Below are positions 1-64,000 of a DNA stretch of 64,000 nucleotides, one piece after another (within the stretch, counting starts at the first letter, position 1; each line of letters begins with the position of its first letter). Origin of the DNA: Thermodesulfobacteriota bacterium (GTDB taxonomy: Bacteria; Desulfobacterota; Desulfarculia; JACQYL01); NCBI GenBank assembly GCA_963675595.2, contig CAXXLZ010000002.1:4256001-4320000 (forward strand). Direction: 5' to 3'. Under the pieces are notes generated by a model. That model did no database searches, had not been told where the DNA came from, and saw only the letters and a list, made by a program, of their open reading frames with translations. The translations under genes were made by a program, and so were the position numbers.

Positions 1-8
1 TCACGGAC

Positions 9-3000
9 ATGTGGAAAATCCCCCCTTGGATAGCCAAGTCCGGGGATGATCGCAGGGCATTGGAACATGTGCTCAGCGTTGTTGCGGATCCTGATGAATT
101 CCTGGCCACGGTGAAGGAAATCTATGGTGACTCCCATGGCGTGTCCTTCGACACGGTGGTCATGAAGGATGGTCGAATTCTTGAACGATACTCCCAACGG
201 CATCGCGTGGGTGACCAAATTGTGGGTCGCGTTTGGAGTTTCCGAGACATTACGGACCAAAAGAGAGACCGAAAACGACTGGAAGAATCGTTGAAGGAGA
301 CTCAGGGCCTTCTGGACGCCTCACGCGCCGTGCTGGAATGCCGCGGCTTCGAAGAGGCCGCCCGCCGGATATTTGATTCCTGCCGCGAAGCTACGGGGGC
401 CCCTTCCGGATACATCGCGTTGTTGAGCGATGACGGGGAGGAAAACGAACTGGTTTTCCTGGAATCCGGGGGATTGCCGTGTAGCGTCGACCCTGGGCTG
501 CCCATGCCGGTGCGAGGCCTTCGGGCCGAGGCCTACTCCGCCGCCGAAGTGGTGTACGAGAACGATTTCATGAACAGCCAATGGGTGCGCTATATGCCCC
601 CCGGACACGTGAACATGCGGAACGTGCTGTTCGCACCGATCATGAGTGACGGCAAGGCCGTGGGAGTCATCGGGCTGGCCAACAAGCCCGAAGACTTCAC
701 CCCGGAAGACGTGCGTATCACCCGGGCTTTGGGAGACATGGCGGCCATAGCGCTGCGCCGAAGTCGGGCCGAGGAGGACCTTCGCCGTAGCGAGCGGTTG
801 ATGGAGACGATCCTCGACACCATTCCGGCGCCGGTGTTCTACAAAGACGTTCAAGGCGTCTACCTGGGCTGCAATCGCGCCTTCCAGGAACTCATGGGTT
901 TGAGCAAGGATTCCATCCTGGGCCGTACCGCTTTGGATATCGCCCCCCCGGAACTCGCTCGCCGATACCACGAAGCCGATCTTGGGTTGATGGAACAGGG
1001 CGAAATCCAGGTTTACGAAACGGAGGTCGAAAACGCGCTTGGAGATAGGCGACAAGTGGTCTTCCACAAGGCCCCTTTTTGCGATCAGGACGGCGGCGTC
1101 ATGGGGATTGTCGGCGCCCTGTTGGACATAACCGAGCGCCAACAGGCCGAACAGCGGCTCAAGAGCGCCCATGAACGAACCAAAGCCCTCATGGATTCGG
1201 TGCAGGCCGGAATCATCCTGGTTCGAGGAGAAGACCGGGTGATTGTGGAAGCCAATCCCGCCGCCGCCCGACTGATGAACGTCCCGATGGAAGAGCTGAT
1301 CGGAAGTAGCGCCAAGAAGTACTTATGTCCAAAAGAAGCGGACCAATGCCCCGTTTTCGACATGGCGCATGACTTGGACACTTCCGAAGATGAACTTCGA
1401 ACGCGCGACGGTCGGAAGATTCCCATCCTCAAGACCGTGACCCGCATTGAAATCAACGGCAAGAAACATTTGCTCGAATCGTTCGTGGATATCTCGGATT
1501 TGAAACAAACCGAGGAGGAACTGCGCCGAAGCCGGGAACAGTTCATGCTGGCGGTCAATGGGGCTCAGGACGGCATTTGGGATTGGGACCTCAGGGACGG
1601 CACCTTGTTTCTTTCCCCCAAGTGGAAAGAAATGATCGGCTATCGCGATGAGGAAATAACCAACGACTTTTCCTCTTTCGAGGATCGCGTGCATCCCGAA
1701 GACAAGCCAAGGGTGATGCAGGCCCTTGACCGATACCTGAAACGACAGACACCCGTTTATTCCATTGATTTCAGATTTCGACATCGAGACGGCTCCTACC
1801 GGTGGATCTTGGCCCGAGGGGAGGCGATCTTCGATGAAAGCGGGAACCCTTTGCGCATGGCCGGTTCCCACACCGATATCACTCAGCGAAAGCAGGTGGA
1901 AGAAGCGTTGAGACGCGCCAACGAGGTTCTGGTCCGCAGTCCCGCCGTGGCCTTCACCTGGAAGAACGCCGAAGATTGGCCCGTTGAATACGCCTCCGAA
2001 AATGTGGAGCAATTGTTCGGCTGGAAAGCCGGCGACTTTGTTTCCGGATCGGTAGGTTACGCCCGAACCATACATCCCGACGACCTACCGCGCGTCTGGG
2101 AGGAGGTTTTTAGGGCCGCCGCCGACCCCCAAACCTACTCGGTGTGCCATGAGCCCTATCGGATCGTTGCTCGCGACGGAACGACCAAATGGGTCCAAGA
2201 CATGACGAGCGTTCGACGGGACAAGAACGGAAAGATATTAGCTTACGAGGGCATCCTGCTCGACATCACGGATATCAAGAATACTCAGGAGGAGCTGAAC
2301 AAGCGTCTCAACTACGAGGCGAAACTGGCCGAAGCGTCCGCGGGTCTCCTTTCCGAAAAATCTCCCAACGAGAATATTACGGACGCACTGTCCTGCCTGC
2401 GAAAGGCTGCCGGCGTATCACGATCCTATCTGTTTGAAAACTTTGAAGATACGCACCACGGTCTGTGCATGCGGCTGATTTGTGAGGACTGCGCCCTGGG
2501 AGTGCCGGCTCGCATGGACGACCCGCTCTTCCAGCATGTGCCCTACTCCCATGGTTTCCAGCGATGGCGCGAGATCCTATCGGCCGGCAATGTCATAAAG
2601 GGCGAAGTGGATACTTTCCCCGAGTCCGAACGCATTATGGCGAGACCCCAAGGCATTCGTTCCCTTTTGGCGCTTCCTCTTTGGGTGGGCGGGAAGTGGT
2701 TGGGCTTCATCGGTTTCGATGCAACCGATCCGGCAGGGAATTTGGACGAAGAAGAAATACGCATGCTGAAGACGGGCGCCATGATGATAGGAGGCTATCT
2801 GACCCTGATCCGGACCGAAACGGCCCTCCGACGCGCCAAGCAGCGGGCCGAAAGTCTCAACGAGAGTCTTCGCAATCAAACCTTGCTGGCCGAAGAAATG
2901 GCCGAGCGGGCGGCCAGGGCCAGTTCCGCAAAAAGCGAATTTCTGGCCAACATGAGCCATGAGATCCGCACCCCCATGAACGGGGTGATCGGTATGACGG

Positions 3001-4901
3001 GTTTGTTGCTGGATACCGGACTGACGGAGGAACAGCGTCGATACGCCGAAGTGGTGAAATCCAGCGGAGAATCCCTGCTGGCCATTATCAACGACATTTT
3101 GGATTTCTCCAAGATCGAAGCCGGAAAGCTGGACTTGGAGGTGTTGGATTTCAACTTGCAGGACCTCCTAGACGACTTTTCGGCAACCATGGCTTTGCGC
3201 GCGCACCAAAAAGGACTGGAATGGCTTTGCAGTGCGGCCCCGGACGTTCCTCTGTCTCTACGTGGCGATCCGGTGCGACTCAGACAAGTCCTCACCAATC
3301 TCGCGGGCAACGCCGTGAAGTTCACCCACACCGGGGAAGTGGCGGTTCTGGTGTCCACGGCATCACAAAGGGGAGACGACGTCTTGCTCAAGTTCTCAGT
3401 TCGCGACACGGGCATCGGCATACCGGAGAACAAGTTGAGCGGGCTGTTCACCAAGTTTTTCCAGGCGGACGCCTCCACCACCCGCCAATTCGGGGGTACG
3501 GGGCTGGGATTGGCCATTTCCAAACAGTTGGTTCAGATGATGGGTGGGGACATCTGGTTAGAGAGCAGAGAGGGCGAAGGGTCCGAATTCCATTTTACCC
3601 TGCGGTTCGTCAAAGGCGCTCCGGACACGTCTACGGAGTCTCAGGTATGCGACGTCTTGAAGGATGTGCGAACGCTCATTGTGGACGACAATGCCACCAA
3701 TCGAGAAATCCTGATGACCCGGTTGCGCTTTTGGGGGATGCGGCCCGCAGAAGCCGCGGATGGTCCTTCGGCCCTGGAAACGCTCCTGGAGGCCAAAGCA
3801 CAGGGCGATCCCTTTCGTCTAGCGGTGATCGATATGCAGATGCCCGGCATGGCCGGAGAGGAGCTGGCGCAAGCCGTGAAAGCCGATCGTCGCCTTTCAG
3901 ACACGCGTATGGTGATGCTTACTTCCTTGGGAACGCAGGGAGATATCCGTCGCCTGAACAAAATAGGTTCTCATGCCGCTCTCTCCAAGCCCGTGCGACA
4001 TCGTGACCTTCACGGTGTCTTATCTCAGGTGCTTTCAGGCTCCGAACCCCTGGACGGGACCAGCGAAACTGAATTGCAATCCGGTCCGGAACCTACCGAA
4101 CTGTTTTCGGGAAGGAATGTACGAATACTTCTTGCCGAAGACAACTTCACCAATCAGCAAGTGGCCTTGGGTATGCTCAAGAAGTTGGGCCTACAGGCGG
4201 ACGCCGTTGCCGACGGAAACGAGGCTCTCAAGGCGCTATCCTCCTTCGTTTACGATCTCGTACTTCTGGACGTCCAGATGCCCGTGATGGACGGGATCGA
4301 GACCGCGCGAAGGATACGAGACCCGCATTCCGATGTCCTCAATCACCGTGTGCCCATCATCGCCATGACCGCCCATGCCATGAAAGGGGATCGCGAGAAG
4401 TGTCTGCAGGCGGGCATGGACGACTACCTGACGAAACCCATTGTCCTGGGTACACTGGCCGCCAAGCTGCAAATATGGATGGGAGAGACGGAGCGGAGAG
4501 ATAACGGGACGGAGAATTCCGAAACGGCACTCGAGGAACTGCCGGTGTTTGATCGCGTCGGGGCGCTTAAGCGACTTGGGGGCGACGAAAGTCTACTGAA
4601 GACGATCGGTGAAATATTTCTTCAGGATGTGCCGTCCCAGATTCAGAATCTGAAGGAGTGCTTCGACCGAGGAGACACTGAGGAGTTCGGACGTTACGTG
4701 CACAGCATCAAGGGAGCGTCCGCCGGGGTGGGCGGCGAGAGGCTTCGCAACATCGCCGCTGAAATGGAGCAGGCCGCCCGATCGGGATCGTTGGATAAGG
4801 CCGGCTCTCATATGAATGAATTGGAAACGCAGTTTGCGACGCTCAAGGAACTGCTTCAATCCACAATCCTGAAACCAACATCGCAAAAGGGAACGACGTG
4901 A
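9..4901 (+). CDS. Hybrid sensor histidine kinase (PAS/GAF-HisKA-HATPase-REC-REC-Hpt); probably extends 5' beyond the window
   Basis: [16 protein letters not shown]-box, GGTGLGL G2 box, two receiver domains, HSIKGAS Hpt motif. Confidence 0.95.
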   Translation: MWKIPPWIAKSGDDRRALEHVLSVVADPDEFLATVKEIYGDSHGVSFDTVVMKDGRILERYSQRHRVGDQIVGRVWSFRDITDQKRDRKRLEESLKETQGLLDASRAVLECRGFEEAARRIFDSCREATGAPSGYIALLSDDGEENELVFLESGGLPCSVDPGLPMPVRGLRAEAYSAAEVVYENDFMNSQWVRYMPPGHVNMRNVLFAPIMSDGKAVGVIGLANKPEDFTPEDVRITRALGDMAAIALRRSRAEEDLRRSERLMETILDTIPAPVFYKDVQGVYLGCNRAFQELMGLSKDSILGRTALDIAPPELARRYHEADLGLMEQGEIQVYETEVENALGDRRQVVFHKAPFCDQDGGVMGIVGALLDITERQQAEQRLKSAHERTKALMDSVQAGIILVRGEDRVIVEANPAAARLMNVPMEELIGSSAKKYLCPKEADQCPVFDMAHDLDTSEDELRTRDGRKIPILKTVTRIEINGKKHLLESFVDISDLKQTEEELRRSREQFMLAVNGAQDGIWDWDLRDGTLFLSPKWKEMIGYRDEEITNDFSSFEDRVHPEDKPRVMQALDRYLKRQTPVYSIDFRFRHRDGSYRWILARGEAIFDESGNPLRMAGSHTDITQRKQVEEALRRANEVLVRSPAVAFTWKNAEDWPVEYASENVEQLFGWKAGDFVSGSVGYARTIHPDDLPRVWEEVFRAAADPQTYSVCHEPYRIVARDGTTKWVQDMTSVRRDKNGKILAYEGILLDITDIKNTQEELNKRLNYEAKLAEASAGLLSEKSPNENITDALSCLRKAAGVSRSYLFENFEDTHHGLCMRLICEDCALGVPARMDDPLFQHVPYSHGFQRWREILSAGNVIKGEVDTFPESERIMARPQGIRSLLALPLWVGGKWLGFIGFDATDPAGNLDEEEIRMLKTGAMMIGGYLTLIRTETALRRAKQRAESLNESLRNQTLLAEEMAERAARASSAKSEFLANMSHEIRTPMNGVIGMTGLLLDTGLTEEQRRYAEVVKSSGESLLAIINDILDFSKIEAGKLDLEVLDFNLQDLLDDFSATMALRAHQKGLEWLCSAAPDVPLSLRGDPVRLRQVLTNLAGNAVKFTHTGEVAVLVSTASQRGDDVLLKFSVRDTGIGIPENKLSGLFTKFFQADASTTRQFGGTGLGLAISKQLVQMMGGDIWLESREGEGSEFHFTLRFVKGAPDTSTESQVCDVLKDVRTLIVDDNATNREILMTRLRFWGMRPAEAADGPSALETLLEAKAQGDPFRLAVIDMQMPGMAGEELAQAVKADRRLSDTRMVMLTSLGTQGDIRRLNKIGSHAALSKPVRHRDLHGVLSQVLSGSEPLDGTSETELQSGPEPTELFSGRNVRILLAEDNFTNQQVALGMLKKLGLQADAVADGNEALKALSSFVYDLVLLDVQMPVMDGIETARRIRDPHSDVLNHRVPIIAMTAHAMKGDREKCLQAGMDDYLTKPIVLGTLAAKLQIWMGETERRDNGTENSETALEELPVFDRVGALKRLGGDESLLKTIGEIFLQDVPSQIQNLKECFDRGDTEEFGRYVHSIKGASAGVGGERLRNIAAEMEQAARSGSLDKAGSHMNELETQFATLKELLQSTILKPTSQKGTT

Positions 4902-5287
4902 AAATACTCATTGTGGAAGACGACTTTACCAGCCGAGTGATCCTTCAGGAATTTCTGAAGACTTACGGCACGCCCCATGTGGCGGTGAACGGAAAAGAAG
5001 CCGTCGAGGCCGCGCGCAAAGCCGGGGAAGCGGGCGAGCCCTATGACCTCATCTGCCTGGATATCATGATGCCCGAGATGGATGGACAACACGCGTTGAA
5101 GGCGATCCGGGCCGACGAGGAAGCCAGGGGCGTTTTGTCCTCCAACGGAGCCAAAATCGTCATGACCACCGCACTGGACGACTTCAGGAACGTAACCGAC
5201 GCCTATGGCGCTCTCTGCGACGGCTACCTGGTCAAACCCATCGCAAAGGACCGTTTGTTGGAAGAGTTGAAGAAGTTGGGATTTTAG
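4898..5287 (+). CDS. Single-domain CheY-like response regulator
   Basis: ILIVEDD, LDIMMPEMDG, YLVKP; overlaps the kinase stop (GTGA). Confidence 0.93.
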   Translation: MKILIVEDDFTSRVILQEFLKTYGTPHVAVNGKEAVEAARKAGEAGEPYDLICLDIMMPEMDGQHALKAIRADEEARGVLSSNGAKIVMTTALDDFRNVTDAYGALCDGYLVKPIAKDRLLEELKKLGF

Positions 5288-5333
5288 TGCTTAAAGGACG
5301 GATCAAGACCTCATTCAACGGAGTCAAAGGAGT

Positions 5334-5879
5334 ATGAGTACCGAAACTATTTACTGGATTGATGAGAAGGACGTGATTTGTCAGGTGTCGGGGCCTTGGG
5401 ACGATTTTGCATTGGAAAACAACGGGAGCGAAGCCTGTGCAAATTTTGTGGTCGGCAAACCCATCTGGAATTTTATTGTTGGTGATACGGCCAGAATGTG
5501 GATGAATGCGATCATAGGATTGTCGAGAATAAAACGGGAATCGGTGGAAAGACAGTACAGGTGTGATTCTCCTTCTCTGAAACGATACATGATGATGAGG
5601 CTTCAATCTGAGGATTCGAACATTGTAAGAGTTGAACATGAGCTTCTATTCACCGAGCTTATGGACCCTCCAATGAACTTCAAATATACCGGAATACCCC
5701 TTTCAACCGGCATCCTGCGTTGCAGCGTATGCAACAAGATCCAAGTAAAAGAAGGATGGTATGAACCAGACGAAGCCGTCCATAAGTTCAATCTGGTTAC
5801 GGATGATTTTCTATCCATCAGCTATGCGGTTTGTGAAAAATGCGACAGTTCTGTGGATGAAGTATTACGGGAAGCATGA
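5334..5879 (+). CDS. Hypothetical protein with PAS-like N-terminus and C-terminal CxxC/CxxC
   Basis: 181-aa ORF with AAGGAG SD; RCSVCNK and CEKC motifs. Confidence 0.75.
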   Translation: MSTETIYWIDEKDVICQVSGPWDDFALENNGSEACANFVVGKPIWNFIVGDTARMWMNAIIGLSRIKRESVERQYRCDSPSLKRYMMMRLQSEDSNIVRVEHELLFTELMDPPMNFKYTGIPLSTGILRCSVCNKIQVKEGWYEPDEAVHKFNLVTDDFLSISYAVCEKCDSSVDEVLREA

Positions 5880-5885
5880 GCGGAC

Positions 5886-6191
5886 ATGCTTTGCGACGTC
5901 GCCGTGCTCATAGAATCCACCTCCGCTTGGGTCTGGGCCTATGCCCGAGAAATGGATCACCCGGAAATCTATGAATGGGAACCTTGGGACGAGCGATTTG
6001 TTCTCAAAACGCGCGGACTCGCGCTGCATGCCAATGCAGCGGTGGAACGAGTGTGCAGCAGAGCCATGGATTTCATGGGATCCTACGGTTACGCACGAGA
6101 GTTCGATATCGAAAAACACTGGCGCGACCAGAAAGTCATAGGCCTCTGGATGGGGGGAAAAGGGCTGAAGACGCTGGAAAATGCCCCTTAG
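5886..6191 (+). pseudogene. C-terminal fragment of an acyl-CoA dehydrogenase
   Basis: AMDFMGSYGYAREFDIEKHWRDQKVIGLWMGG is an ACAD C-terminal signature; the N-terminus is absent. Confidence 0.8.
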
Positions 6192-6440
6192 TGGTATGAA
6201 CTGCAGACTCTTTGATTGATAGAGTGCTTCTTGTAGTGTTCGTGCGGTGTGTTTAGATTCACTACCCGACAGTCCCGGCGCTTGAAATCCGGGGCTGCCC
6301 ATCAAACACGTCGCGACCGACAACCCCGGCAAAGTTGGAAGCTCCCGACACTGCATCCAAGTATCGAGCAGATATTTCCCGCGCTGGGAACATCATGATT
6401 GGATTAAGCTTTAAGCCAAAAATGCCTGGAACTTGATTAC

Positions 6441-9400
6441 ATGGAAAAGAAATCGACCATAAAGGCGCTACAGGATCAGATCGAGACCCTTTCGAATATG
6501 ATAAGTAGTGCGGCTGACGGTATTTGCGTTTGCCACAATATTCCGGAATTCCCCTATGTCCGCTTTACCCATTGGAACCCTCGCATGTATGAAATTACAG
6601 GGTATACCATGGAGGAGATAAATCGCCATGGTTGGTACCAAAGCTTGTATAAGGACCGGCAGGTACGGCAAAAGGCGATTGAGCGCATGGCCGAAATGCG
6701 CGCAGGACAGGACATCCATGCTGAGGAGTGGCGGATCACCGCAAAAAATGGGGTAAACAAGCACCTATCCATTTCCACCTCGATTGTAAAGGCCGAGTAC
6801 GACCAAGTCCATGTGCTGGCGGTCATACAGGACATCACCGAACGTAAGAAGGTGGACCAAGCCTTGGCGTATGAGCTGGAGTTCCAGAGGGCACTCGCCG
6901 AAATTGCCAACGATTTCATAAACATACCGCTAAACCATATTGACGAAGCTGTGGACCGAGCCTTACAGACGGCGGGCGAATTCGCCGGAGCGGACCGCAG
7001 CTATGTCATTTTATTCGATTTTCAGTCCGACACCCTCTGTAATACCCATGAGTGGTGCCGTCGTAACATCGAATCACAACGGGATAACCTGCAGGAAATC
7101 ACACTTGAGCCATTTCGTTGGATTATTGGGCAGTTGGCGGACCTCCACGATGTACATATCCCAAAACTAGCCGACATGCCGGCGGATGCGGCTTCGGCCA
7201 GGGAGGAATTCGAGTCTGAGGGCATCCGGTCTTTATTATTGGTGCCCGTCATATCCGAAGGCAAGTGTATTGGAACTGTTGGATTTGATTTCGTAAATCA
7301 GGAACGGTTCTGCACGAAAGGCGAAATTCGGCTCCTGCGCATGTTGGGCGCTACGTTTTCCAACGCGCTGGAACGAAAACACGCCGAGGCAGCACTTCAA
7401 GAAAGCAATAGTCGTCTGCAACAGATGGCTGACACGATCGATGACATCTTCTGGTTGGTGGACTGGGAGACAAAGGCCACCATATTCGCCAGTTCGGCTT
7501 ACGAACGCATATGCGGGCGCAAACTACAGGATCTGTATGATCACCCAAAAAGCCGGCTGGAAACGGTCCACATTGAGGATCGGGATAATCTGTCGGAGAA
7601 ATTTCTCAGACTGGATGAGGGCGGGCAGTTCGACGAAACGTATCGCATCGTTTTGCCGGACGGTTCCATCCGCCGGCTCCGCGATCGTGCATTCCCCATC
7701 TTTGATGAGACCGGCCATATCAATCGTGTCGCCGGGATCGCACAGGATATCACCGAGCATTTGCGCAAGGAAAGCATCACCAAAGCACGATTAGAACTTT
7801 CGGAACTCTCCACCGGGTTGTCTACCCGGGAGTTGCTGCAGGCCTTTCTGGACAAAGCGGAAGAGTTGACTGGCAGCACCATCGGTTTCTTCCATTTCAT
7901 TGATTCAGATCAGCAAACCATACATCTCCAAACCTGGTCCACCCGGACCCTTACCGATATGTGCACCACGGATGTCGACATAAGGCATTACCCTATCGAC
8001 AAGGCCGGAGTCTGGGCGGATTGTGTTCGGCAAGGCCGTGCCCTGGTTCATAACGACTACTATAGCCTGTCAAACCGCCGGGGGTTGCCGGAGGGACATG
8101 CTCCGATCATCCGTGAACTGGTAGTGCCGGTCCATCGCGACAATCGCATTGTTGCCATTCTTGGGGTCGGCAATAAGGCCGCCGACTATTGTGAAGATGA
8201 CCTCACAACCGTTTCCGAATTGGCCGGCGTGGCTTGGGATATCATCGCCCGCAAACAAGCTGAGGAGGCGCTTCGAGAGAGTGAAGAAAGGTACCGATCC
8301 ATTTTGAAGTCTGCAATGGATGGGTATTGTATGACGGATATTGAAGGTAAAATCATAGATGTCAACGAGTCTTACTGCACAATGAGCCAATACACGGAAT
8401 CCGAATTACTGAAGATGCGAATCCTTGACTTAAAAGCCACAGAAGACCCTGATCAGTTGAACGAACATATAAAGGAAGTTACCCTTAAAGGCTACGATCG
8501 TTTTGAATCCAAACATCGAAAAAAAGATGGCACAATCTACGATGTTGAAGTCAGTGTTCAGTTCTTTATGGAAAATGGTGGCAGATTGGTATCGTTTATC
8601 CGAGATATTACAAAACGCAAAAGAGCCGATTACATTCTAAAGCAATATCAAGAAAAACTGGAACATATGGTGGAAGATAGAACGTTAGCTCTTTTTAAGG
8701 CTAAAGAAGAAGCCGAGATAGCCAACAAGGCCAAAAGTGAGTTTCTAGCCAACATGAGCCATGAAATCAGAACGCCTATGAACTCGCTAATTGGTTTTTC
8801 TCAAGTTCTTAAAGACCAATACTTCGGTTCATTAAATATGGAACAGCAAGAATATGTTGATTATATATTGGAAAGCGGTAATAGACTGCTATATTTGATA
8901 AATGATATATTGGATTATTCAAAAATAGAAGCAGGTAAGCTTGAAATCAGAGTGGAAGAGTTTAATCTGCGTGAGCTGCTTCATGATATTTATAGTACTA
9001 CGTCTATATTGGCGTCAAAAAAAGCTTTACAGATTAATATAATCATCAACGATAACGTACCCGAAAGGATCAAGAGCGATGCCTACCGCCTGGATCAGAT
9101 ACTAAGAAATTTGATCAGCAACGCCATAAAATTCACAGAAGAAGGCTTTGTTACCATTAGTGTCAACCTTGCGGGTGAAAACGAATTGCTGTTTTCCGTA
9201 GAAGATACCGGCATCGGTATCGAGACGAAAAAGATCGATCAGATATTTGATGCCTTTGTACAGGCCGACAGCTCTACCACAAAAGTATATGGTGGAACCG
9301 GGTTGGGATTAGCCATATCAAGACAATTGGTTTCCGGTTTGGGAGGTCGAATCTGGGTTCAGAGTGAAATTGGCAAGGGAACGACCTTCTTCTTCACCAT

Positions 9401-9863
9401 AAAGCTCGTGACCAGTCAGGATGAGCTATCTGAAAAGAGCTGCGAGCGTGTTAGTCCCAAAGTATCGCCTGTATCCGAGATTTCGCGTAACTTCAAAGTT
9501 CTGCTGGTTGAAGATGATCACTTCAACCAAAAGGCGATCAGTTTTTTTCTAAAAAGAGCAGGACATACGGTTACGATTGTCGACAATGGTAGGATGGCGC
9601 TTGACGCTCTGATGCATAATAAATTTGATATCGTGCTTATGGATGTACAAATGCCTGAAATGGATGGAGTTGAAGCGGCGAGGTCGATAAGGTCATTTGC
9701 ATCCAACAACATAAATACTCAAATTCCAATCATCGCTCTGACGGCGTACGCCATGGTGGGCGATAAGGAGAAGTTTTTGGCGGCCGGCATGAATGACTAT
9801 GTTACCAAACCTGTTGATTATCCTGTTCTTCTTATGAAAATGGTCCAACTTCTCGCGAATTAG
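6441..9863 (+). CDS. Hybrid sensor histidine kinase (PAS-GAF-PAS-GAF-PAS-HisKA-HATPase-REC)
   Basis: [37 protein letters not shown]. Confidence 0.95.
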
Positions 9864-11910
9864 GAGGCAGGAGTAAGCAATGCGTATCTTTCAGAATAAT
9901 ACGACAGTTTTTTGGTGGGTGAGGACTTCTATAAAGCGAGATTAGTCCAGCGCGATCAACCTGTGGACACACTGTAGATAAACATTCATGCCGATCTTGT
10001 TTCCGAAAAAAGGGATAGAGAATGGCCAAGACTGGGAAAACCACTTATGATGAACTGGAAAAGCGGGTTCTGGAATTGGAGAAAGATGAAGCCGAGCGCC
10101 GGCGTGAGAACAAGTTACTACGTGAGCAGTTACTTCATCAAAGAACGCTAATGGACGCAAGTCTCGACGGCATTGCCATTATCGATCAGAATCACAAAGT
10201 CCGTCAGGCCAACAAGAGTTTTTCGCAAATGCTGGGCTACGCCGCGGAAGAGGTTCTTGGCCTCCATATATGGGATTTCGATGCCTTGATGACTGAGGCG
10301 GAAATCCGTGCCGATTTCGCGGATATTGCGCAAACCCAAACGACCTTCCAAACACGTCATCGCCGCAAGGACGGCACAGTCTACGACGCGGAGGTAACCG
10401 CTTGTGGGGTCCAATTGGGTGATGAGTCCATGGTCCTGACCGTAACCCGGGACATCAACGAGCGCAAGCGATCGGAAGAAGCGCTACGAAAGAGCGAGGC
10501 AAAATTCAAGGGCATTTTTGAGAACAAGGGAACTGCCACGGGTATCTTTGGTGAGGACAGTATAATCAGGGAATGTAACGCTGTCTTCGTCGGGTTGTGT
10601 GGATACTCGAAATCCGAAGTCATTAACAAGATGAAATGGTCGGATTTTGTTATCGAGGAAGACCTTGCAAGAATGCAGAAGTATCATGCTCAACGTTTAG
10701 GGAAAGGAGCCTCCCCCCCTACTCAATATGAATGTAGGATTATTGACAAAAAAAGCGACATTAAAAATGTGATTGTCAATATCAGTGTGGTTGATGAAGA
10801 TCGGGTCGTGTCACTCACCGACATCACCGAGCGTAAGCATGTGGAAGAAGCTTTAGGCGCGAGCGAAAAGCGTTTCAGGGACCTTGTGGAAATGCTGCCG
10901 GAAGCTGTGTTTGAGACCGATCGGAATATGAAATTGGTCTTCGCCAACCTGCATGCTTTCTCTCTTTTCGGATATTCACAACAGGATTTCGACGATGGGC
11001 TCATTGCTTTCGATATGATTGCCCCTGAAGACAGGGACTTGGCAATGACCAATCTGGCGAGGAGGTTCCACGGAAAAGATTTTGGAGCAACCGAATACCG
11101 TGCATTGAAAAAGGATGGCACTGTCTTTCCAATTCTATTACATGCAAGCCCGATTCTTCGGAATGGAATTACCGAGGGGGTCAGAGGCATCATTATAGAC
11201 ATAACCGACCGCAAGCGCGCGGAAGAAGACTTGGCCTTCAAGGAGGCACAGTATCGCGGAATATTCGAAGCGTCGGAGGATGCCTTCCTCATTTTTGACA
11301 TGGATGGCGTTGTGAAAGAAGCGAATCCTGCAGCTTGTAGCATGTACGGTTATTCACATAAAGACATCATAGGCCTGAGTGGACGGGACATAGTGCATCC
11401 CGATTACCAACACCTTTTTCTTGAATTTATTGAGAAGGCCTCTTCTGGCCGAATATTTCAAGCTGAATCCATTGATACACGAAAAAACGGAGCATTTTTT
11501 CATGTCGAAGTTAAGGGAAGCGGTCTCGAATATGATGGGGGCCCGCACCTTCTCGCGATTGTTCGGGACATCACCGAGCGCAAACGGCAGGAACAGGAGC
11601 TGCATCAAACGCGTGCCATCCTGGAGGCCGCAATCAACCAATCACCTTCGGGGATATTAATTGCCGACGCTCCTGATGCCCGTATACGTTTGGGTAACCC
11701 GGCAGCCTTCAGCATCAGAGGTGAGGTAGGCGATAAACTTACCGATATCAATGTAGAACAGCATTCCGCGAATTGGCAAACTTTTTACCCCGACGGTACC
11801 CCCTAGACATAATGGCTGCACGTGCAGGAAAGTAGGCCCGTCTCCTGCGTTGTTGGGTTATGGTGCGAGTAATCAGCACGCCCATCGAACCAACACCAAG
11901 GAGGCAGGCC

Positions 11911-13017
11911 ATGACCGATTTTATCTTTGTTGGATTGGATGTTCACCAGAAATCGATAGACGTTGCCTTGGCCGAAGGGTCCCGTGATGGAGAAGTCCGA
12001 TCTTACGGCAAGATCAACGGGGAGCCGTCGGATGTGGATCGATTGTTTCGCCGGCTGGGCTACAAGAAGGATCGGCTTCGGGTGGTCTACGAAGCCGGCC
12101 CATGCGGCTACGTTCTTTGCCGGCACCTGCATGCCCGGGGAATCCATTGCACGGTCGTGGCGCCCTCGCTGACGCCCCGACGAGCCGGCGATCGGATCAA
12201 GACGGATCGACGGGATGCGGTCACCCTGGCTCGTCTTCATCGGGCTGGAGAACTCACGGGGGTGTATGTTCCCCGTGTGGAGGACGAGGCGATACGGGAT
12301 TTGACCAGGGCCCGGGAGGATGCCAAGAGCTCGGAGCGAAAGGCCAAACAGCGGCTCAACGCCTTTTTGCTGCGCCACGGTCGGAAGTACGGCGGGCCGC
12401 GGAAGTGGAGCCGGGCCCACCGGAGGTGGCTTTCGGACCAGTCGTTTGAACACCCGGCCCAGCAGATCGTTTTTCAGGAGTATATCGACACCATTGAAGA
12501 GTGCGAGCGCCGGGTGGCGCGATTGGTGGAGCAGATTGGCGAGCAGGTGGAGCACTGGCCTATGAAACCGGTCGTGGAGGCCTTCCAATCGATGCGAGGC
12601 GTGTCGTTGATCGTGGCCGCCACTGTGGTGGCCGAAGTGGGCGACATGACGCGATTTGATGAGCCCGGGCAGTTGACGGCGTATCTGGGTTTGGTCCCCT
12701 CGGAGAGTTCCAGCGGAGGACGGCGCAAACAAGGAGGCATTACCAAGTCCGGCAACGGACATGCGCGCCGGGTATTGATCCAGGGGGCCTGGACCTATCG
12801 CTATCCGCCCCGAGTGGGCCGCAGGCTGAGGGATCGGCGGGAGGAGGCGCCGTCCGAGGTCTGCAAGATCGGCTGGAAGGCCCAGCTGCGTCTGTGCGGC
12901 CGGTACCACCGGCTGATGGCCCGGGGTAAGCCGTCGCAAGTGGCCGTCACGGCCATTGCAAGGGAGATGGCCGCCTTTCTGTGGGCGATCGCCAGAGAGG
13001 TTCCCGTTGCCGCTTAG
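11911..13017 (+). CDS. IS110-family DEDD transposase/recombinase
   Basis: FVGLDVH, YEAGPCG, IKTDRRDA, YLGLVPSESSSG, GITKSGN; GGAGG SD. Confidence 0.96.
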   Translation: MTDFIFVGLDVHQKSIDVALAEGSRDGEVRSYGKINGEPSDVDRLFRRLGYKKDRLRVVYEAGPCGYVLCRHLHARGIHCTVVAPSLTPRRAGDRIKTDRRDAVTLARLHRAGELTGVYVPRVEDEAIRDLTRAREDAKSSERKAKQRLNAFLLRHGRKYGGPRKWSRAHRRWLSDQSFEHPAQQIVFQEYIDTIEECERRVARLVEQIGEQVEHWPMKPVVEAFQSMRGVSLIVAATVVAEVGDMTRFDEPGQLTAYLGLVPSESSSGGRRKQGGITKSGNGHARRVLIQGAWTYRYPPRVGRRLRDRREEAPSEVCKIGWKAQLRLCGRYHRLMARGKPSQVAVTAIAREMAAFLWAIAREVPVAA

Positions 13018-13343
13018 CCTCACATCAACACCATATCGTTCGATTTGGAAGGAGGACGGCACTGTAAAAGGGAAAAACACCGGCTTCAACCTGTGAGCAG
13101 GGGCGCAACCGCGGTAAGGAGAATCCTCGTGACCTGATAGGAGATCTGGCATCTGCCGAACCCTCGTCTCTAGAAAGAGGCAGCTCCGCGACGAACCAAG
13201 TCCGGCGGTAACCAACCCGCGAATATCAGCATGATCCACCGTCGCTATGCAGGTTCCGCCTCTGTCCGCAGGTTGAAGTTCCATAAATGGTAGCCATACC
13301 CCAACGTTACAAGGGGCGGAAGAATTCTGCGCCCTATTGACGT
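13018..13343 (+). ncRNA. Putative bridge/seek RNA region of the IS1111-type element
   Basis: About 330-nt 3' non-coding region; CTGATAGG (13134-13141) is complementary to the reconstructed target CCTATCAG; ATATCAG (13223-13229) matches the circle junction. Confidence 0.7.
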
Positions 13344-15215
13344 GTGCAGCCATATCATCAGCCTGAAGATTTGCCTCTCTCCAGGGCCGTCCTAAGGGGC
13401 GAGGTCTCAAGGGATGTCACTGTGATTATCAGGCATGAATCCGGCGAGGAGCGTTGGGTTTCGGCGAACGCAGCCCCGATAGCCGATTCCGACGGGAGTA
13501 TTCGGGCCGGTATCGTGATCTTTCACGACATCACGGATCGTGTTCAGGCTGAAGCCGCTCTCAGGGAAAGTGAAGAGAGGTTTCGGACCCTCGTGGAAGA
13601 ATCTCCCCTAGCAATATCTTTAATAGCCAATGACGGCTGTTACAAATACGTAAACCCTCAGTTTCGGGAGACGTTCGGTTATACGATCGACGATGTCCCC
13701 ACCGGACGGGAATGGTTCAGGAAAGCCTTCCCTGACGAGACCTATCGGCGCCAAGTGGTCAAGACATGGGTCCAAGACCTGAAGCAAACCGGTATGGGAC
13801 AATCTAGACCACGTACCTACATTGTCACGTGTAAAGACGGATCCCGGAGAGAAATTTATTTCAGGCCGGTCACCATGCAGAACCTTGACCAGTTCGTGAT
13901 ATACGAGGACATCACCGAACGCAAGCGGGCCGAAGAGGAAAGGTTACGGCTTGAAGCCCAACTCCGTCAGGCGCAGAAAATGGAGGCACTCGGTACGCTG
14001 GCCGGGGGTATCGCGCATGACTTCAATAACATACTGGCGGCCATGATAGGCTACACCGAACTTGCGGTTGAAGGTCTTTCCAAAGGCTTGCCCGCAAGAG
14101 AACAACTGGCGCAAGTCTTGAAATCGGGAGATCGAGCCAAGGAATTGGTTCGCCAAATCCTGAGTTTCAGCAGAGCGACCGATCAGGAAAGGCGGCCCGC
14201 CGAAGTCCTTCCTATTGTGGAAGAAGCGCTGAAGCTGCTAAGAGCATCCATTCCCACCACCATTGATATAGAGCAGGAGGCGGAAGGGGTTTTAGGGACC
14301 GTGCTGGCGGACCCGACACAAATCCACCAACTGGTCATGAACCTGTGCACCAATGCCGCCCAAGCCATGCGAGATCGGGGGGGAGTCATGAGAGTGCGGC
14401 TTGAGAGGATCGAACTGGATGAGGATGCGGCGCGCAAATATGTCGAGTTAAGCCCGGGAGCGTATTTAAAGCTGAGCGTTACCGACACTGGAGAGGGTAT
14501 CGAGGAAAGCATACTGGATCGCATATTCGAGCCGTTTTTCACGACCAAAGAAACCGGACAAGGCACGGGTATGGGCCTTGCAGTAGTTCATGGGATCGTG
14601 AAAGCTCACTGCGGAAGCATAGAGGTGCAAAACAGGGCCGGTCGCGGCTGTACATTCTACGTTTACCTGCCGCTTTTTGAAAGCGAGGCGGAAAAGAGTG
14701 ATCCGCCGGAAACGATTCGTATCATAGCCGGCACTGGACATATCCTTTTCGTAGACGATGAAGAGTCCATAGCAGACTTGGGGAGGCAGATGTTGGAGCG
14801 ATTGGGCTACAAGGTCACCGCTTGCACCTCAAGTCGCCAGGCATTGGAAACGTTCAAAATCGACCCCACCCAGTTTGATATCGTGATCTCTGACCAGACC
14901 ATGCCACAAATGACCGGTTTGAGACTAGCCGGGGAGTTGATGAGCATAAAGCCGAATATACCTATTATCATCTGTACGGGTTACAGCACGGATATATCAC
15001 CCGAAAAAGCACAGGAATTCGGCGTTAGGCACGTCATAATGAAGCCCTATGCGTTCTGCGAGGTCGCCGCTTTGATCAGGAAAGTGATCGATGATAAGTC
15101 AGCAGGTTTTCCTTGAGCACGCGGATGAGGGACTAGGCTACATCCTCCCTTGCCCTCCGACTCTCGGACGAAAGAATAAGAACTCTCGTTTCCAGGAAAC
15201 CGATCACCTTAACCG

Positions 15216-15638
15216 TCAGAAGAAACCAAACAGCCCCCGGTCCTTCTTCTCCTGCATCGCGCCTCTGCGCTCTCTGGCCGACGCCGCGATGCCGGATAGC
15301 TGTTCCAATGACTTCCCGAACCTGCTCGAAAAGACCCAGCCTTCCCGGTAACCGTACCGCTTGTTGAAGCGGGAAACGTGGTCGATGAGCCCCATTCGCC
15401 GCATCTTGCTTCGGACGGTTTCGAGGATTCTCGGTGAGAAATCGTATTTGCCGCACAAAGGCTGAAGAGTGTTCAAGAATTCATGTTCAGCGTACTTGAG
15501 TTCGATGAAGATTGCGAGAAAAACTCGCTGATGGTTCTTGTTGGCTGGGAATAGGATAGCCGCGAGTTCATCCAGGTCCCGAGTCCTCGCGATCTTGTTA
15601 TGGCTGAGTTCGATTTTTGTGTTGACGATTGCGATCAC
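15216..15638 (-). CDS. Hypothetical winged-helix-like protein
   Basis: 140-aa ORF coupled to the upstream gene; VRSKMRRMGLIDHV resembles a wHTH. Confidence 0.7.
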   Translation of the reverse strand: MIAIVNTKIELSHNKIARTRDLDELAAILFPANKNHQRVFLAIFIELKYAEHEFLNTLQPLCGKYDFSPRILETVRSKMRRMGLIDHVSRFNKRYGYREGWVFSSRFGKSLEQLSGIAASARERRGAMQEKKDRGLFGFF

Positions 15639-16006
15639 CTCGACCGGGCCAGGTGCTGGAGAACGACCGGCTTACCGTAACCATTCTCTTTCAGGGCTTT
15701 CTTCCTCAGTTCGACTCGTTGTTTTGCGATCTCAAGAGCCATCGTCCTGAGTTCTGTCCCCAATAGGCTCTCCACCCAATAGATGGTGGTGTATGCAGAA
15801 ACGTAGATATCTCCCAGAAGCCGTTGGAACCGCCACCTGATTCCCTGGCGGGAGAGTCCGAAGATCCGCTCAATCTTGTCGCCGTAATTTCTGCGCAAAA
15901 CGAACCGCTTCAGGCCGTCTTCCTTCAGCTCAATCTTGAGATCACTATCTTCGATCAACATCTTGAGCTTTTCAATAAATTCCTTGTCCTTTTCAGTCAG
16001 TTTCAT
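15635..16006 (-). CDS. Hypothetical HTH-like protein
   Basis: 123 aa; FGLSRQGIRWRFQR resembles an HTH recognition helix; coupled in an operon. Confidence 0.7.
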   Translation of the reverse strand: MKLTEKDKEFIEKLKMLIEDSDLKIELKEDGLKRFVLRRNYGDKIERIFGLSRQGIRWRFQRLLGDIYVSAYTTIYWVESLLGTELRTMALEIAKQRVELRKKALKENGYGKPVVLQHLARSR

Positions 16007-16808
16007 AATAGGGCGGCTCGATTTCGATATCCGAGCCGTATTGTGTCACCTGCACTTCGCAATCCTGAAGCAGGAAAATCAGAGCCACAAATCGCATCGC
16101 CCGATCTCTCCGGGCATTATCGATCAGGGGGTCAATCCTGGAAAACATGATTTGTCGATACCTATGAACCGAATCCAGGATATGGCGTCTGTACCGGGAC
16201 AGCCCAGGAAGATTCCCAGTCAGGGAGAACTCCTCGCCCCAAACTCCCGCGTCAAAACCCATGAAACCCGACAATGCTTCAGTAAACCCGGGCAAACGAT
16301 CAAGCCGTGGTTCCTCCAGTAACGCCAACCCGCCCGACCGCCCTTCTCGACGGGCGAGCCTCATCATCTCTCTTCGCCTTCTTGCCTTGGCTCTCGATTC
16401 AGCCATTCGTTGCCGGAAATAAACCTTGTCGAAGACCCGTTCATCGAACAAGAACCGGGACGGCACGGTCTTCCCACAAGAAGCGCACGCATAATGAAGA
16501 CTCCGCCTGACCAGCTTCGCTCCGCAACAGCCGCTCCTTTGAAACACCACTGTGGGGTCCAGTTCATGGTCGCTCACACAGGCCGCCGAACCGGGTTCAA
16601 GCATCCGCAGGTTTTCGCCGCAAACAGGACACGGATGATTCGCCAGCATAACGTCATAGTAGTAGTCTCGGGCCGACGCCTTGTATTGAGCAACGCCGAA
16701 AACAAACTCCCCGATAATCCGGCCGAGGGCTTCCTCCGGCTCTTCCATGTCCAAAATTATCGCTGGGCGTTCGCTGTAGTGATCCGGCTCCAGGGTTTCG
16801 CATTCCAT
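15993..16808 (-). CDS. Zn-finger protein with ScpA/kleisin-like C-terminus
   Basis: CPVC, CC and CASC motifs; C-terminal RFVALIFLLQDCEVQVTQYGSDIEI resembles the ScpA C-terminal wHTH. Confidence 0.65.
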   Translation of the reverse strand: MECETLEPDHYSERPAIILDMEEPEEALGRIIGEFVFGVAQYKASARDYYYDVMLANHPCPVCGENLRMLEPGSAACVSDHELDPTVVFQRSGCCGAKLVRRSLHYACASCGKTVPSRFLFDERVFDKVYFRQRMAESRAKARRRREMMRLARREGRSGGLALLEEPRLDRLPGFTEALSGFMGFDAGVWGEEFSLTGNLPGLSRYRRHILDSVHRYRQIMFSRIDPLIDNARRDRAMRFVALIFLLQDCEVQVTQYGSDIEIEPPYYETD

Positions 16809-16913
16809 CTATCGCGGAAAGCAAAGCATTGATATAAACCTTTCGCTCCCACGCCGCAGAATTCGGAAAAGTTTATATACACCAGGGCCTTACCGAGTCC
16901 CGAGGTGATACCG

Positions 16914-17060
16914 ATGCCAAGACCCTATAAGTGCCCATATTGCGGCGCAACCCAAAGCCACTGGAAAGGATACAGGCCCCTTGCCCAGGGAAAAGTCAGA
17001 CTCCGGATGTGCACCAAGTGCCACCGGAAGTTCACGACTCGGGTTAAGATCGCCGAATAA
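16914..17060 (+). CDS. Small Zn-ribbon protein (48 aa, MPRPYKCPYCG...CTKCHRKFTT); not in the ORF track
   Basis: Two CxxC motifs; GAGGTGA SD at 16902-16908; TAA at 17058-17060. Confidence 0.75.
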   Translation: MPRPYKCPYCGATQSHWKGYRPLAQGKVRLRMCTKCHRKFTTRVKIAE

Positions 17061-17075
17061 CCACCCGACGGACCT

Positions 17076-18350
17076 TCAATGAAGACCGCCGAACGACCCG
17101 GCACCAAATCCTTCTCTTGACAAGAACCGGCTGAGGGTTTCCTTGGGAAGCGATCTCGATATTTCTCTTGTCTGGCCGTACCTGCCGCGTGATATCAGCC
17201 TGGCGTTGATCAGTCCGTAGAGGTCAAGGGAACCGATAATGTCCGAGAACCTTCGTTGCGTCAGCGGCCTGACCCGTTCCAACTCGCAGAAATTGGCGTA
17301 TCGATCATAGGCCTCGCCTGTAGTGACCCGTTTCGAAGTCTTGGCCAACAGATCGTAGCAGGAAAGAAGCGCAAGTTTCTGCTGCGGCGCGAGAGCCCGA
17401 ACCATTTCTTCGGTCTTGTCCATCTCCAATCTGTGCTCAGCCAGATCCACGATTTCTTCGGACAGCCTGCCGCCGGTTTCCTGTGCCACTTTGGCCGACT
17501 TTGATAGAAGTTCCACCGCCTTCCTCGCATCACCGGTTTCCCGCGACGCCAGGGCCGCGATCTTTCGAACAGCAGCTTCGTCCACCTTTGACTTGTCCAA
17601 CGCCTTTTCCACCCGAAGATTCAGAATTTCGATCAAATCCAAGGCGTTATAGGGTTCAAAGAGCATGTCCGTCTTCTTGAGAACGCTCAGAATACGCGGA
17701 TCCAGCATCTTGTCCCAGTTCAGTTTGTTCGTGACCATAATGAGAACCAACCGGCAGGGAATCTTTCTCGGAAGGGTCTTTCCGAGGAAGGTAATAAACT
17801 CGTCCGCATTGGGCTTGATGTTATCCGCCTCATCAATCAGGAGGCACAAGAAACCCTGAAATCGGTTCAGCTCTTCGATGATGCGTTCCTGCATCTGATC
17901 AATGGGAATGCCTTTCCTGTAAGTACGAATCGATTCATTGAGTGCTCTTGCAAGTTCATTCAACGCTCCGAAAGAGGACCTGGGCGAGGTCAAGTCCACG
18001 TATCTGTACTGAAACCCGACGGACTGCGTTCGGCAATATTCCTGGAACGTCGAAAGGACGTGAATGAGGGAAACCGTTTTCCCTGAACCCGTAGGCCCGA
18101 AGATCAGCAGAGAACTCGGATGATCGCCGTCCAGGATCGGAGTCAGATGACAGACGATGCGCTTAAGCTGCTCCTCCCTGATATTCCGATCAAAAATCTC
18201 CTTCAGAACCGAAGTTCGCTCTTCCTCTGGCAACTTCTCGTCGTCCAGATAGTTGGGGTTCAAAATAAGGCGATGATTCTTCTGTGAGTCATGCAATGTG
18301 CGGATGAATTGCAAGGAAGCTTCGGAATGATCTCCACCGGACATTTTCAA
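17076..18350 (-). CDS. cdc6: Orc1/Cdc6-family AAA+ replication initiator
   Basis: GPTGSGKT Walker A, LLIDEAD Walker B, LDPRILS, FEPYNALDLIEIL..R, GDARKAVELL, and C-terminal wHTH TGEAY..Y...C..RPLTQRRFSDII..LDLYGLI..GRYGQTR. Confidence 0.9.
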   Translation of the reverse strand: MKMSGGDHSEASLQFIRTLHDSQKNHRLILNPNYLDDEKLPEEERTSVLKEIFDRNIREEQLKRIVCHLTPILDGDHPSSLLIFGPTGSGKTVSLIHVLSTFQEYCRTQSVGFQYRYVDLTSPRSSFGALNELARALNESIRTYRKGIPIDQMQERIIEELNRFQGFLCLLIDEADNIKPNADEFITFLGKTLPRKIPCRLVLIMVTNKLNWDKMLDPRILSVLKKTDMLFEPYNALDLIEILNLRVEKALDKSKVDEAAVRKIAALASRETGDARKAVELLSKSAKVAQETGGRLSEEIVDLAEHRLEMDKTEEMVRALAPQQKLALLSCYDLLAKTSKRVTTGEAYDRYANFCELERVRPLTQRRFSDIIGSLDLYGLINARLISRGRYGQTREISRSLPKETLSRFLSREGFGAGSFGGLH

Positions 18351-18793
18351 GCGATTCTTCTACAGGACATCTATAAATAGTTTTCGGTTAAATGCATTGT
18401 CGTCACCTGACAGTGAACCGGATGTTAAGTGTGGGAAAGTTTCTCGTGGAACTTTCAGTTTCAGTTTTTAGTGATGTTTTCTTTTCCTTATTATTATTTA
18501 TTTCTATATAGAAACTATATAATATAATATAAAAGCCGCGAAAATATAGAAAAGTTTTTAAATGAAAACACTTCAGAATAGTAACAAGAAACAAAAATAA
18601 CACACCCAACAAAAGGTTTTCAAGTTTTCCACGCGACATTTACACACACTCTAAAAGCTGATTTTGAATCACTATTGAGTGACAACGTGGAGGCCATGAC
18701 GTCCCTCAAAGACCTCGATCACCGACGGTATTTCAAGAAAACCCGAAACAATCGGCCATTCGACAGTACAAGAGCCACGTTTCCACCGGAAAT
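18332..18793. other. Putative archaeal-type replication origin: AT-rich unwinding element with ORB-like boxes
   Basis: Very AT-rich tract at about 18470-18600; YTCYACnnGAMAY boxes at 18332, 18358, 18627 and 18781 (+) and at 18439-18451 (-); adjacent to cdc6. Confidence 0.6.
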
Positions 18794-18861
18794 TTACTCG
18801 GGTTCCTGAAGCCATTCGGCGTCAATCCCTCCATTCCTCTGAGGAAATTTCCCATACCAAC

Positions 18862-19365
18862 CTACATCTCGTCCCAGCCGATATACTGAGCCGGACTTTC
18901 CCCCACCCTTTCGACGATCTTGGGATATTTTTCTCCCGGAGCCGCTTTTCCGATCTCGATCACCCGGATTTCGTGCCACCAATCATCTCCGAAATCGAAC
19001 CAATAGAAGAAGTGATCGCCCTCTTTCAGGTTCAGAGAGCCGATCTTGGTTCTTGAAACGTCTCCTGCAGGCGGAGGAGTTCCCATCAGGTCTCCCTCCA
19101 TTTCGATGGGCAGCACATACCTCGCCGCCTCGGGATCCTGCGGTATTTTGGAGAGCTGAAACTCGTAGAGGTGCTCGTCTTCACGATCAAAGGCTCTGAA
19201 GATCGCCCGGTGAAGCTGCCCCAGGGTATGCTTGCCTCGAACTTGAATGACACGGAATACCGCCGGGTTCTTTGCGATGAAGGTCTTGCTCATGGGTCCG
19301 TTTGCAATGGAGACCTTTAAAGCGTACAGATTTTCCGCCCGCTTTCCTCCGGAACTCGTCGCCAT
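18862..19365 (-). CDS. Plasmid pRiA4b ORF-3 family protein
   Basis: TLGQLHRAIFRAF..EDEHLYEF and YWFDFGDDWWHEI motifs. Confidence 0.88.
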   Translation of the reverse strand: MATSSGGKRAENLYALKVSIANGPMSKTFIAKNPAVFRVIQVRGKHTLGQLHRAIFRAFDREDEHLYEFQLSKIPQDPEAARYVLPIEMEGDLMGTPPPAGDVSRTKIGSLNLKEGDHFFYWFDFGDDWWHEIRVIEIGKAAPGEKYPKIVERVGESPAQYIGWDEM

Positions 19366-19465
19366 TCACTTCCTCCTTGGTGATCCGAACATCAAAAAAC
19401 TTATAAAGGAATGAACTTACCGGTATCCAACGGAATCGGCAAGAACCGATTCGGAGGTGCACACC

Positions 19466-19909
19466 ATGGCAATGGAAACAAATTCGGCCACATCCGGCAC
19501 ACCATCAAGCGGCTGTCCCACTTGGGACGGAATGGGCATATCCGGCGATCTGCCGCCCTTTTTCAAGCCCACCGAAGACATGAAACGAAACGGCTTCGAA
19601 GTGATCTTTCTGTCCGACGGTCCCAGGAGAGAGACCGAGAACAACTTCGACAAGAACTCGAAAGACCTCTGGTTCGATATCTCCTACCAGGACAAGGAAA
19701 TGACCTGGACCATCAGCCAGATCAGCCTGCTTTCCGAACTGAAGAAGCATTCACCGCTGAAGGAGAAGATCCTCAGGATACGCCTTGTTCCGGTGACCGA
19801 AGAATTCAGGAAAAAGCGGCCGAAGTACAGAGGCAGTGAGCGATACCAGGTTGAAGAAATCCGAGAAAACCGATTCGACAAGATCGACGTGGAAGAACTG
19901 ACGGTATAG
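19466..19909 (+). CDS. Hypothetical protein, possibly OB-fold nucleic-acid binding
   Basis: GGAGGTG SD; beta-rich pattern and acidic tail. Confidence 0.65.
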   Translation: MAMETNSATSGTPSSGCPTWDGMGISGDLPPFFKPTEDMKRNGFEVIFLSDGPRRETENNFDKNSKDLWFDISYQDKEMTWTISQISLLSELKKHSPLKEKILRIRLVPVTEEFRKKRPKYRGSERYQVEEIRENRFDKIDVEELTV

Positions 19910-20048
19910 ATATTCTTTCTTCTTTTTGTTTCAGCCGATCGGAGATAAGACGTGCGAAACAGACTCAAGTAATGGACGGAAGGAAAGACGGTCTGAACCG
20001 CCGACAGAACGAAAGCAGGCTGTAATCTCAGGGGACTTTATCTGAAGC

Positions 20049-20771
20049 TCAGCCCAAGGTCGTGAGACCATGGAGGATCGCGTATTTGGTCAACTGGGAC
20101 ATTCGCCTGGTTTTCAGCTTCTTCACAATATTCCTGCGGTGATTTTCCACCGTATTCACGCTGACACAGAGTATGGCCGCCATCTCCGCACTGGTCTTCC
20201 CCTCGGTCATACCCTGGAGAACTTCCTTTTCTCTCGAGGTCAACGAAGGAAGCGACCGGTGTCCGTTTCCATTGCCTAGCGCAAGCGCTTGAAACGCCTC
20301 AGTCATCGTTTCAGCGGATTTGCGGCAAAGATACATCCGGCCTTCGAGCACCGAACGAACAGCCGCGACCAGCTCATGCAATCCGCTTTGACTGAGCACA
20401 TACCCCATGGCCCCAGCGACGAGCATTTTGAACATGGGGTCCCATTCCGAATCCGGCGCGACTCCGACCACCCGGGTTTTTCGAAACCGATGCGTGATTT
20501 GGCGCGCGGTCTCGATACCGTTCAAACCCTTCATGGAAGTGTTCACGATCACCACGTCCGAGGGCGTATTGGACAGCAGTTTAAGTGCTTCATGACCTTC
20601 CAAAGCTTCACCCGAAACCTCGAAATCAGGAACAGAGCCCATCGCGTGCCGCAATCCTTCGAGAACCATCCTGTGGTTGTCCACCAGGAATATCCGCTTT
20701 TTCTCGAGTTCTTCCCTTGCTCCGCCTTGCCCCGGTTGCTCCATGATCACCCTCCGTAACAGACGATCCAT
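20049..20771 (-). CDS. NarL/LuxR-family response regulator with atypical receiver
   Basis: REC-like N-terminus (LVDNH; VIVNTSM in place of the Asp site); LTSREKEVL..S.NTVENHRRNI LuxR HTH. Confidence 0.9.
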   Translation of the reverse strand: MDRLLRRVIMEQPGQGGAREELEKKRIFLVDNHRMVLEGLRHAMGSVPDFEVSGEALEGHEALKLLSNTPSDVVIVNTSMKGLNGIETARQITHRFRKTRVVGVAPDSEWDPMFKMLVAGAMGYVLSQSGLHELVAAVRSVLEGRMYLCRKSAETMTEAFQALALGNGNGHRSLPSLTSREKEVLQGMTEGKTSAEMAAILCVSVNTVENHRRNIVKKLKTRRMSQLTKYAILHGLTTLG

Positions 20772-20881
20772 TGTTCAATCGGAAATCCGGCAGAAGATAC
20801 CGAGACCTCCCGAAAGCAAAATGTTGGATTCAGAGAAAAAGCATCCTATAAAAAGATGAAACCGTGCGCAATCGTGATAAT

Positions 20882-20909
20882 CATGAGGTTTTCTCATGAA
20901 ATTCATGAG
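20882..20909. promoter_or_regulatory. Overlapping inverted repeats upstream of the LuxR-type regulator
   Basis: CATGAG-gtttt-CTCATG and CTCATGAA-a-TTCATGAG. Confidence 0.5.
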
Positions 20910-21417
20910 TTAAATCTGTGGAAATCGCTAGACCAGCTAATGGATTTTATGATATGGAGCAGCGAAAAAAGAGGGGTGCAGGGCGGCCATCGGGTCAACC
21001 CATTACGATCTTTAGACTTTTGGGCGGGCATAGTCTCCGGAGAATGATAACACGGCCGTTACAACGTCGGACATGGACACGACGCGTGGGAAGAACAATC
21101 AAGATCCCTGCAGCGGGGGGATGAAAGCCGAGTCAATCGCAGGGAAATAGTTGATAGCCGCTCAAACCGTCCTATGAATGCAAACACCACCTTCGCCGTG
21201 GACATCTCCGCCGAAAGTGGATTCCGGTGTCGCGAGACTCTGAGACCGGCAGGTGCCCGGGACTACCCTCCGGTGAGCCTGTGCAAGGGAAGCTTCGAGC
21301 CTGCGAACGTGATCAATGACAGACCGCCAACGATCGGTCGGAACATTGGGCGGGTTCGGCGTTTTCGGGGGCGAGATGAAAGGCCTCTTCGCCCGTCTCC
21401 CTAAAGCCCGTTCCGCC

Positions 21418-21948
21418 TCATTTTGTTCCTTTTGAAAGCCTGATCGTTCGAGTAACCGTCTCGTGGGTATCATGGGAGATTCTTCCGTCGGCAAGCATCT
21501 CGTCGGCAAGGTCTTGTGCAGCGGCAAGATCAAGACGCCCGTCTTCAAGCCGATCCCGAAGCTCGTCCTTCATTTCCATGGCCTTTCCATCACGTCGTTT
21601 CAGGATTTGATGATCCTCGGAAAGATCGATCAGGCGATCCATCGACAGGTCCACGGAATCCAGGTCTTCTTCGAACTGCTCTCTTCCCTTCTCGGAGAGA
21701 TAGCGATGAAATTTGTCTTCCCATTCCGGCTGTGAGATGAGTCCTTTGTCGTAAAGGTCATCGTACACTTCGAACTTCCGGTCGGCGCTCAGCTCCTCGG
21801 CCTCCAAAGGCTCTTCCGGCTCAGTTTCGAAGGACAACAACTTCTTCCCCGCCTCCATGAACCAATCCATGAGGCCCTCGACCTCCTGATCTTCCTCAAC
21901 AGAATCACAATCGAATTCCTCTTCCCCTCGTTCCCAATCCTTTCTCAC
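21418..21948 (-). CDS. Acidic hypothetical protein
   Basis: GTG start with GGAGG SD; D/E-rich ORF. Confidence 0.65.
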   Translation of the reverse strand: MRKDWERGEEEFDCDSVEEDQEVEGLMDWFMEAGKKLLSFETEPEEPLEAEELSADRKFEVYDDLYDKGLISQPEWEDKFHRYLSEKGREQFEEDLDSVDLSMDRLIDLSEDHQILKRRDGKAMEMKDELRDRLEDGRLDLAAAQDLADEMLADGRISHDTHETVTRTIRLSKGTK

Positions 21949-22085
21949 GGCAAACCTCCCTTTTCCAATAGAAGTGCTCGGAAAGAAATTTTCGTGTTTT
22001 GATTTTTTTCCCACACGTTTTCGATCGAGGGATCACTGGAGGAGTAAGGCAGGACGAAAACCACCCCAAACAAAAGGAGAAAGCC

Positions 22086-22277
22086 ATGAGATTTTCACGT
22101 CACCCCTTCACTGGAATGCTTCAGGTGGACTTCGGGCTTCCGCTTAGAAGAGACGATTTCAATCTGATTCACGATGTCAACGGAAAGACTGTCAGAAGGA
22201 TAGACGACTTCAACTTGGTTAAGGATACGCTCGACCGAACCGTCGAAATATGGAAGCCCAAAATGTACAATGACTGA
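22086..22277 (+). CDS. Small hypothetical protein with an internal RRxDDFNL duplication
   Basis: AAGGAG SD; 63 aa. Confidence 0.55.
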   Translation: MRFSRHPFTGMLQVDFGLPLRRDDFNLIHDVNGKTVRRIDDFNLVKDTLDRTVEIWKPKMYND

Positions 22278-22797
22278 TCCCGCTTTAAAAACTGGTCGCA
22301 GCTTCCGCCGATAATTCTATCTCGGCATGAGATAACCGCTCCCTTACCGAGCCCCTTCGGGGGCTCATCTTCATTTCCTTCCAGCCAAAATTCCCACAAG
22401 CCCTGTCGCGGAATAGCTTCGCTTTCGAGACGTCTCGTATCAGCTTCCCTGTCCTTGTTAATCGAGCCGTACCTGAAGAAACCGGTCGGTCGTCCACCGC
22501 AAAATGGTCAAGGTGTATAACGATCTCAGCGGCGTTGAAAAAAGGCGGCATTCGCGGGATATTGGGGGTGCTCAGGAAAACTTCGAACCTTCAAGCCAAC
22601 ACAAGCCTGCCGACTGCCGTCATAAAGGCCCCGCAGAGCCCCTGTTTGAGAAAGATGCCGCATAATATCGGAGGACCCAAGTTGAAGCTTTTCGTAATGG
22701 CTTACAAACCCATCGCTCTAGTCAATGACACTGATGATATACTGACAAAGTCGTATAACCTTTTTTCATCGGATAGGTAGCATTAAGGAGAATAAAA

Positions 22798-23685
22798 GTG
22801 TCCCTATTCACCATACTCAATAATATAGTCAATCACCCTTTTAACAAATACAATAAGGCTGCGGCGATAGCCATATTTGTAGGTTGGCAAATCGGTAGCA
22901 GATTAGTTCCAGGTGATGTTATTTTTGAATGGGTAAATAATTCCAAACTTGTGGCCAGAACAGGTGAAATTGTTGTTACCGGTAATATTTACTGTGGTCT
23001 TCTTGAATTTCAAGATATGGGTTTCTTGCTTCACGTTTTGAGAGAAAGAGATATTTTTGTTGATATTGGAGCTAATGTTGGAGCCTACACTATTCTGGCA
23101 AGTGCAGCTATTGGTGCAAGCTCCTATTGCTTTGAACCAGTCCCATCAACATACCGTAGGCTAATGACAAATATTAGGCTAAACGCATTAGATAAAAAAG
23201 TTATTTCATTAAATATGGCACTTGGAAATGCAAGAAAACAATTGCTATTTTCTTCAGATGAAAGTGGCACCAGCCATGTCTTGGCAGATAATGAGAAAAC
23301 TAAGAACGAAATTACTGTAAATTGTTCCACTCTTGATGAGGAGCTGAAAGGTGACCCATTTCTAATAAAGATTGATGTGGAAGGATATGAAACTCCAGTA
23401 CTGGAAGGTGCACAACATTCACTTAAGAATCCCAATCTTTGTGGAGTGATTATTGAATTGAACGATTCAGGACAAAGATACGGTTTTGATGAACAAACGA
23501 TATTGCAAATGATGTTTGATCATGGATTTAAAACCTATTCATATTGTCCTTTTGAAAGAAAGCTAAGAATTTTGGGAGGTAAGAACGAATATGAAGGGAA
23601 TACAATTTTTGTAAAGAATATCGATCGCGTCCTAAATAGAATCAATAAAGCTCCAAAGTTTGCTGTTCATGGGGTGTCAATATAG
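22798..23685 (+). CDS. FkbM-family SAM methyltransferase (AT-rich cargo)
   Basis: FVDIGANVG, FEP, IKIDVEGYE. Confidence 0.92.
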   Translation: MSLFTILNNIVNHPFNKYNKAAAIAIFVGWQIGSRLVPGDVIFEWVNNSKLVARTGEIVVTGNIYCGLLEFQDMGFLLHVLRERDIFVDIGANVGAYTILASAAIGASSYCFEPVPSTYRRLMTNIRLNALDKKVISLNMALGNARKQLLFSSDESGTSHVLADNEKTKNEITVNCSTLDEELKGDPFLIKIDVEGYETPVLEGAQHSLKNPNLCGVIIELNDSGQRYGFDEQTILQMMFDHGFKTYSYCPFERKLRILGGKNEYEGNTIFVKNIDRVLNRINKAPKFAVHGVSI

Positions 23686-23807
23686 GTGGATGCATAATCA
23701 AATTAGCTCTACCAGGACTTTAAGGCTTTACGAAGAGGGCAGTGCTCAACTTTAAATCGTGCCGCCCGGTAATTACGGGACGTCGACCATTCCTCCTCCG
23801 ACGACAA

Positions 23808-23999
23808 TTAGAATTCCCGAAGGTCTCCAACGTCGTTCGCAGGCCGGCGTTCTGCTCGATCCGGTCGGTGCAAGGAATTCCGCTCCGAACTCTGCCTGCA
23901 CCAGAACAAATGGGCGTTACCGCGCTTCCGTTCCCGCCACCAGTCCGAAAGGGTCTCATCTTCCTCAAAAGGATGCGTAATCCGAAGTTCCTGTTTCAT
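23808..23999 (-). CDS. Small hypothetical protein, possibly leaderless
   Basis: 63-aa ORF with TTTAAATA 22 nt upstream of the ATG. Confidence 0.35.
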   Translation of the reverse strand: MKQELRITHPFEEDETLSDWWRERKRGNAHLFWCRQSSERNSLHRPDRAERRPANDVGDLREF

Positions 24000-24072
24000 G
24001 GCCACCATTACGGCACGGTGGTATTTAAACCTGTCGAAAAGGGCTCACGAAGAGCCCTCTTCCAACCTACAC

Positions 24073-24945
24073 TCAATCCAGAACGATCTTTCTCCGCGGC
24101 TGGTTTATCAGTTCCCGCACTTGGTCATGCACGGAAGCCATCGCTTCGCGAATCCGGTTCTTGAGGTAACCGCTTTCGCGAATGGACTCGGGCGACCTTC
24201 CGTCGAGCACCGACTCCGCCTGCTGCACGAGTTCCGCCAAGCCATTGTCGTCAAAGACGTTTCTTTGCTTGAAGTGTTCGAAGAACTCGTAGAAGTTCGT
24301 CACCGTCGTTCCTTTGAACTTCTTTGCTTCACCGTCCGGCCCGATACTGAAGCGCTCGCAGATATGCCCGACAAGGTCAGCGAACTCCTCTCGAAGACTC
24401 TGCACGGCAAGCTCACGAGCCTCTTCCATGGTTTGGATGAATTTTCGCTTTTCGCGCTCATACACTTCCGGCGCCAGGAGACCGAACCTGCCGTTGGGGA
24501 CATCAAGAGCCACAAACCGCCACTCGAATGAAAACCGCCTATGAATATCCACGGGGTAGTCCTGCTCATTGAACAGGTCACCGAGGTAGGCAATGGCAGA
24601 GTCCCTGAGCGCCGGATATCGTGAAGCAAAATCGTTGACGAGGTAGCCGAACTCAGATTGAAGCTCCCGCAACTTCTCGTCCACCTCAGTAATCAAGTCT
24701 TTCGGCACGAACATCATGCCGTGGATGGGAAAGGGCAGACTGACCGATGTGAGGTAGAGCCGGGAATTGCCGGCCAACTTCGCAATGGGTTTCAGGCTTT
24801 CCGGGTCCACGAGCTTTTTCGTTGCATGAAGCCATTCGTGGTTGCTGGTCATTTGAGCGAGTTTTCCCTGATCGATCTTTCTTCTCGCTCCCCACATGCT
24901 GATGGAGAGTTGCACCAGGCATCCTTTTTCGAAAATGTTTTCCAT
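24073..24945 (-). CDS. DUF3150-like mobile-element protein
   Basis: L.ISMWGARRKI...TKKLVDP..L.PI pattern; position after DUF1257/DUF2997. Confidence 0.75.
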   Translation of the reverse strand: MENIFEKGCLVQLSISMWGARRKIDQGKLAQMTSNHEWLHATKKLVDPESLKPIAKLAGNSRLYLTSVSLPFPIHGMMFVPKDLITEVDEKLRELQSEFGYLVNDFASRYPALRDSAIAYLGDLFNEQDYPVDIHRRFSFEWRFVALDVPNGRFGLLAPEVYEREKRKFIQTMEEARELAVQSLREEFADLVGHICERFSIGPDGEAKKFKGTTVTNFYEFFEHFKQRNVFDDNGLAELVQQAESVLDGRSPESIRESGYLKNRIREAMASVHDQVRELINQPRRKIVLD

Positions 24946-25037
24946 CGCCGTCTCCTTTCAGAGAAAAGAAAACCCCGATCTCCGACTAACGGAAACCGGG
25001 GCATGCGTTGATTTGTGGTTACAGTGTCGGCGGAAGG

Positions 25038-25238
25038 TCAGCCGCAAAGAGGCAGATACTTCTTAACCGACTCCTTCTCCTCCTGGTAATAGGCCGGTGT
25101 AAGTTCCCGCAAAGTTTCCGCTCCGAGAACCTCTTTCAGGAATTTCGATTCCTCGATACAAGCCTTGCCCTTGAACCCTCTGGTTTCGAGCTTGATCTCG
25201 CCATCCATGGATACTTCCACAATGATTTCCTTCATCAC
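25038..25238 (-). CDS. DUF2997-family protein
   Basis: DGEIKLETRGFKGKAC...LG...TPAYY. Confidence 0.85.
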   Translation of the reverse strand: MMKEIIVEVSMDGEIKLETRGFKGKACIEESKFLKEVLGAETLRELTPAYYQEEKESVKKYLPLCG

Positions 25239-25244
25239 AGCCTC

Positions 25245-25616
25245 CTACATCCGGACGTGGAGCCGGATTGCATTTTCGGTTTTCTTTTCGATCACCGTGT
25301 AGCCTTTACGCCGCGCTTCGGTCCGGGTCTTCTCCACCGCATAGGCCTGCTTCAACAGTCCTCCGTTTACGCCGATTGCTTTTTCCACGTTAGGGTCGTA
25401 GAAGTCGCACTGAAGTTCATACCTGTCATCCATCCTCTGAACGCCGATTTCATAATCCGCACCGGGCAATCGAATGGCATGCTCGCACGCGGCGTTGTTT
25501 CCGTACCACCGGAACTCTTTCCTGCCTTCGAGGAAAATCAGACCCAGCCGATTACACGCAGACTTCAGGACAGCGAGGTCCTTTACTTCGAGTTCGATTT
25601 TGACGATATGACTCAT
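25245..25616 (-). CDS. DUF1257-family protein
   Basis: MSHIVKIELEVKDL..L..A...LG, YEIG, L..D.Y, LKQAYA. Confidence 0.85.
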   Translation of the reverse strand: MSHIVKIELEVKDLAVLKSACNRLGLIFLEGRKEFRWYGNNAACEHAIRLPGADYEIGVQRMDDRYELQCDFYDPNVEKAIGVNGGLLKQAYAVEKTRTEARRKGYTVIEKKTENAIRLHVRM

Positions 25617-26095
25617 CGTATCCTCCGGATCGTTCTGATAGGTTCTTCGTCCCTTCGGCTCGCTCTCCTCGCCCGATTCTCAGCCCAATCCCGGAGCGCT
25701 GAGAGCTGCTCCTTCATGGTTTTGGAAAGCGGAACAATGGTTTCACGGGCGTTTTCCAGGCCATCGAACAGCGAATCCTTGGCCAGCTGCTCGATCTCAG
25801 CGCCTGTCCATTCAGTGAGTTCAGCTGCATACTCGGAAGGTATTTCCGAACCGTATCGTTGATTCATGATTTCGATGATGGCTTCGCGCTCGCTTCTGTT
25901 CGGGATATCCACAAAGAACAGGGCATCAAACCTCCCCGATCGCAGAAACTCAGGCGGAAGCCCCGAGATATCATTGGCGGTTGCCATGACCAGAATCGGA
26001 CTGGTAGTCTCTTGAAGCCACAAGAGCAGATGGCCGAACATGGACGAGGTGGTACCGCCGTCCGTCGCCCCCGAACTTTTGACCCCGGACAGCAC
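25613..26095 (-). CDS. AAA+ ATPase (Ycf46/SpoVK-like), 3' exon
   Basis: TANDISGLPPEFLRSGRFD second region of homology; in frame with the 5' exon after intron removal. Confidence 0.9.
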   Translation of the reverse strand: MLSGVKSSGATDGGTTSSMFGHLLLWLQETTSPILVMATANDISGLPPEFLRSGRFDALFFVDIPNRSEREAIIEIMNQRYGSEIPSEYAAELTEWTGAEIEQLAKDSLFDGLENARETIVPLSKTMKEQLSALRDWAENRARRASRRDEEPIRTIRRIR

Positions 26096-28656
26096 GTAGG
26101 GTAGGCAGCGGCCCTCCTGCAGAAGCAGGCTAAGCCGCCACCCCCCTCCGAACCGTACGTGCGGCTTTCACCGCATACGGCTCTCTACTTACACTTACCT
26201 GGAAATCTCAGGTCAGGCAGAGTCCCGTCATGGAGTTGCCGATGGCAGTGAACGCACAAGACCAGGGTTTTCCGATTGCGTTCACGCATCAGCTCTTTCC
26301 ATGGTTCGTTGCCATCAGCAACGGCACTCATACTCCCGGCGTGGTGCACCTCAAAGTAGCCGCCTGCACGCCCGCAGAACTCGCATTTCTGAGCCCTCAA
26401 ACGAGAAAGGATATCAGAGTACGTGGCCCGATACTTCTTTGTATTGGGTACACTGTCGAGATTCTGCAACAGGGAAGAGCGGTAAAATTTGAGGTCCTTC
26501 AACCTGAAGAGCCGAGTGGTGCGTAATTTCCCATGGTACCATTCGGTAATAGCGTATTCCCCCGGTTCAACCTTCAGACGCCTCCTCACTGTTCTCTTGC
26601 TGCAGCGGTGTTTTCGGGCAAATGTTCTCGTCAAACTTCGGAACCAGACGGACTGCAGTTTCTGCAATGCCCGAACTGCCCCTTGAGCGAGAACATAGTA
26701 ATTGGCAAAGCCCCTCAACTCCGCGTTGTAAATCGTGAGGATTTGTGTATCCATTAGGTTGACCAAGTTAAGTCGGGGCATGACTTCAAAGTTCTCATAG
26801 TTGCCATATCCGTTCTTCTTGCAGAACGCCGCCATCTTATCGCTTGGGACTTTAAGCTGGATTCGACCAGCCCCAAGCCTCCTGGTCGTGTAGGTCCCGC
26901 CAAGTTTTACCTTGACCGATTTTCCCACCGGGTAGGTTGTGATGTCATACCCGAGGAAGCGCGTTTCCTCAGTACAATGACGGAGGCCTGATTTCTCTTC
27001 GGAGATCTGCAGGCGCAAATGTTCTTGGACAAAACCACGAACAGTCTGCATGACCTGCCTGCAATCCTCCTTGGAGCCGATCATGCCGATGAGAAAATCA
27101 TCGGCGTACCGGATATACATCAGTCTCTTGTAACCTTCGTCATGGAAATCCAAGGAAGGGACTAAACGTCGCATCCTGCAATGTTCCCGAAGTTCGGCTT
27201 CTATTTCTTTGAGCTTTTCGGTCTCCCCAGCCTGCTGAGCCCGGGCGAACCTTATCCTTTGACGACGGACCAGATACTGATAGCGGAGATACTCTTCGTT
27301 CCGGCGTCTTCGCTTTCCCTTGTTGAATTCCTGAACCAGACTTTCCATGAACTCGTCGAGCTCATGAAGGTAAATATTGGCTAGGATCGGGGAAATAATT
27401 CCACCTTGAGGAGTTCCACTATACGTGGCATGGTATTTCCAATCATCAATATAGCCGGCCTTAAGCATGGCCTTGATGAGATTGATGAAACGCCTGTCGT
27501 CAATCCGTTTCTCCAACAGTCTTATCAACACCTTATGGTCGATATTGTCGAAGAAACCCCGGATATCCATGTCGATGATCCACTTAACGCCGGTCCAGTA
27601 TTTCTGAAGATACCGCAAAGCGGTATGACACGATCTTTCCGGACGAAATCCATGCGAGCGATCAGAAAAGATCGGCTCGTAGATTCGTTCCAGAATCGCT
27701 CGTGTCACTTCCTGGATCAGCTTGTCATCTCCGGAAGGTATGCCCAAGGGTCGCAACTTACCGTTGGCCTTGGGGATGTAAACGCGTTTTGATGGTTTGA
27801 ACTTGTAACGACCGTCTTTGAGCAGCTTAATAATGTTCTTTGCCCGCTCATCGGAAAAGCCGTCCAGGGTCACGCCGTCCACGCCCTTCGTCATAGCACC
27901 TTTGTTTGAATAGATATTGGCGTAGGCGTCTTCCCATAAAGTCGGGTTTTCCATGAGCCGAAATAGGCCGTTAACACGTTTCCCCTGCTTGGAGAGTTTT
28001 CCAAGAGCGTTCAACCTCTTGATGGTCGTAGCGGACAGCATCAGCACATCCTCCTTTCAGAGTGTTGAACACGTTGCATAAGCTGTCTTCCTTCCCCCGG
28101 ATAGAGGACCCTTCGTCGATGTCGCCACCGACTTATAGCCATATCCGTATCCCGCAATTGCGAGATCTGCAGAACCCATTACAGGCCCACCTTGGGTACT
28201 ATGAAGACTCCGTCGCCATACAGGTCCGAGCCGTGTGCTCGTGACCAGCTTAGGCGATCCCGCATTTACGCCAGATCAAAGATTCGCCGTGGTTAGGTCT
28301 CCCGTTCGTCCCTTTTATCCTTCTCGTCGAAGGCATGCCGGACAGACGGAATATGCAGGTCGAAAAGTGGGCCTACATACAGTCCGGACTGGCGTTTCAG
28401 CTACTTTCACCAGTGCCCGAGCTACGGCCATGAGGACTGGGGTTCAAGCAGTTTAGCCTTGACCATACACGGCTTACGCTGACATCATCGTTGGTCGTAG
28501 CTACCTTCTTTGATGCCTTTTCCCAACATGCTGCACTCCCCCCTCCCTTTCGGGACAAGGACCATTGCTGGTCAGAGATAAGTTGGGTGCGTACAGGATA
28601 TTTCCGTAATCTTGGTGACTTCCGTCACACTCCTATCTGGCGCCAATACGGCGCAC
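26096..28656 (-). mobile_element. Group II intron, copy 1 (2561 bp)
   Basis: 5' GTGCG at 28656; domain V GAGCCGTATGCGGTGAAAGCCGCACGTACGGTTC at about 26150-26183; 3' end ...CCTAC at 26096. Confidence 0.95.
26185..28047 (-). CDS. ltrA: Group II intron reverse transcriptase/maturase with HNH endonuclease
   Basis: RPLGIP, GTPQGGIISPILANIYL, YIRYADD; C-terminal CEFC..EVHH..LCVHCH. Confidence 0.96.
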   Translation of the reverse strand: MLMLSATTIKRLNALGKLSKQGKRVNGLFRLMENPTLWEDAYANIYSNKGAMTKGVDGVTLDGFSDERAKNIIKLLKDGRYKFKPSKRVYIPKANGKLRPLGIPSGDDKLIQEVTRAILERIYEPIFSDRSHGFRPERSCHTALRYLQKYWTGVKWIIDMDIRGFFDNIDHKVLIRLLEKRIDDRRFINLIKAMLKAGYIDDWKYHATYSGTPQGGIISPILANIYLHELDEFMESLVQEFNKGKRRRRNEEYLRYQYLVRRQRIRFARAQQAGETEKLKEIEAELREHCRMRRLVPSLDFHDEGYKRLMYIRYADDFLIGMIGSKEDCRQVMQTVRGFVQEHLRLQISEEKSGLRHCTEETRFLGYDITTYPVGKSVKVKLGGTYTTRRLGAGRIQLKVPSDKMAAFCKKNGYGNYENFEVMPRLNLVNLMDTQILTIYNAELRGFANYYVLAQGAVRALQKLQSVWFRSLTRTFARKHRCSKRTVRRRLKVEPGEYAITEWYHGKLRTTRLFRLKDLKFYRSSLLQNLDSVPNTKKYRATYSDILSRLRAQKCEFCGRAGGYFEVHHAGSMSAVADGNEPWKELMRERNRKTLVLCVHCHRQLHDGTLPDLRFPGKCK

Positions 28657-31217
28657 GTAGGGTAGGCAGCGGCCCTCCTGCAGAAGCAGGCTAAGCCGCC
28701 ACCCCCCTCCGAACCGTACGTGCGGCTTTCACCGCATACGGCTCTCTACTTACACTTACCTGGAAATCTCAGGTCAGGCAGAGTCCCGTCATGGAGTTGC
28801 CGATGGCAGTGAACGCACAAGACCAGGGTTTTCCGATTGCGTTCACGCATCAGCTCTTTCCATGGTTCGTTGCCATCAGCAACGGCACTCATACTCCCGG
28901 CGTGGTGCACCTCAAAGTAGCCGCCTGCACGCCCGCAGAACTCGCATTTCTGAGCCCTCAAACGAGAAAGGATATCAGAGTACGTGGCCCGATACTTCTT
29001 TGTATTGGGTACACTGTCGAGATTCTGCAACAGGGAAGAGCGGTAAAATTTGAGGTCCTTCAACCTGAAGAGCCGAGTGGTGCGTAATTTCCCATGGTAC
29101 CATTCGGTAATAGCGTATTCCCCCGGTTCAACCTTCAGACGCCTCCTCACTGTTCTCTTGCTGCAGCGGTGTTTTCGGGCGAATGTTCTCGTCAAACTTC
29201 GGAACCAGACGGACTGCAGTTTCTGCAATGCCCGAACTGCCCCTTGAGCGAGAACATAGTAATTGGCAAAGCCCCTCAACTCCGCGTTGTAAATCGTGAG
29301 GATTTGTGTATCCATTAGGTTGACCAAGTTAAGTCGGGGCATGACTTCAAAGTTCTCATAGTTGCCATATCCGTTCTTCTTGCAGAACGCCGCCATCTTA
29401 TCGCTTGGGACTTTAAGCTGGATTCGACCAGCCCCAAGCCTCCTGGTCGTGTAGGTCCCGCCAAGTTTTACCTTGACCGATTTTCCCACCGGGTAGGTTG
29501 TGATGTCATACCCGAGGAAGCGCGTTTCCTCAGTACAATGACGGAGGCCTGATTTCTCTTCGGAGATCTGCAGGCGCAAATGTTCTTGGACAAAACCACG
29601 AACAGTCTGCATGACCTGCCTGCAATCCTCCTTGGAGCCGATCATGCCGATGAGAAAATCATCGGCGTACCGGATATACATCAGTCTCTTGTAACCTTCG
29701 TCATGGAAATCCAAGGAAGGGACTAAACGTCGCATCCTGCAATGTTCCCGAAGTTCGGCTTCTATTTCTTTGAGCTTTTCGGTCTCCCCAGCCTGCTGAG
29801 CCCGGGCGAACCTTATCCTTTGACGACGGACCAGATACTGATAGCGGAGATACTCTTCGTTCCGGCGTCTTCGCTTTCCCTTGTTGAATTCCTGAACCAG
29901 ACTTTCCATGAACTCGTCGAGCTCATGAAGGTAAATATTGGCTAGGATCGGGGAAATAATTCCACCTTGAGGAGTTCCACTATACGTGGCATGGTATTTC
30001 CAATCATCAATATAGCCGGCCTTAAGCATGGCCTTGATGAGATTGATGAAACGCCTGTCGTCAATCCGTTTCTCCAACAGTCTTATCAACACCTTATGGT
30101 CGATATTGTCGAAGAAACCCCGGATATCCATGTCGATGATCCACTTAACGCCGGTCCAGTATTTCTGAAGATACCGCAAAGCGGTATGACACGATCTTTC
30201 CGGACGAAATCCATGCGAGCGATCAGAAAAGATCGGCTCGTAGATTCGTTCCAGAATCGCTCGTGTCACTTCCTGGATCAGCTTGTCATCTCCGGAAGGT
30301 ATGCCCAAGGGTCGCAACTTACCGTTGGCCTTGGGGATGTAAACGCGTTTTGATGGTTTGAACTTGTAACGACCGTCTTTGAGCAGCTTAATAATGTTCT
30401 TTGCCCGCTCATCGGAAAAGCCGTCCAGGGTCACGCCGTCCACGCCCTTCGTCATAGCACCTTTGTTTGAATAGATATTGGCGTAGGCGTCTTCCCATAA
30501 AGTCGGGTTTTCCATGAGCCGAAATAGGCCGTTAACACGTTTCCCCTGCTTGGAGAGTTTTCCAAGAGCGTTCAACCTCTTGATGGTCGTAGCGGACAGC
30601 ATCAGCACATCCTCCTTTCAGAGTGTTGAACACGTTGCATAAGCTGTCTTCCTTCCCCCGGATAGAGGACCCTTCGTCGATGTCGCCACCGACTTATAGC
30701 CATATCCGTATCCCGCAATTGCGAGATCTGCAGAACCCATTACAGGCCCACCTTGGGTACTATGAAGACTCCGTCGCCATACAGGTCCGAGCCGTGTGCT
30801 CGTGACCAGCTTAGGCGATCCCGCATTTACGCCAGATCAAAGATTCGCCGTGGTTAGGTCTCCCGTTCGTCCCTTTTATCCTTCTCGTCGAAGGCATGCC
30901 GGACAGACGGAATATGCAGGTCGAAAAGTGGGCCTACATACAGTCCGGACTGGCGTTTCAGCTACTTTCACCAGTGCCCGAGCTACGGCCATGAGGACTG
31001 GGGTTCAAGCAGTTTAGCCTTGACCATACACGGCTTACGCTGACATCATCGTTGGTCGTAGCTACCTTCTTTGATGCCTTTTCCCAACATGCTGCACTCC
31101 CCCCTCCCTTTCGGGACAAGGACCATTGCTGGTCAGAGATAAGTTGGGTGCGTACAGGATATTTCCGTAATCTTGGTGACTTCCGTCACACTCCTATCTG
31201 GCGCCAATACGGCGCAC
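28657..31217 (-). mobile_element. Group II intron, copy 2 (2561 bp), directly abutting copy 1
   Basis: Same ends as copy 1; junction ...CCTAC|GTGCG at 28657/28656. Confidence 0.95.
28746..30608 (-). CDS. ltrA: Group II intron reverse transcriptase/maturase with HNH endonuclease (protein identical to copy 1)
   Basis: Identical 620-aa translation. Confidence 0.96.
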   Translation of the reverse strand: MLMLSATTIKRLNALGKLSKQGKRVNGLFRLMENPTLWEDAYANIYSNKGAMTKGVDGVTLDGFSDERAKNIIKLLKDGRYKFKPSKRVYIPKANGKLRPLGIPSGDDKLIQEVTRAILERIYEPIFSDRSHGFRPERSCHTALRYLQKYWTGVKWIIDMDIRGFFDNIDHKVLIRLLEKRIDDRRFINLIKAMLKAGYIDDWKYHATYSGTPQGGIISPILANIYLHELDEFMESLVQEFNKGKRRRRNEEYLRYQYLVRRQRIRFARAQQAGETEKLKEIEAELREHCRMRRLVPSLDFHDEGYKRLMYIRYADDFLIGMIGSKEDCRQVMQTVRGFVQEHLRLQISEEKSGLRHCTEETRFLGYDITTYPVGKSVKVKLGGTYTTRRLGAGRIQLKVPSDKMAAFCKKNGYGNYENFEVMPRLNLVNLMDTQILTIYNAELRGFANYYVLAQGAVRALQKLQSVWFRSLTRTFARKHRCSKRTVRRRLKVEPGEYAITEWYHGKLRTTRLFRLKDLKFYRSSLLQNLDSVPNTKKYRATYSDILSRLRAQKCEFCGRAGGYFEVHHAGSMSAVADGNEPWKELMRERNRKTLVLCVHCHRQLHDGTLPDLRFPGKCK

Positions 31218-32141
31218 CTTCTCGAGTTCATCGCACCAGATCACCGCTTTCCCGAAAGCATCAATCGTTGCAGTAGCTTGCCTCATCTTACGTTCGCTCT
31301 CTCCGACGAGAGAACCTTTCAAAGCGGACAAATCCAACCGGATGAGCGGCCATCCGAGGATCGAAGCGGCTGCTTTGCAGGAGAGCGATTTCCCGCAGCC
31401 CGGCACCCCTACCAAAAGTAACGCCTTGGGCCTCGGCAGATGCTCGTTTCCAGGCTCGAAGGCTTTCTTTCGGTTGTTGATGTACTCCTTCAGGAGATCG
31501 AGGCCTCCGACTTCCTCGATGGACACCGGCGGCCAGAACTCCATCAGTCCCGTGCGTTTGATCATCTGCTTTTTCTGCTCGGTAACGATCTCCCTGCAGA
31601 ACCGTTTTCGTTCCACCAAGGACCTGGCAAACGCGGTCTCAGCCTCGAACTCGGTAAGTCCCAGGGCGGCTTCCACAGCCTCCACGTCGGCTTCGATCCC
31701 CACGCTCTCCCCAAGCTCTTCCTGAATCCTGCGAAGCTCCTCAAGCCCCGGAAGTTCAAAGTCCAGCATGGTGAAATACTTTTCCAGCTCCGCCGGCAGG
31801 CTTACCTGAGGCCCAACCAAGACCAGACAACATCCTTGGCCTTTCCAGGAGGGCAGGCTGTTCTGGATTTCCTGGATGATATCCACGGAACCTAAAGAGT
31901 GGTGGAAGTTGTGCACGAAGAGCACGGTGTCCTCTTTTCCCGAGAGCCACTTGAGACTGCTCAATGGATCACTGGAATCGTCGTTTCGCATGCCGGACTG
32001 CAAATCCACGATGCCGCGTTGACAATCCCAGGAAAACGTCCTCCATCCTTCGGGTCGAATGGAGCCGACCGCTCGATCCGGTTCAAGGGTGACGATGTAA
32101 AGCGCCGGATACCCGGCTTTGAGATAACTCGAAATGTCCAT
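31218..32141 (-). CDS. AAA+ ATPase (Ycf46/SpoVK-like), 5' exon (308 codons)
   Basis: GVPGCGKS Walker A, IWCDELEK Walker B ending at the intron; spliced product 468 aa. Confidence 0.9.
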
Positions 32142-32269
32142 ATCGTTCTCCTTCCGTTCGGAAATAGAAAAGGCCGCTTCCGACGCACGGCCGAAAACAG
32201 CCCATAAAAAAAGCGGCCGAAGCCGCCGCCCTCCATGCTCTTTGATTCCGTTCTTCTTTTCTTCTTTGT

Positions 32270-32575
32270 TCAGAAGAGATACTCCTCCACGAGTTCGTAG
32301 GGAAATTCCTCCACTTCCGCTTCTTCGTTGAACTGCTCGAGCCCGCCTCTGCCGGCCACCGGCTCCTCCACCGGCTCCTCCACCGGAACAGCCCTGCAGA
32401 GGATCAAATGTCCACCGAACCTTTGTCGCAAAACCCCGAGTTCTGAAACCGCCTCGACCGGGTCTCGGAATCCAACCGGGTCATCCTGACCCACCACCAT
32501 GAGCCCCAGCGGATGACGGGGATTGATGATGATGTAGACCGAAGCCTCGGTCTCGTTGATTTCGACTGACCGCAT
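32270..32575 (-). CDS. Hypothetical protein
   Basis: AAGGAG SD; 101 aa. Confidence 0.65.
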   Translation of the reverse strand: MRSVEINETEASVYIIINPRHPLGLMVVGQDDPVGFRDPVEAVSELGVLRQRFGGHLILCRAVPVEEPVEEPVAGRGGLEQFNEEAEVEEFPYELVEEYLF

Positions 32576-32651
32576 AACCGTTCTCCTTTCGTAAGAGACA
32601 AAAAAACCGCCCTAAGACGGCTACTGACTCATTCCAGGACAAGAAGTTCAA

Positions 32652-32969
32652 TCAGACCCGGACACGGATTTTGTCCACGTCCTTGACCTTCTTGGGCTCC
32701 CAGTAGAGGTCGCGATCCACTTCGAATCCCGGCCTCACCTTCAAATCCCGAAGTTCACCGAAGGAGATATAGCCCCACTCAGCCATTTCCGGGTCACCCA
32801 GGATCGCGTAACCCCAGAACAGGTCCTCTCCGTCGTATTCCACGACGTACCAGTCAAAGGCTCCAAGGAAAAAATGCAGCCTGACCAGCTTCTCTTCGAT
32901 GGGCGTTCCCTCGGTCTCATAGAGCCTCGGAAGCCTGTCCAATTCCTCTTTCGTCGGTATGTTCCACAT
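32652..32969 (-). CDS. DUF2958-family protein
   Basis: LPRLYETE, WYVVEYD, EWGYISFGEL, EVDRDLYW. Confidence 0.85.
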   Translation of the reverse strand: MWNIPTKEELDRLPRLYETEGTPIEEKLVRLHFFLGAFDWYVVEYDGEDLFWGYAILGDPEMAEWGYISFGELRDLKVRPGFEVDRDLYWEPKKVKDVDKIRVRV

Positions 32970-33105
32970 GGTAAATCACCTCCTGCTTTTTCAATTCTCC
33001 GCCGCAGAATACGCAGCGGCACTGATCGAGATAGGGAAACTCTCTTCCTTCGATGAAAACTTGAAGGAAGTACTCACTGCCGCAAAACCGGCACTGAACC
33101 CGCAT
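32917..33105 (-). CDS. Small Zn-ribbon protein
   Basis: MRVQCRFCG...CVFCGG; AGGAGG SD. Confidence 0.55.
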   Translation of the reverse strand: MRVQCRFCGSEYFLQVFIEGREFPYLDQCRCVFCGGELKKQEVIYHVEHTDERGIGQASEAL

Positions 33106-33115
33106 GACGCTCCTC

Positions 33116-33397
33116 CTAAAACAAGCTCGTGTGATGTCCGCAGTAGGGGCAAAATCTGTCGCCGAAGTCGTTGTAATCGAGCCCCAAAAAGAGCCACTCG
33201 ATTCGGTAGATGTTTCCGCAACGCCCGCAAGTTGCCGGCTCGGGCCGATCCCTGCAGGGCTTCCTGAGCATCTTCTTCCGGTTGAAACAACTGCGGCCGC
33301 AGCTCTCGCAGATTTCCCATTCATCGAATACCTGAAGGATTCCGTTGCACTCCGGGCACTGCTTCTCTTCAATATTTGCGTAAAGCGCATGATCCAT
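33116..33397 (-). CDS. Multi-CxxC Zn-finger protein
   Basis: CPEC, CESC, CGRC, CPYC; AGGAGG SD. Confidence 0.7.
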   Translation of the reverse strand: MDHALYANIEEKQCPECNGILQVFDEWEICESCGRSCFNRKKMLRKPCRDRPEPATCGRCGNIYRIEWLFLGLDYNDFGDRFCPYCGHHTSLF

Positions 33398-33478
33398 TTC
33401 TTCCTCCTGAAACAAAAAAAGGCCTGGAACTCCATGGTTCCCGCCTCGTTAGGTCGACACTAATTCCCGTATGTATGA

Positions 33479-33934
33479 TCAATGAGTCTTGATGACGCCC
33501 CGCTCGGACAGACTTTCAAAGCGGCCTTCATCGCCCACAACCACATGATCCACCACCCCGACATCGAAGAGTTCGGCACAACGGGTGAGTTTCTCGGTGA
33601 TCGCGATATCTTCTGCGCTGGGTTCCGGGCATCCGCTGGGATGATTATGGATGAACGCCACTTTAGCGGAATTACTCAGGAAAACGGCCTTGAATATTTC
33701 CCGTACGGATAGAATGGTCTGGCTCAAGGTTCCCACGCTTACCAGATGGATGCAGTTCACGTAGTTCTTGACGTTCAGGCACACCAGAAGAAACATCTCC
33801 CGGTCCGCGTTTCCCATGAACTTCATGCCGAGTTCAGCCAAGTCCTGCGGTCCTCGGATTGGCTTCTTCCCATAGGGGATCGAGCCGTCCCTGACCATTT
33901 TGACGCTCACGATATCGATTCTTTCCTTCATCAT
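33479..33934 (-). CDS. radC: RadC/JAB-domain protein
   Basis: DRE.F, HNHPSG.PEPSAED, DHVVVG. Confidence 0.92.
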   Translation of the reverse strand: MMKERIDIVSVKMVRDGSIPYGKKPIRGPQDLAELGMKFMGNADREMFLLVCLNVKNYVNCIHLVSVGTLSQTILSVREIFKAVFLSNSAKVAFIHNHPSGCPEPSAEDIAITEKLTRCAELFDVGVVDHVVVGDEGRFESLSERGVIKTH

Positions 33935-34007
33935 AGAAAACCTCCCTGGAAATCCCTTGATTGGGGCTGTCCACAATGCTCGGACAGCCCGTGAGGTCGA
34001 TAATGCC

Positions 34008-34265
34008 CTAAAACGGAATATCGTCTCCGGCCTGACCCATCGACTTGATGCCGAAGTCCAGGAATGCCTGCCGAAACAATTCCGAGGCGGTCGGGAGATC
34101 ACTCGCCCGAAGATTGGGTGAGGTCTTCCAGTTGCCGTCGGCATCCTTGAACACGCGTTGCAGACTGAAGGTATGGTAGTTCCCTTTTGCGCCGTCGTTT
34201 TCCCAGACACTGACGACGACTCCGTTTGCCCGATACTTCCTCACCGGTTTGTTGCTCTCGCTCAT
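34008..34265 (-). CDS. Small PC4/SpoVG-like ssDNA-binding protein with DDIPF tail
   Basis: VSVWEN..SLQRVFKDADGNWK; C-terminal DDIPF; GGAGG SD. Confidence 0.65.
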   Translation of the reverse strand: MSESNKPVRKYRANGVVVSVWENDGAKGNYHTFSLQRVFKDADGNWKTSPNLRASDLPTASELFRQAFLDFGIKSMGQAGDDIPF

Positions 34266-34358
34266 GATCCTTCCTCCTCTTTCGTTGATATGATGCTCTA
34301 ACAGCCGCTCCATCCACAGCGGATGCACAGCGGACATCGTCCGTCGCGGTGGAGAATT

Positions 34359-34658
34359 TCACCGCAGTCCGGACATCGCTCGACCCTTCTCGGACTCGGT
34401 TTGTTCGGTTGCTTGACTTCCGAGGTAATGGATCGCCTTTTTGACGGTTTCTTGGTGATCATAGAATTCATCCAACAACTCCTTTCTCTTGGGTAATTCA
34501 TTGGTTTTGAAGATTTCCTTTGCTTCGAGATGCAGGCCGATCAGGCCCAGTAACAGCTCCGCTCCGAATTGATGGGACGGCTGGACCGACTGCGCCGCTT
34601 CCCGCCACTCGCGTCTCAGGCAAAAGAGGCCCCGACGCAACTTGGACGACGCATTCAA
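34359..34658 (-). CDS. Hypothetical protein
   Basis: GAGGAGGTGA SD before a TTG start; 99 aa. Confidence 0.55.
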   Translation of the reverse strand: MNASSKLRRGLFCLRREWREAAQSVQPSHQFGAELLLGLIGLHLEAKEIFKTNELPKRKELLDEFYDHQETVKKAIHYLGSQATEQTESEKGRAMSGLR

Positions 34659-34873
34659 GATTCACCTCCTCTCTCTGTGTGTAGTGCTCGTCGTTGTTGA
34701 AACGTGTGATTGAAGCTGTCGCTAAAACGAAGGGGATACGGGCCGTCTTCACGGACGGCGCGCTGCAAAACGGTGGGTACAGGCTTCACCCGACAAAATC
34801 GCTGTAGGTGGTCCGGGGAAACCCGCATTGGTGACACGGATCGCTAAACGCCTGGCTCTGCAAAGGTGTCCGC

Positions 34874-36910
34874 TTAACGCTCCGCTTTTTCGGTGAGTAG
34901 GATGGGGATGATCTTTTCGATGAAGTCTTTGGCGAGGTAGGCTTGAATGCCCTGAATCTTGAGGAGTGATTGAATTTTGGTGAGGGCTTCGGGGTTCGTC
35001 GCGATCATGAACTTCCGAATGGAGACGTGGTTCGAGAGGGTCTCGACGTTCTTCCTGATGTCCGATTTTCCGGTCTCGACCTGAACCGCCAAACCACCGT
35101 TGCAGTCGGCCACGAGATCCAGGTTGTCCTTTTCCAGGAACACTCGGCAGTGCCCGGCAAGCGACTGTCTGATTCTTTCGACCCAGTAGTTGTGTTCGAC
35201 ACCGCCCCGAACTCGAGAATTCTCGAGTTTCAGGCCTTCTCGGTGAAGTTGCTCTCCGGCCTGCGGCGTCAATTCAAAGAGCCGGTTTCGGTCCACAAGG
35301 ACTTCCTTGAGCAGGCCTTTCGTGAGGAGACCGTCCAGGCAGAGAGTTCCCTCCCGAGGGTTCATTCCGAGCTTCTTGTAACGTTTTTGAACTCCGTCGA
35401 AAGGATGAAGCGCGATGTCATCCAGCAGAATCCGCTCCATGGGGGAGAGTGTTTCCGAGCTTGAAAGCTCATGAAAGGAGTTTATTTCAGGAGTTAGAGC
35501 TTGGTTTGGATGTTCATTTACTGAAGAAGAGTTTATTCTAGTTTTTATGACTTTATCCCGGACCATTCCCTTGTCGATTTTGAATTCCGGAACCGATATC
35601 AGGAACGGAAACGGGACCCTTCCGGTCTTCACAATGGCCTCTCCCACCTTGAGCATGCCGTAGTAAGTTTCATTCCCGGTGGGAATGAGCTGGGAACGGC
35701 TCAAACTCGAGAAATCTTGAGACAGAGAGGTTTGAAAGCCGATCCGGGTATAGACATTCCCAAGAGCTGAGACTGAAACTTTGTGGGGATGCTGATCGAG
35801 AATCACGATGCCTTCCCCGAGCTCTCTGATCTCCCTCATCATGACGTCCGTGATGTCTTCTTCCTTGCTCGTTCGAAGAAGCAGGTGATGGGCTTCCTCA
35901 ATGACGATCATGTGCTTTAGAATCTCCCTTTCCGGCTCCTGCATCCGGTAGAAATAGATCCAAAGAAGCAGGCTTCCGATGATGAAGGTCTTGTCCGAAT
36001 CCGAAAGTCCGTCCAGCTCCAGGATCACGTTTTTCCGGAGCAGTTTTGGGATTGAAATGGGACTGAGACTGGTAATGAGACTGGGACTGAGAGCGGGATT
36101 GAGCTTGGGAATAGGACTGGGATTGGGACTGGGACTGGGACTGACGCTGGGAGATTGAAAATTCACAACCTCGTTCAGGCCCGGGAAGGTAAGACTGTTC
36201 AGCGTTCTCTTGGCCGAACTCAGCCAGAGCATCTCTCTGCCCCGGCGGTTTTGCTTGTCGATATAGCGTTTCATGTCCGCGAAGGTCGGGAGACTCATGG
36301 CGTCCATCAAGACGTCCGACGCTCCCGGACCTAACAAATATGCCTTCTCGATAATCTCCATCAGTTTCTTCGACCAGATGGGAGGCTCGACTCCGGGCGG
36401 AGGAATCTTGGGATTGAAACGGAAAGGGCTGACCTCCCTTCCCACGGTAAAGATCAGGATGTCCTCATTCCGGAAATCCGGATGGGTCAAAAGGTCCCGG
36501 TAGTTTCGTTTCCAATCGAAGATCAGAAACGGGATCTTCGCCTTGACGAATTCCCGGATAAGATTCATGCACGCGGTAGTCTTGCCGGAACCGGTCTGCC
36601 CGAAAAGACCCACATGTCGAATCAACTCCTCCTTTCTGAGACCAAAGGGAAAGAGCTTCCTGCCGCAATAGGAGACGTGTCCGAGTTGCAAATCGCCGGC
36701 CGCCTCATTCTTTCCCGGCGGCGGCAGCATAACGGCGTTTTCGAACGCCACTCCCGTATGCTGCAGGAGCATGGAATCGACCATGGATTCGATTTCGCGC
36801 TTGGCTCTCGGATTCTCCTCTATCTGATAAAGCGACCACAAAGCCCGAAGCTCTCCGGAAGAAACGAAGGGCTCGAGCCGTCTCAGCTTTTCGGCAACGG
36901 TTACGATCAT
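34874..36910 (-). CDS. HerA/VirB4/TraD-like P-loop ATPase with C-terminal wHTH and nuclease-like domain
   Basis: HVGLFGQTGSGKT, IFDWK..Y, IEEAH, LDQHP; C-terminal EH...DLV...AVQVETGKS. Confidence 0.85.
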   Translation of the reverse strand: MIVTVAEKLRRLEPFVSSGELRALWSLYQIEENPRAKREIESMVDSMLLQHTGVAFENAVMLPPPGKNEAAGDLQLGHVSYCGRKLFPFGLRKEELIRHVGLFGQTGSGKTTACMNLIREFVKAKIPFLIFDWKRNYRDLLTHPDFRNEDILIFTVGREVSPFRFNPKIPPPGVEPPIWSKKLMEIIEKAYLLGPGASDVLMDAMSLPTFADMKRYIDKQNRRGREMLWLSSAKRTLNSLTFPGLNEVVNFQSPSVSPSPSPNPSPIPKLNPALSPSLITSLSPISIPKLLRKNVILELDGLSDSDKTFIIGSLLLWIYFYRMQEPEREILKHMIVIEEAHHLLLRTSKEEDITDVMMREIRELGEGIVILDQHPHKVSVSALGNVYTRIGFQTSLSQDFSSLSRSQLIPTGNETYYGMLKVGEAIVKTGRVPFPFLISVPEFKIDKGMVRDKVIKTRINSSSVNEHPNQALTPEINSFHELSSSETLSPMERILLDDIALHPFDGVQKRYKKLGMNPREGTLCLDGLLTKGLLKEVLVDRNRLFELTPQAGEQLHREGLKLENSRVRGGVEHNYWVERIRQSLAGHCRVFLEKDNLDLVADCNGGLAVQVETGKSDIRKNVETLSNHVSIRKFMIATNPEALTKIQSLLKIQGIQAYLAKDFIEKIIPILLTEKAER
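36058..36152 (-). repeat. Hexamer-derived Pro/Ser low-complexity insert in the ATPase
   Basis: (GGGACT/GAGACT/GGGATT)n encoding SPSVSPSPSPNPSPIPKLNPALSPSLITSLSP. Confidence 0.8.
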
Positions 36911-37677
36911 TGGAATTCCCTCTCACACCACCCCCCGCATAGACAGGGATAGTCCTCTTCACGCTCGGACAGGGTCAGCTCGTGCATTCGGCGGATTTCT
37001 TCCGCAGCCCAATCCGCGAGTTCTTGGGTAGGCTTGAAAATTTTGGGATTGTCTTTGGAGGGTGGGAATTTCAGGAAATGAACTGAGACTCTATCGGGAA
37101 GCTTTCCGTTCACTTCCCGCTCGAGGAGGGCGTAGATCGCAAGCTGGAGTTTGATGTCGGGTGTAATCTCCTGGTATTTCGAAGTCTTATAATCCCTGAT
37201 CTCGACGAATTCTCGAGAATAACGGGCATCCAAGATGCCTTGGGCACCATGTATTTGACTCACAAGCCGTATTTCCGGCTCAGGCGGGCTTCTTCCGCTG
37301 CTCATTTCGCGGATGAACTGGTGAAGCCAGTTCAACGCCATCTTCCTGGCCTCGACGAGTTGGCCTTCGGCCTCGTCCCGACCGCCGGAGAGCGTCCGAA
37401 TCTCGAGAATTCTCGAGTTCCACAGGAAATCCACCCTGTCCAGAATCCGCTTTCGGCTTTCCGCATAGGGCGCTTCGAGAATCTCGGGAGTATATTCCTG
37501 AACAAAGGCTTCCGCAGCCTGGTGAACCACCTGCCCCACGATGAAGCACATCTTGGGTTTGGTTTTCAGTTTCCTGACGTATCTAAGATAGAACTTTCTC
37601 GGGCATCCCCATCGGAACCGCGCATCCTTTTTGTAGGAGAGAATGGCCGACGGGCTCAGGATTCGTTTGAAGGTCAT
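36907..37677 (-). CDS. PD-(D/E)XK nuclease (Cas4/AddB-like)
   Basis: LSPSAI..Y, CPRKFYLRY, G..VH, GILD, IRDYKTSK, QLAIYA, C-terminal C.WC. Confidence 0.88.
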   Translation of the reverse strand: MTFKRILSPSAILSYKKDARFRWGCPRKFYLRYVRKLKTKPKMCFIVGQVVHQAAEAFVQEYTPEILEAPYAESRKRILDRVDFLWNSRILEIRTLSGGRDEAEGQLVEARKMALNWLHQFIREMSSGRSPPEPEIRLVSQIHGAQGILDARYSREFVEIRDYKTSKYQEITPDIKLQLAIYALLEREVNGKLPDRVSVHFLKFPPSKDNPKIFKPTQELADWAAEEIRRMHELTLSEREEDYPCLCGGWCEREFQ

Positions 37678-37835
37678 TTTGATCGGTCGTAACGGCTCCG
37701 CACCTGCATTTCCCTCACAAAGTACACGATCACTTTTTCCAGTTGATGTTTTTCCATGGCGAGCGCGAAGGCTCCCGGCACTTCGTAGAGCTTTTCCACG
37801 TCCGTCATGGTGACGTCCTTATATTGGTATTTCAT
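37674..37835 (-). CDS. Small hypothetical protein
   Basis: 53 aa; fills the gap between coupled genes. Confidence 0.55.
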   Translation of the reverse strand: MKYQYKDVTMTDVEKLYEVPGAFALAMEKHQLEKVIVYFVREMQVRSRYDRSK

Positions 37836-37837
37836 TC

Positions 37838-38392
37838 TCAGGTTTTTCCTCCCAGCAATTTGGCCTTGTCCTCTATCGACCTCCGGTACTCCACGGTATC
37901 CCTGAGTTCCTTGCCCAAAAACAGAATGTCCCTGAAATAGGCGGCAAGTTCCATTCTCCGGTCCCGCTCGAGATCGATCTTCCGCGTCTCCAGTCCGATC
38001 CAGTCTCGGTCCCTTCGATAGACCTTGTAGCCCATCTCGAAAATGAGGTTCTGGCAGGTGCAAAGATCCCGCTCGATGCCGTAGAGGTTCTCCTCCTTGA
38101 TCAGCCTCCGCTTATCGATGGCTTCGATCACGGCTTCGATCCGATCTTCCGTCCTTTGAATCTTTGCTCCCAACATCCCTTCCAGGCTCAGAAACCCCAC
38201 ATTTTTTTCGGAGGGCACACCTTCATAAACAGAAGGGGACGCCAAGTAGGACGCTCCGCTTCCGTAAGGGGAGACCAAGTAGGACGCTCCGCTTCCGTAA
38301 GGGGAGACCAAGTAGGACGCTCCGCTTCCGTAATTCGATGTGGGTCGTATGGGAGAGTACGAACCAAGCCGCGAAAAATAATCATCACTCAT
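37838..38392 (-). CDS. Coiled-coil hypothetical protein with N-terminal YGSGASYLVSP repeats
   Basis: 184 aa; first gene of the operon. Confidence 0.75.
   Translation of the reverse strand: MSDDYFSRLGSYSPIRPTSNYGSGASYLVSPYGSGASYLVSPYGSGASYLASPSVYEGVPSEKNVGFLSLEGMLGAKIQRTEDRIEAVIEAIDKRRLIKEENLYGIERDLCTCQNLIFEMGYKVYRRDRDWIGLETRKIDLERDRRMELAAYFRDILFLGKELRDTVEYRRSIEDKAKLLGGKT
38242..38333. repeat. 33-bp tandem repeat, about 2.8 copies
   Basis: CCAAGTAGGACGCTCCGCTTCCGTAAGGGGAGA units. Confidence 0.95.
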
Positions 38393-38881
38393 AAGTAGTT
38401 GAAATCAGCTTCTTATATAAAAAGCTTTCCCTTTTTCCCGCTCAAATGAACGACCCGAAGCCAAACAGCTACACACGAATCCCCTTCAGAGGCCACTTAC
38501 TGGTCAACGGCGGACGAAATTGGAAGGCGTCCCCGCCGTCCCCAACCCCGAACGAAAGGAAAAGCTTTATGGCAGGATTTGAAGACTTTCCGTCGGGAGT
38601 GGTTTTGGTAAGAAACGGCAGGCCTGAAGAGGATTCTTTTCGGCGAAGATTTCGTTTTTAGAGTCCATGAACGACCAATGATTCCTTCGCGTGTTACTTC
38701 CTCTCTCGTAAGGCCTATGAAGCCTCTTTCCCCCCTATGTCGACTGTATCGGCAACCCTATCCCGGTCAATCGGTAAAAACGGCCCGGTTTCCCGAAACC
38801 CGTTTCCGGTGGTTGAATGCATCCCCATTCTAATCCCTGATGATTCTGCGAAGAATTCCTTCTGGGTTCCAGATTAGAGTT

Positions 38882-38897
38882 CGGCACAGTTGTTGCT
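38882..38897 (+). promoter_or_regulatory. Sigma-54 (-24/-12) promoter of the PEP-CTERM gene
   Basis: CGGCACAGTTGTTGCT fits GG-N10-GC. Confidence 0.7.
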
Positions 38898-39029
38898 TGT
38901 ATTGTATGACAAAATGATTAAAATGAACTAAATGACTAGCAAGCGAAATTCGAGATATCGGATAAGATTCTTAGGCACCACGTGTGAATGATCGCGGCGA
39001 CTCGATCGCCTGTAGCGGGAGGTGTAGAT

Positions 39030-39806
39030 ATGGAAAAGAAGTTGAGTGCGAATGGAATGAGAGGAATGCGATTCGCGCAAGCGCTCGTGCTGGTCGCTGT
39101 GCTGTGTGCATGGTCCGGGTCCGGCTGGGCGCTCTCGATTGGTACGTTTACGCCCAGCGGGGCGCCGGTGGGAAACCCGGCGATCTACAATACGTTGTAC
39201 AACGTGGAAATCCTTGGGGGCGATGTGGGGAAGTACTTCTCGGTCGATTGGCTGCTGCCCACGACCTACACCGGCTTGAGCGATGAATTGAGCGCCAACG
39301 CACTGATCACCATCGACGATTTCACCGCATCTGAGCTGACACTGACGGTGAAGTTGACCAACAGCACCACGTCTGCGGTTCAGGCGGGGTGGACAGCCTT
39401 TGGTTTCAGTGTAACGCCCGACGGAACGGCCGCATACTCCGATGCCGGCAGCAAATTCGACGGAGTGGAGTCCGGCAGCGGTCCGAATCAGACCTTCCCC
39501 GGGGGATACAAATTGATCGATGTGTGCGCGTATGCCGCCGATAATTGCGGCGGGGGCAACATCAGCGACGGTCTGCAGAGCGGCGGCAATACGGACACCT
39601 TTACGCTGACCATCAGCGGTAGCTTTTCCGGTGAAGACGGTTTGAAGGTGGTTTTGGACTCTTTTCCTGCGAAGTTCCAGACAGCGGCGGGTTCTTTCGA
39701 GATCGCAGGCACCACCACGACCGTGCCCGTGCCGGCGGCTGCCTTGCTTCTGGGATCGGGTCTTGTCGGTCTGGCAGGTTTGAGACGTAGACGAACACAG
39801 CGTTAA
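39030..39806 (+). CDS. PEP-CTERM/VPLPA-CTERM exosortase substrate
   Basis: Signal peptide; C-terminal VPVPAAALLLGSGLVGLAGLRRR. Confidence 0.9.
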   Translation: MEKKLSANGMRGMRFAQALVLVAVLCAWSGSGWALSIGTFTPSGAPVGNPAIYNTLYNVEILGGDVGKYFSVDWLLPTTYTGLSDELSANALITIDDFTASELTLTVKLTNSTTSAVQAGWTAFGFSVTPDGTAAYSDAGSKFDGVESGSGPNQTFPGGYKLIDVCAYAADNCGGGNISDGLQSGGNTDTFTLTISGSFSGEDGLKVVLDSFPAKFQTAAGSFEIAGTTTTVPVPAAALLLGSGLVGLAGLRRRRTQR

Positions 39807-39842
39807 CCGGTGAACTTTAATAAGTGAAATTCAGAGAGAGAT

Positions 39843-39879
39843 AGCGGGGTCTCGATGTACGGGTCCCCGCTTTTCTTTT
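39843..39879 (+). terminator. Intrinsic terminator
   Basis: AGCGGGG...CCCCGCT followed by a T-tract. Confidence 0.75.
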
Positions 39880-40958
39880 GACTGCTTTCGGACGGGTATT
39901 TTGAGACCGGCAAGATCGCTTACGAAAACTGTAACTTTCAGGAAGCTCGGAGCCCTTTTCTTATGCCCGAAAGACGGGAAATAATCTCATTATTACTCCA
40001 ATATAAACTTACATAAACCTGCATAAACTCACCAAAGACATAAAAAACCACACGAAAACTTGGTTTCGTTTGATAAAAAAGCATAGCTTTGATTATCTCA
40101 CAAAATCGCCGACACCACCAAAAGCCCGCCGGAGGCGGGCCCCGCCCGCAGGGCGAAGGGGCGTTGGGTTCGTTAGAACCCGACTCACCGTGAACCCCAT
40201 GGGGTTCACCAACCCACTCCCATCAAATTCCAATCGAACCGCTCCGATCCCAAAAGACCCCGATGTCCATCATCGGTCTTCCTCGGATCATTCGGATCAT
40301 AAGGTGACGATTTCCCAATCCTCCAAATCCGACTCTTCGGACATCCCCAAAACCGCCCCCCCTGACCACACGACCGTCGTGGAAAGAATGACCCATCTTC
40401 CCGGCGGTAGAATACTCCAACCGGAAGCAGCCGCTCCGGATCACTCTCCCCTTCCAAAGAAGTATGCATCACAAGCATCCGCTCAAAGGAACGCATGCGC
40501 AACCGAAGTGTTCTTCCCGGTAAGCCGGTACATTTCGGAACCAGGGTTTCCGGCGTGAGCCCGGAAGCCTGTTGTTCACGTTAAACAGCCCCATACCCGG
40601 CTCGTACCGATACGACCCGGCATGGCCGCTTCATCGAGCGCTTGCCCAGACGAAAGCCGCAACGGCTCGCCCTCTCGAAAGAGGTCAACGGCAATTCCCG
40701 CTCGCGGCAAGAATTGCCGACACAACGAATCCCAAAAACATGGCCATGAAAAGGGCGCCACTGACCGGCCTCATGGCCTTGCCTATCTCGCTCCGAGATG
40801 AAAAACTTTCGGCCGATGCCCGGAGCAGCGGACATCCGACCGCAAAGCTTATTAAGGAGCCGTCCTCAACTCTCCATACGCAGAGCGCATAGAGGAGAGC
40901 AACCATTCGAACGACTCCGTCGCCGCTCTGCCGAAAACCGACGTTCTAACACAGCGAA

Positions 40959-41513
40959 TCAGGGGCCTCGTTGCCCCTGCCAAATCTCCGCCGCTTTTTC
41001 TACAAGCCCGACAAGCTCCCTTGCCTTGCGGCGATGCTCGAAAGCCTGCTCCCGGTCACGACTTACTTGGGAGCGTCTCATGTACTCCATCGCAGGACCC
41101 ATGAACTCATCCTCGACAAGAAGCTTGGCTCGCCCGAGCGTGTTCCGCTTTCCGTCATCATTCGAAAGACAGCTGTGCATGATCGCCAGGTCCCGGATCC
41201 GCTCGAGCACTTTGCCGATCCTGTATCGCCGTTTGTCCACCTCGAACTTCCCGCAGACTCGCTCGAAGTCCCAGGTATTGAAGGCGCTCTCAGGATCAGA
41301 CCAATCAAGCCATGCCCCGCTCTGGCTCTGTTCGGCTAACCGCATGATGGGCGCATGCTCGCTCTGCACATACCAGGCGATAAATTCCAGCGCCTCATCC
41401 TTTTCGTCGTCGCTGTATCTAAGCCAAGGATCGCTGTTTCGTAAAATCTTCAGTCCTGCGGGTACCGGCGCGTCGAGTACGCCATATTCAACAACAACTT
41501 GTTCTTGTTTCAT
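40959..41513 (-). CDS. Hypothetical protein
   Basis: GGAGG SD; 184 aa. Confidence 0.7.
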   Translation of the reverse strand: MKQEQVVVEYGVLDAPVPAGLKILRNSDPWLRYSDDEKDEALEFIAWYVQSEHAPIMRLAEQSQSGAWLDWSDPESAFNTWDFERVCGKFEVDKRRYRIGKVLERIRDLAIMHSCLSNDDGKRNTLGRAKLLVEDEFMGPAMEYMRRSQVSRDREQAFEHRRKARELVGLVEKAAEIWQGQRGP

Positions 41514-41764
41514 GGTGTTTTCCTCCCGGAGTCCAATTCTTTGACCGGACTCTCTCGGCTGCGTATTCACCGAGAGAGCGGAAGTCTGCATCCAGGAAAA
41601 CAGCAACGCCAAACCCTGATAAACCGATCCACCAACGGATGGAACTCGTTTTCAGGCGACCCTCGAAGAGGGGGAAAGGCTTAAATCGGGCTTTCGGCGA
41701 TGGAGTCGAATCCCATTTATGCCTTTAGCCGTGAAGAAAACGGTAGTTACTCGTCACCGATACC

Positions 41765-42049
41765 ATGTCGATACGCCTATCCTATAATCCGGAAGAGCTT
41801 CTTCGCTTTGATCCAGAAACTGGATATGCTACAATCGATTGCATGGGCTATACCAGACAGCGCCTCAAGCCATGGCAACGCCTTGGTATCACCAAGAAGC
41901 AATACCTCACGAGTAAACCCTGGAAAGGCACCGGTCTCTCCAGAGAGAAGTACGAGGAAGTTATCTCGGTCGTACCGCTGGAGCATTTGAATGACCTGAA
42001 GATCGAGGCAGAGGCCGAAGCTTTGGTCGAAAGATTGTTTGCAGGATAA
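41765..42049 (+). CDS. Hypothetical protein with an internal KPW..G.T/S...Y repeat
   Basis: 94-aa ORF. Confidence 0.6.
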   Translation: MSIRLSYNPEELLRFDPETGYATIDCMGYTRQRLKPWQRLGITKKQYLTSKPWKGTGLSREKYEEVISVVPLEHLNDLKIEAEAEALVERLFAG

Positions 42050-42108
42050 TCCGTTGCAATACCTTTCATCTGAACCCATAGTAGTATCTTTCTAAATACG
42101 GAAATACA

Positions 42109-42426
42109 ATGTGGGTGATCGATATCAGACATTGGCTCAACGAAGACAAAACAGGCCCGGCGGTTCCGCAGTTGAGATCAAAGGTCGGGAAAATGGCTGA
42201 GATCATCACCTTTGCCACCTCGCTTGAAAAAGGCCTAAAGACCGCCTCTTCACCCAAATGTTGGCGAAGACCAAACCGAAAACCTTGCAAGGGTGAGTTG
42301 GAAGTTCACTTCACAGCAGAGGATCGGATACACTGGATTTGTCCTGTGTGCGGGGATGAAGGAGTGCTCATGGGATTTCGAGGTCTCATCTGGGACATGA
42401 CCGATGGGAGGGGGACGGCTCACTGA
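42109..42426 (+). CDS. Hypothetical Zn-binding protein
   Basis: C..RP.RKPC and WICPVCG motifs. Confidence 0.7.
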   Translation: MWVIDIRHWLNEDKTGPAVPQLRSKVGKMAEIITFATSLEKGLKTASSPKCWRRPNRKPCKGELEVHFTAEDRIHWICPVCGDEGVLMGFRGLIWDMTDGRGTAH

Positions 42427-42447
42427 GATTATGGAGGCAGATCGGCA

Positions 42448-42657
42448 TTGGAACTCAAGGACAATCGGGCCGCGCTCCTTCTCGAAGTGTCCGATGAAGG
42501 CGAAATAACCGTTGAAGTTGCCGTTAACGGGAGTAAATGCACCGACAAAAATGTCGCCGCAGAAATCTGTCGGGTGATGGCGATGAAGCTCGTCGGAGAT
42601 GAGCAATTTCAAAATGAAATAATGGCATCAATTGAAAACCAAAGCCGGAATGAATAA
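42448..42657 (+). CDS. Small hypothetical protein
   Basis: GGAGG SD; TTG start. Confidence 0.55.
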   Translation: MELKDNRAALLLEVSDEGEITVEVAVNGSKCTDKNVAAEICRVMAMKLVGDEQFQNEIMASIENQSRNE

Positions 42658-43417
42658 ACTCGGTTCTCGTCTCAGAGGGTTACAAAGCATTAAACTTTCC
42701 CGCCCAATAACCGATCAGAATATACAAAGGCAAAGTAAAAGCGAGAAACGCCGCTAGACTTCAACGCAAAACGCATAAACCCTTGCGCCTATTGGCCCCA
42801 AAAGGGTTATCATTTAGAAACGGAAGTATGAATGCGGTGGAGAGCTACTGGAATGTTGTTGCATATTCTCGCCGAGCGCCTACAAACATGTTCAGACGAA
42901 CACCGTCGCCGGGGAGAACAACCGCATTATTGGTGCTCACATGGTAACCGTCTACGTTGGATCGTTCACTGACGAAGAAAACCCCTAATATGTGAGTCAG
43001 GTAAGGCGTGAAAATGTCCAGCCCAACATCAGAAAGCCCGTAGAGTCGCATGATACGGGCTTATTCTTCTTAGGATATTTTGGGTTGGATTTCGAGCTTC
43101 TTCGGGGAAGCCAAAGAATCTTATAAAATCACTTCCGACAACGTCTCCAGAACCTCCTCAACCGACCGGACAACCCGCCCACAGGACATTTCGATCATCG
43201 CATTGACAACGGAGTTCCTCGACTCTCCGGCGTTTTGAAAATCAGTCCTGATCCCGATAATTCTTGAGCACTCCGAGTTCTTGACGACACACGCATTGAA
43301 AGCGATCCCAAAGACGCCGGGCATGTATACGCGAGCGCATTCTCCCGACGGCAGGTTTGTATTCTTCGGCTTAAACGGACTGCTTTGATCGCAGGAAAAC
43401 CATCGCAGAAAACGATA

Positions 43418-45919
43418 TTACTGCCGAGACAACATTGCCCTGACTGCGTAAGCCAACCCTCGGTACGTGAAAGGTTTCTGAATGAATTCCACTCCTTGTT
43501 CCAAGATACCGCGGTTCGCGATGACGTCCGCCGTATAGCCCGAGGTGAACAACGTCCTCATTCCGGCATGGATTACCATAAGTCGCTCCGAAAGTTCCCG
43601 ACCATTCATTTCCGGCATGACTACGTCGGTGATCAGTAGGTCGATTTGACCGACATGTCTCTGTGCCAGTTGGATGGCTTCGCTCGGGGTATTCGCCGCC
43701 AGGACCCGATAACCCAATCTCACGAGCATGGTCTTAGCCATGTTCAGGATCGCACCGTCGTCCTCGACCAAAAGTATGGTTTCCTTGCCCCCGGGAGTTG
43801 TCCAGGTCTCTTTCCTGTTTCTAATTTCATTATTTTGAGACTTATACCTCGGCAGATGGATGGTGAAATTCGTTCCCTCACCCGGCTCGCTTTCGACGTC
43901 GATATATCCCCCGTTCTGTTTGACGATGCCATAGACCGTTGCCAGACCTAACCCCGTTCCTTTGCCGGCTCCCTTCGTGGTGAAGAAGGGTTCGAACAAC
44001 TTGTCGAGAGTTTCTTTCTCCATGCCGCGACCGTCATCGCCTACCGCCAGAGCCACAAACTGGCCGGGAACCGCCCCTGCGTGCGCCGCACAGTATTCTT
44101 CGTCCAACACTACGTTCTTGGTCCGGATGGTCACATTTCCGCTTTCGGATACGGCATCCCTCGCGTTGACGCACAGGTTGGCCAAAATCTGATCGACCTG
44201 TGATGGATCCATTTTCACTGGCCACAAATCCTTACCCGGCAGCCAAGCAATTTCGATATCTTCCCCCATAAGACTTCTCAGGATGCTGAGCATCCTCTCC
44301 ACGGTTGTGTTCAAGTCGAGAATCTTGGGTGTAATGGTCTGTTTTCTGGCAAAGCCCAGAAGCTGCTCGGTAAGGTGCGCGGAGCGTTGTGCCGCTTTGT
44401 GAATCTCCTTCAGGTCAGTAAAAAGCGCTTCCCCCCGCTCCGTTTGATCAAGGGCTAGTTCCACGTGACCCAGAATAACGCCCAGCATGTTGTTGAAATC
44501 GTGGGCCACGCCTCCGGCCAATCGAGCAACGGATTCCATTTTCTGTGCTTGAGTCAACTGCCTTTGGAGCTTCTCCCGCTCCTCGTCCGCCCGCTTCCGT
44601 TCCGTAATGTCTTCGCCAACGGACTGATAGGCGACGACCTTTCCTCCATCGTCGAACAGCGCCCGATTTGTCCAGCGTTGCCAACGGATTCCTTCTTGCC
44701 CCATCTTTACCGAGTGCTCGTAGGTCCGCACGGGAGATTGGGAGGTCAATGAGGCCAAGTTGGCCAAAACCGTCTGACGGTCCGCTTCGGGGATGAGGGA
44801 AAGAAAAGAGGTTCCGATCAACTCCCGGGCGGACTTCCCGAAATAGTCACAGTAGGCCTGATTCACATAGGTGATCTCGCATTCGGGTCCGAAACGACAG
44901 ATCAGCACTGGGGTATCTTCCACAACCGCCCTATACCGTTCTTCACTCCGGCGAAGCGCCTCCTCAAATCGTCTTCGTTCGAGTGCGCTAAAAAAAGTCT
45001 CGCCCACAAGACCCAACAAGGCCTTATCGTCGTCGGTCCAGACTCGGACAGTGCGCAGCGAATCGAATCCCAAGAAGCCCCGCAGTTCGTCACCCAGCTT
45101 CATGGGCACCACGATGAGCGATCGAATCCCCTGGGCCTCCAGGTGTTCCCGCTCCAATCGAGCCTCTTCCGGCAGGGCCGAAACGTCGGGTTGGTGAAGG
45201 AGTCGGCGTTTCCTCATAAGATCAGCGAACCACGGCAGTTCTTCGTCCAGTACAATTCCTTTAAGGTTTTCCATCTGCGGTTCGATTCCGGGGGCGCACC
45301 ATTCATGGGTGTTGTCGAAAACCGACTCTCCGTTTCGGCTCAAGAACACGTAAGCACGATCCGCATCGGTAAATTCCGCGATCCGGCCCAGAGCCCGCTC
45401 AATAGCCTCGTCGATCTCATTACCCCGCAACCCCGTGAACTCGGATGAAATTTCCGTGACCAGACGTTCGAATGCCACTCGCCGAGCCAAGTCGGTCTCC
45501 GCCCGTTTACGTTCGGAAACATCTTTGAGAAAGGTGAGAACCGCGGGTCCTCCCTCCCAATCCACTCGAACGGCGTTCAGCTCTACGTGGCGAATTTCGC
45601 CCGACTTTCTGATAATCCGAAATCCATAGTCAGGTGGCACTTGCGCCCCCTGGAGGCGCTTGACATGGTTCTCCATCACCAGGGCACGGTCATCGGGATG
45701 AATGAAATCGACAAACGGTCGGGACTGTAATTCTCGAGCCGAGTATCCGGAAAGCTCTTCGGTTTTGGGATTGGTGAAGATCAGCGCGCCGTCCCGCGAA
45801 ACGAAAACCGCTTCCCCCGCGTGATCCACCAACGTCCGGTATTTCTCCTCACTCAACCGAAGAGGTCCCAAATGGGACTCGATTTCCTGTGTTGCTCGTC
45901 CTTCCTTTATCTCCGTCAT
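43418..45919 (-). CDS. PAS-GAF-PAS hybrid histidine kinase/response regulator
   Basis: AGGVAHDFNN, FFTTK, GTGLGL, TDVVMPEMNG. Confidence 0.95.
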   Translation of the reverse strand: MTEIKEGRATQEIESHLGPLRLSEEKYRTLVDHAGEAVFVSRDGALIFTNPKTEELSGYSARELQSRPFVDFIHPDDRALVMENHVKRLQGAQVPPDYGFRIIRKSGEIRHVELNAVRVDWEGGPAVLTFLKDVSERKRAETDLARRVAFERLVTEISSEFTGLRGNEIDEAIERALGRIAEFTDADRAYVFLSRNGESVFDNTHEWCAPGIEPQMENLKGIVLDEELPWFADLMRKRRLLHQPDVSALPEEARLEREHLEAQGIRSLIVVPMKLGDELRGFLGFDSLRTVRVWTDDDKALLGLVGETFFSALERRRFEEALRRSEERYRAVVEDTPVLICRFGPECEITYVNQAYCDYFGKSARELIGTSFLSLIPEADRQTVLANLASLTSQSPVRTYEHSVKMGQEGIRWQRWTNRALFDDGGKVVAYQSVGEDITERKRADEEREKLQRQLTQAQKMESVARLAGGVAHDFNNMLGVILGHVELALDQTERGEALFTDLKEIHKAAQRSAHLTEQLLGFARKQTITPKILDLNTTVERMLSILRSLMGEDIEIAWLPGKDLWPVKMDPSQVDQILANLCVNARDAVSESGNVTIRTKNVVLDEEYCAAHAGAVPGQFVALAVGDDGRGMEKETLDKLFEPFFTTKGAGKGTGLGLATVYGIVKQNGGYIDVESEPGEGTNFTIHLPRYKSQNNEIRNRKETWTTPGGKETILLVEDDGAILNMAKTMLVRLGYRVLAANTPSEAIQLAQRHVGQIDLLITDVVMPEMNGRELSERLMVIHAGMRTLFTSGYTADVIANRGILEQGVEFIQKPFTYRGLAYAVRAMLSRQ

Positions 45920-46249
45920 TGCGCCGCCTACGTCGAGGTTTCCCTAAGTAAAGCATCGTTTTCCGATCTCCAGGCCGGCTCCATTCGAAAGCCTGCGAGC
46001 GACTTTTCGCACCCCATACCCGCCGATGGCCGTCGCCCCAATTCCGGCGTGTTCTATCCGGAAAGCCGGGCTTAGCGCCGGTCGTCGTTTCAGTCACCTT
46101 CGAGAATCTCTCTCACTTTGGCCGCTAAGGCCCGCACTAAAAAAAGATTTACGAACAAAGCTGAATCTTACCCGCAATTCCGGGTCTTTTCCATTGTCCA
46201 AGTCATCCTCATACCCTGAAATATACAGCCCCCGAATGTCATTCACCGA

Positions 46250-46588
46250 TACAACGATTTTTTCCCGAATGGTTCATCGTAACCGCTTTTGCAACCCCGT
46301 CAGCGACCTGATTCAGGTCCAAGGCTCTCAAGTTAATCTTCTTTTTTCGACTGAAGGCCGGCAGTTGCCGCACCAAGTCCCTGGCCCGTGATCCGGCTTT
46401 GAGCATCTCGTTGCGGACTCCCTGGGCTCACCTCTTTCGCTAAAGTCATCAAAGGTCATTTCCGAGTGCCCGATGATCGGTACCTGCAGATTGTTCAAGT
46501 CATTGGCTACCCCGCCGGCCTGCCCACGGATTCGCATTTTCTGGAACTGGCTCAACTGCATTTCAAGTTTCTCGTGCGTTTCCTCCAC
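46250..46588 (-). pseudogene. Degenerate histidine kinase fragment
   Basis: QLSQFQKM...AGGVANDLNN with frameshifts; H-box His lost. Confidence 0.65.
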
Positions 46589-46732
46589 AGACCTCTGCTT
46601 GGCAGCATAAAGCCAAGATTACAACGTATTCGCAGAACAAAATGACGTTTTTTCAGATTATTAATAGTCGGAGAAGCTGTCAATTGGGAGTTACCGCTAT
46701 TTTTGCCCAGGTAAAAACTTTGTGACATTTTT

Positions 46733-47108
46733 CGAAGCGCCTCACCCCGAGGCGCCCCCATCCACTCCGACCTGCTCCGCGATTTCGTTCATGACATCAA
46801 AGACCCTGATCACTTCCTTCGCGAAGAATTCGTTGTTCTCAATTGAAGGCCTTTGAACGCACCCATCACTCCTCACAGCGCTCGCCTGGTACACCAACTT
46901 GAACGCCATCCCAAGCCGAGCCTGCATGGTGCGATCATCCTTCCATTTCCGTCGCACGACAGGCTTCACGTTTTGTGGCGAACCTGGGTCTTCTTTCTCC
47001 AGCAATTCGTCGATCATTTCCGACGCTTCTTCCAAGGTCAGGCTTTCCAGAGGCCGATCGAACTGGGCCTCGGTTCGACCGATCAGGTCAGCCAAAAACT
47101 CAACCTGC
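46733..47108 (-). repeat. 5'-truncated duplicate (about 375 bp) of the gene at 48643-49041
   Basis: Near-identical to 48634-49010. Confidence 0.9.
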
Positions 47109-47542
47109 TAAAACGCTCATGGAGGAAACGGCCGCCCTGAACTCCGTCCTGAGGGCTCAAGGGCGCCACCCTCCTCACTGTCCAGATCGAGGAACCCAAC
47201 GACACCCAAATCGAGGCCCTGATTGCTCTTGGATAAACAATAGAGGTCGGTTTTGTGTCGAGAACCCTTTGCCGACCTAATTGCCTCTTGTGGCTGTTCC
47301 CGCTCGGATACGGTTTTTGGGGACTGCTGGGATTCCGAAAGTGATTAATATTCAGGAAATATAACCTTGTCTGTCGAAATGCAGAAAAGGTGAGGTCTCA
47401 TAGAAATCTCGCTTCTTTATCGGAATTATTCACCCGATTGGATCGGGAAACAGGGCTCCGACTCCCGAAATAGCCGTCCATCGACCCGCATTGTGCTTCC
47501 GTAACTAGTTGAAATGACAACTCGCAGTAGATTGAGGGCTGT

Positions 47543-47558
47543 TGGCTCTTTTTTTGCT
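47543..47558 (+). promoter_or_regulatory. Sigma-54 promoter upstream of the riboswitch
   Basis: TGGCTCTTTTTTTGCT fits GG-N10-GC. Confidence 0.65.
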
Positions 47559-47567
47559 AAGAATCTT

Positions 47568-47650
47568 CCAAGATAAAAAGCCAAACCCGTCGTGAGGCGG
47601 GGACGGAAAGCCACGGGTCTTCAAATGAAGACGGCCGGGTTGCCTGCAAA
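47568..47650 (+). ncRNA. Cyclic di-GMP-I (GEMM-I) riboswitch
   Basis: GCCAAACCCGTC-GTGA-GGCGGGGACGGAAAGCCACGGGTCTTC...GAAGACGGCCGGGTTGCC fits the GEMM-I consensus. Confidence 0.9.
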
Positions 47651-47676
47651 AGGGTAATCCGGCCGTCTTTTTGTTT
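47628..47676 (+). terminator. Riboswitch expression-platform terminator
   Basis: AAGACGGCCGGGTTGCC pairs with GGTAATCCGGCCGTCTT, followed by a T-tract; overlaps the aptamer. Confidence 0.8.
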
Positions 47677-47740
47677 CCGCCGGCGCGGAGAAAGGAAAGG
47701 CGGCCGGTTAGAGCACATCGTTCGAATGGAGGGAGCTTGG

Positions 47741-48397
47741 ATGAGGAAGTTGCTTTGGTCTTGTTTGGTGATGGCCTTGATTTTCTCGGCCGTGGCGGAG
47801 TCTCAGGCGTATACGGTTTCTTCAGGGTACCTTTCGCCGTCCACATTGGTGGGTGCGGTGCGGTACCGATCATTCAACAACACCGGTGGGGAAGAGGTCT
47901 ATTTGGGTATTCCCGATTTGGGCGCGGCCGGCAACAGAGTAGGCCAAAACATTACCTGGGGAGTATCGCAGGAGTTCACATTTACGTATGATGCGAATAC
48001 CGATATGCTTTCTACGACGGTGGGATCAAATACTACAAAATATTATACGATTTCGGACCCTCTGGTTGATCTCAACTACATGCAATGGTTGGTCCGAGCC
48101 CAATCGGGTACCACGGTGGAAATGAACAACGCCACTTTGAACGGCCAATCTCTGGGATCTTTTTCCGCAACCAACGGGCAGACACTGAACTGGTATATCC
48201 AAGGCATTGATCTGAGTAACGGTTTCACATTTACCGGCACTATTAACCTTTCCGGGACCTTTACTAACAGCCAGGAAGCGAGCAAGATTGAAATCGACTT
48301 TGGAAACGCGGTACCCATCCCAGGAGCAGTATGGCTGCTTGGCTCCGGTCTTGTGGGACTGATGGGATTCCGAAAGCGATTGAAATTCAGGAAATAG
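47741..48397 (+). CDS. PEP-CTERM/VPLPA-CTERM exosortase substrate
   Basis: Signal peptide; C-terminal VPIPGAVWLLGSGLVGLMGFRKR. Confidence 0.9.
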   Translation: MRKLLWSCLVMALIFSAVAESQAYTVSSGYLSPSTLVGAVRYRSFNNTGGEEVYLGIPDLGAAGNRVGQNITWGVSQEFTFTYDANTDMLSTTVGSNTTKYYTISDPLVDLNYMQWLVRAQSGTTVEMNNATLNGQSLGSFSATNGQTLNWYIQGIDLSNGFTFTGTINLSGTFTNSQEASKIEIDFGNAVPIPGAVWLLGSGLVGLMGFRKRLKFRK

Positions 48398-48420
48398 TCC
48401 TGCTTCGGCCAGTGCAAATG

Positions 48421-48448
48421 ACGGGATCTTTCGGGGTCCCGTTTTTTT
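48421..48448 (+). terminator. Intrinsic terminator
   Basis: ACGGGA...TCCCGT followed by a T-tract. Confidence 0.75.
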
Positions 48449-48642
48449 GTATTCTTCTCAAGACTCTGGGATATTTCGATGCGAACGGTGTTCCCACTCT
48501 CAGCAGGTTTCACGATATTCTCCATTTCTTTCTCACATCTCATGAAAAGGCCCCTCGTTTTTTATGTAGATCCCTTCCGTCATCTCATCTTTGACATAGG
48601 AGTACCCGTCATGTTTTTGCTCTTCCTCAAATCCGAAGCGCC

Positions 48643-49041
48643 TCACCCCGAGGCACCTCCATCGACTCCAACCCGCTCCGCGATCTCGTTAATGGCATCA
48701 AAGACCCTGATCACTTCCTTCCCGAAAAATTCGTTGTTCTCAATCGAAGGCCTTTGAACGCACCCATCGCTCCTCACCACGCTCGCCTGGTACACCAACT
48801 TGAAGGCCATACCGAGCCGAGCCTGCATGGTGCGATCATCCTTACATTTCCTTCGCACGACAGGCTTCACGTTTTGTGGCGAACCTGGGTCTTCCTTTTC
48901 CAGCAGTTCATCGATCATTTCCGACGCTTCTTCCAAGGTCAGGCTTTCCAACGGCCGATCAAATCTGGTCTCGGTTCGATCGATCAGATCAGCCAAAAAC
49001 TCGACCTGCTTTGGGCTTGCCATTCTACTTACAGCTTCCAT
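48643..49041 (-). CDS. Hypothetical protein with DUF3072-like N-terminus
   Basis: ASPKQVEFLADL...LTLEEASEMIDEL; GGAGG SD. Confidence 0.7.
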   Translation of the reverse strand: MEAVSRMASPKQVEFLADLIDRTETRFDRPLESLTLEEASEMIDELLEKEDPGSPQNVKPVVRRKCKDDRTMQARLGMAFKLVYQASVVRSDGCVQRPSIENNEFFGKEVIRVFDAINEIAERVGVDGGASG

Positions 49042-49341
49042 TTTCTTTTCCTCCGAGTGAGCGGCTTTTTTTCCCTCTCCTCAGGTCTTGAGGGAGAGGG
49101 GTTTGCCTATCACTGAAAAGGCCAACCGTTCCTACACGACCCCAGGCTCCTCACAAAGACTTTCCAGAAAGCAGGAGAATAAAAAAGCCACCCGATGAAT
49201 TGAATGGCTCTTTGAAATGTGTCACTTCTCCGGTTATACAGTAGGTCGTGTCAATCGAAAGCTTGAACTCGAAACCTCATCCACGAAGACGCTATGCCCA
49301 CTAGGGGAAACTCGACTCGATAACCGCGACCCTGCCGGCAT

Positions 49342-49365
49342 TTTGGTGTGTCATTTGGTGTGTCA
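49342..49365 (+). repeat. Tandem TTTGGTGTGTCA, putative integrase arm-type sites (related copy at 49218)
   Basis: Direct repeats about 115 bp from the att core. Confidence 0.6.
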
Positions 49366-49480
49366 CTTTTTTGAAAAATCAGCCAGAATCGGAATTAGGT
49401 GCCCGAGATTGAGAATCGACTAATCTTGTCAAATCAGTAAGTTACTCTTAATTGAGGAAGTTTGAAGCTTGGGAGTCACT

Positions 49481-49527
49481 GACTGAAAATCCCCGTGTCG
49501 GCGGTTCAATTCCGTCCCTCGGCACCA
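49481..49527 (+). other. att site: 3' half of tRNA-Phe(GAA), not a complete tRNA
   Basis: GACTGAAAATCCCCGTGTCGGCGGTTCAATTCCGTCCCTCGGCACCA; D-arm and 5' acceptor strand absent. Confidence 0.88.
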
Positions 49528-49537
49528 CCAGTTTGAT

Positions 49538-49579
49538 CAAATGAGGGGGCCCCGTTTTTGGGTGCCCCCTCATTTTTTT
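49538..49579 (+). terminator. Terminator of the original tRNA locus
   Basis: AAATGAGGGG...CCCCTCATTTTTTT. Confidence 0.8.
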
Positions 49580-49648
49580 GGGCGTTCCTGATTTCACGAC
49601 TACCGTCCCGGACGGCGTTAACAATACCGATCTTATCAAAGCGCCCAT

Positions 49649-49807
49649 TTACTCTTTTTTGAAATGCTCTTTAATCGCTCTGCAGACCGGACACTTCCAA
49701 TCGTCCGGGAGGTCTTCGAACTTGGTTCCCTTGGGAATTCCTTTGCCCGGATCACCGGCCTCCGGATAGTAGACATAACCGCAAACCTTGCAAACATACC
49801 AATCCAT
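49649..49807 (-). CDS. Rubredoxin (52 aa); not in the ORF track
   Basis: [31 protein letters not shown]. Confidence 0.95.
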
Positions 49808-49887
49808 AAACGTCCATTCTCCTCTTTATGCTGTCGTGCCGATGGTGCAGATGGGGACGCCGGCAAAAAGTAAGCTACCCGGCCGGC

Positions 49888-50286
49888 TTACGTCAGATCG
49901 AAATGAGGATTCCATGCTACTTCCCAGAAGAATCCGTCAGGGTCTGAGAAATATCCCGAGTATCCGCCCCAATCCGTGCCTTTGGCCGGTTTCCGCAGGA
50001 GGCCCCCGGCCTTCTCGGCCTCTCCCATCACCCGATCCACCTCCTCTTTCGAGGACACATTATGCGCCAAAGTGAATCCTCGGAAACCGCTTCCTTGCGG
50101 ATCGACCCGAGCGTCGCTTGCCAACTGATCTTTCGGATACAGCGCAAGCCATGTACCGGATAGCTCGAAGAAGGTAATCCCCGGGAAGTCACCATATGTG
50201 GGCAGCCCCAGTCCGTCTCGGTAGAATGCGGTGGATCGTTCAAGGTCCGAGACCGCCAGTGTAATGATGCTGATTTTCGGTTTCAT
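49888..50286 (-). CDS. VOC/glyoxalase-family protein
   Basis: ITLAVSDLERSTAFY, WGGYSGYFSDPDGFFWEVAWNP. Confidence 0.92.
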   Translation of the reverse strand: MKPKISIITLAVSDLERSTAFYRDGLGLPTYGDFPGITFFELSGTWLALYPKDQLASDARVDPQGSGFRGFTLAHNVSSKEEVDRVMGEAEKAGGLLRKPAKGTDWGGYSGYFSDPDGFFWEVAWNPHFDLT

Positions 50287-50424
50287 ATGTTGCCCTGGAC
50301 GACACCCAACGAAAATGAGGTGTATCCGCATGAAATGCTTCTTTGGTCGTTTCCGCCGTGTAAAACGGCTCCGTAAATCTGCCAATGTGCCAATGGGGAC
50401 GCCGGCAAAAAGTAGGCTACTCCG

Positions 50425-50765
50425 CCATTAAACCATACCCGTTTTCACGGGCCATGGATTCCCCTCTTTCAACGGAATCACCTACCGCGGGAGCGCTCAG
50501 CTCCAACCGTCGTGACAGTGCCGGTTCCCTGTGCTATGGACCAGGCTATTTTACCGCCAAAAAACAGAAAGACTCCTTGCCTTTACCTGCTTCCGCTGTT
50601 TACCCCCGGACAATAGGTCACGCGGATCCATATCGTAAATCTCAGCAACCCCTTCGGCAATCCGATCTGCATGATATCCCAAGCGCTTCCATTTGTAACG
50701 TCGGTCGTATGGTTCATCAGCCTGCGAGAGCAAATTCTCCACAAACGAAGAACTTCCCGGGTAAT
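50425..50765 (-). pseudogene. C-terminal remnant of a RAYT/Y1 transposase
   Basis: GSSSFVE...VAEIY.....LLSGGKQR..VKARS pattern with frameshifts. Confidence 0.6.
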
Positions 50766-50889
50766 CATTCACGGGGGGACTCGTCTATGGTAGGGGCAGG
50801 CCACAGTGCCTGCCCAAAAGACGGCCGAAGGCCCACCATCTCCCCTGTGTCCCCCGTGCCGGCGTCCCTCTACGGCACACCCCGTGAAT
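50766..50889. repeat. MITE/REP-like unit containing a GTAG-REP (second copy at 59455-59560)
   Basis: ATTCACGGG...CCCGTGAAT ends; GTAGGGGCAGGCCACAGTGCCTGCCC. Confidence 0.75.
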
Positions 50890-50915
50890 AGGTGCGTCCT
50901 TATTGGTGGCTTTCG

Positions 50916-51124
50916 GAAGACATTAGGAGCTCACGGAAGCCGACCAAGACGATCCGTCGGCCGCCTGATACGCGTAGGAGTTTCATGTGTCGTCTTCGAT
51001 CCGGAACGGACGTGTTGACAAGAAAGTGGAATACGTTTGAAGGGGATTTCAGTCGGGACATCTCATCTGTATCAACGACTCCAACGGCCTACCAGCGTTT
51101 GTCATGTTAGTCAACAACGTCCCC
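50916..51124. repeat. About 210-bp direct repeat, copy A (copy B at 51711-51919)
   Basis: GAAGACATTRGGAGCTCACGGAAGCCG...TCAACAACGTCCC occurs twice. Confidence 0.9.
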
Positions 51125-51129
51125 TACTT

Positions 51130-51707
51130 CACGATTTGACTTTTGAAATGGATCAAGGGCGGACCCGCATGGGTTTCCGCAAGAACTTCTATCGGATCGG
51201 AAGATACATTAACCGATTCGGAAAGAACATCATCGTAACGGATAACGGGGATTGGAGTACGGATGAGATTGTACGGGCCTGCCTGGATCGATACATAGTG
51301 GAAAAAGCATTTCGGCAAACCAAGGACCACGACCTGGTTTCCGTCTTTCCGATCCGTCATTGGACGGATGGAAAAATCCGGTGCCATATCCTGACCTGCG
51401 TCGCCGCGCTCACCTACCTTCGAATTATTGAACTCCGAGTGCGACGCGCCGGACTGAATCTCACAGCCTCAACCGTCATGCAGCAGATGCAAAGACTGCA
51501 CTCCTGCCTCTGCTTCAGTCCGGCAAAACGAAAACCCCTCCGCATGATCGAACAACCGAACGACATCCAGGCCCAAATCCTGCACGCCTTCGGTTTCCAG
51601 GTGAACGACGGTGGGGTCTTACAAACTTTCAGAACGTAACTTACTGCTTTTACAGCCCTTATAGACTATTCTGCCCAGGTAACTCTTAAACTCCTGTTAA
51701 ACTCCTG
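51130..51707 (+). pseudogene. IS1634-family transposase 3' remnant with right end
   Basis: FGKNIIVTDN.DW, VEKAFRQTK, PIRHWTD.KIR.H..C; duplicated TTAAACTCCTG end. Confidence 0.8.
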
Positions 51708-51710
51708 TCA

Positions 51711-51919
51711 GAAGACATTGGGAGCTCACGGAAGCCGACCAAGACGATCCGTCGGCCGCATGATACGCGCAGGAGCGTCACGTGTCGTCTTCGATCCGGA
51801 ACGGACGTATTGATAAGAAAGTGGAATACGTTTGAAGGGGGTCCTAGCCAGGACATCTCATCTGTATCAACAACTCCAAAGGGCTACCGGCGTTTGTCAT
51901 GTTAGTCAACAACGTCCCT
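51711..51919. repeat. About 210-bp direct repeat, copy B
   Basis: Similar to 50916-51124. Confidence 0.9.
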
Positions 51920-52042
51920 CACTTCACACTAAAACAAAAAAGGGCGCTGTTAGTAACAGCACCCTGGACACAGGGGAATTGAATGTATGTGTGAAGGCTG
52001 ATCGCCTTTTGTGGCTGAATGATAATGCAGGTTGAGGAGTCG

Positions 52043-53092
52043 TCAAGGCACAACCTGAACAACCTCATCAAGCAAAGACTCTATTTCATCCATCCACACA
52101 GGCCATTTATTTTTGGATGTGGTTACATGCTGGTGGATTTCTTTGATAATCATCGATGTTGTTTTTGCAGTTACTATGGCGATATCAGCGTTTATTCTAT
52201 AGAACTTACTCAGTTTGTCATAACCGCCGAATTTGTCCGGAGCAGAGAAAGGTGATGGATGAACGAGTGAATCCCTGAATGGTTTGATAATCTCCAGAAA
52301 TGAGCTTACCAAATCATCATCTTCATTCCAGAGTTCTTTACCTGTCACAATCTTTGGATACTTGATGATTTTATCTCGTATAGTTGTTTGCCCAATATCT
52401 TTAATAAGGGTTTGCTGCCGATTTGATAGAAAACCACAGTTTTCATCGTATTCAGAAAATTGCCACGCGATGCCATTCAAATATGCCTCAACAAGATTAA
52501 AACAACAGATTATAACTGACCTACTGGAATAGCTTTCTTTTCGAATGATGTCTGAAATACCTTCCTTATCCTCAGCAAGTTTTCTCTGTGATGATTTTTG
52601 ATATTTTTCCAATTCTTCATGGCTGGAAATGACCGCTGATAAAGCCTTGTGTAAATCTTTTGCTAAGAAATCTTCTGGGAATTTGAATTGCAGACCCCAT
52701 AATGAAATCACAACCGTTGAATGCGAAGGATAGCCTTTCAATGTGGTAGGATGGATTTTTGAATACTTGTCTTCGAAATCCTTTAGAGGTATCTCTAACC
52801 CTTTGAATGCCTTGATTTCTTCATAAAGCCTGTCAAGGTCATCTACCGTCAAATTCTCAAAATTTCTCACACAGAAGTTTTTTATTTCGCCGGACATCCT
52901 TTTTTTGATGTCAGCAACAGCGGATTTAAGTTGGCGACGTGGTAAAGATTCCAGTTCATCACTATCAGCTTTTAGGAAATCCACCCAGTTATTGAATTCT
53001 CCCAACATAAGCCTGCCGACTGCGGCGGCCCTGTTTGCCCTCCGGATTTTTTCAGCTTCAATTGTACGGCCATGTTTTTTTAATGCGCCCAT
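52043..53092 (-). CDS. AT-rich protein with HEPN-like RxxxxH motif
   Basis: NLVEAYLN and FRDSLVH motifs; low GC. Confidence 0.65.
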   Translation of the reverse strand: MGALKKHGRTIEAEKIRRANRAAAVGRLMLGEFNNWVDFLKADSDELESLPRRQLKSAVADIKKRMSGEIKNFCVRNFENLTVDDLDRLYEEIKAFKGLEIPLKDFEDKYSKIHPTTLKGYPSHSTVVISLWGLQFKFPEDFLAKDLHKALSAVISSHEELEKYQKSSQRKLAEDKEGISDIIRKESYSSRSVIICCFNLVEAYLNGIAWQFSEYDENCGFLSNRQQTLIKDIGQTTIRDKIIKYPKIVTGKELWNEDDDLVSSFLEIIKPFRDSLVHPSPFSAPDKFGGYDKLSKFYRINADIAIVTAKTTSMIIKEIHQHVTTSKNKWPVWMDEIESLLDEVVQVVP

Positions 53093-53173
53093 GCCTAAAA
53101 CTTACTGTGGAATTACGAAAAACACAGCATATACTCTAAGCTTACGTAATATTTATATATTGGCGCCGCCACA

Positions 53174-53368
53174 CTACACCATAGCACAGGCGAACCCGTG
53201 CTCCTCGGGTCTTTCGTCCCGGAAGTACAGGCGGACCGCCGATTGCAGGTTTTCTACGGCTTGGGCGAGCGTCTCCCCTTGGGTCACCACGAAAAGGTCA
53301 TCGCAGGAAGCCACATAGGTGCGACCCTCTCTTCTGATGGTGCCTTTAATCTTGTCCGAAAGGGGCAT
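53174..53368 (-). CDS. HicB-like antitoxin (orphan, short)
   Basis: YVASC....VVTQGETLAQAVENLQSAVRLY; GGAGG SD. Confidence 0.8.
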   Translation of the reverse strand: MPLSDKIKGTIRREGRTYVASCDDLFVVTQGETLAQAVENLQSAVRLYFRDERPEEHGFACAMV

Positions 53369-53514
53369 GCTCGCCTCCATGTGTCCATAAGACACTTTTT
53401 CGAGAAGCCGGGCGACCACGGATGGAATGAGCCCGGACATTCGGGGATACCAAGCGGCGAGTCTGTGGAATTACTTCTACTAAAGGATACGTCCAAGCCG
53501 GCCGTGCGTCAAAC

Positions 53515-53690
53515 GTAAGCATTCATGGGGTCCATGCAGCTTGGCTGGAACCATTGTCACCGCTTGGTTTTTCCCGGCTTGGCAAGCCGATTACCCCACG
53601 GAGCCTCTCCGCCGGAGGCAATGAGGCCCGCTTGAATTTTTTTGAAGGGAGGTCCGGAGGGGGGGACTTTTAAAAAGTTCCCCCCCGTGA
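53515..53690. repeat. About 175-bp palindromic repeat (second copy at 58224-58401)
   Basis: Near-identical sequences ending in a G-run/C-run hairpin and CCGTGA. Confidence 0.85.
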
Positions 53691-53722
53691 GCGGATACCT
53701 TGAACGAGCATACTGCGCGCGG

Positions 53723-54316
53723 CTAAAAAAGTCCCAGCGCCTTGCCTCGATCCACCGCATCCGGATATTTCTCCATCAAGCCGTTCAATTCAGCTCCTTC
53801 CTGAACCATCCGAATGTCGTCAATGTGCCAACCGGGAATCACCAAGACCCCGTACAGTCCCCAGTCGTAAATGGGGTGCGGCTTTTTCACGAACCCCATC
53901 CAGGTTCCGGCGGGAATGACCTGCTGCATGACCTGGCCTTTGTCCACTTCCGGTCCTAGAACGATTTCAGCCCAGGAACCGTCGGGGTAAAGCAGCATCT
54001 GGATCATGGGAGCGCCGGAGTGATAGAGCAGGATCTCGTCGGAAGAGATGATATGCCACGGATCGATGGGCACATCGGGCGTCATCAGGTAATAAATCAA
54101 AGAGGCGGCGGATCGATCCTTGGGGCTGTCGGCCTTGATGGTCGATTCATAGGTGGGGAGAAAATAGCCGGGACAGGCCTCATCGGACATAGGTCGTAAT
54201 TGCAGGCTTTCAATGACTTGTTGCGTCGTCAGGTGGGGAGGTTCAGGATTACTCGCGCAGCCGTGCAGAAAGATGCCGGCCATGGCGGACAGGGCGATGA
54301 TGGTCCATACTCTCAT
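53723..54316 (-). CDS. Cupin (DUF985-like) lipoprotein
   Basis: LHGC lipobox; IYYLM, WHIISSDEI, VIPAGTW. Confidence 0.85.
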   Translation of the reverse strand: MRVWTIIALSAMAGIFLHGCASNPEPPHLTTQQVIESLQLRPMSDEACPGYFLPTYESTIKADSPKDRSAASLIYYLMTPDVPIDPWHIISSDEILLYHSGAPMIQMLLYPDGSWAEIVLGPEVDKGQVMQQVIPAGTWMGFVKKPHPIYDWGLYGVLVIPGWHIDDIRMVQEGAELNGLMEKYPDAVDRGKALGLF

Positions 54317-56886
54317 AGGCTCCTCGGATTGCCGAATTTGTCGATATTGACGTCAACGGCGTAGATGTCGGGCCGGTAGTCCATTCCCCGATTGAACGCG
54401 GCGACGGCGCCCCCCAGGACACAAAACAGTTCCTCGAAAACCCCGTCGATGACTTCGGCGGGGACCCCATAATACAGGAAATTAATGGGCATGGAGTCGC
54501 CGAGCAAATACACGTCCTTGTAAGGATGGTCGAGGGTCAAGCCGGAAACGGCCTCGGGATTCGCAAATGTGATTCGTATGCGATGTCCCTGCAGCATTCC
54601 TTTTTGCGGATCCTTGATGGGACTGGTTTCAAGAGATACGGGCCGGCCGTCTATGCGGGGCGCGTCGGACCGGGTCAACTCCCCGAGCCAGGCCGTAAGG
54701 TGGGCGAATTCAACCGTTTTGGTGGACCCGCTGGCAAAGAACAGTTCTCCGGCCACCCCGTGCAACAACAGCTTTTCAAAGAACGGTTGTTGAAGAACCG
54801 AAACCCCGGTCATGCCAATAAAAAGATCCAGGTTTTGCCACACTTCGCGCGGCATGTCGTCGATTTGAGCAAACTCGGCAGGTCCTTTGGACAAGGGTTC
54901 CACTTTTAGATCAAGACCATAAGCCCCCCCGTAGGAAACCCGAGCGGTACAGGCCTTCAGCAAATAGTGTCCAATATTCCCTCGAGAACCCAAAACGAGG
55001 ATGTTTCGATGCATGATGCATTTGCCCAAACCATGGAAAATGGACTCCACCGCATTCAGGATGGAGTAGGCGCATGATTCCGCTTCATTGATATTCTTAT
55101 AGTTGGAAAGGGCGATGGTGAAGGCGGGAATGTAAAGTGCGCCGCATTCCTTTTCCATGTCGCGCAATTGGTAGTATCCATTGATGGTATGTTCAAAGGT
55201 GGCGGGCATGATCTCCCGCACCCAGTCTCGGAACAAGGCCGTCAATGGCGCATTGGGCGGTGGTTCGACTTCACAGAAGGTCAAAACCTCACCGAGCGTT
55301 TTGCCTTCATGGCAGAACCGGTTCAATATCGATGCGATATAGCCGCCGTCTTCAATGACGAACAGCTTCCGTTTCTCGTTCTTGGCCGGAAAGGCTTCTC
55401 TGAAAAAGAGGTGCAGGGCGGAAAACCGCATAGAATCAAGATAATCTCCCCGGCGAACGCGCAGCGCGGCGTCCAGATTTTCGAGCCCGGTGATGGGTGA
55501 ATATTGCCGCGAAAGAATATAGGCCCCTTGAATCGTATCTCGAAGTTCCACCCGCTGTAACCCATAAAACTTGAAAGATTCATCGGGCATACTCAGCATG
55601 TCTTCGATGATCGCGTCGGGAACAATCCCGCTGTAGCGAATGAACAGGGTGGTGACCGCGTTGCAGTCCGCTTCCTGCAATGCCTTGATGAAGCCGAGTA
55701 CTTCAGCCGTTGCATGGTGGATCAGCAGAACGCGATAGTCCTTAAGGGAGGATACCGGTCTGTTCCGAACCGTTTGATGGAGCTGAGGCATTCGTTTCAG
55801 GTGGGCGAGCATGTCGGGTTGCTTTCGCGGCTCGCCGATACTGATGTTCAGCATGGCGCCTTTACGGGAAATATCGAAATAAATTCGGTCCTTGCCATCC
55901 AACATTTCCAGTACGTTGCCGGCGGATAAGATCCGAATCACATATTCATCTTCCAGCAGCAAAAGAATCTTGGCGAGCACCGTGGCAAAGGCGGTATTGT
56001 TCTGCAGCAGAAGCAGCTCGGCGGTCTCCTGGGTCCATCGGAAAACCACGCCGGAAACCTCGGTTAAGCCCGCGGAGATGAGAAGATCGAAAAGCACCGG
56101 TTGTCTTCCGGGTATTTCCATGTATTCATTTTGCTGGTTCTGGCACTCACGATGAATGCCGGTGAAAATCTGTTCCACCATGGTGTTGATATCTTGTTGA
56201 TAGTGGAGCCGCCCCGTGTCTTTCACCGTCTGGTGAGGAATGCGTTTTAGGAACAGTCGAGACTCGGCCGAATCTTCAATGGTGAACCGCAGGAATCGGC
56301 CCTTTTCATCATATTCCAGAAGAAAAAAGTAGTTATTGGGCCGGCCGGATTCGTTGTGGAAGGGAAAGTGCAATGCCGTCCGCCGATCACCCGAGTCGGC
56401 ACCGTGAGCATTCTCCGACAGACCGAATCCATTCGGGAAAATCAGTTTTCCCCATTTAGGGGTTTGCAGCGCGTCAAATACCAGCCGTAAATGTTCCACA
56501 AAGTGTTCCCGGGCTTCCACCAGGTGTCGCACCACCGTCCTGCGCGCGTAGATCACCACGTGATCCACCCCAAGAGACGCCAATTCCGGCGTACTGTCGG
56601 AATCCACCACCACCTGGGTCAACACGTCCGTGGTGGATTTACAACAGTTTTCCATGGTCTGTTTCGCCAGGTAACCCACAAAGGCGGGAATACCCGCAAA
56701 GACGCGCACCCCACTGATATCGATGAGAAAGCGGCCGTCCTCGGGTTCCATCAGAGGCACTCCGAGTGTCGTGAGAACCGGACCCCTCTGAACAACCGGC
56801 TGTTTCTTCGCCTTTGCAAACCGTTCCGCGCGAATCAGATTGTTCAGAATGGATCCGATTTGCTTCCCATCCGTTTCCTGAACCAT
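54313..56886 (-). CDS. Large protein with C-terminal S-adenosylhomocysteine-hydrolase-like NAD-binding region
   Basis: IEDGGY, EHTING, VLGSRGNIG and YLLGDSMPINF parallel SAHH motifs. Confidence 0.65.
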   Translation of the reverse strand: MVQETDGKQIGSILNNLIRAERFAKAKKQPVVQRGPVLTTLGVPLMEPEDGRFLIDISGVRVFAGIPAFVGYLAKQTMENCCKSTTDVLTQVVVDSDSTPELASLGVDHVVIYARRTVVRHLVEAREHFVEHLRLVFDALQTPKWGKLIFPNGFGLSENAHGADSGDRRTALHFPFHNESGRPNNYFFLLEYDEKGRFLRFTIEDSAESRLFLKRIPHQTVKDTGRLHYQQDINTMVEQIFTGIHRECQNQQNEYMEIPGRQPVLFDLLISAGLTEVSGVVFRWTQETAELLLLQNNTAFATVLAKILLLLEDEYVIRILSAGNVLEMLDGKDRIYFDISRKGAMLNISIGEPRKQPDMLAHLKRMPQLHQTVRNRPVSSLKDYRVLLIHHATAEVLGFIKALQEADCNAVTTLFIRYSGIVPDAIIEDMLSMPDESFKFYGLQRVELRDTIQGAYILSRQYSPITGLENLDAALRVRRGDYLDSMRFSALHLFFREAFPAKNEKRKLFVIEDGGYIASILNRFCHEGKTLGEVLTFCEVEPPPNAPLTALFRDWVREIMPATFEHTINGYYQLRDMEKECGALYIPAFTIALSNYKNINEAESCAYSILNAVESIFHGLGKCIMHRNILVLGSRGNIGHYLLKACTARVSYGGAYGLDLKVEPLSKGPAEFAQIDDMPREVWQNLDLFIGMTGVSVLQQPFFEKLLLHGVAGELFFASGSTKTVEFAHLTAWLGELTRSDAPRIDGRPVSLETSPIKDPQKGMLQGHRIRITFANPEAVSGLTLDHPYKDVYLLGDSMPINFLYYGVPAEVIDGVFEELFCVLGGAVAAFNRGMDYRPDIYAVDVNIDKFGNPRSL

Positions 56887-56894
56887 GTCAAAAC

Positions 56895-57992
56895 CTATTC
56901 ATCTTCCAAAACGTTCCGCCGTAAATCGGCGGCTTTTTGTTTGAGCTGTTTGAAATAATCGGTGCCCGTAATCTTCTTCAATTCCGTCTTTTGCCTCTTA
57001 TGGTCTATTTCTATTCTTAACTCGGTCACTTGGCGTTTTAATTCGGTTTCACGTCGTCTCACCGCCTGTATCATGGTGTCAAATACCGTCGCCAAGGTTC
57101 CCAGTTCGTCGGAACGAGAAATAATATTCCGCAAAAGGGATACATTGGCGTAATCGCCGGCGGCCACCTCTTCGGCCACGTTGGTCAGCACGACCACCGG
57201 CCCCGTGATTTTCCTTGCAAATACGGCTGATACCAGCAGCCCAATGATCAACACGAAAAGGGTCACAACGCCGAGGATATACAGCTCCTCAACCCTGAGG
57301 TCATATTGCATGCTGATCAGAACATTGCACAACCAGGTAGCCAGCACGGTAAAGATCAGGAGATAATACACAATCATAATGGTACGGAGCTCTATGCGAA
57401 TGCTCAGCAACCCGGCGAATCTCATGAAGACGGGCACAAGGATAAAGGCCCACAGGGTATCCGCGATAAAAATGGGCAGGAAGAGCTGAAAAACGGCATT
57501 ATGGAAGGATATATTTCCTTGCCGCATCTCGACGCCGATGGAAATCATAAACGGAACGCTGGATGCGGCGAGCAAAAGGCCCAGCAAGATCCCGAAGGCC
57601 CGAATCGAAGTGACCTGTTGCGCGCGCCAATATCGTATCAAGCCCGGAATCAATCCCATGAGTCCGTTTGCAAAGCTCCAATAGGGCGCAAAGAAAAAGC
57701 CCTTGCCTCCCATGGCGTACCCCAGCATATCCCCCAAGCCGCCGCTGCAGAACCCCGCCAAGGGACCGTATAGAATCCCCATGAACATGGGAACGGCCAC
57801 CTGGGGACGGAATTCCGCAAAAGTACACCCCGGCAGGTAATATTTCCCGGACAGGAAATTGGCGAATCCGTAGAAGCAGCCGACCAAAAGGCAAATGGCC
57901 GTCTTGTTGATGAAGGATTTAGGAGTGTGGTCCGGCATTCGGTTCATGGTGTGCGCCCATGGGCTGAATCCAAAAGAAGAAGATGGTATCAT
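56895..57992 (-). CDS. ECF S-component-like membrane domain + HAMP + C-terminal coiled coil (start may be 57947)
   Basis: FRP..A.P...GILYGP.AG..G..GD; RSDELGTLA..F..M HAMP motif. Confidence 0.8.
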   Translation of the reverse strand: MIPSSSFGFSPWAHTMNRMPDHTPKSFINKTAICLLVGCFYGFANFLSGKYYLPGCTFAEFRPQVAVPMFMGILYGPLAGFCSGGLGDMLGYAMGGKGFFFAPYWSFANGLMGLIPGLIRYWRAQQVTSIRAFGILLGLLLAASSVPFMISIGVEMRQGNISFHNAVFQLFLPIFIADTLWAFILVPVFMRFAGLLSIRIELRTIMIVYYLLIFTVLATWLCNVLISMQYDLRVEELYILGVVTLFVLIIGLLVSAVFARKITGPVVVLTNVAEEVAAGDYANVSLLRNIISRSDELGTLATVFDTMIQAVRRRETELKRQVTELRIEIDHKRQKTELKKITGTDYFKQLKQKAADLRRNVLEDE

Positions 57993-58079
57993 TCACGGGG
58001 GAGGACTTTCGGGAAAGTCCTCCCCCGAACCCCTTCCCAAAGCATGTTGGACAGGCCTCACCGCCTTCGGCGGAGAGGC
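57990..58079. repeat. Short member of the palindromic repeat family (others at 59304-59388, 60120-60157, 62683-62722)
   Basis: GGGGGAGGACTTTC..GAAAGTCCTCCCC hairpin plus GGCCTCACCGCCTTCGGCGGAGAGGC. Confidence 0.8.
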
Positions 58080-58223
58080 TGAGGAAGAAATGAGGCTTCC
58101 TCACCAATTCCCAACGTTTCCTGCATCTGCTGAATCGGCAGAGATATTCCCAAGTTCGGCGTTGCCCCCTTAGGGACGGAGCCTGCATCGGCAAGGAGGT
58201 CCGAGGTGCCGTCCTCGGGGAAC

Positions 58224-58401
58224 CGTAAGCATTCACGGGGTCAATACAGCTTGGCTGCAAGCATTGTCACCGCTTGGTCTTTCCCGGCTTGGTAAGCCGC
58301 TTACCGCACGGAGCCTCTCCGCCGGAGGCGGTGAGGCCTGCTTAAATTTTTTTGAAGGGGGGCTCGGGGGGGGAACTTTATAAAAAGTTCCCCCCCCGTG
58401 A
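58224..58401. repeat. About 175-bp palindromic repeat, copy 2
   Basis: Matches 53515-53690. Confidence 0.85.
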
Positions 58402-58428
58402 ACGATTCCTCTTCCTGAATGAACACCT

Positions 58429-59184
58429 CTACCCAATCAAGGCTTCGGCCACCTGTTGAAGTTCCAAGGTAATGGGGTGTTCGGGGTAACGAATGGCGAA
58501 AACGCCCTGGCTGGCAAGAGTCATCATCTCGTCGGAGTGCGGTATGATGGCGGCCACGGGGCATCCATAAGTGTCTTCCACCATTTGACGAATTTGTTGG
58601 GCGTCAAACGTTGCCGGGACCTTGTTCACCAAAATCATCATTTTCGGAACATCCAGTTCTTTGGCCACCTCGATGGTCAAGCCCGTGCCTTGATAATCCT
58701 GATAATCCGGCCGCATGACCACCAGAACCGCATTGGAGATGGCAATGGAAAGCAGGGTTTCTTCATTTAAACCCGGATGCGTATCGATGATCAGGATATC
58801 CAAATGAAACGCTTTAATCAGTTCAGTGAAGCCTTGACTGAGAAGGTTTACATCATATCCGTCGTGCAGTACCTGCGCAATATCGGAAGCGTTAAGGCTC
58901 GACGGAACCAGATAGACGCAGCCCGAAATGTTGCCTCCAATCGAAGAAGTAACATCATAGGCGGCTTGTTCGATGGTGCACTGTCCCCATAAATAATCAT
59001 TCAGGGAATAGTCTATTTCATCTCTCCCCACATTGAAAATAACATGTATGCCGGGCGATTGAATGTCGGTGTCCAGGACCCCGACCCGTAATCCTTTTTG
59101 GGCATAAACGGCCGCCAGGTTGCCGGAAGTATTGGATTTTCCCGTGCCGCCGCGAAAGGAATGCACTGAAATGATGTGCGCCAT
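58429..59184 (-). CDS. MinD/ParA-family ATPase
   Basis: SFRGGTGKS deviant Walker A, DTDIQSPG, IDTHPGLNEE. Confidence 0.92.
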   Translation of the reverse strand: MAHIISVHSFRGGTGKSNTSGNLAAVYAQKGLRVGVLDTDIQSPGIHVIFNVGRDEIDYSLNDYLWGQCTIEQAAYDVTSSIGGNISGCVYLVPSSLNASDIAQVLHDGYDVNLLSQGFTELIKAFHLDILIIDTHPGLNEETLLSIAISNAVLVVMRPDYQDYQGTGLTIEVAKELDVPKMMILVNKVPATFDAQQIRQMVEDTYGCPVAAIIPHSDEMMTLASQGVFAIRYPEHPITLELQQVAEALIG

Positions 59185-60345
59185 CTGAAGAGCCTCTATT
59201 TCTCGAAACCAAACCGAACAAAAGACGATATGGGCTGGTGCGGGATTTCAATGTGTTGCCGAATGACTTGTTGCGCATGAGGCCGGCATGAGGTACGCAT
59301 TGGCGGGGGAGGACTTTCGAGAAAGTCCTCCCCCGCGCCCCCTCCCAAAGCACTTTGGGCGGGCCTCACCGCCTTCGGCGGAGAGGCGCATCGCTGCATG
59401 TCTTGTGAACGGCGAAAGCACCGTCGTATGATGATCGGCAATATTTGGGCAATCATTCACGTGAGGAACTCGTCTATTGTAGGGGCAGGCCACAGTGCCT
59501 GCCCAAGAGACGGCCGAAGGCCCACCTTTTTCGCTGTACCCCCAAGGTCACCCTGTGAATACGAACGAATTGAGGAACTCGCATTGTGACCATTCACAGG
59601 GAAAGGAACTTTTGTATTTGTTCCCCGGGTCCACCTGCGAAGGCATGAATTTTTCGTAGAGAAGCTGTGACGGCGTGGGGTTTCGGATTAGGGCGCAAAG
59701 TTCCGGCGCACCCCGCCTCACCGTTCGCCGAGCCTCACCGGGCTGTCTTTCGAGGGATTCCTCCACAGAAGAATCCGTACTCGGTATCGTTCGACGGTGG
59801 CAGGCTACAGCCTTCGGATTGATCGGGTCAATCTCTTTCCGGTTGATTTCAGCCCTGAAGGGTTGGAAGAGCGTTCCGGACAAGACTGGATTCGTTTCCC
59901 ATGCCCTTCAGCCGAGCGCTTGGATTGGCATTCATTCCCGCTTTGGGGCATTCCCATGATGCGGGCTCCGTCTCTAGCCGGACAAAACCGAACCTGAGAG
60001 CATTCTTGCCGAGTCGGTAGAGGTAAGGACCGTTGGGAATGGGTGAAGAAACCTGATTTCTGCCTCAGGCTCTCCGCTGAAGATGATGAGGACTGTCCAA
60101 GGTGCCTTGTGAGGGTGCCCGGGGGAGGGCTTTCTCGAAAGTCCTTCCCTGTGAATGCCGACCACTGAGCGGTGCGGGCAGCCTCCCGAGCATTGGTTCC
60201 CCGGAAAGTCTTCTTCCTTCGGATTCATGCCGAATCATTGTCCAATCCATTGGACGAACCCCGTTTTCGTCAAGGAAACTTGTCAATGCCGAGAAATGAG
60301 GAGGCTGTCTTGGTCACACCGCATATCCGAATATAATATCGTGCT

Positions 60346-60789
60346 TCAGTAGGAGTTGCTTTGGCTCCCAACGTATTGATTGAAATGGAGAGCGGACTGT
60401 AATGCGTCGGGATAACACTGAAAGTTGTCGCACCAAGTGCTTATTATTATTTGATATCGGCCGTTTCCAACAGGCTCCTTGATGACCGTGGCCGCTAATT
60501 TGGTGGAATACTCAGGGGGACCGTAGGTTTCGATAATCGTATCCGTAACGATCTGAATCTTCATTCTGCAGTTGCGGGCAACCCATATCTGCGCGGCGCT
60601 CCACTTATTCGCGCAGTCCATTTCGTCGTAACAGATGGGTATGGTATTCTGAAATTGTTGCCTCATTTGCGTTGCTCTGCGATTGGCTGCGCAACCGGAG
60701 AGAACGGAAACGAAGGACAGGAAGAGCAGAAGCCAAGATAGGTTGAGAAGCCCAACAGGAGTTGCTGATTTTGTCTGCCTTCGAGTCAT
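60346..60789 (-). CDS. Putative lipoprotein
   Basis: LSGC lipobox; four further Cys. Confidence 0.7.
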   Translation of the reverse strand: MTRRQTKSATPVGLLNLSWLLLFLSFVSVLSGCAANRRATQMRQQFQNTIPICYDEMDCANKWSAAQIWVARNCRMKIQIVTDTIIETYGPPEYSTKLAATVIKEPVGNGRYQIIISTWCDNFQCYPDALQSALHFNQYVGSQSNSY

Positions 60790-61357
60790 GCCGTACTCCT
60801 CGTCGGTTTGGGTTTGCAGGTTTCCTTGGGTTCATTCGCAGCGTATACGCAGGTGCAATAACAGGATGTAGGTGGGTGCAGGAAAGGCTTCTAGTCCTGT
60901 CAGCCCGTTGAAAACGGCTGGTTATAGGGTTTTCCGCGATGCTGAACCTATTCGCCTGTGCCCGGATCGTTTTCGACCATCCGTGCGCCATCTTACACAG
61001 GAAAAGGAGGACGCAGTCAATTGGGAATTCCCGTCATTTTTTGAGGAGTTTTCCCAACGTTCCGTGGGCCGGTCCATTCGCCCATGCCGACGTAACGGCC
61101 TTTCTCCTGTCCCTTGCCCACGAGGAGAAACCGATCCCAACTCCTCACTACTCCGCCCAATCGCAAACCCCGTCCGACAAGAACCCCCGACACCCCCGCC
61201 CGGTCCTGTCGCCGAACCACCCATTGTACCCGGCCGCTCGATGGGTTACTCTGCAAACTCCTCATGATTGGAAACGCAATGACCGATGGGATTTCAGACC
61301 CACGTGGAGACGAATGCGGTAAATCCGGCCCGGAACCCCATCCACAGGAGCCTACAT

Positions 61358-62659
61358 ATGTACCGAAAAGCCTACTCGGAAAAGCTCATGTCCCCGGAAC
61401 AGGCCGTCTCCTTGGTCCCCGGGGGCGCCACCCTGGTCCACGGAATGGCCGCCGCGGAACCGCCCGCTCTGCTGGGGGCCCTGGCGGACCGTGTGCGAGC
61501 CGGGGACGTCAAGGACCTGTATATCTTCTCGTTGCTCCCCATGGCCACGGCGGCCAAGACCATCCTCGCTCCAGATATTGCGGACCAGGTTTCCGCCTAT
61601 ACCTGGTTCGTGAGCCCGTCGGACCGGAACACGGTGAAGAGCGGGTTGTCCTGCTTCGTACCCAACAACTTCCATGAAGTGCCGAGGCTGTGCAGCGAAT
61701 TCATGGACATCGACGTGACCCTCACCACGGTGTCCCCCATGGACAAGGCGGGCTTTTTTTCCTTCGGCGCGGTGAACGACTACATTTCCACGGCCGCCCG
61801 TCACTGCAAAAGACTCATTGTGGAGGTGAACGAGAACATGCCTCGCGTGTTCGGCGACTCCCTGCTGCACATCTCCGAGGTGGACGCCGTGGTGGAGCAC
61901 AATTCCCCTCTGCTCGAACTCTCTCCCTCCAAGCCCTCGGAAGAGGACAAGGTTGTGGCGCGGCGCGTGGCGGAACTGGTGCCCGACGGAGCCACCCTGC
62001 AGTTGGGCATCGGGGGCATTCCCAACGCGACGTGCGCCTTTCTGGAAGACCGCCGGGACCTGGGGGTCCATTCCGAGCTGTTCTGTCCGGGCATGATGGA
62101 CCTCATCCGCAAAGGCGTGATCACCGGCGCTCGAAAGGCCCTGCACCCGCGCAAGCACGTGTTCACCAATGCCCTGGGCACCCGGGAAATGTACGACTTC
62201 ATCCACGACAACCCGAGCATGGAGAGCTACCCGGTGTCCTATATCAACGATCCCGCGGTCATCGCGCGCAACGATCGATTCATCAGCATCAACGCCACTA
62301 TCGAAGTGGACCTGCTGGGTCAGTGCAATTCCGAGTATCTGGGAGACACGCAATACAGCGGCACCGGGGGACAACTGGACTTCGTGCGCGGGGCCTTTAA
62401 TTCAAAGGGAGGCAAATCCATTATCGCGTTTCGCTCCACCGCCAAAAACGGGGAAGTCTCCCGCATCGTTCCGAGCCTCGAAAGCGGCGCCGTGGTCACC
62501 GTGCCCCGCATGGACACCCAGTACCTGGCCACGGAATACGGGGTGACCCAGCTCAAAGGCAAATCCACCCGCGATCGGGCCCTGGAAATCATCAACCTGG
62601 CGCATCCCAAGTTCCGGGACGGGCTCCTCCGGGAAGCCGAGGACCGACGTATCGTGTAG
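61358..62659 (+). CDS. Acetyl-CoA hydrolase/transferase family (4-hydroxybutyrate CoA-transferase-like)
   Basis: LQLGIGGIP, LGVHSEL, SGTGGQLDF, TEYGV..L.GKS...RA..II..AHP.FR. Confidence 0.95.
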   Translation: MYRKAYSEKLMSPEQAVSLVPGGATLVHGMAAAEPPALLGALADRVRAGDVKDLYIFSLLPMATAAKTILAPDIADQVSAYTWFVSPSDRNTVKSGLSCFVPNNFHEVPRLCSEFMDIDVTLTTVSPMDKAGFFSFGAVNDYISTAARHCKRLIVEVNENMPRVFGDSLLHISEVDAVVEHNSPLLELSPSKPSEEDKVVARRVAELVPDGATLQLGIGGIPNATCAFLEDRRDLGVHSELFCPGMMDLIRKGVITGARKALHPRKHVFTNALGTREMYDFIHDNPSMESYPVSYINDPAVIARNDRFISINATIEVDLLGQCNSEYLGDTQYSGTGGQLDFVRGAFNSKGGKSIIAFRSTAKNGEVSRIVPSLESGAVVTVPRMDTQYLATEYGVTQLKGKSTRDRALEIINLAHPKFRDGLLREAEDRRIV

Positions 62660-62768
62660 GGAACGCACGGATAGTCCGATATGCACGGGGGAAGACTTTC
62701 GAGAAAGTCTTCCCCCGCACCCCGCTGATGCGGGCTCCGTCCCCGGCGGGACGAAGCCGATTGCGATG

Positions 62769-64000
62769 TTACGGCCGGTTGTCGCCTTTTTTCACGAGTT
62801 CGACGACCACCTCATTCTCGTAACGGCCCGGACGCACGGTGCGTGTTTCGGAATAGGGTTCGTATCCCTCGGCGTTCAGGGTCAGCTCGTATTCACCTTC
62901 CGGCAATCCGTAGAAGCAGAAGTATCCTTTTACCGCGAAATCCGTTCCCGACAGGTAATGCTCGATATATCCGCTGTCTTCCTCTTCGGGAACGAGGGTA
63001 CGGGTGATTCCGTTCCCCTTGAGCGTGATGGATTGGATGCGGACGTCCATGTCCGGAGGCTGGTAGGCACCGGCCGACAGGGCGTCCGTGCCGATATTCG
63101 CAACGTATCCGATGAGGTTTCCTCTGGGTTTCATGGAAAATTCCACGGTGGGCGTTTCGCCGGGCCGGATGGTGACGGGCACGGCGGCGGGTTCCGGAAC
63201 GAAGGAGTAGGCCACCAGGCTGACTTCGTATTTTCCCGGGAGAAAGGGACCGTATCGTCGTCCCGAATCTTCCGGGTCCAGGTAAACGATCACCTCGGAT
63301 TGTCCTCGGTCCATTGGCCGGAGAACCAGGACCGGTCTGGGCTTGGGCGGTCCTTCGGGAAGATCAAAGGAGAAATCGACGCGCACTCCGTTGCCGGGTT
63401 CTTTGGCGGCATCCTTGCTTCGTTCATAGGCTGCGTCGAGGACGGCGTTGTATTGAGACAGCACGAGTTCGCTCGAGAGAATACTCATGTGGTCTTCATT
63501 GAATCCGTAGACCATGCCGGCCTCCCTCTGGGCGCGTGGATCGAGCTGACTCGCCAGGGTAACGGTCTTGTCGTTGTTCGGCCGCAAGGGATTGCGGTTG
63601 CCCTTGTGCCCGAAGAAAAGCGTGTGTTCCACCGTAGGCGGCAGTTTCTTCTGAAAAATCCCTTTAATAAACGCGCTGTTCCGCTGCATATCGATCCACG
63701 CGGGAACCACGGCCGGGGAGTACTTGACGCCCATTTCCGCAAGCTCTTCTCCTCCCCAGGGCGTTGAGATGGAGATGAAACGGGCGATCCTGGGGCAAGC
63801 CATGGGGAAGGTGACCAGCAAGGACCGAACCACAAGGCCGCCCATGCTGTGTGCCGTAATGTACAGCTCCTGGAACCCATATCTGCTCTGAAGATTGGAC
63901 AACTTCCAGAGCAGCAGATAGGACATGGAATCAATGGAGGCGCCCGAAGGATAATAGAAGAACCACGGCTGGAATTTGTCCCTGTCGATGTTTTCGCAGA
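62769..64000 (-). CDS. Alpha/beta hydrolase with C-terminal carboxypeptidase-regulatory-like domains (5' end beyond the window)
   Basis: AHSMGG nucleophile elbow, STPWGG, NDKTV, EDHMSIL. Confidence 0.85.
   Translation of the reverse strand, partial: CENIDRDKFQPWFFYYPSGASIDSMSYLLLWKLSNLQSRYGFQELYITAHSMGGLVVRSLLVTFPMACPRIARFISISTPWGGEELAEMGVKYSPAVVPAWIDMQRNSAFIKGIFQKKLPPTVEHTLFFGHKGNRNPLRPNNDKTVTLASQLDPRAQREAGMVYGFNEDHMSILSSELVLSQYNAVLDAAYERSKDAAKEPGNGVRVDFSFDLPEGPPKPRPVLVLRPMDRGQSEVIVYLDPEDSGRRYGPFLPGKYEVSLVAYSFVPEPAAVPVTIRPGETPTVEFSMKPRGNLIGYVANIGTDALSAGAYQPPDMDVRIQSITLKGNGITRTLVPEEEDSGYIEHYLSGTDFAVKGYFCFYGLPEGEYELTLNAEGYEPYSETRTVRPGRYENEVVVELVKKGDNRP

Follow-up and report, generated by a model that had tools for sequence, protein, structure and literature searches.

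The signals for transcription initiation in bacteria and in archaea are generally held to be mutually unreadable, one reason why genes are assumed to pass poorly between the two domains. Among bacterial systems, the late promoters of phage T4 consist of an A/T octamer, TATAAATA, at -10 without a -35 element and are read by gp55, and leaderless mRNAs of the type known from Actinobacteria and Deinococcus have a -10 box approximately 7 nt before the ATG. The middle promoters of T4 depend on sigma appropriation by AsiA/MotA, with a MotA box centred at -30 replacing the -35 element, and require an excellent sigma-70 -10 element (PMC2988021). Archaeal promoters are characterized by a TATA box at approximately -27, a BRE at approximately -33, a PPE at approximately -10, and a pyrimidine at -1, and their leaders have a median length of 12 nt (PMC5316973); the haloarchaeal consensus given in PMC4983044 comprises CGAAA for the BRE, TTWT for the TATA box, and WW at -10.

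In the window, that is, the whole stretch of 64,000 nucleotides that was analysed, a conserved, archaeal-looking promoter layout occurs within a mobile element of a bacterium and appears to be kept under selection in elements residing in bacteria.

Motif sites in an integrated element of a bacterial genome

All motif sites of the window lie in an integrated element of approximately 27 kb (15208..42612), which is present in the genome in four copies of 90-97% identity within one bacterial chromosome set and has relatives in other Desulfobacterota. Judged by title, the 15 genome loci of the family comprise 13 from Desulfobacterota or deltaproteobacteria, one from Bacteroidales, and one from Anaerolineae, with none from archaea. 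The host (6.79 Mb, 56% GC) is a bacterium of the sulfate-reducer type, its 16S being bacterial (1630 vs 1077 bits). Nine sigma-70-family matches were found in its genome, which is 98% complete and has no match to TBP (PF00352) or TFIIB (PF00382), while four archaeal control genomes do match. The genome also carries a second repeated unit in four copies, consisting of a 390-aa membrane/coiled-coil ORF and a KaiC-like ATPase, with an identical CCGAAAACTATTTATA located 23-24 nt ahead of the ATG.

The six motifs listed in the initial annotation were all found again, with gene starts taken from ORF reading rather than from a gene finder. Two of them are divergent and separated by only 19 nt: on the minus strand, CGAAAGG with TTTATATC (16845..16831, PWM score 20.8) lies 22 nt before the ATG (16808) of p271, and on the plus strand, GGAAAAG with TTTATATA (16865-16879, PWM 21.4) lies 22 nt before GAGGTGA (16902-16908), which precedes the ATG (16914) of zn51. 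Ahead of cdc6, CGAAAAC with TATTTATA (18386..18372, minus strand, PWM 19.6) is found 21 nt from a TTG (18350) and 27 nt from an in-frame ATG (18344). The site of p63, a minus-strand ORF of 63-66 aa, is CGACAGG with TTTAAATA (24036..24022, PWM 20.2), 22 nt before the ATG (23999), with an alternative in-frame ATG at 24008; it stands directly 3' of a terminator-like hairpin, itself after a DUF3150 gene. Farther along, the minus strand bears GGAAAGC with TTTTTATATA (38430..38414, PWM 17.3), where TTTATATA and then 21 nt lead to the ATG (38392) of p184, the first gene of a long minus-strand array (p184 / PD-(D/E)XK / HerA-like ... AAA). The remaining site, CAAAAAA with CTTATAAA (19393-19407), is weaker (PWM 14.4), lies between two divergent genes, and has a near-palindromic octamer (CTTATAAA / TTTATAAG); on the plus strand, 45 nt separate this octamer from GGAGGTG (19453-19459) and the ATG at 19466, and on the minus strand, 21 nt separate it from AAGGAGG and the ATG (19365) of a PRiA4_ORF3 gene.

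The four minus-strand starts at p271, cdc6, p63, and p184 had been described as lacking a Shine-Dalgarno (SD) box, and by reading, no GGAG, GAGG, or AGGA precedes any of them; other genes of the element have strong AGGAGG boxes. The motif is asymmetric, occurs once per gene, and always points at its gene. A scan for sigma-70 -35/-10 promoters between 15000 and 25100 reported 10 sites, none of which falls at the motif regions; in the host rRNA operon, TTGACA-16-TATAGT and TTGACA-17-TAGTAT are present.

Restriction to the elements and constant spacing

Relative to 100 dinucleotide shuffles of the window, CGAAANNTTTAWATA is strongly enriched at no more than one mismatch, with 4 matches vs 0.08 +/- 0.31 expected (4 reached in 0/100 shuffles), and at no more than two mismatches there are 6 matches vs 2.15 +/- 1.54 (6 reached in 3/100). 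In the whole 6.79 Mb genome, counting both strands, there are just 93 occurrences of the octamer TTTAWATA. With the PWM, which scores the 15-mer only, whose seed sites were picked partly by spacing, and for which many later sites are non-seeds, 35 matches scoring at least 13 were obtained in the four element copies (~108 kb) vs 196 in the remaining 6.69 Mb. In the window's element, all eight such matches are non-coding, situated at the 5' ends of genes or within the origin-like region, the non-coding share being 20% by the ORF list and more A/T-rich, a bias that favours motif matches. No ORF-start peak follows the PWM matches of the host: an ATG at offsets 22-24 opening an ORF of at least 60 aa is present at only 4 of 179 non-redundant host matches, and the strong host matches examined lie inside long ORFs. 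The motif is restricted to the elements, and the host makes no use of it; the initial annotation had set the element backbone apart from the host, and when the two were compared together with offsets, the motif at this spacing proved uncommon ahead of host genes.

Across the family (64 sequences, 546 kb), 79 PWM matches of at least 16 were collected, 45 of them non-redundant. At 15 of the 45, an ATG lies 20-25 nt past the octamer, and at seven more an SD start does so, with the other 23 fitting neither the ATG-anchored nor the SD-anchored class. ATG counts reach 5 and 6 at offsets 22 and 23, vs approximately 0.64 per offset at offsets 0-21, and SD-like words are most frequent at offsets 22-25, with counts of 3, 5, 6, and 5. 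When the 22 anchored non-redundant sites are numbered from the ATG or SD start, the octamer occupies -31..-24 and the A-rich box -37..-33, with CGAAA or GGAAA 2 nt upstream of the octamer and A at -36 to -33 in 14, 19, 15, and 14 of the 22, respectively. There is a weak signal of T at -11 (13/22) and W at -10 (15/22), together with a pyrimidine at -1 (17/22), the purine at +1 following from the anchoring on ATG or SD. A sigma-70 -10 element is absent, with A at -11 in only 3/22 sites and no more than 4/22 having T at -7.

Spacing is also retained among orthologues. For p271, it amounts to 22, 22, 22, 23, 23, and 23 nt, the window and two other copies having 22 nt and L015, L045, and L053 having 23 nt with unrelated spacer sequence. 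The geometry is not shared by all relatives, and one clade has a p271 leader of approximately 50 nt. The p63 spacing is 22 nt in 4/4 copies, in two of which the spacer sequence is different, and that of p184 is 21, 21, and 22 nt, where the 22-nt case is copy 4 with CGAAAGC and TTTAAATA; in the p184 orthologues of L019 and L023, 22 nt lead to the SD. The layout of zn51, CGAAA-NN-octamer-(22-24 nt)-GAGGTGA-(5-6 nt)-ATG, is kept in 10 of 11 non-redundant orthologues, and in L012/L013, CAGGTGA replaces GAGGTGA with 0 nt to the ATG. Conservation in relatives, which the initial annotation had proposed checking, is evident: motif and spacing are kept and the spacer is scrambled, despite Cdc6 proteins that are only 59-68% identical. 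Shared descent could account for part of the constant spacing among orthologous regions.

In the order of their elements and in their distances as measured from the ATG or SD start, the element sites agree with archaeal BRE/TATA/PPE promoters, the T/W signal near -11 being weak, and an A-rich CGAAA stands directly upstream of the A/T box, as in the haloarchaeal BRE (PMC4983044). They differ in that the host is a bacterium with nine sigma-70-family matches and no TBP/TFIIB match. With T4 middle promoters, a bacterial precedent for a box read by an activator that the mobile element itself encodes (PMC2988021), they share a mobile-element-specific box near -30 (-37..-24 in the element), but they have no -10 element and the box sequence differs. 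The start codon at the transcript 5' end, as deduced here, and the preference for ATG recall bacterial leaderless mRNAs; unlike the promoters of the Actinobacteria/Deinococcus type, the element sites have no TAnnnT at -12..-7.

The cdc6 gene and its origin-like upstream region

The Orc1/Cdc6-like AAA+ initiator of the element is encoded by cdc6 (17076..18350, minus strand), with Pfam matches to Cdc6_C (1.6e-24), Cdc6_lid, and AAA_22. Its start is likelier to be ATG 18344 than TTG 18350, because the box AAATGTCCGGTGGA is conserved irrespective of reading frame. Upstream of the gene, a TATA-like block is conserved in 10/10 aligned loci. Around the cdc6 motif extends an origin-like region (18351..18560, minus strand) with an AT-rich stretch, in which there are also one ORB-like box (GTTCCACGAGAAACTTTCCCAC) and a pair of inverted mini-boxes (ATGTCCTGTAGAAG and AAATGTCCGGTGGAG); the ORB-like boxes and the AT-rich stretch are conserved in the 10 aligned loci, and the region may serve in replication. 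The arrangement resembles an Orc1/Cdc6-ORB module in having a Cdc6 with AAA+, lid, and winged-helix parts and, directly upstream, an AT-rich stretch with inverted ORB-like boxes. By comparison with the ORB description in PMC3528665, these boxes bear a C/G-string as in archaea, but the GGAAA strand carries the C-rich side of this string, the origin is a putative one, and the module resides in bacterial chromosomes.

Relatives of this Cdc6 number 784 at E<=1e-10, the named ones being from Thermodesulfobacteriota or a delta proteobacterium. In a plasmid library, 427 records have a Cdc6 match, all below 60% identity, with the ten commonest genera being haloarchaeal, and the plasmid Cdc6 proteins among the 15 matches listed are all archaeal, at 26-30% identity. 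The G+C content of cdc6 ranges from 40 to 56% across loci, following that of each locus.

A putative promoter system and its alternatives

At close to, though somewhat short of, an even chance, the motifs are functional promoters of Desulfobacterota integrated mobile elements with an Orc1/Cdc6-type initiator. Such a promoter would have three parts: an A-rich box with the consensus CGAAA; an 8-bp A/T box, TTTAWATA, 2 nt past it; and a weak T/W position approximately 11-13 nt past the A/T box. Transcription would start approximately 23 bp past the A/T box, a point deduced from the spacing, so that the mRNA 5' end would be either the ATG itself (leaderless) or the SD box (a leader of 10-14 nt). 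As the host has no TBP/TFB, the reader of these promoters must be the bacterial polymerase and not archaeal machinery. The host polymerase would be positioned by a protein that recognizes the sequence at approximately -37..-24, a counterpart of TBP/TFB or of MotA at T4 middle promoters, which might be encoded by the element (candidates being p140, p271, zn51, and Cdc6 itself) or by the host. To our knowledge, no bacterial machinery reads such a promoter. The broader proposition, that a widespread family of bacterial mobile elements uses BRE/TATA-like promoters of archaeal and eukaryotic build with a start at ~23 bp, leaderless mRNAs, and an undescribed TBP/TFB-like factor, is a tentative one that we would put below even chances.

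It is unlikely that the octamer is instead a -10-type element without -35, read by the host sigma-70 or a small sigma-like protein, in which case starts would be expected 6-8 nt past the octamer, with leaders of approximately 15 nt in SD-less genes and approximately 27-30 nt in SD-led ones. The octamer does resemble TATAAATA, the zn51 site in L012 being exactly this sequence, and like T4 late promoters the sites have an A/T box of 8 bp, almost identical in sequence, and no -35; it is also the easiest melting point in a 56% GC genome, and a 26-30 nt leader is normal in bacteria for SD-led genes. Such a start, however, leaves unexplained why ATG or SD stands at 22-24 nt despite scrambled spacers, as well as the conserved CGAAA 2 nt upstream, and, given the strong AGGAGG boxes of the other element genes, an SD-less leader of 15 nt would be unexpected. 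Moreover, the best hexamers within the octamers have no T at the last position or no A at the second, the sigma-70 scan of 15000-25100 is silent at the motif sites, and no phage sigma was matched in PHROGs among 20 element proteins. Rather improbable is a role as a putative operator or protein-binding site regulating promoters elsewhere, for which Cdc6, a p140-type winged-helix regulator, or an A/T-preferring nucleoid protein are candidates. The CGAAA..TTT part faintly recalls an ORB-like box (CGGAAATTTA), the cdc6 motif lies amid ORB-like boxes, and the family encodes the conserved winged-helix p140 and p271 with its C-terminal helix-helix-hairpin, but an asymmetric motif present once per gene, directed at that gene, and at a fixed distance from the functional start of the mRNA fits a core promoter element and not an operator; nor did the sigma-70 scan detect an alternative promoter in the short intergenic regions of 15000-25100.

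The initial annotation had matched the spacing of the motifs to that of archaeal leaderless promoters, and the BRE/TATA geometry, now seen at 22 anchored sites, strengthens that likeness. Of its three suggestions, sites for an element-encoded activator may hold, with p140 and p271 as no more than candidates; relics of archaeal origin and activity only in an archaeal host are disfavoured and unsupported, respectively. These last two belong to a highly improbable explanation in which the promoters serve in archaea, through shuttling with archaeal neighbours, or descend from an archaeal ancestor and are in decay. Their sequence and geometry are of archaeal type, as is the replication module with its Orc1/Cdc6 and ORB-like boxes, and the plasmid Cdc6 matches point the same way; conservation of motif and spacing but not of spacers argues against decay and disfavours relics, and use confined to an archaeal host is unsupported by 15 loci with none archaeal and by archaeal plasmid Cdc6 homologues below 30% identity among the matches listed. 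The bacterial affiliation of the named close Cdc6 relatives, the cdc6 G+C content following its locus, and four diverged copies in one bacterial chromosome set also stand against it. Hardly to be expected, finally, is an action of the motif in RNA as an A/U-rich translational enhancer (an S1-type site) approximately 22 nt before SD-less starts, even though A/U-rich leaders assist SD-less initiation in bacteria and the four minus-strand genes have no SD. In SD-led genes, it is the first base of the SD and not the ATG that stands at the constant distance, and such an enhancer would leave the -1 pyrimidine and the conserved C/G in CGAAA without a role. With only 19 nt between the divergent motifs (16831-16879), an enhancer would also place each promoter inside the leader of the opposite gene, and no promoter is seen inside either leader.

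Under the broader proposition, transcription in bacteria would be directed in a novel manner, and the system might preserve a vestige of how a replicon of archaeal type, with Orc1/Cdc6 and ORB, adapted to bacteria. If starts truly lie ~23 bp past the TATA-like box, the bacterial polymerase would be positioned in an undescribed manner, and the elements would be a tractable system for finding the factor, as the motif is short, the genes are small, and an isolate carries them. They represent a large family of replicons based on Orc1/Cdc6, to all appearances undescribed, among sulfate reducers and related bacteria.

Among 20 uncharacterised proteins of the element, no match to TBP, TFIIB, sigma, or gp55-like proteins was found in Pfam, NCBIfam, and PHROGs, nor any relative of MotA/AsiA or phage sigma in PHROGs. 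Beside cdc6 are encoded p140, a conserved winged-helix protein, and p271, a Zn-ribbon and winged-helix protein, and zn51 is a Zn-ribbon protein of 48-51 aa. The p140 model (pLDDT 75, pTM 0.66) has its best PDB matches among Lrs14/MarR/PadR-type regulators, only at E 4e-3 and TM <=0.43, with none at E<=0.001. The SD-less p271 heads the p271-p123-p140 array, and its C-terminal helix-helix-hairpin is predicted with confidence.

The element family and its bacterial host

The motif was noticed in an integrated element of about 27 kb (window 15208 to ~42612) that is flanked by PAS/GAF histidine-kinase genes and carries an Orc1/Cdc6-like gene, cdc6 (17076–18350, minus strand). Its other genes include zn51, encoding a Zn-ribbon protein of 48–51 aa, those for PRiA4_ORF3, a LuxR-type response regulator, an FkbM methyltransferase, DUF3150, DUF2958, RadC, a HerA/DUF87-like ATPase and a PD-(D/E)XK nuclease, a group II intron in two tandem copies, and numerous ORFs without family match. 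Three further copies at 90–97% identity are found by BLASTN in the source genome, at C1:1418348–1444496, C2:903702–927179, and, inverted, C2:1658055–1627149.

This genome comprises 6.79 Mb in 3 contigs with 56% G+C. Its sole SSU rRNA, located on the window's contig, reaches 1630 bits under the bacterial model, as against 1077 under the archaeal one. Six-frame searches of the genome detect no TBP or TFIIB domains, which are matched in four archaeal control genomes, and nine matches to sigma-70 region 2, while TTGACA-16-TATAGT and TTGACA-17-TAGTAT stand upstream of the rRNA operon. Given these features together, the host of the element is an ordinary bacterium.

Relatives of the Cdc6 protein number 784 at E ≤ 1e-10. 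The 120 best are 61–68% identical, apart from a few near-identical ones (88–98%), and the named ones among them are 'orc1/cdc6 family [delta proteobacterium NaphS2]' and 'Cdc6/Cdc18 [Thermodesulfobacteriota]'. Contigs of species-representative genomes give loci with the Cdc6 alignment as query and none with the single protein; of the 15 cdc6 loci, 13 are titled Desulfobacterota or deltaproteobacteria, one is from a Bacteroidales MAG, and one from an Anaerolineae fragment. Related elements are also present in two genomes from the host's class, which correspond by coordinates to records titled Desulfarculia bacterium and Desulfocarbo indianensis, and metagenome contigs supply 45 additional cdc6 loci. 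Viral contigs searched with the alignment contain no relative. A plasmid library returns 427 records with Cdc6 matches, all below 60% identity, whose ten commonest genera are haloarchaeal, and the 15 matches listed are archaeal at 26–30% identity. The G+C content of cdc6 varies from 40 to 56% and tracks that of its own locus.

Several observations concern the four element copies and their surroundings. Their flanks, for example window 13344–15116 and 43418–45919, hold PAS/GAF hybrid histidine-kinase paralogues on one or both sides with about 63–69% mutual nucleotide identity, most clearly at the window and C1 copies; such genes would be either targets of the element or its cargo. The intron copies (26092–28656 and 28653–31217) are 99.96% identical and contain an RT/maturase/HNH ORF of 620 aa; each of the other three element copies aligns to both across one overlapping stretch, and these copies appear from the alignments to have a single intron. 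An IS110-family insertion (11803–13368, transposase 11860–13017), repeated in at least four other places in the genome, lies between a PAS gene ending at 11806 and a HisKA/HATPase/receiver ORF starting at 13344, and the genes around it look like a split sensor kinase. A second repeated unit, at C2:4232700–4236461 (L026 6700–10461) with copies also at C1:1403600, C2:879304, and C2:1700538, consists of a 390-aa membrane/coiled-coil ORF without family and a KaiC-like ATPase, adjoins an IS-disrupted integrase, and bears an identical CCGAAAACTATTTATA 23–24 nt upstream of its ATG. In 4 of 4 cases a Cdc6 element lies 14–42 kb away, with side and orientation the same each time, and the two may form one larger island with variable histidine-kinase cargo.

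Occurrence and spacing of the motif

All six motifs reported in the initial annotation, each an A-rich BRE-like box (consensus CGAAA) followed by 2 nt and a TATA-like A/T octamer, are confirmed at their given positions. The consensus CGAAANNTTTAWATA matches the window 4 times with at most one mismatch, compared with 0.08 ± 0.31 in shuffled sequences (0 of 100 reach 4), and 6 times with at most two mismatches, compared with 2.15 ± 1.54 (3 of 100 reach 6). A PWM made from ten sites gives, at a threshold of 13, 35 matches within the four element copies, which total about 108 kb, as against 196 elsewhere in the genome. Starts of ORFs of at least 80 aa, taken like all gene starts here from ORF reading, cluster 21–23 nt after the 35 element matches (11 start-codon counts in this bin), the seeds of the PWM having included sites first spotted by spacing. 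The host matches show no peak of such ORF starts at 21–23 nt, and the data here do not bear out an equal frequency of the motif upstream of host genes. Among 179 non-redundant host matches, a set from which the element and the second repeated unit are both excluded, ATG occurs at offset 23, counted downstream of the motif 15-mer, in 10; this small peak among weak matches is taken as chance because 8 of the 10 open ORFs of 1–25 aa only. An ATG at offsets 22–24 opening an ORF of at least 60 aa is present at only 4 of the 179 sites, and the strongest host matches examined lie inside long ORFs. Across 60 related genomes, motif counts follow a reversed-pattern control; three element-carrying genomes exceed it modestly (15 versus 9, 12 versus 6, and 11 versus 7), which is weak evidence.

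Beyond the window, the motif recurs across the element family. Scanning 64 sequences totaling 546 kb, namely the four own copies, 15 genome loci, and 45 metagenome loci, with the PWM at a threshold of 16 yields 79 sites; removing redundancy leaves 45 (30 downstream bases differing at more than 9 positions). ATG lies at offset 22 in 5 and at offset 23 in 6 of these 45, with a background of about 0.64 per offset (offsets 0–21), and SD-like four-letter words peak at offsets 22–25 with counts of 3, 5, 6, and 5. Fifteen sites have an ATG at 20–25, 7 more have an SD there and then a start codon, and the remaining 23 belong to neither class.

In orthologous genes, the distance from motif to start is kept but the spacer sequence is not. 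For the element ORF p271, it is 22 nt in three own copies, 23 nt in family loci L015, L045, and L053, 24 nt in L047, and 26 nt in L024; for p63, it is 22 nt in all four copies; and for p184, it is 21, 21, and 22 nt to the ATG in own copies and 22 nt to the SD in L019 and L023. The layout CGAAA-NN-octamer-(22–24 nt)-GAGGTGA-(5–6 nt)-ATG is found in 10 of 11 non-redundant zn51 orthologues; CAGGTGA replaces GAGGTGA in L012/L013, with no gap before the ATG, and the eleventh orthologue has an apparently leaderless layout at 23 nt. There are exceptions to this spacing, including a p271 leader of about 50 nt in one clade, 36 nt in L012, and 45 nt to the SD for p147 in the window. When 22 sites are anchored on the ATG or the first base of the SD, the octamer occupies −31 to −24 and the A-rich box −37 to −33, lending support to the archaeal-promoter geometry proposed earlier. 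T is found at −11 in 13 of the 22 and a pyrimidine at −1 in 17, A at −11 in only 3, and T at −7 in only 4. A simple sigma-70 scan of 15000–25100 returns 10 sites, compared with 7.3 ± 2.5 in shuffles, and 0 of the 10 lie at motif regions.

Two individual sites deserve mention. A one-mismatch match outside the element, CGTAATATTTATATA (53145–53159, plus strand), stands 38 nt before a GTG opening a 106-aa ORF, in a region (46–53 kb) with many small ORFs without family match. At 24040–24068 (minus strand), the DUF3150 gene ends in a hairpin resembling a terminator, with a T-run (GAGGGCTC ttcg TGAGCCCTTTT), and the motif CGACAGG+TTTAAATA follows immediately, an arrangement that looks like a terminator–promoter junction.

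Promoter readings of the motif

As judged from sequence, the favored reading is that the motifs are the element's own promoters and would place the mRNA 5′ end some 23 bp beyond the octamer. The mRNAs of p271, p63, p184, and probably cdc6 would then be leaderless, and those of zn51 and the PRiA4 gene would begin with the SD. As the cell's polymerase is a bacterial one, it is presumably positioned by a DNA-binding factor that occupies −37 to −24.

Archaeal promoters, as described in PMC5316973, center their 8-bp TATA box about 27 nt before the start and carry a BRE at a distance of about 33 nt, with an A/T-rich PPE close to −10 and a pyrimidine at −1; leaderless mRNAs use ATG in 94.9%, and the median leader is 12 nt. 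For haloarchaea, PMC4983044 gives the BRE as 'CGAAA', the TATA box as 'TTWT', and 'WW' at −10. In sequence, with the ATG or SD start standing for the transcript start, the element motif resembles these layouts point by point, the T/W signal near −10 being weak, but it does not qualify mechanistically as an archaeal promoter because it resides in a cell without TBP or TFB. That the motifs are relics of an archaeal origin, as the initial annotation had suggested, is disfavored by a spacing kept although the spacer sequence changes, and its suggestion that they are active only in an archaeal host is unsupported, given that the 15 genome loci are titled bacterial and the archaeal plasmid Cdc6 proteins listed are 26–30% identical. 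In the open-access literature searched, neither archaeal-type promoters nor Orc1/Cdc6 elements, this family included, are described for Desulfobacterota.

Bacteria do offer a precedent for an element-specific box close to −30, the one bound by MotA in T4 middle promoters. According to PMC2988021, those promoters require a strong −10 element, which is absent at the element motif sites. From anchored base counts and site reading, a sigma-54 promoter is rejected, with no GG at −24 and no GC at −12, as are ECF, sigma-28, and sigma-32 patterns, whose spacings or boxes misfit; an IHF site is also rejected, its consensus fitting one site only. T4 late promoters have an A/T octamer at −10, read with gp55, and the main rival explanation is that the motif octamer is a −10-type element of this kind, although this leaves both the 22–24 nt spacing and the CGAAA box unexplained.

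Candidate factors and the region upstream of cdc6

Candidates for the presumed positioning factor are zn51, p271, p123, p140, and p147, proteins that travel with cdc6 in relatives. An element-encoded factor of this kind may plausibly read the motif, a step that we infer and that the initial annotation had also considered. Pfam, NCBIfam, and PHROGs searches find no element-encoded TBP, TFB, or sigma. p184 consists of low-complexity sequence and a coiled coil. The p140 model (pLDDT 75, pTM 0.66) predicts a winged helix and a long C-terminal helix, and its fold search against the PDB gives Lrs14/MarR/PadR-type regulators as weak matches (best E 4e-3), with TFE-alpha and TFIIE among the lower ranks; none reaches E ≤ 0.001, and only generic winged-helix regulators appear. 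The p271 model is poor overall (pLDDT 64, pTM 0.34), predicting Zn-ribbon strands and a confident C-terminal helix-helix-hairpin, and the Atlas leads for p271 are only FdhE-like (0.95) and ScpA-like (0.75–0.78; ScpA/kleisin-like). The p271-p123-p140 array (15216–16808, minus strand) itself travels with cdc6 in relatives, p271 having Zn-ribbon motifs and a C-terminal winged helix, and could be a partition, condensin-like, or regulatory module.

Upstream of cdc6, at 18351–18560 (minus strand) and in loci L011–L023, there are an AT-rich stretch, an ORB-like box with a C-string, and two inverted mini-boxes. The ORB-like box reads GTTCCAYNGGAAAnTTACCCACCCACC in relatives, and the architecture, which appears origin-like, is kept in 10 aligned loci. 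The box AAATGTCCGGTGGA is conserved regardless of reading frame; in the G014 loci (L004/L007, the same as L012/L013), this box makes up a mini-ORF of 5 codons that has an SD of its own and overlaps the start of cdc6.

Follow-up and report, generated by a model that had tools for sequence, protein, structure and literature searches.

Two abutting copies of an LtrA-like group II intron in a bacterial ATPase gene: most likely a natural example of tandem integration at an occupied site

Introduction

How do two complete copies of one group II intron come to lie back to back, without a single nucleotide between them, inside a protein-coding gene? This question was raised by a 64,000-nucleotide stretch of a Thermodesulfobacteriota genome (contig CAXXLZ010000002.1, positions 4,256,001 to 4,320,000), hereafter the window. 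An initial annotation of this DNA reported the intron pair and proposed that the intron had re-homed into its own junction. Here, we analyzed the intron, its host gene, the other genomic copies and the read-derived contigs, and weighed the possible origins of the tandem.

Results

Two complete introns with no spacer interrupt an AAA+ ATPase gene

The intron pair and the exons that flank it are as follows.

31218..32141, minus strand: exon 1, 308 codons, ending ...CDELEK; the last ~15 nt hold IBS2/IBS1
28657..31217, minus strand: upstream (5') intron copy, 2561 nt, C allele at intron position 2037 (window 29181 = G)
26096..28656, minus strand: downstream (3') intron copy, 2561 nt, T allele at intron position 2037 (window 26620 = A)
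25613..26095, minus strand: exon 2, 160 codons plus stop, protein beginning VLSGVKSS, DNA beginning GTGCTGTCC

The two abutting 2561-bp introns that had been annotated were indeed found: 26096-28656 and 28657-31217 are two complete group II introns, head-to-tail with zero spacer. Read along the minus strand, with ^ marking a junction, the order is ...CTCGAGAAG^GTGCGCC...CCTACCCTAC^GTGCGCC...CCTACCCTAC^GTGCTGTCC..., so that the tail-to-head junction CCCTAC^GTGCGCC lies at 28656/28657 and intact exons stand on both outer sides. The sole difference between the copies, 26620 (A) versus 29181 (G), falls in the third base of codon 476 of the intron-encoded protein (IEP) and is synonymous (TTT/TTC, Phe), again as first described. 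The repeat continues 4 nt into the 3' exon side (26092-26095) because exon 2, like the intron, begins with GTGC; the resemblance claimed between the 3' exon start and the intron 5' end therefore holds from +1 to +4. Within this 4-nt GTGC ambiguity, the repeat limits are the intron limits and the repeat period is the exact intron length, and this coincidence of period and limits with the intron ruled out a chance repeat. A nested twintron was also discarded, as both copies are complete, uninterrupted and side by side.

The pair interrupts the AAA+ ATPase gene directly after the DELEK motif. When the exons were joined without both introns, a continuous protein of 308 + 160 = 468 amino acids was obtained, collinear with intron-less homologues, including P0004, to whose residues 310-468 exon 2 is 82% identical. 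The insertion point is the same codon boundary, DE[L/T]EK^VLSG, just past the Walker B region, in all four paralogues of the gene.

The intron carries the parts of a mobile LtrA-like element

The following elements were located in the two copies.

28657-28746, minus strand: RF00029 domain V/VI, upstream copy (Rfam match)
26096-26185, minus strand: RF00029 domain V/VI, downstream copy (Rfam match)
30923..30928, minus strand: EBS1 (CUUUUC, intron positions 290-295), upstream copy, pairing with GA(A/G)AAG, the last 6 nt of the 5' exon
28362..28367, minus strand: EBS1, downstream copy, with the same pairing
28746..30602, minus strand: IEP ORF, upstream copy, ATG at intron position 616; the open frame runs from GTG 610 (window 30608)
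26185..28041, minus strand: IEP ORF, downstream copy, protein identical to that of the upstream copy

Both copies end in a domain V/VI match to RF00029 (73.4 bits, E 2e-13, against a gathering score of 40; model positions 1-77 covered). Their boundaries, GTGCG...CCCTAC, correspond to 5' GUGYG and 3' AY, and identical ends were observed in the relatives L041, L042, and L043. The Rfam search at permissive thresholds returned for the intron just RF00029 and a weak D5 family, with no D1-D4 class model, and the class assignment therefore rests on the IEP. This protein is encoded by a domain IV ORF of 620 codons and contains RVT_1 (1.2e-37), Intron_maturas2 (2e-09) and AI2M-like_HNH (7.8e-11) domains, the reverse transcriptase (RT) motif YADD being present; it aligned with LtrA (5g2x) over residues 26-605 with an E value of 5.6e-127. 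Judged by its IEP, the intron is LtrA-like, of the mitochondrial-like (ML), IIA-type class. With the RF00029 end, the full RT/maturase/HNH protein and the near-identity of the copies, it appears intact and active.

The assignment of EBS1 agreed with covariation, as EBS1 and the 5' exon change together in both close relatives examined (UUUUUC/GAAAAA in L041 and UUGGCC/GGUCAG in L042). No EBS2 was found by exact complements; a weak candidate, CUCAU (~223-227), faces AUGA(G/A) at -13 to -9 with -3.9 to -7.6 kcal/mol, and L042 lent it no support. The base 5' of EBS1, A289, which we take to be the delta position facing 3'-exon +1, stands opposite a G at all four sites and forms no delta-delta' pair there, while the equivalent position does pair with +1 in the relatives L041 (A/U) and L042 (U/A). 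As A289 is unable to pair with +1 G, this contact would be neutral on insertion at an occupied junction.

Every paralogous site in the genome is occupied

The host gene is part of a mobile region.

15208..43274, strand not applicable: genomic island of ~28 kb carrying the host gene (blastn versus the genome; limits approximate)

Four copies of this island, 89-97% identical by blastn against the own genome, were found between chromosomal histidine-kinase genes. The island genes include an Orc1/Cdc6-like AAA, PRiA4_ORF3, a LuxR-type regulator, an FkbM methyltransferase, DUF3150, DUF2958, RadC, a HerA-like ATPase and a PD-(D/E)XK nuclease. The intron occupies the ATPase site in 4/4 paralogues, and no further paralogue was found when the own genome was searched with exon 1; therefore, an empty homing site is absent from the cell. 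The five genomic copies of the intron differ by <=1 nt, whereas the islands around them are just 89-97% identical, and from this we infer recent mobility. The C allele of the upstream copy is also found at G000:C2:1643189, and the T allele of the downstream copy at C2:913088 and C1:1429482. The two-copy arrangement is present at just one of the four sites.

The occupied junction retains the 5'-exon part of the target

It had been proposed that the junction of exon and intron recreates the homing site. This stands for the whole 5' exon target and for GTGC at +1 to +4, all of which are retained at the junction of 5' exon and resident intron, and fails from +5 to +11, where the 3' exon and the occupied junction mismatch at every position (GTGCTGTCCGG versus GTGCGCCGTAT). 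The IBS2-N3-IBS1 motif, ATGA[AG]-N3-GA[AG]AAG, has 45 matches in the 6.8-Mb genome, 16 of them with G at +1; upon addition of GTGC, four matches were left in the 6.8 Mb, and all are occupied 5' junctions. The first base of the resident intron is the same G found at +1 of the true 3' exon and is able to substitute for it. LtrA requires 3'-exon contacts, notably T+5, for bottom-strand cleavage. Since only +1 to +4 are kept here, the event may have depended on endonuclease-independent priming. Insertion at the other junction, between intron and 3' exon, was rejected because the intron 3' end (CCUACCCUAC) is unlike IBS1/IBS2, and the upstream copy is therefore placed as the later arrival.

We consider a second retrohoming event into the 5' exon/resident intron junction to be the best explanation, with a probability of about 0.68. 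Reverse splicing by the ribonucleoprotein of a C-allele copy would have targeted the top strand at the precise point where the 5' exon meets the resident T-allele intron. All 5'-exon determinants (the distal protein-contacted part, IBS2 and IBS1) would still be supplied by this junction, and the true 3' exon begins with the same four bases, GTGC, that follow this junction. The new copy (28657..31217) would then have been established upstream of the resident one (26096..28656) through cDNA synthesis and repair. In agreement, the allele of each copy was found at another locus, so that two insertions from two donors suffice with no extra step; the alleles thus fit two separate insertion events, with gene conversion as an alternative source. 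For expression of the ATPase, the upstream copy would be predicted to be removed first, which would bring exon 1 up against the downstream intron and restore a normal precursor; the downstream copy would follow in a second step. Alternatively, both could leave in a single long excision between the first 5' site and the second 3' site. No RNA run containing the locus was found.

A precedent for this mechanism comes from experiments with the E. coli group II intron EcKTE56.groEL, which integrated in tandem at its already occupied homing site by pairing with the first G of the resident intron (Mob DNA 2025, PMC12584367); tandems made up 4.2% of the wild-type-intron integrants and about 3% of nanopore reads. 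Re-homing into the own junction, as initially annotated, thus remains the best-supported reading, on the retained junction, the four motif matches, the alleles and the groEL case. The idea that the likeness of GTGCT and GTGCG enables insertion stood less well: GTGC is shared, but the groEL case, as reported, needs only +1, and a metagenomic tandem described below lacks the likeness. As for the ability to build arrays, two copies are present, and arrays would exceed what was seen.

Other routes to the same sequence

That the tandem is real and arose by another route is, in our estimate, unlikely. A circular double-stranded DNA copy of the intron could have recombined with the resident one; a dimeric cDNA could have been made when a circle or lariat was read through, or when two RNAs had reverse-spliced before cDNA was synthesized; or microhomology at GTGC could have led to a duplication followed by gene conversion. 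All three would yield exactly the observed sequence, and GTGC at the starts of both the intron and exon 2 offers the microhomology. The allele order does not separate the first of them from retrohoming, since the same arrangement, C upstream and T downstream, would follow from a Campbell-type integration whose crossover lay upstream of position 2037. Excised Ll.LtrB RNA circles with head-to-tail junctions are documented, at least as described in PMC4478347. A single dimeric cDNA or a simple duplication would give identical copies, so alleles that match other loci would require additional conversion. [quoted passage not shown] Moreover, only by coincidence would the ends of a duplication match the intron limits exactly if the intron machinery played no part, and the direct experimental support, as reported, belongs to retrohoming (PMC12584367).

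Read-derived contigs and the possibility of an assembly artefact

The tandem, as a sequence, comes from one assembly, and an assembler could have passed twice through a five-copy repeat at a site with one intron. When Logan contigs of runs X2, X4, and X5 (same named organism) were queried with a 1501-nt junction-centred stretch, 13 records were obtained, none of which bridged 28656/28657; instead, the contigs continue past the intron ends as exon 1 of the GAAAAG type and exon 2 of the L005 type. A fourth run, X6, gave zero matching records for this stretch. This would suit an artefact, but the GAGAAG exon-intron junction of the window itself was likewise missing from the Logan contigs, so their silence carries no weight for either the presence or the absence of the tandem. 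At two other places in this genome, C2:2114155 and C2:3852916, multi-copy elements (IS units) also abut as dimers, which could reflect a systematic habit of the assembly; however, these are built as target duplication-IS-target duplication-IS-target duplication, as expected from re-insertion and unlike a looped path. The genome assembly consists of 3 contigs and is 98% complete, and a 5.1-kb tandem should be within the reach of long reads. A graph assembler would loop through the repeat only given reads with the tail-to-head junction. In addition, the copies differ by one base whose two alleles are both present elsewhere in the genome, and the X4 contigs break near 29181, as expected when both alleles are among the reads. 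Collectively, we regard an artefact as quite unlikely, and on the assembled sequence the head-to-tail dimer of a recently active, LtrA-like mobile group II intron is taken to be real.

It is very improbable that the dimer has been kept by selection as a brake, through two splicing rounds, on expression of the island's AAA+ ATPase: nothing speaks directly for this beyond the arrangement being tolerated with the spliced reading frame intact, while the dimer is at just 1/4 paralogous sites, the near-identity of the copies indicates a recent event, and the arrangement was not found among the relatives searched (60 relatives and 400 other genomes of the phylum).

Tandems are rare among the genomes searched

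With a 500-nt junction query, no whole match was found in 60 relatives outside the window's own genome, and the short matches, seen in 8/60, were nearly all to the domain V part. A 19-nt junction pattern gave 0 matches in 400 other genomes of the phylum. Among 21 loci encoding related IEPs, none had a tandem; one copy was found at each within the flanks examined. Thus, tandems are rare among the genomes and loci searched. Of eight metagenome contigs that matched the 19-nt tail-to-head pattern, seven have the 3' end of a group II intron, belonging to other families. In metagenome contig L064, one intron is repeated in tandem and the 3' exon begins with TTCACG, indicating that such tandems can form without 3'-exon likeness. 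In the literature search, no paper on natural tandems of bacterial group II introns was found beyond PMC12584367; the mentions of "tandem" in PMC8742464 concern unrelated repeats.

Discussion

The tandem is most likely a new natural example of an event already known, tandem integration at an occupied site. As in the reported EcKTE56.groEL tandems, the second copy occupies the exact boundary of 5' exon and resident intron, the junction of 3' end and GTGCG has no spacer, and the resident's first G replaces the first base of the 3' exon. That intron differs, as described, in being of subgroup IIB1, at the groEL stop codon, with an EBS3(U)-IBS3(G) wobble, and in having been studied in over-expression assays (PMC12584367), while the one analyzed here is LtrA-like (IIA-type), has an HNH endonuclease and lies inside a coding sequence of a natural genome; its +1 to +4 equal those of the empty site, and its copies are distinguishable alleles.

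Ll.LtrB of Lactococcus lactis, with LtrA (PDB 5g2x), shares the full-length IEP alignment and the RT-maturase-HNH layout, the 5' GUGCG and 3' AY ends, EBS1/IBS1 at the expected places, and an ATPase-type gene of a mobile island as host. It differs in its target site, and in the present intron the base adjoining EBS1 is unpaired with +1. No description of a tandem of Ll.LtrB was found in the literature search. The side-by-side (tandem) twintrons of fungal mitochondria, as presented in PMC8393795, are also two adjacent self-splicing introns in one gene with predicted ordered splicing (a "ratchet"), but they are group I introns, usually unlike each other and in some cases thought to be spliced as one unit, rather than a retroelement present twice at its own junction.

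Tandem integration has so far been shown by over-expression in E. coli. The present tandem would be its natural counterpart, and would broaden its range to an LtrA-type intron with an endonuclease and to a target within coding sequence. The tandem may also serve as a test system: the order in which the copies arrived can be read from the two alleles, and the sequences of the empty and occupied sites diverge beyond +4, a contrast that permits testing how much 3'-exon recognition retrohoming needs. In practical terms, assemblies easily collapse such dimers or leave them open to doubt, and double insertions are relevant to intron-based gene targeting.

More tentatively, homing into the own junction could be a regular escape route for several group II classes once the cognate sites of a cell are filled, with dimers and arrays being common yet hidden. 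We rate this as possible rather than probable, based on the ML/IIA-type case in a saturated genome (4/4 sites), the seven of eight metagenome contigs and the IIB1 laboratory case. If true, intron copy number would not be capped by the number of sites, and spacer-less dimers and arrays would be hidden through short-read assembly collapse. The locus would illustrate the options of a homing element once every cognate site in its genome is taken.

A tandem of two introns in an AAA+ ATPase gene

Comparison of the two repeat units confirmed that, in the assembled sequence, two introns of 2561 nt each abut within one gene, with the following features.

25613-26095, minus strand: exon 2 of an AAA+ ATPase gene, 160 residues, starting VLSGVKSS, Pfam AAA match
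26096-28656, minus strand: downstream intron copy (exon 2 side)
28657-31217, minus strand: upstream intron copy (exon 1 side)
31218-32141, minus strand: exon 1 of the AAA+ ATPase gene, 308 residues, ending CDELEK, Pfam AAA match
About 15.2-43.3 kb: island with the host gene, four genome copies, 89-97% identity

On the minus strand, exon 1 ends ...CTCGAGAAG, each unit runs from GTGCGCC to CCTACCCTAC, and exon 2 starts GTGCTGTCC; because exon 2 begins with GTGC, as the intron does, the repeat extends 4 nt beyond the intron on one side. The 2561-nt period was also returned by a repeat search of the window. The sole difference between the copies was 26620 A versus 29181 G, which places TTT or TTC at codon 476 of the intron ORF; both encode Phe, and the change is therefore synonymous. 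The initial annotation had thus described the coordinates, the junctions and this single substitution correctly. At intron position 2037, the upstream copy carries C, as does the copy at C2:1643189 (C1 to C3 are the contigs of this genome, and the window is part of C2), and the downstream copy carries T, as in the copies at C2:913088 and C1:1429482.

At the 3' end of each copy, Rfam RF00029 (domain V/VI) matches with 73.4 bits (gathering score 40). The ORF is the same in both copies; it encodes RVT_1, maturase and AI2M-like HNH domains, and its translation includes a YADD motif. The nearest solved relative of the intron-encoded protein (IEP) was LtrA of Ll.LtrB, aligned over almost its full length (E 5.6e-127), and the similarity of other intron reverse transcriptases to the IEP was confined to the RT part. 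Judged by its protein, this is a mobile intron of the mitochondrial-like class (IIA-type) with an endonuclease domain. Among the loci found, the nearest encode IEPs of 77% identity (Desulfamplus MAG) and 63% identity (Deltaproteobacteria MAG); both these loci and the names of the host-gene homologues point to Thermodesulfobacteriota.

The island encodes Orc1/Cdc6-like, PRiA4_ORF3, DUF3150, DUF2958, RadC, HerA-like and PD-(D/E)XK proteins, and is flanked by histidine-kinase genes. The Orc1/Cdc6-like protein on this bacterial island (17076-18350, minus strand; Cdc6_C winged helix 1.6e-24, Cdc6 lid, AAA_22) adjoins the PRiA4_ORF3-like gene. A repeat of about 1.56 kb just outside the island (11801-13365; five genome copies, 98-99.9% identical) probably represents an IS element. 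At 46719-47109 and 48622-49476, short repeats (about 380-470 nt) are 82-92% identical to several other genome places.

Intron copies and the homing site

The genome searched (three contigs, 6.79 Mb) contained five full intron copies, the tandem pair and one in each of the three other islands, where it occupies the identical codon boundary. With exon 1 as the query, four host-gene paralogues were found, all occupied (4/4), and no empty homing site was left among them. The intron copies differed by no more than 1 nt in islands that have diverged, and the intron has therefore spread among them recently.

EBS1 was assigned to CUUUUC at intron positions 290-295, with GAAAAG as its partner at three sites; the IBS1 of the tandem site, GAGAAG, forms one G-U pair with it. 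This assignment is supported by covariation with the 5' exon in the two closest relatives (UUUUUC/GAAAAA and UUGGCC/GGUCAG). A duplex search gave only a weak candidate for EBS2. A289, the base beside EBS1, does not pair with the G at +1 (the first 3'-exon base), and the equivalent pair forms in both closest relatives.

The homing site had been thought to be recreated at the exon-intron junction, and this held in part: the occupied 5' junction retains the whole 5' exon and +1 to +4 (GTGC), but from +5 to +11 no position matches the empty site. The motif ATGA[AG]-N3-GA[AG]AAG occurred 45 times genome-wide, 16 of them with G at +1 and only four followed by GTGC. All four were occupied junctions, which are therefore the best remaining homing-site look-alikes in the cell.

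Further group II domain V matches, at 34-40 bits and mostly just below the Rfam cut-off, were found at these places:

C2:170933, 198550, 1197298, 1403238, 3247413, 729531
C3:14215
C2:333232
C1:184714

At seven places, a 53-nt stretch was 83% identical to the window intron's ORF, and the set appears to form at least one additional multi-copy intron family.

Related introns and tandems elsewhere

For a related intron on a Citrobacter contig (L043), the 5' exon has ...GGCACCGGGAAG at its end (GTGK of a Walker A motif), and the intron of the Desulfamplus MAG (L041) is followed by a 3' exon coding for a helicase with a DECH box; conserved NTPase motifs may be a preferred target of this clade. Two truncated host-ATPase homologues, P0048 and P0081 (360 and 339 aa), diverge from the family alignment at one point, between ...SSMFG(H/T) and YAELIIM..., about 22 codons downstream of the window intron's site, which points to a further insertion, at a second conserved position.

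A 19-nt pattern common to this clade, in which an intron 3' end abuts an intron 5' end, was present in eight metagenome contigs, from intron families other than that of the window. An RF00029 3' end was detected in seven of the eight; in five it ended at the junction, and in the other two, where the contig end cuts the junction tail, it lay on the neighbouring complete copy, whose tail is identical. A second intron copy was visible in five contigs:

L064: 43-nt tail, followed by a complete copy (2460 nt, ending in the same tail) and a 3' exon
L068: 2442-nt unit, terminal overlap of 55 nt
L062 and L066: intron head repeated 683 and 706 nt apart
L063: second domain V at a distance of about 700 nt

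L066 (5553 nt) contains two such junctions, one per strand (minus, 1195-1213; plus, 4311-4329), with two D1-D4-7 matches face to face; this palindrome may have arisen as an assembly chimera. CCCTAC also terminates the 5' exon of one of its units, as if a third intron tail, diverged from the others, stood before it. Among closer kin of the window intron and its host, tandems are rare: none was found in 21 related loci, 60 relatives or 400 other genomes of the phylum.

Expression of the host gene

Intron-less homologues of 468 aa exist, and one of them, P0004 (81% identical), reads ...CDEVEK/ALAGVKSS... across the site; an uninterrupted orthologue in one relative's genome has GAAAAA/GCGCTC there. 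Since these are continuous across the site, removal of both introns would give back a normal AAA+ ATPase. The downstream copy is preceded by intron sequence instead of IBS1/IBS2, and therefore presumably could not define its own 5' splice site. Ordered splicing, as initially proposed, would presumably begin with the upstream copy, joining exon 1 to the downstream intron and giving a normal precursor; alternatively, both introns would be removed in a single step, with use of the first 5' and second 3' sites.

Origin of the tandem

Re-homing of the intron into its own occupied junction, the mechanism first suggested for this locus, is the best-supported reading, with a probability of about 0.68. 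Two insertions from two donor alleles would directly account for C in the upstream and T in the downstream copy. The newcomer would enter at the exon 1 side only, because the intron 3' end is unlike IBS1/IBS2; entry at that end was rejected, as CCTACCCTAC does not resemble them. With entry limited to the exon 1 side, the upstream C copy would be the later arrival. This reading agrees with a published experiment (PMC12584367), where tandem integration is reported for the E. coli IIB1 intron EcKTE56.groEL. There, the incoming copy lands exactly between the groEL end and the resident copy, with an EBS3(U)-IBS3(G) wobble to the resident intron's first G, and tandems accounted for 4.2% of integrants of the wild-type intron and, among nanopore reads that contained the intron, for about 3% (PMC12584367).

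A real tandem formed by another route is unlikely. Circular intron DNA recombining with the resident copy and dimeric cDNA are inseparable from retrohoming by sequence alone, and a GTGC microhomology duplication followed by gene conversion would be a third way; however, the allele pattern needs an intermediate that is not established or an extra conversion step.

An assembly artefact is quite unlikely. Part of the region was present in seven sequencing runs, as contigs only, and a junction-centred stretch was compared with four. Three of these, from the same named organism, gave 13 contig records, none of which bridged 28656/28657. Since the same contigs equally lacked the site's own GAGAAG junction and represented a single repeat path, they are uninformative on the tandem; the records run out of the intron into exon sequence of other paralogues. 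The contigs of one run (X4) break around 29181, as expected if the reads hold both alleles. Two further abutting dimers of multi-copy IS elements, both outside the window, could be taken as a warning sign: C2:3852916-3856689 (period 1883 nt; IS of about 1876 nt, about 25 genome copies) and C2:2114155-2116944 (period 1397 nt; IS of about 1389 nt, about 17 copies). However, both alternate target duplication and IS (duplication-IS-duplication-IS-duplication), as if the second copy had landed in the first copy's duplicated target, which resembles re-insertion more than an assembler habit. The assembly is also nearly closed, the two intron copies differ, and a looped path would require reads carrying the junction. 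An open reading frame at C1:420017-421054, also outside the window, contains a perfect tandem duplication (2 x 519 nt) that is unique, with no further copy in the genome.

That the tandem is a selected regulatory arrangement is highly improbable.

The EcKTE56.groEL system concerns a IIB1 intron at the groEL stop codon, whereas the tandem here involves an LtrA-like, IIA-type intron at a coding site in a natural genome. Read as re-homing, the tandem would be a new, naturally occurring instance of an event already known, in another intron class, at a coding site and in a genome with all homing sites filled.
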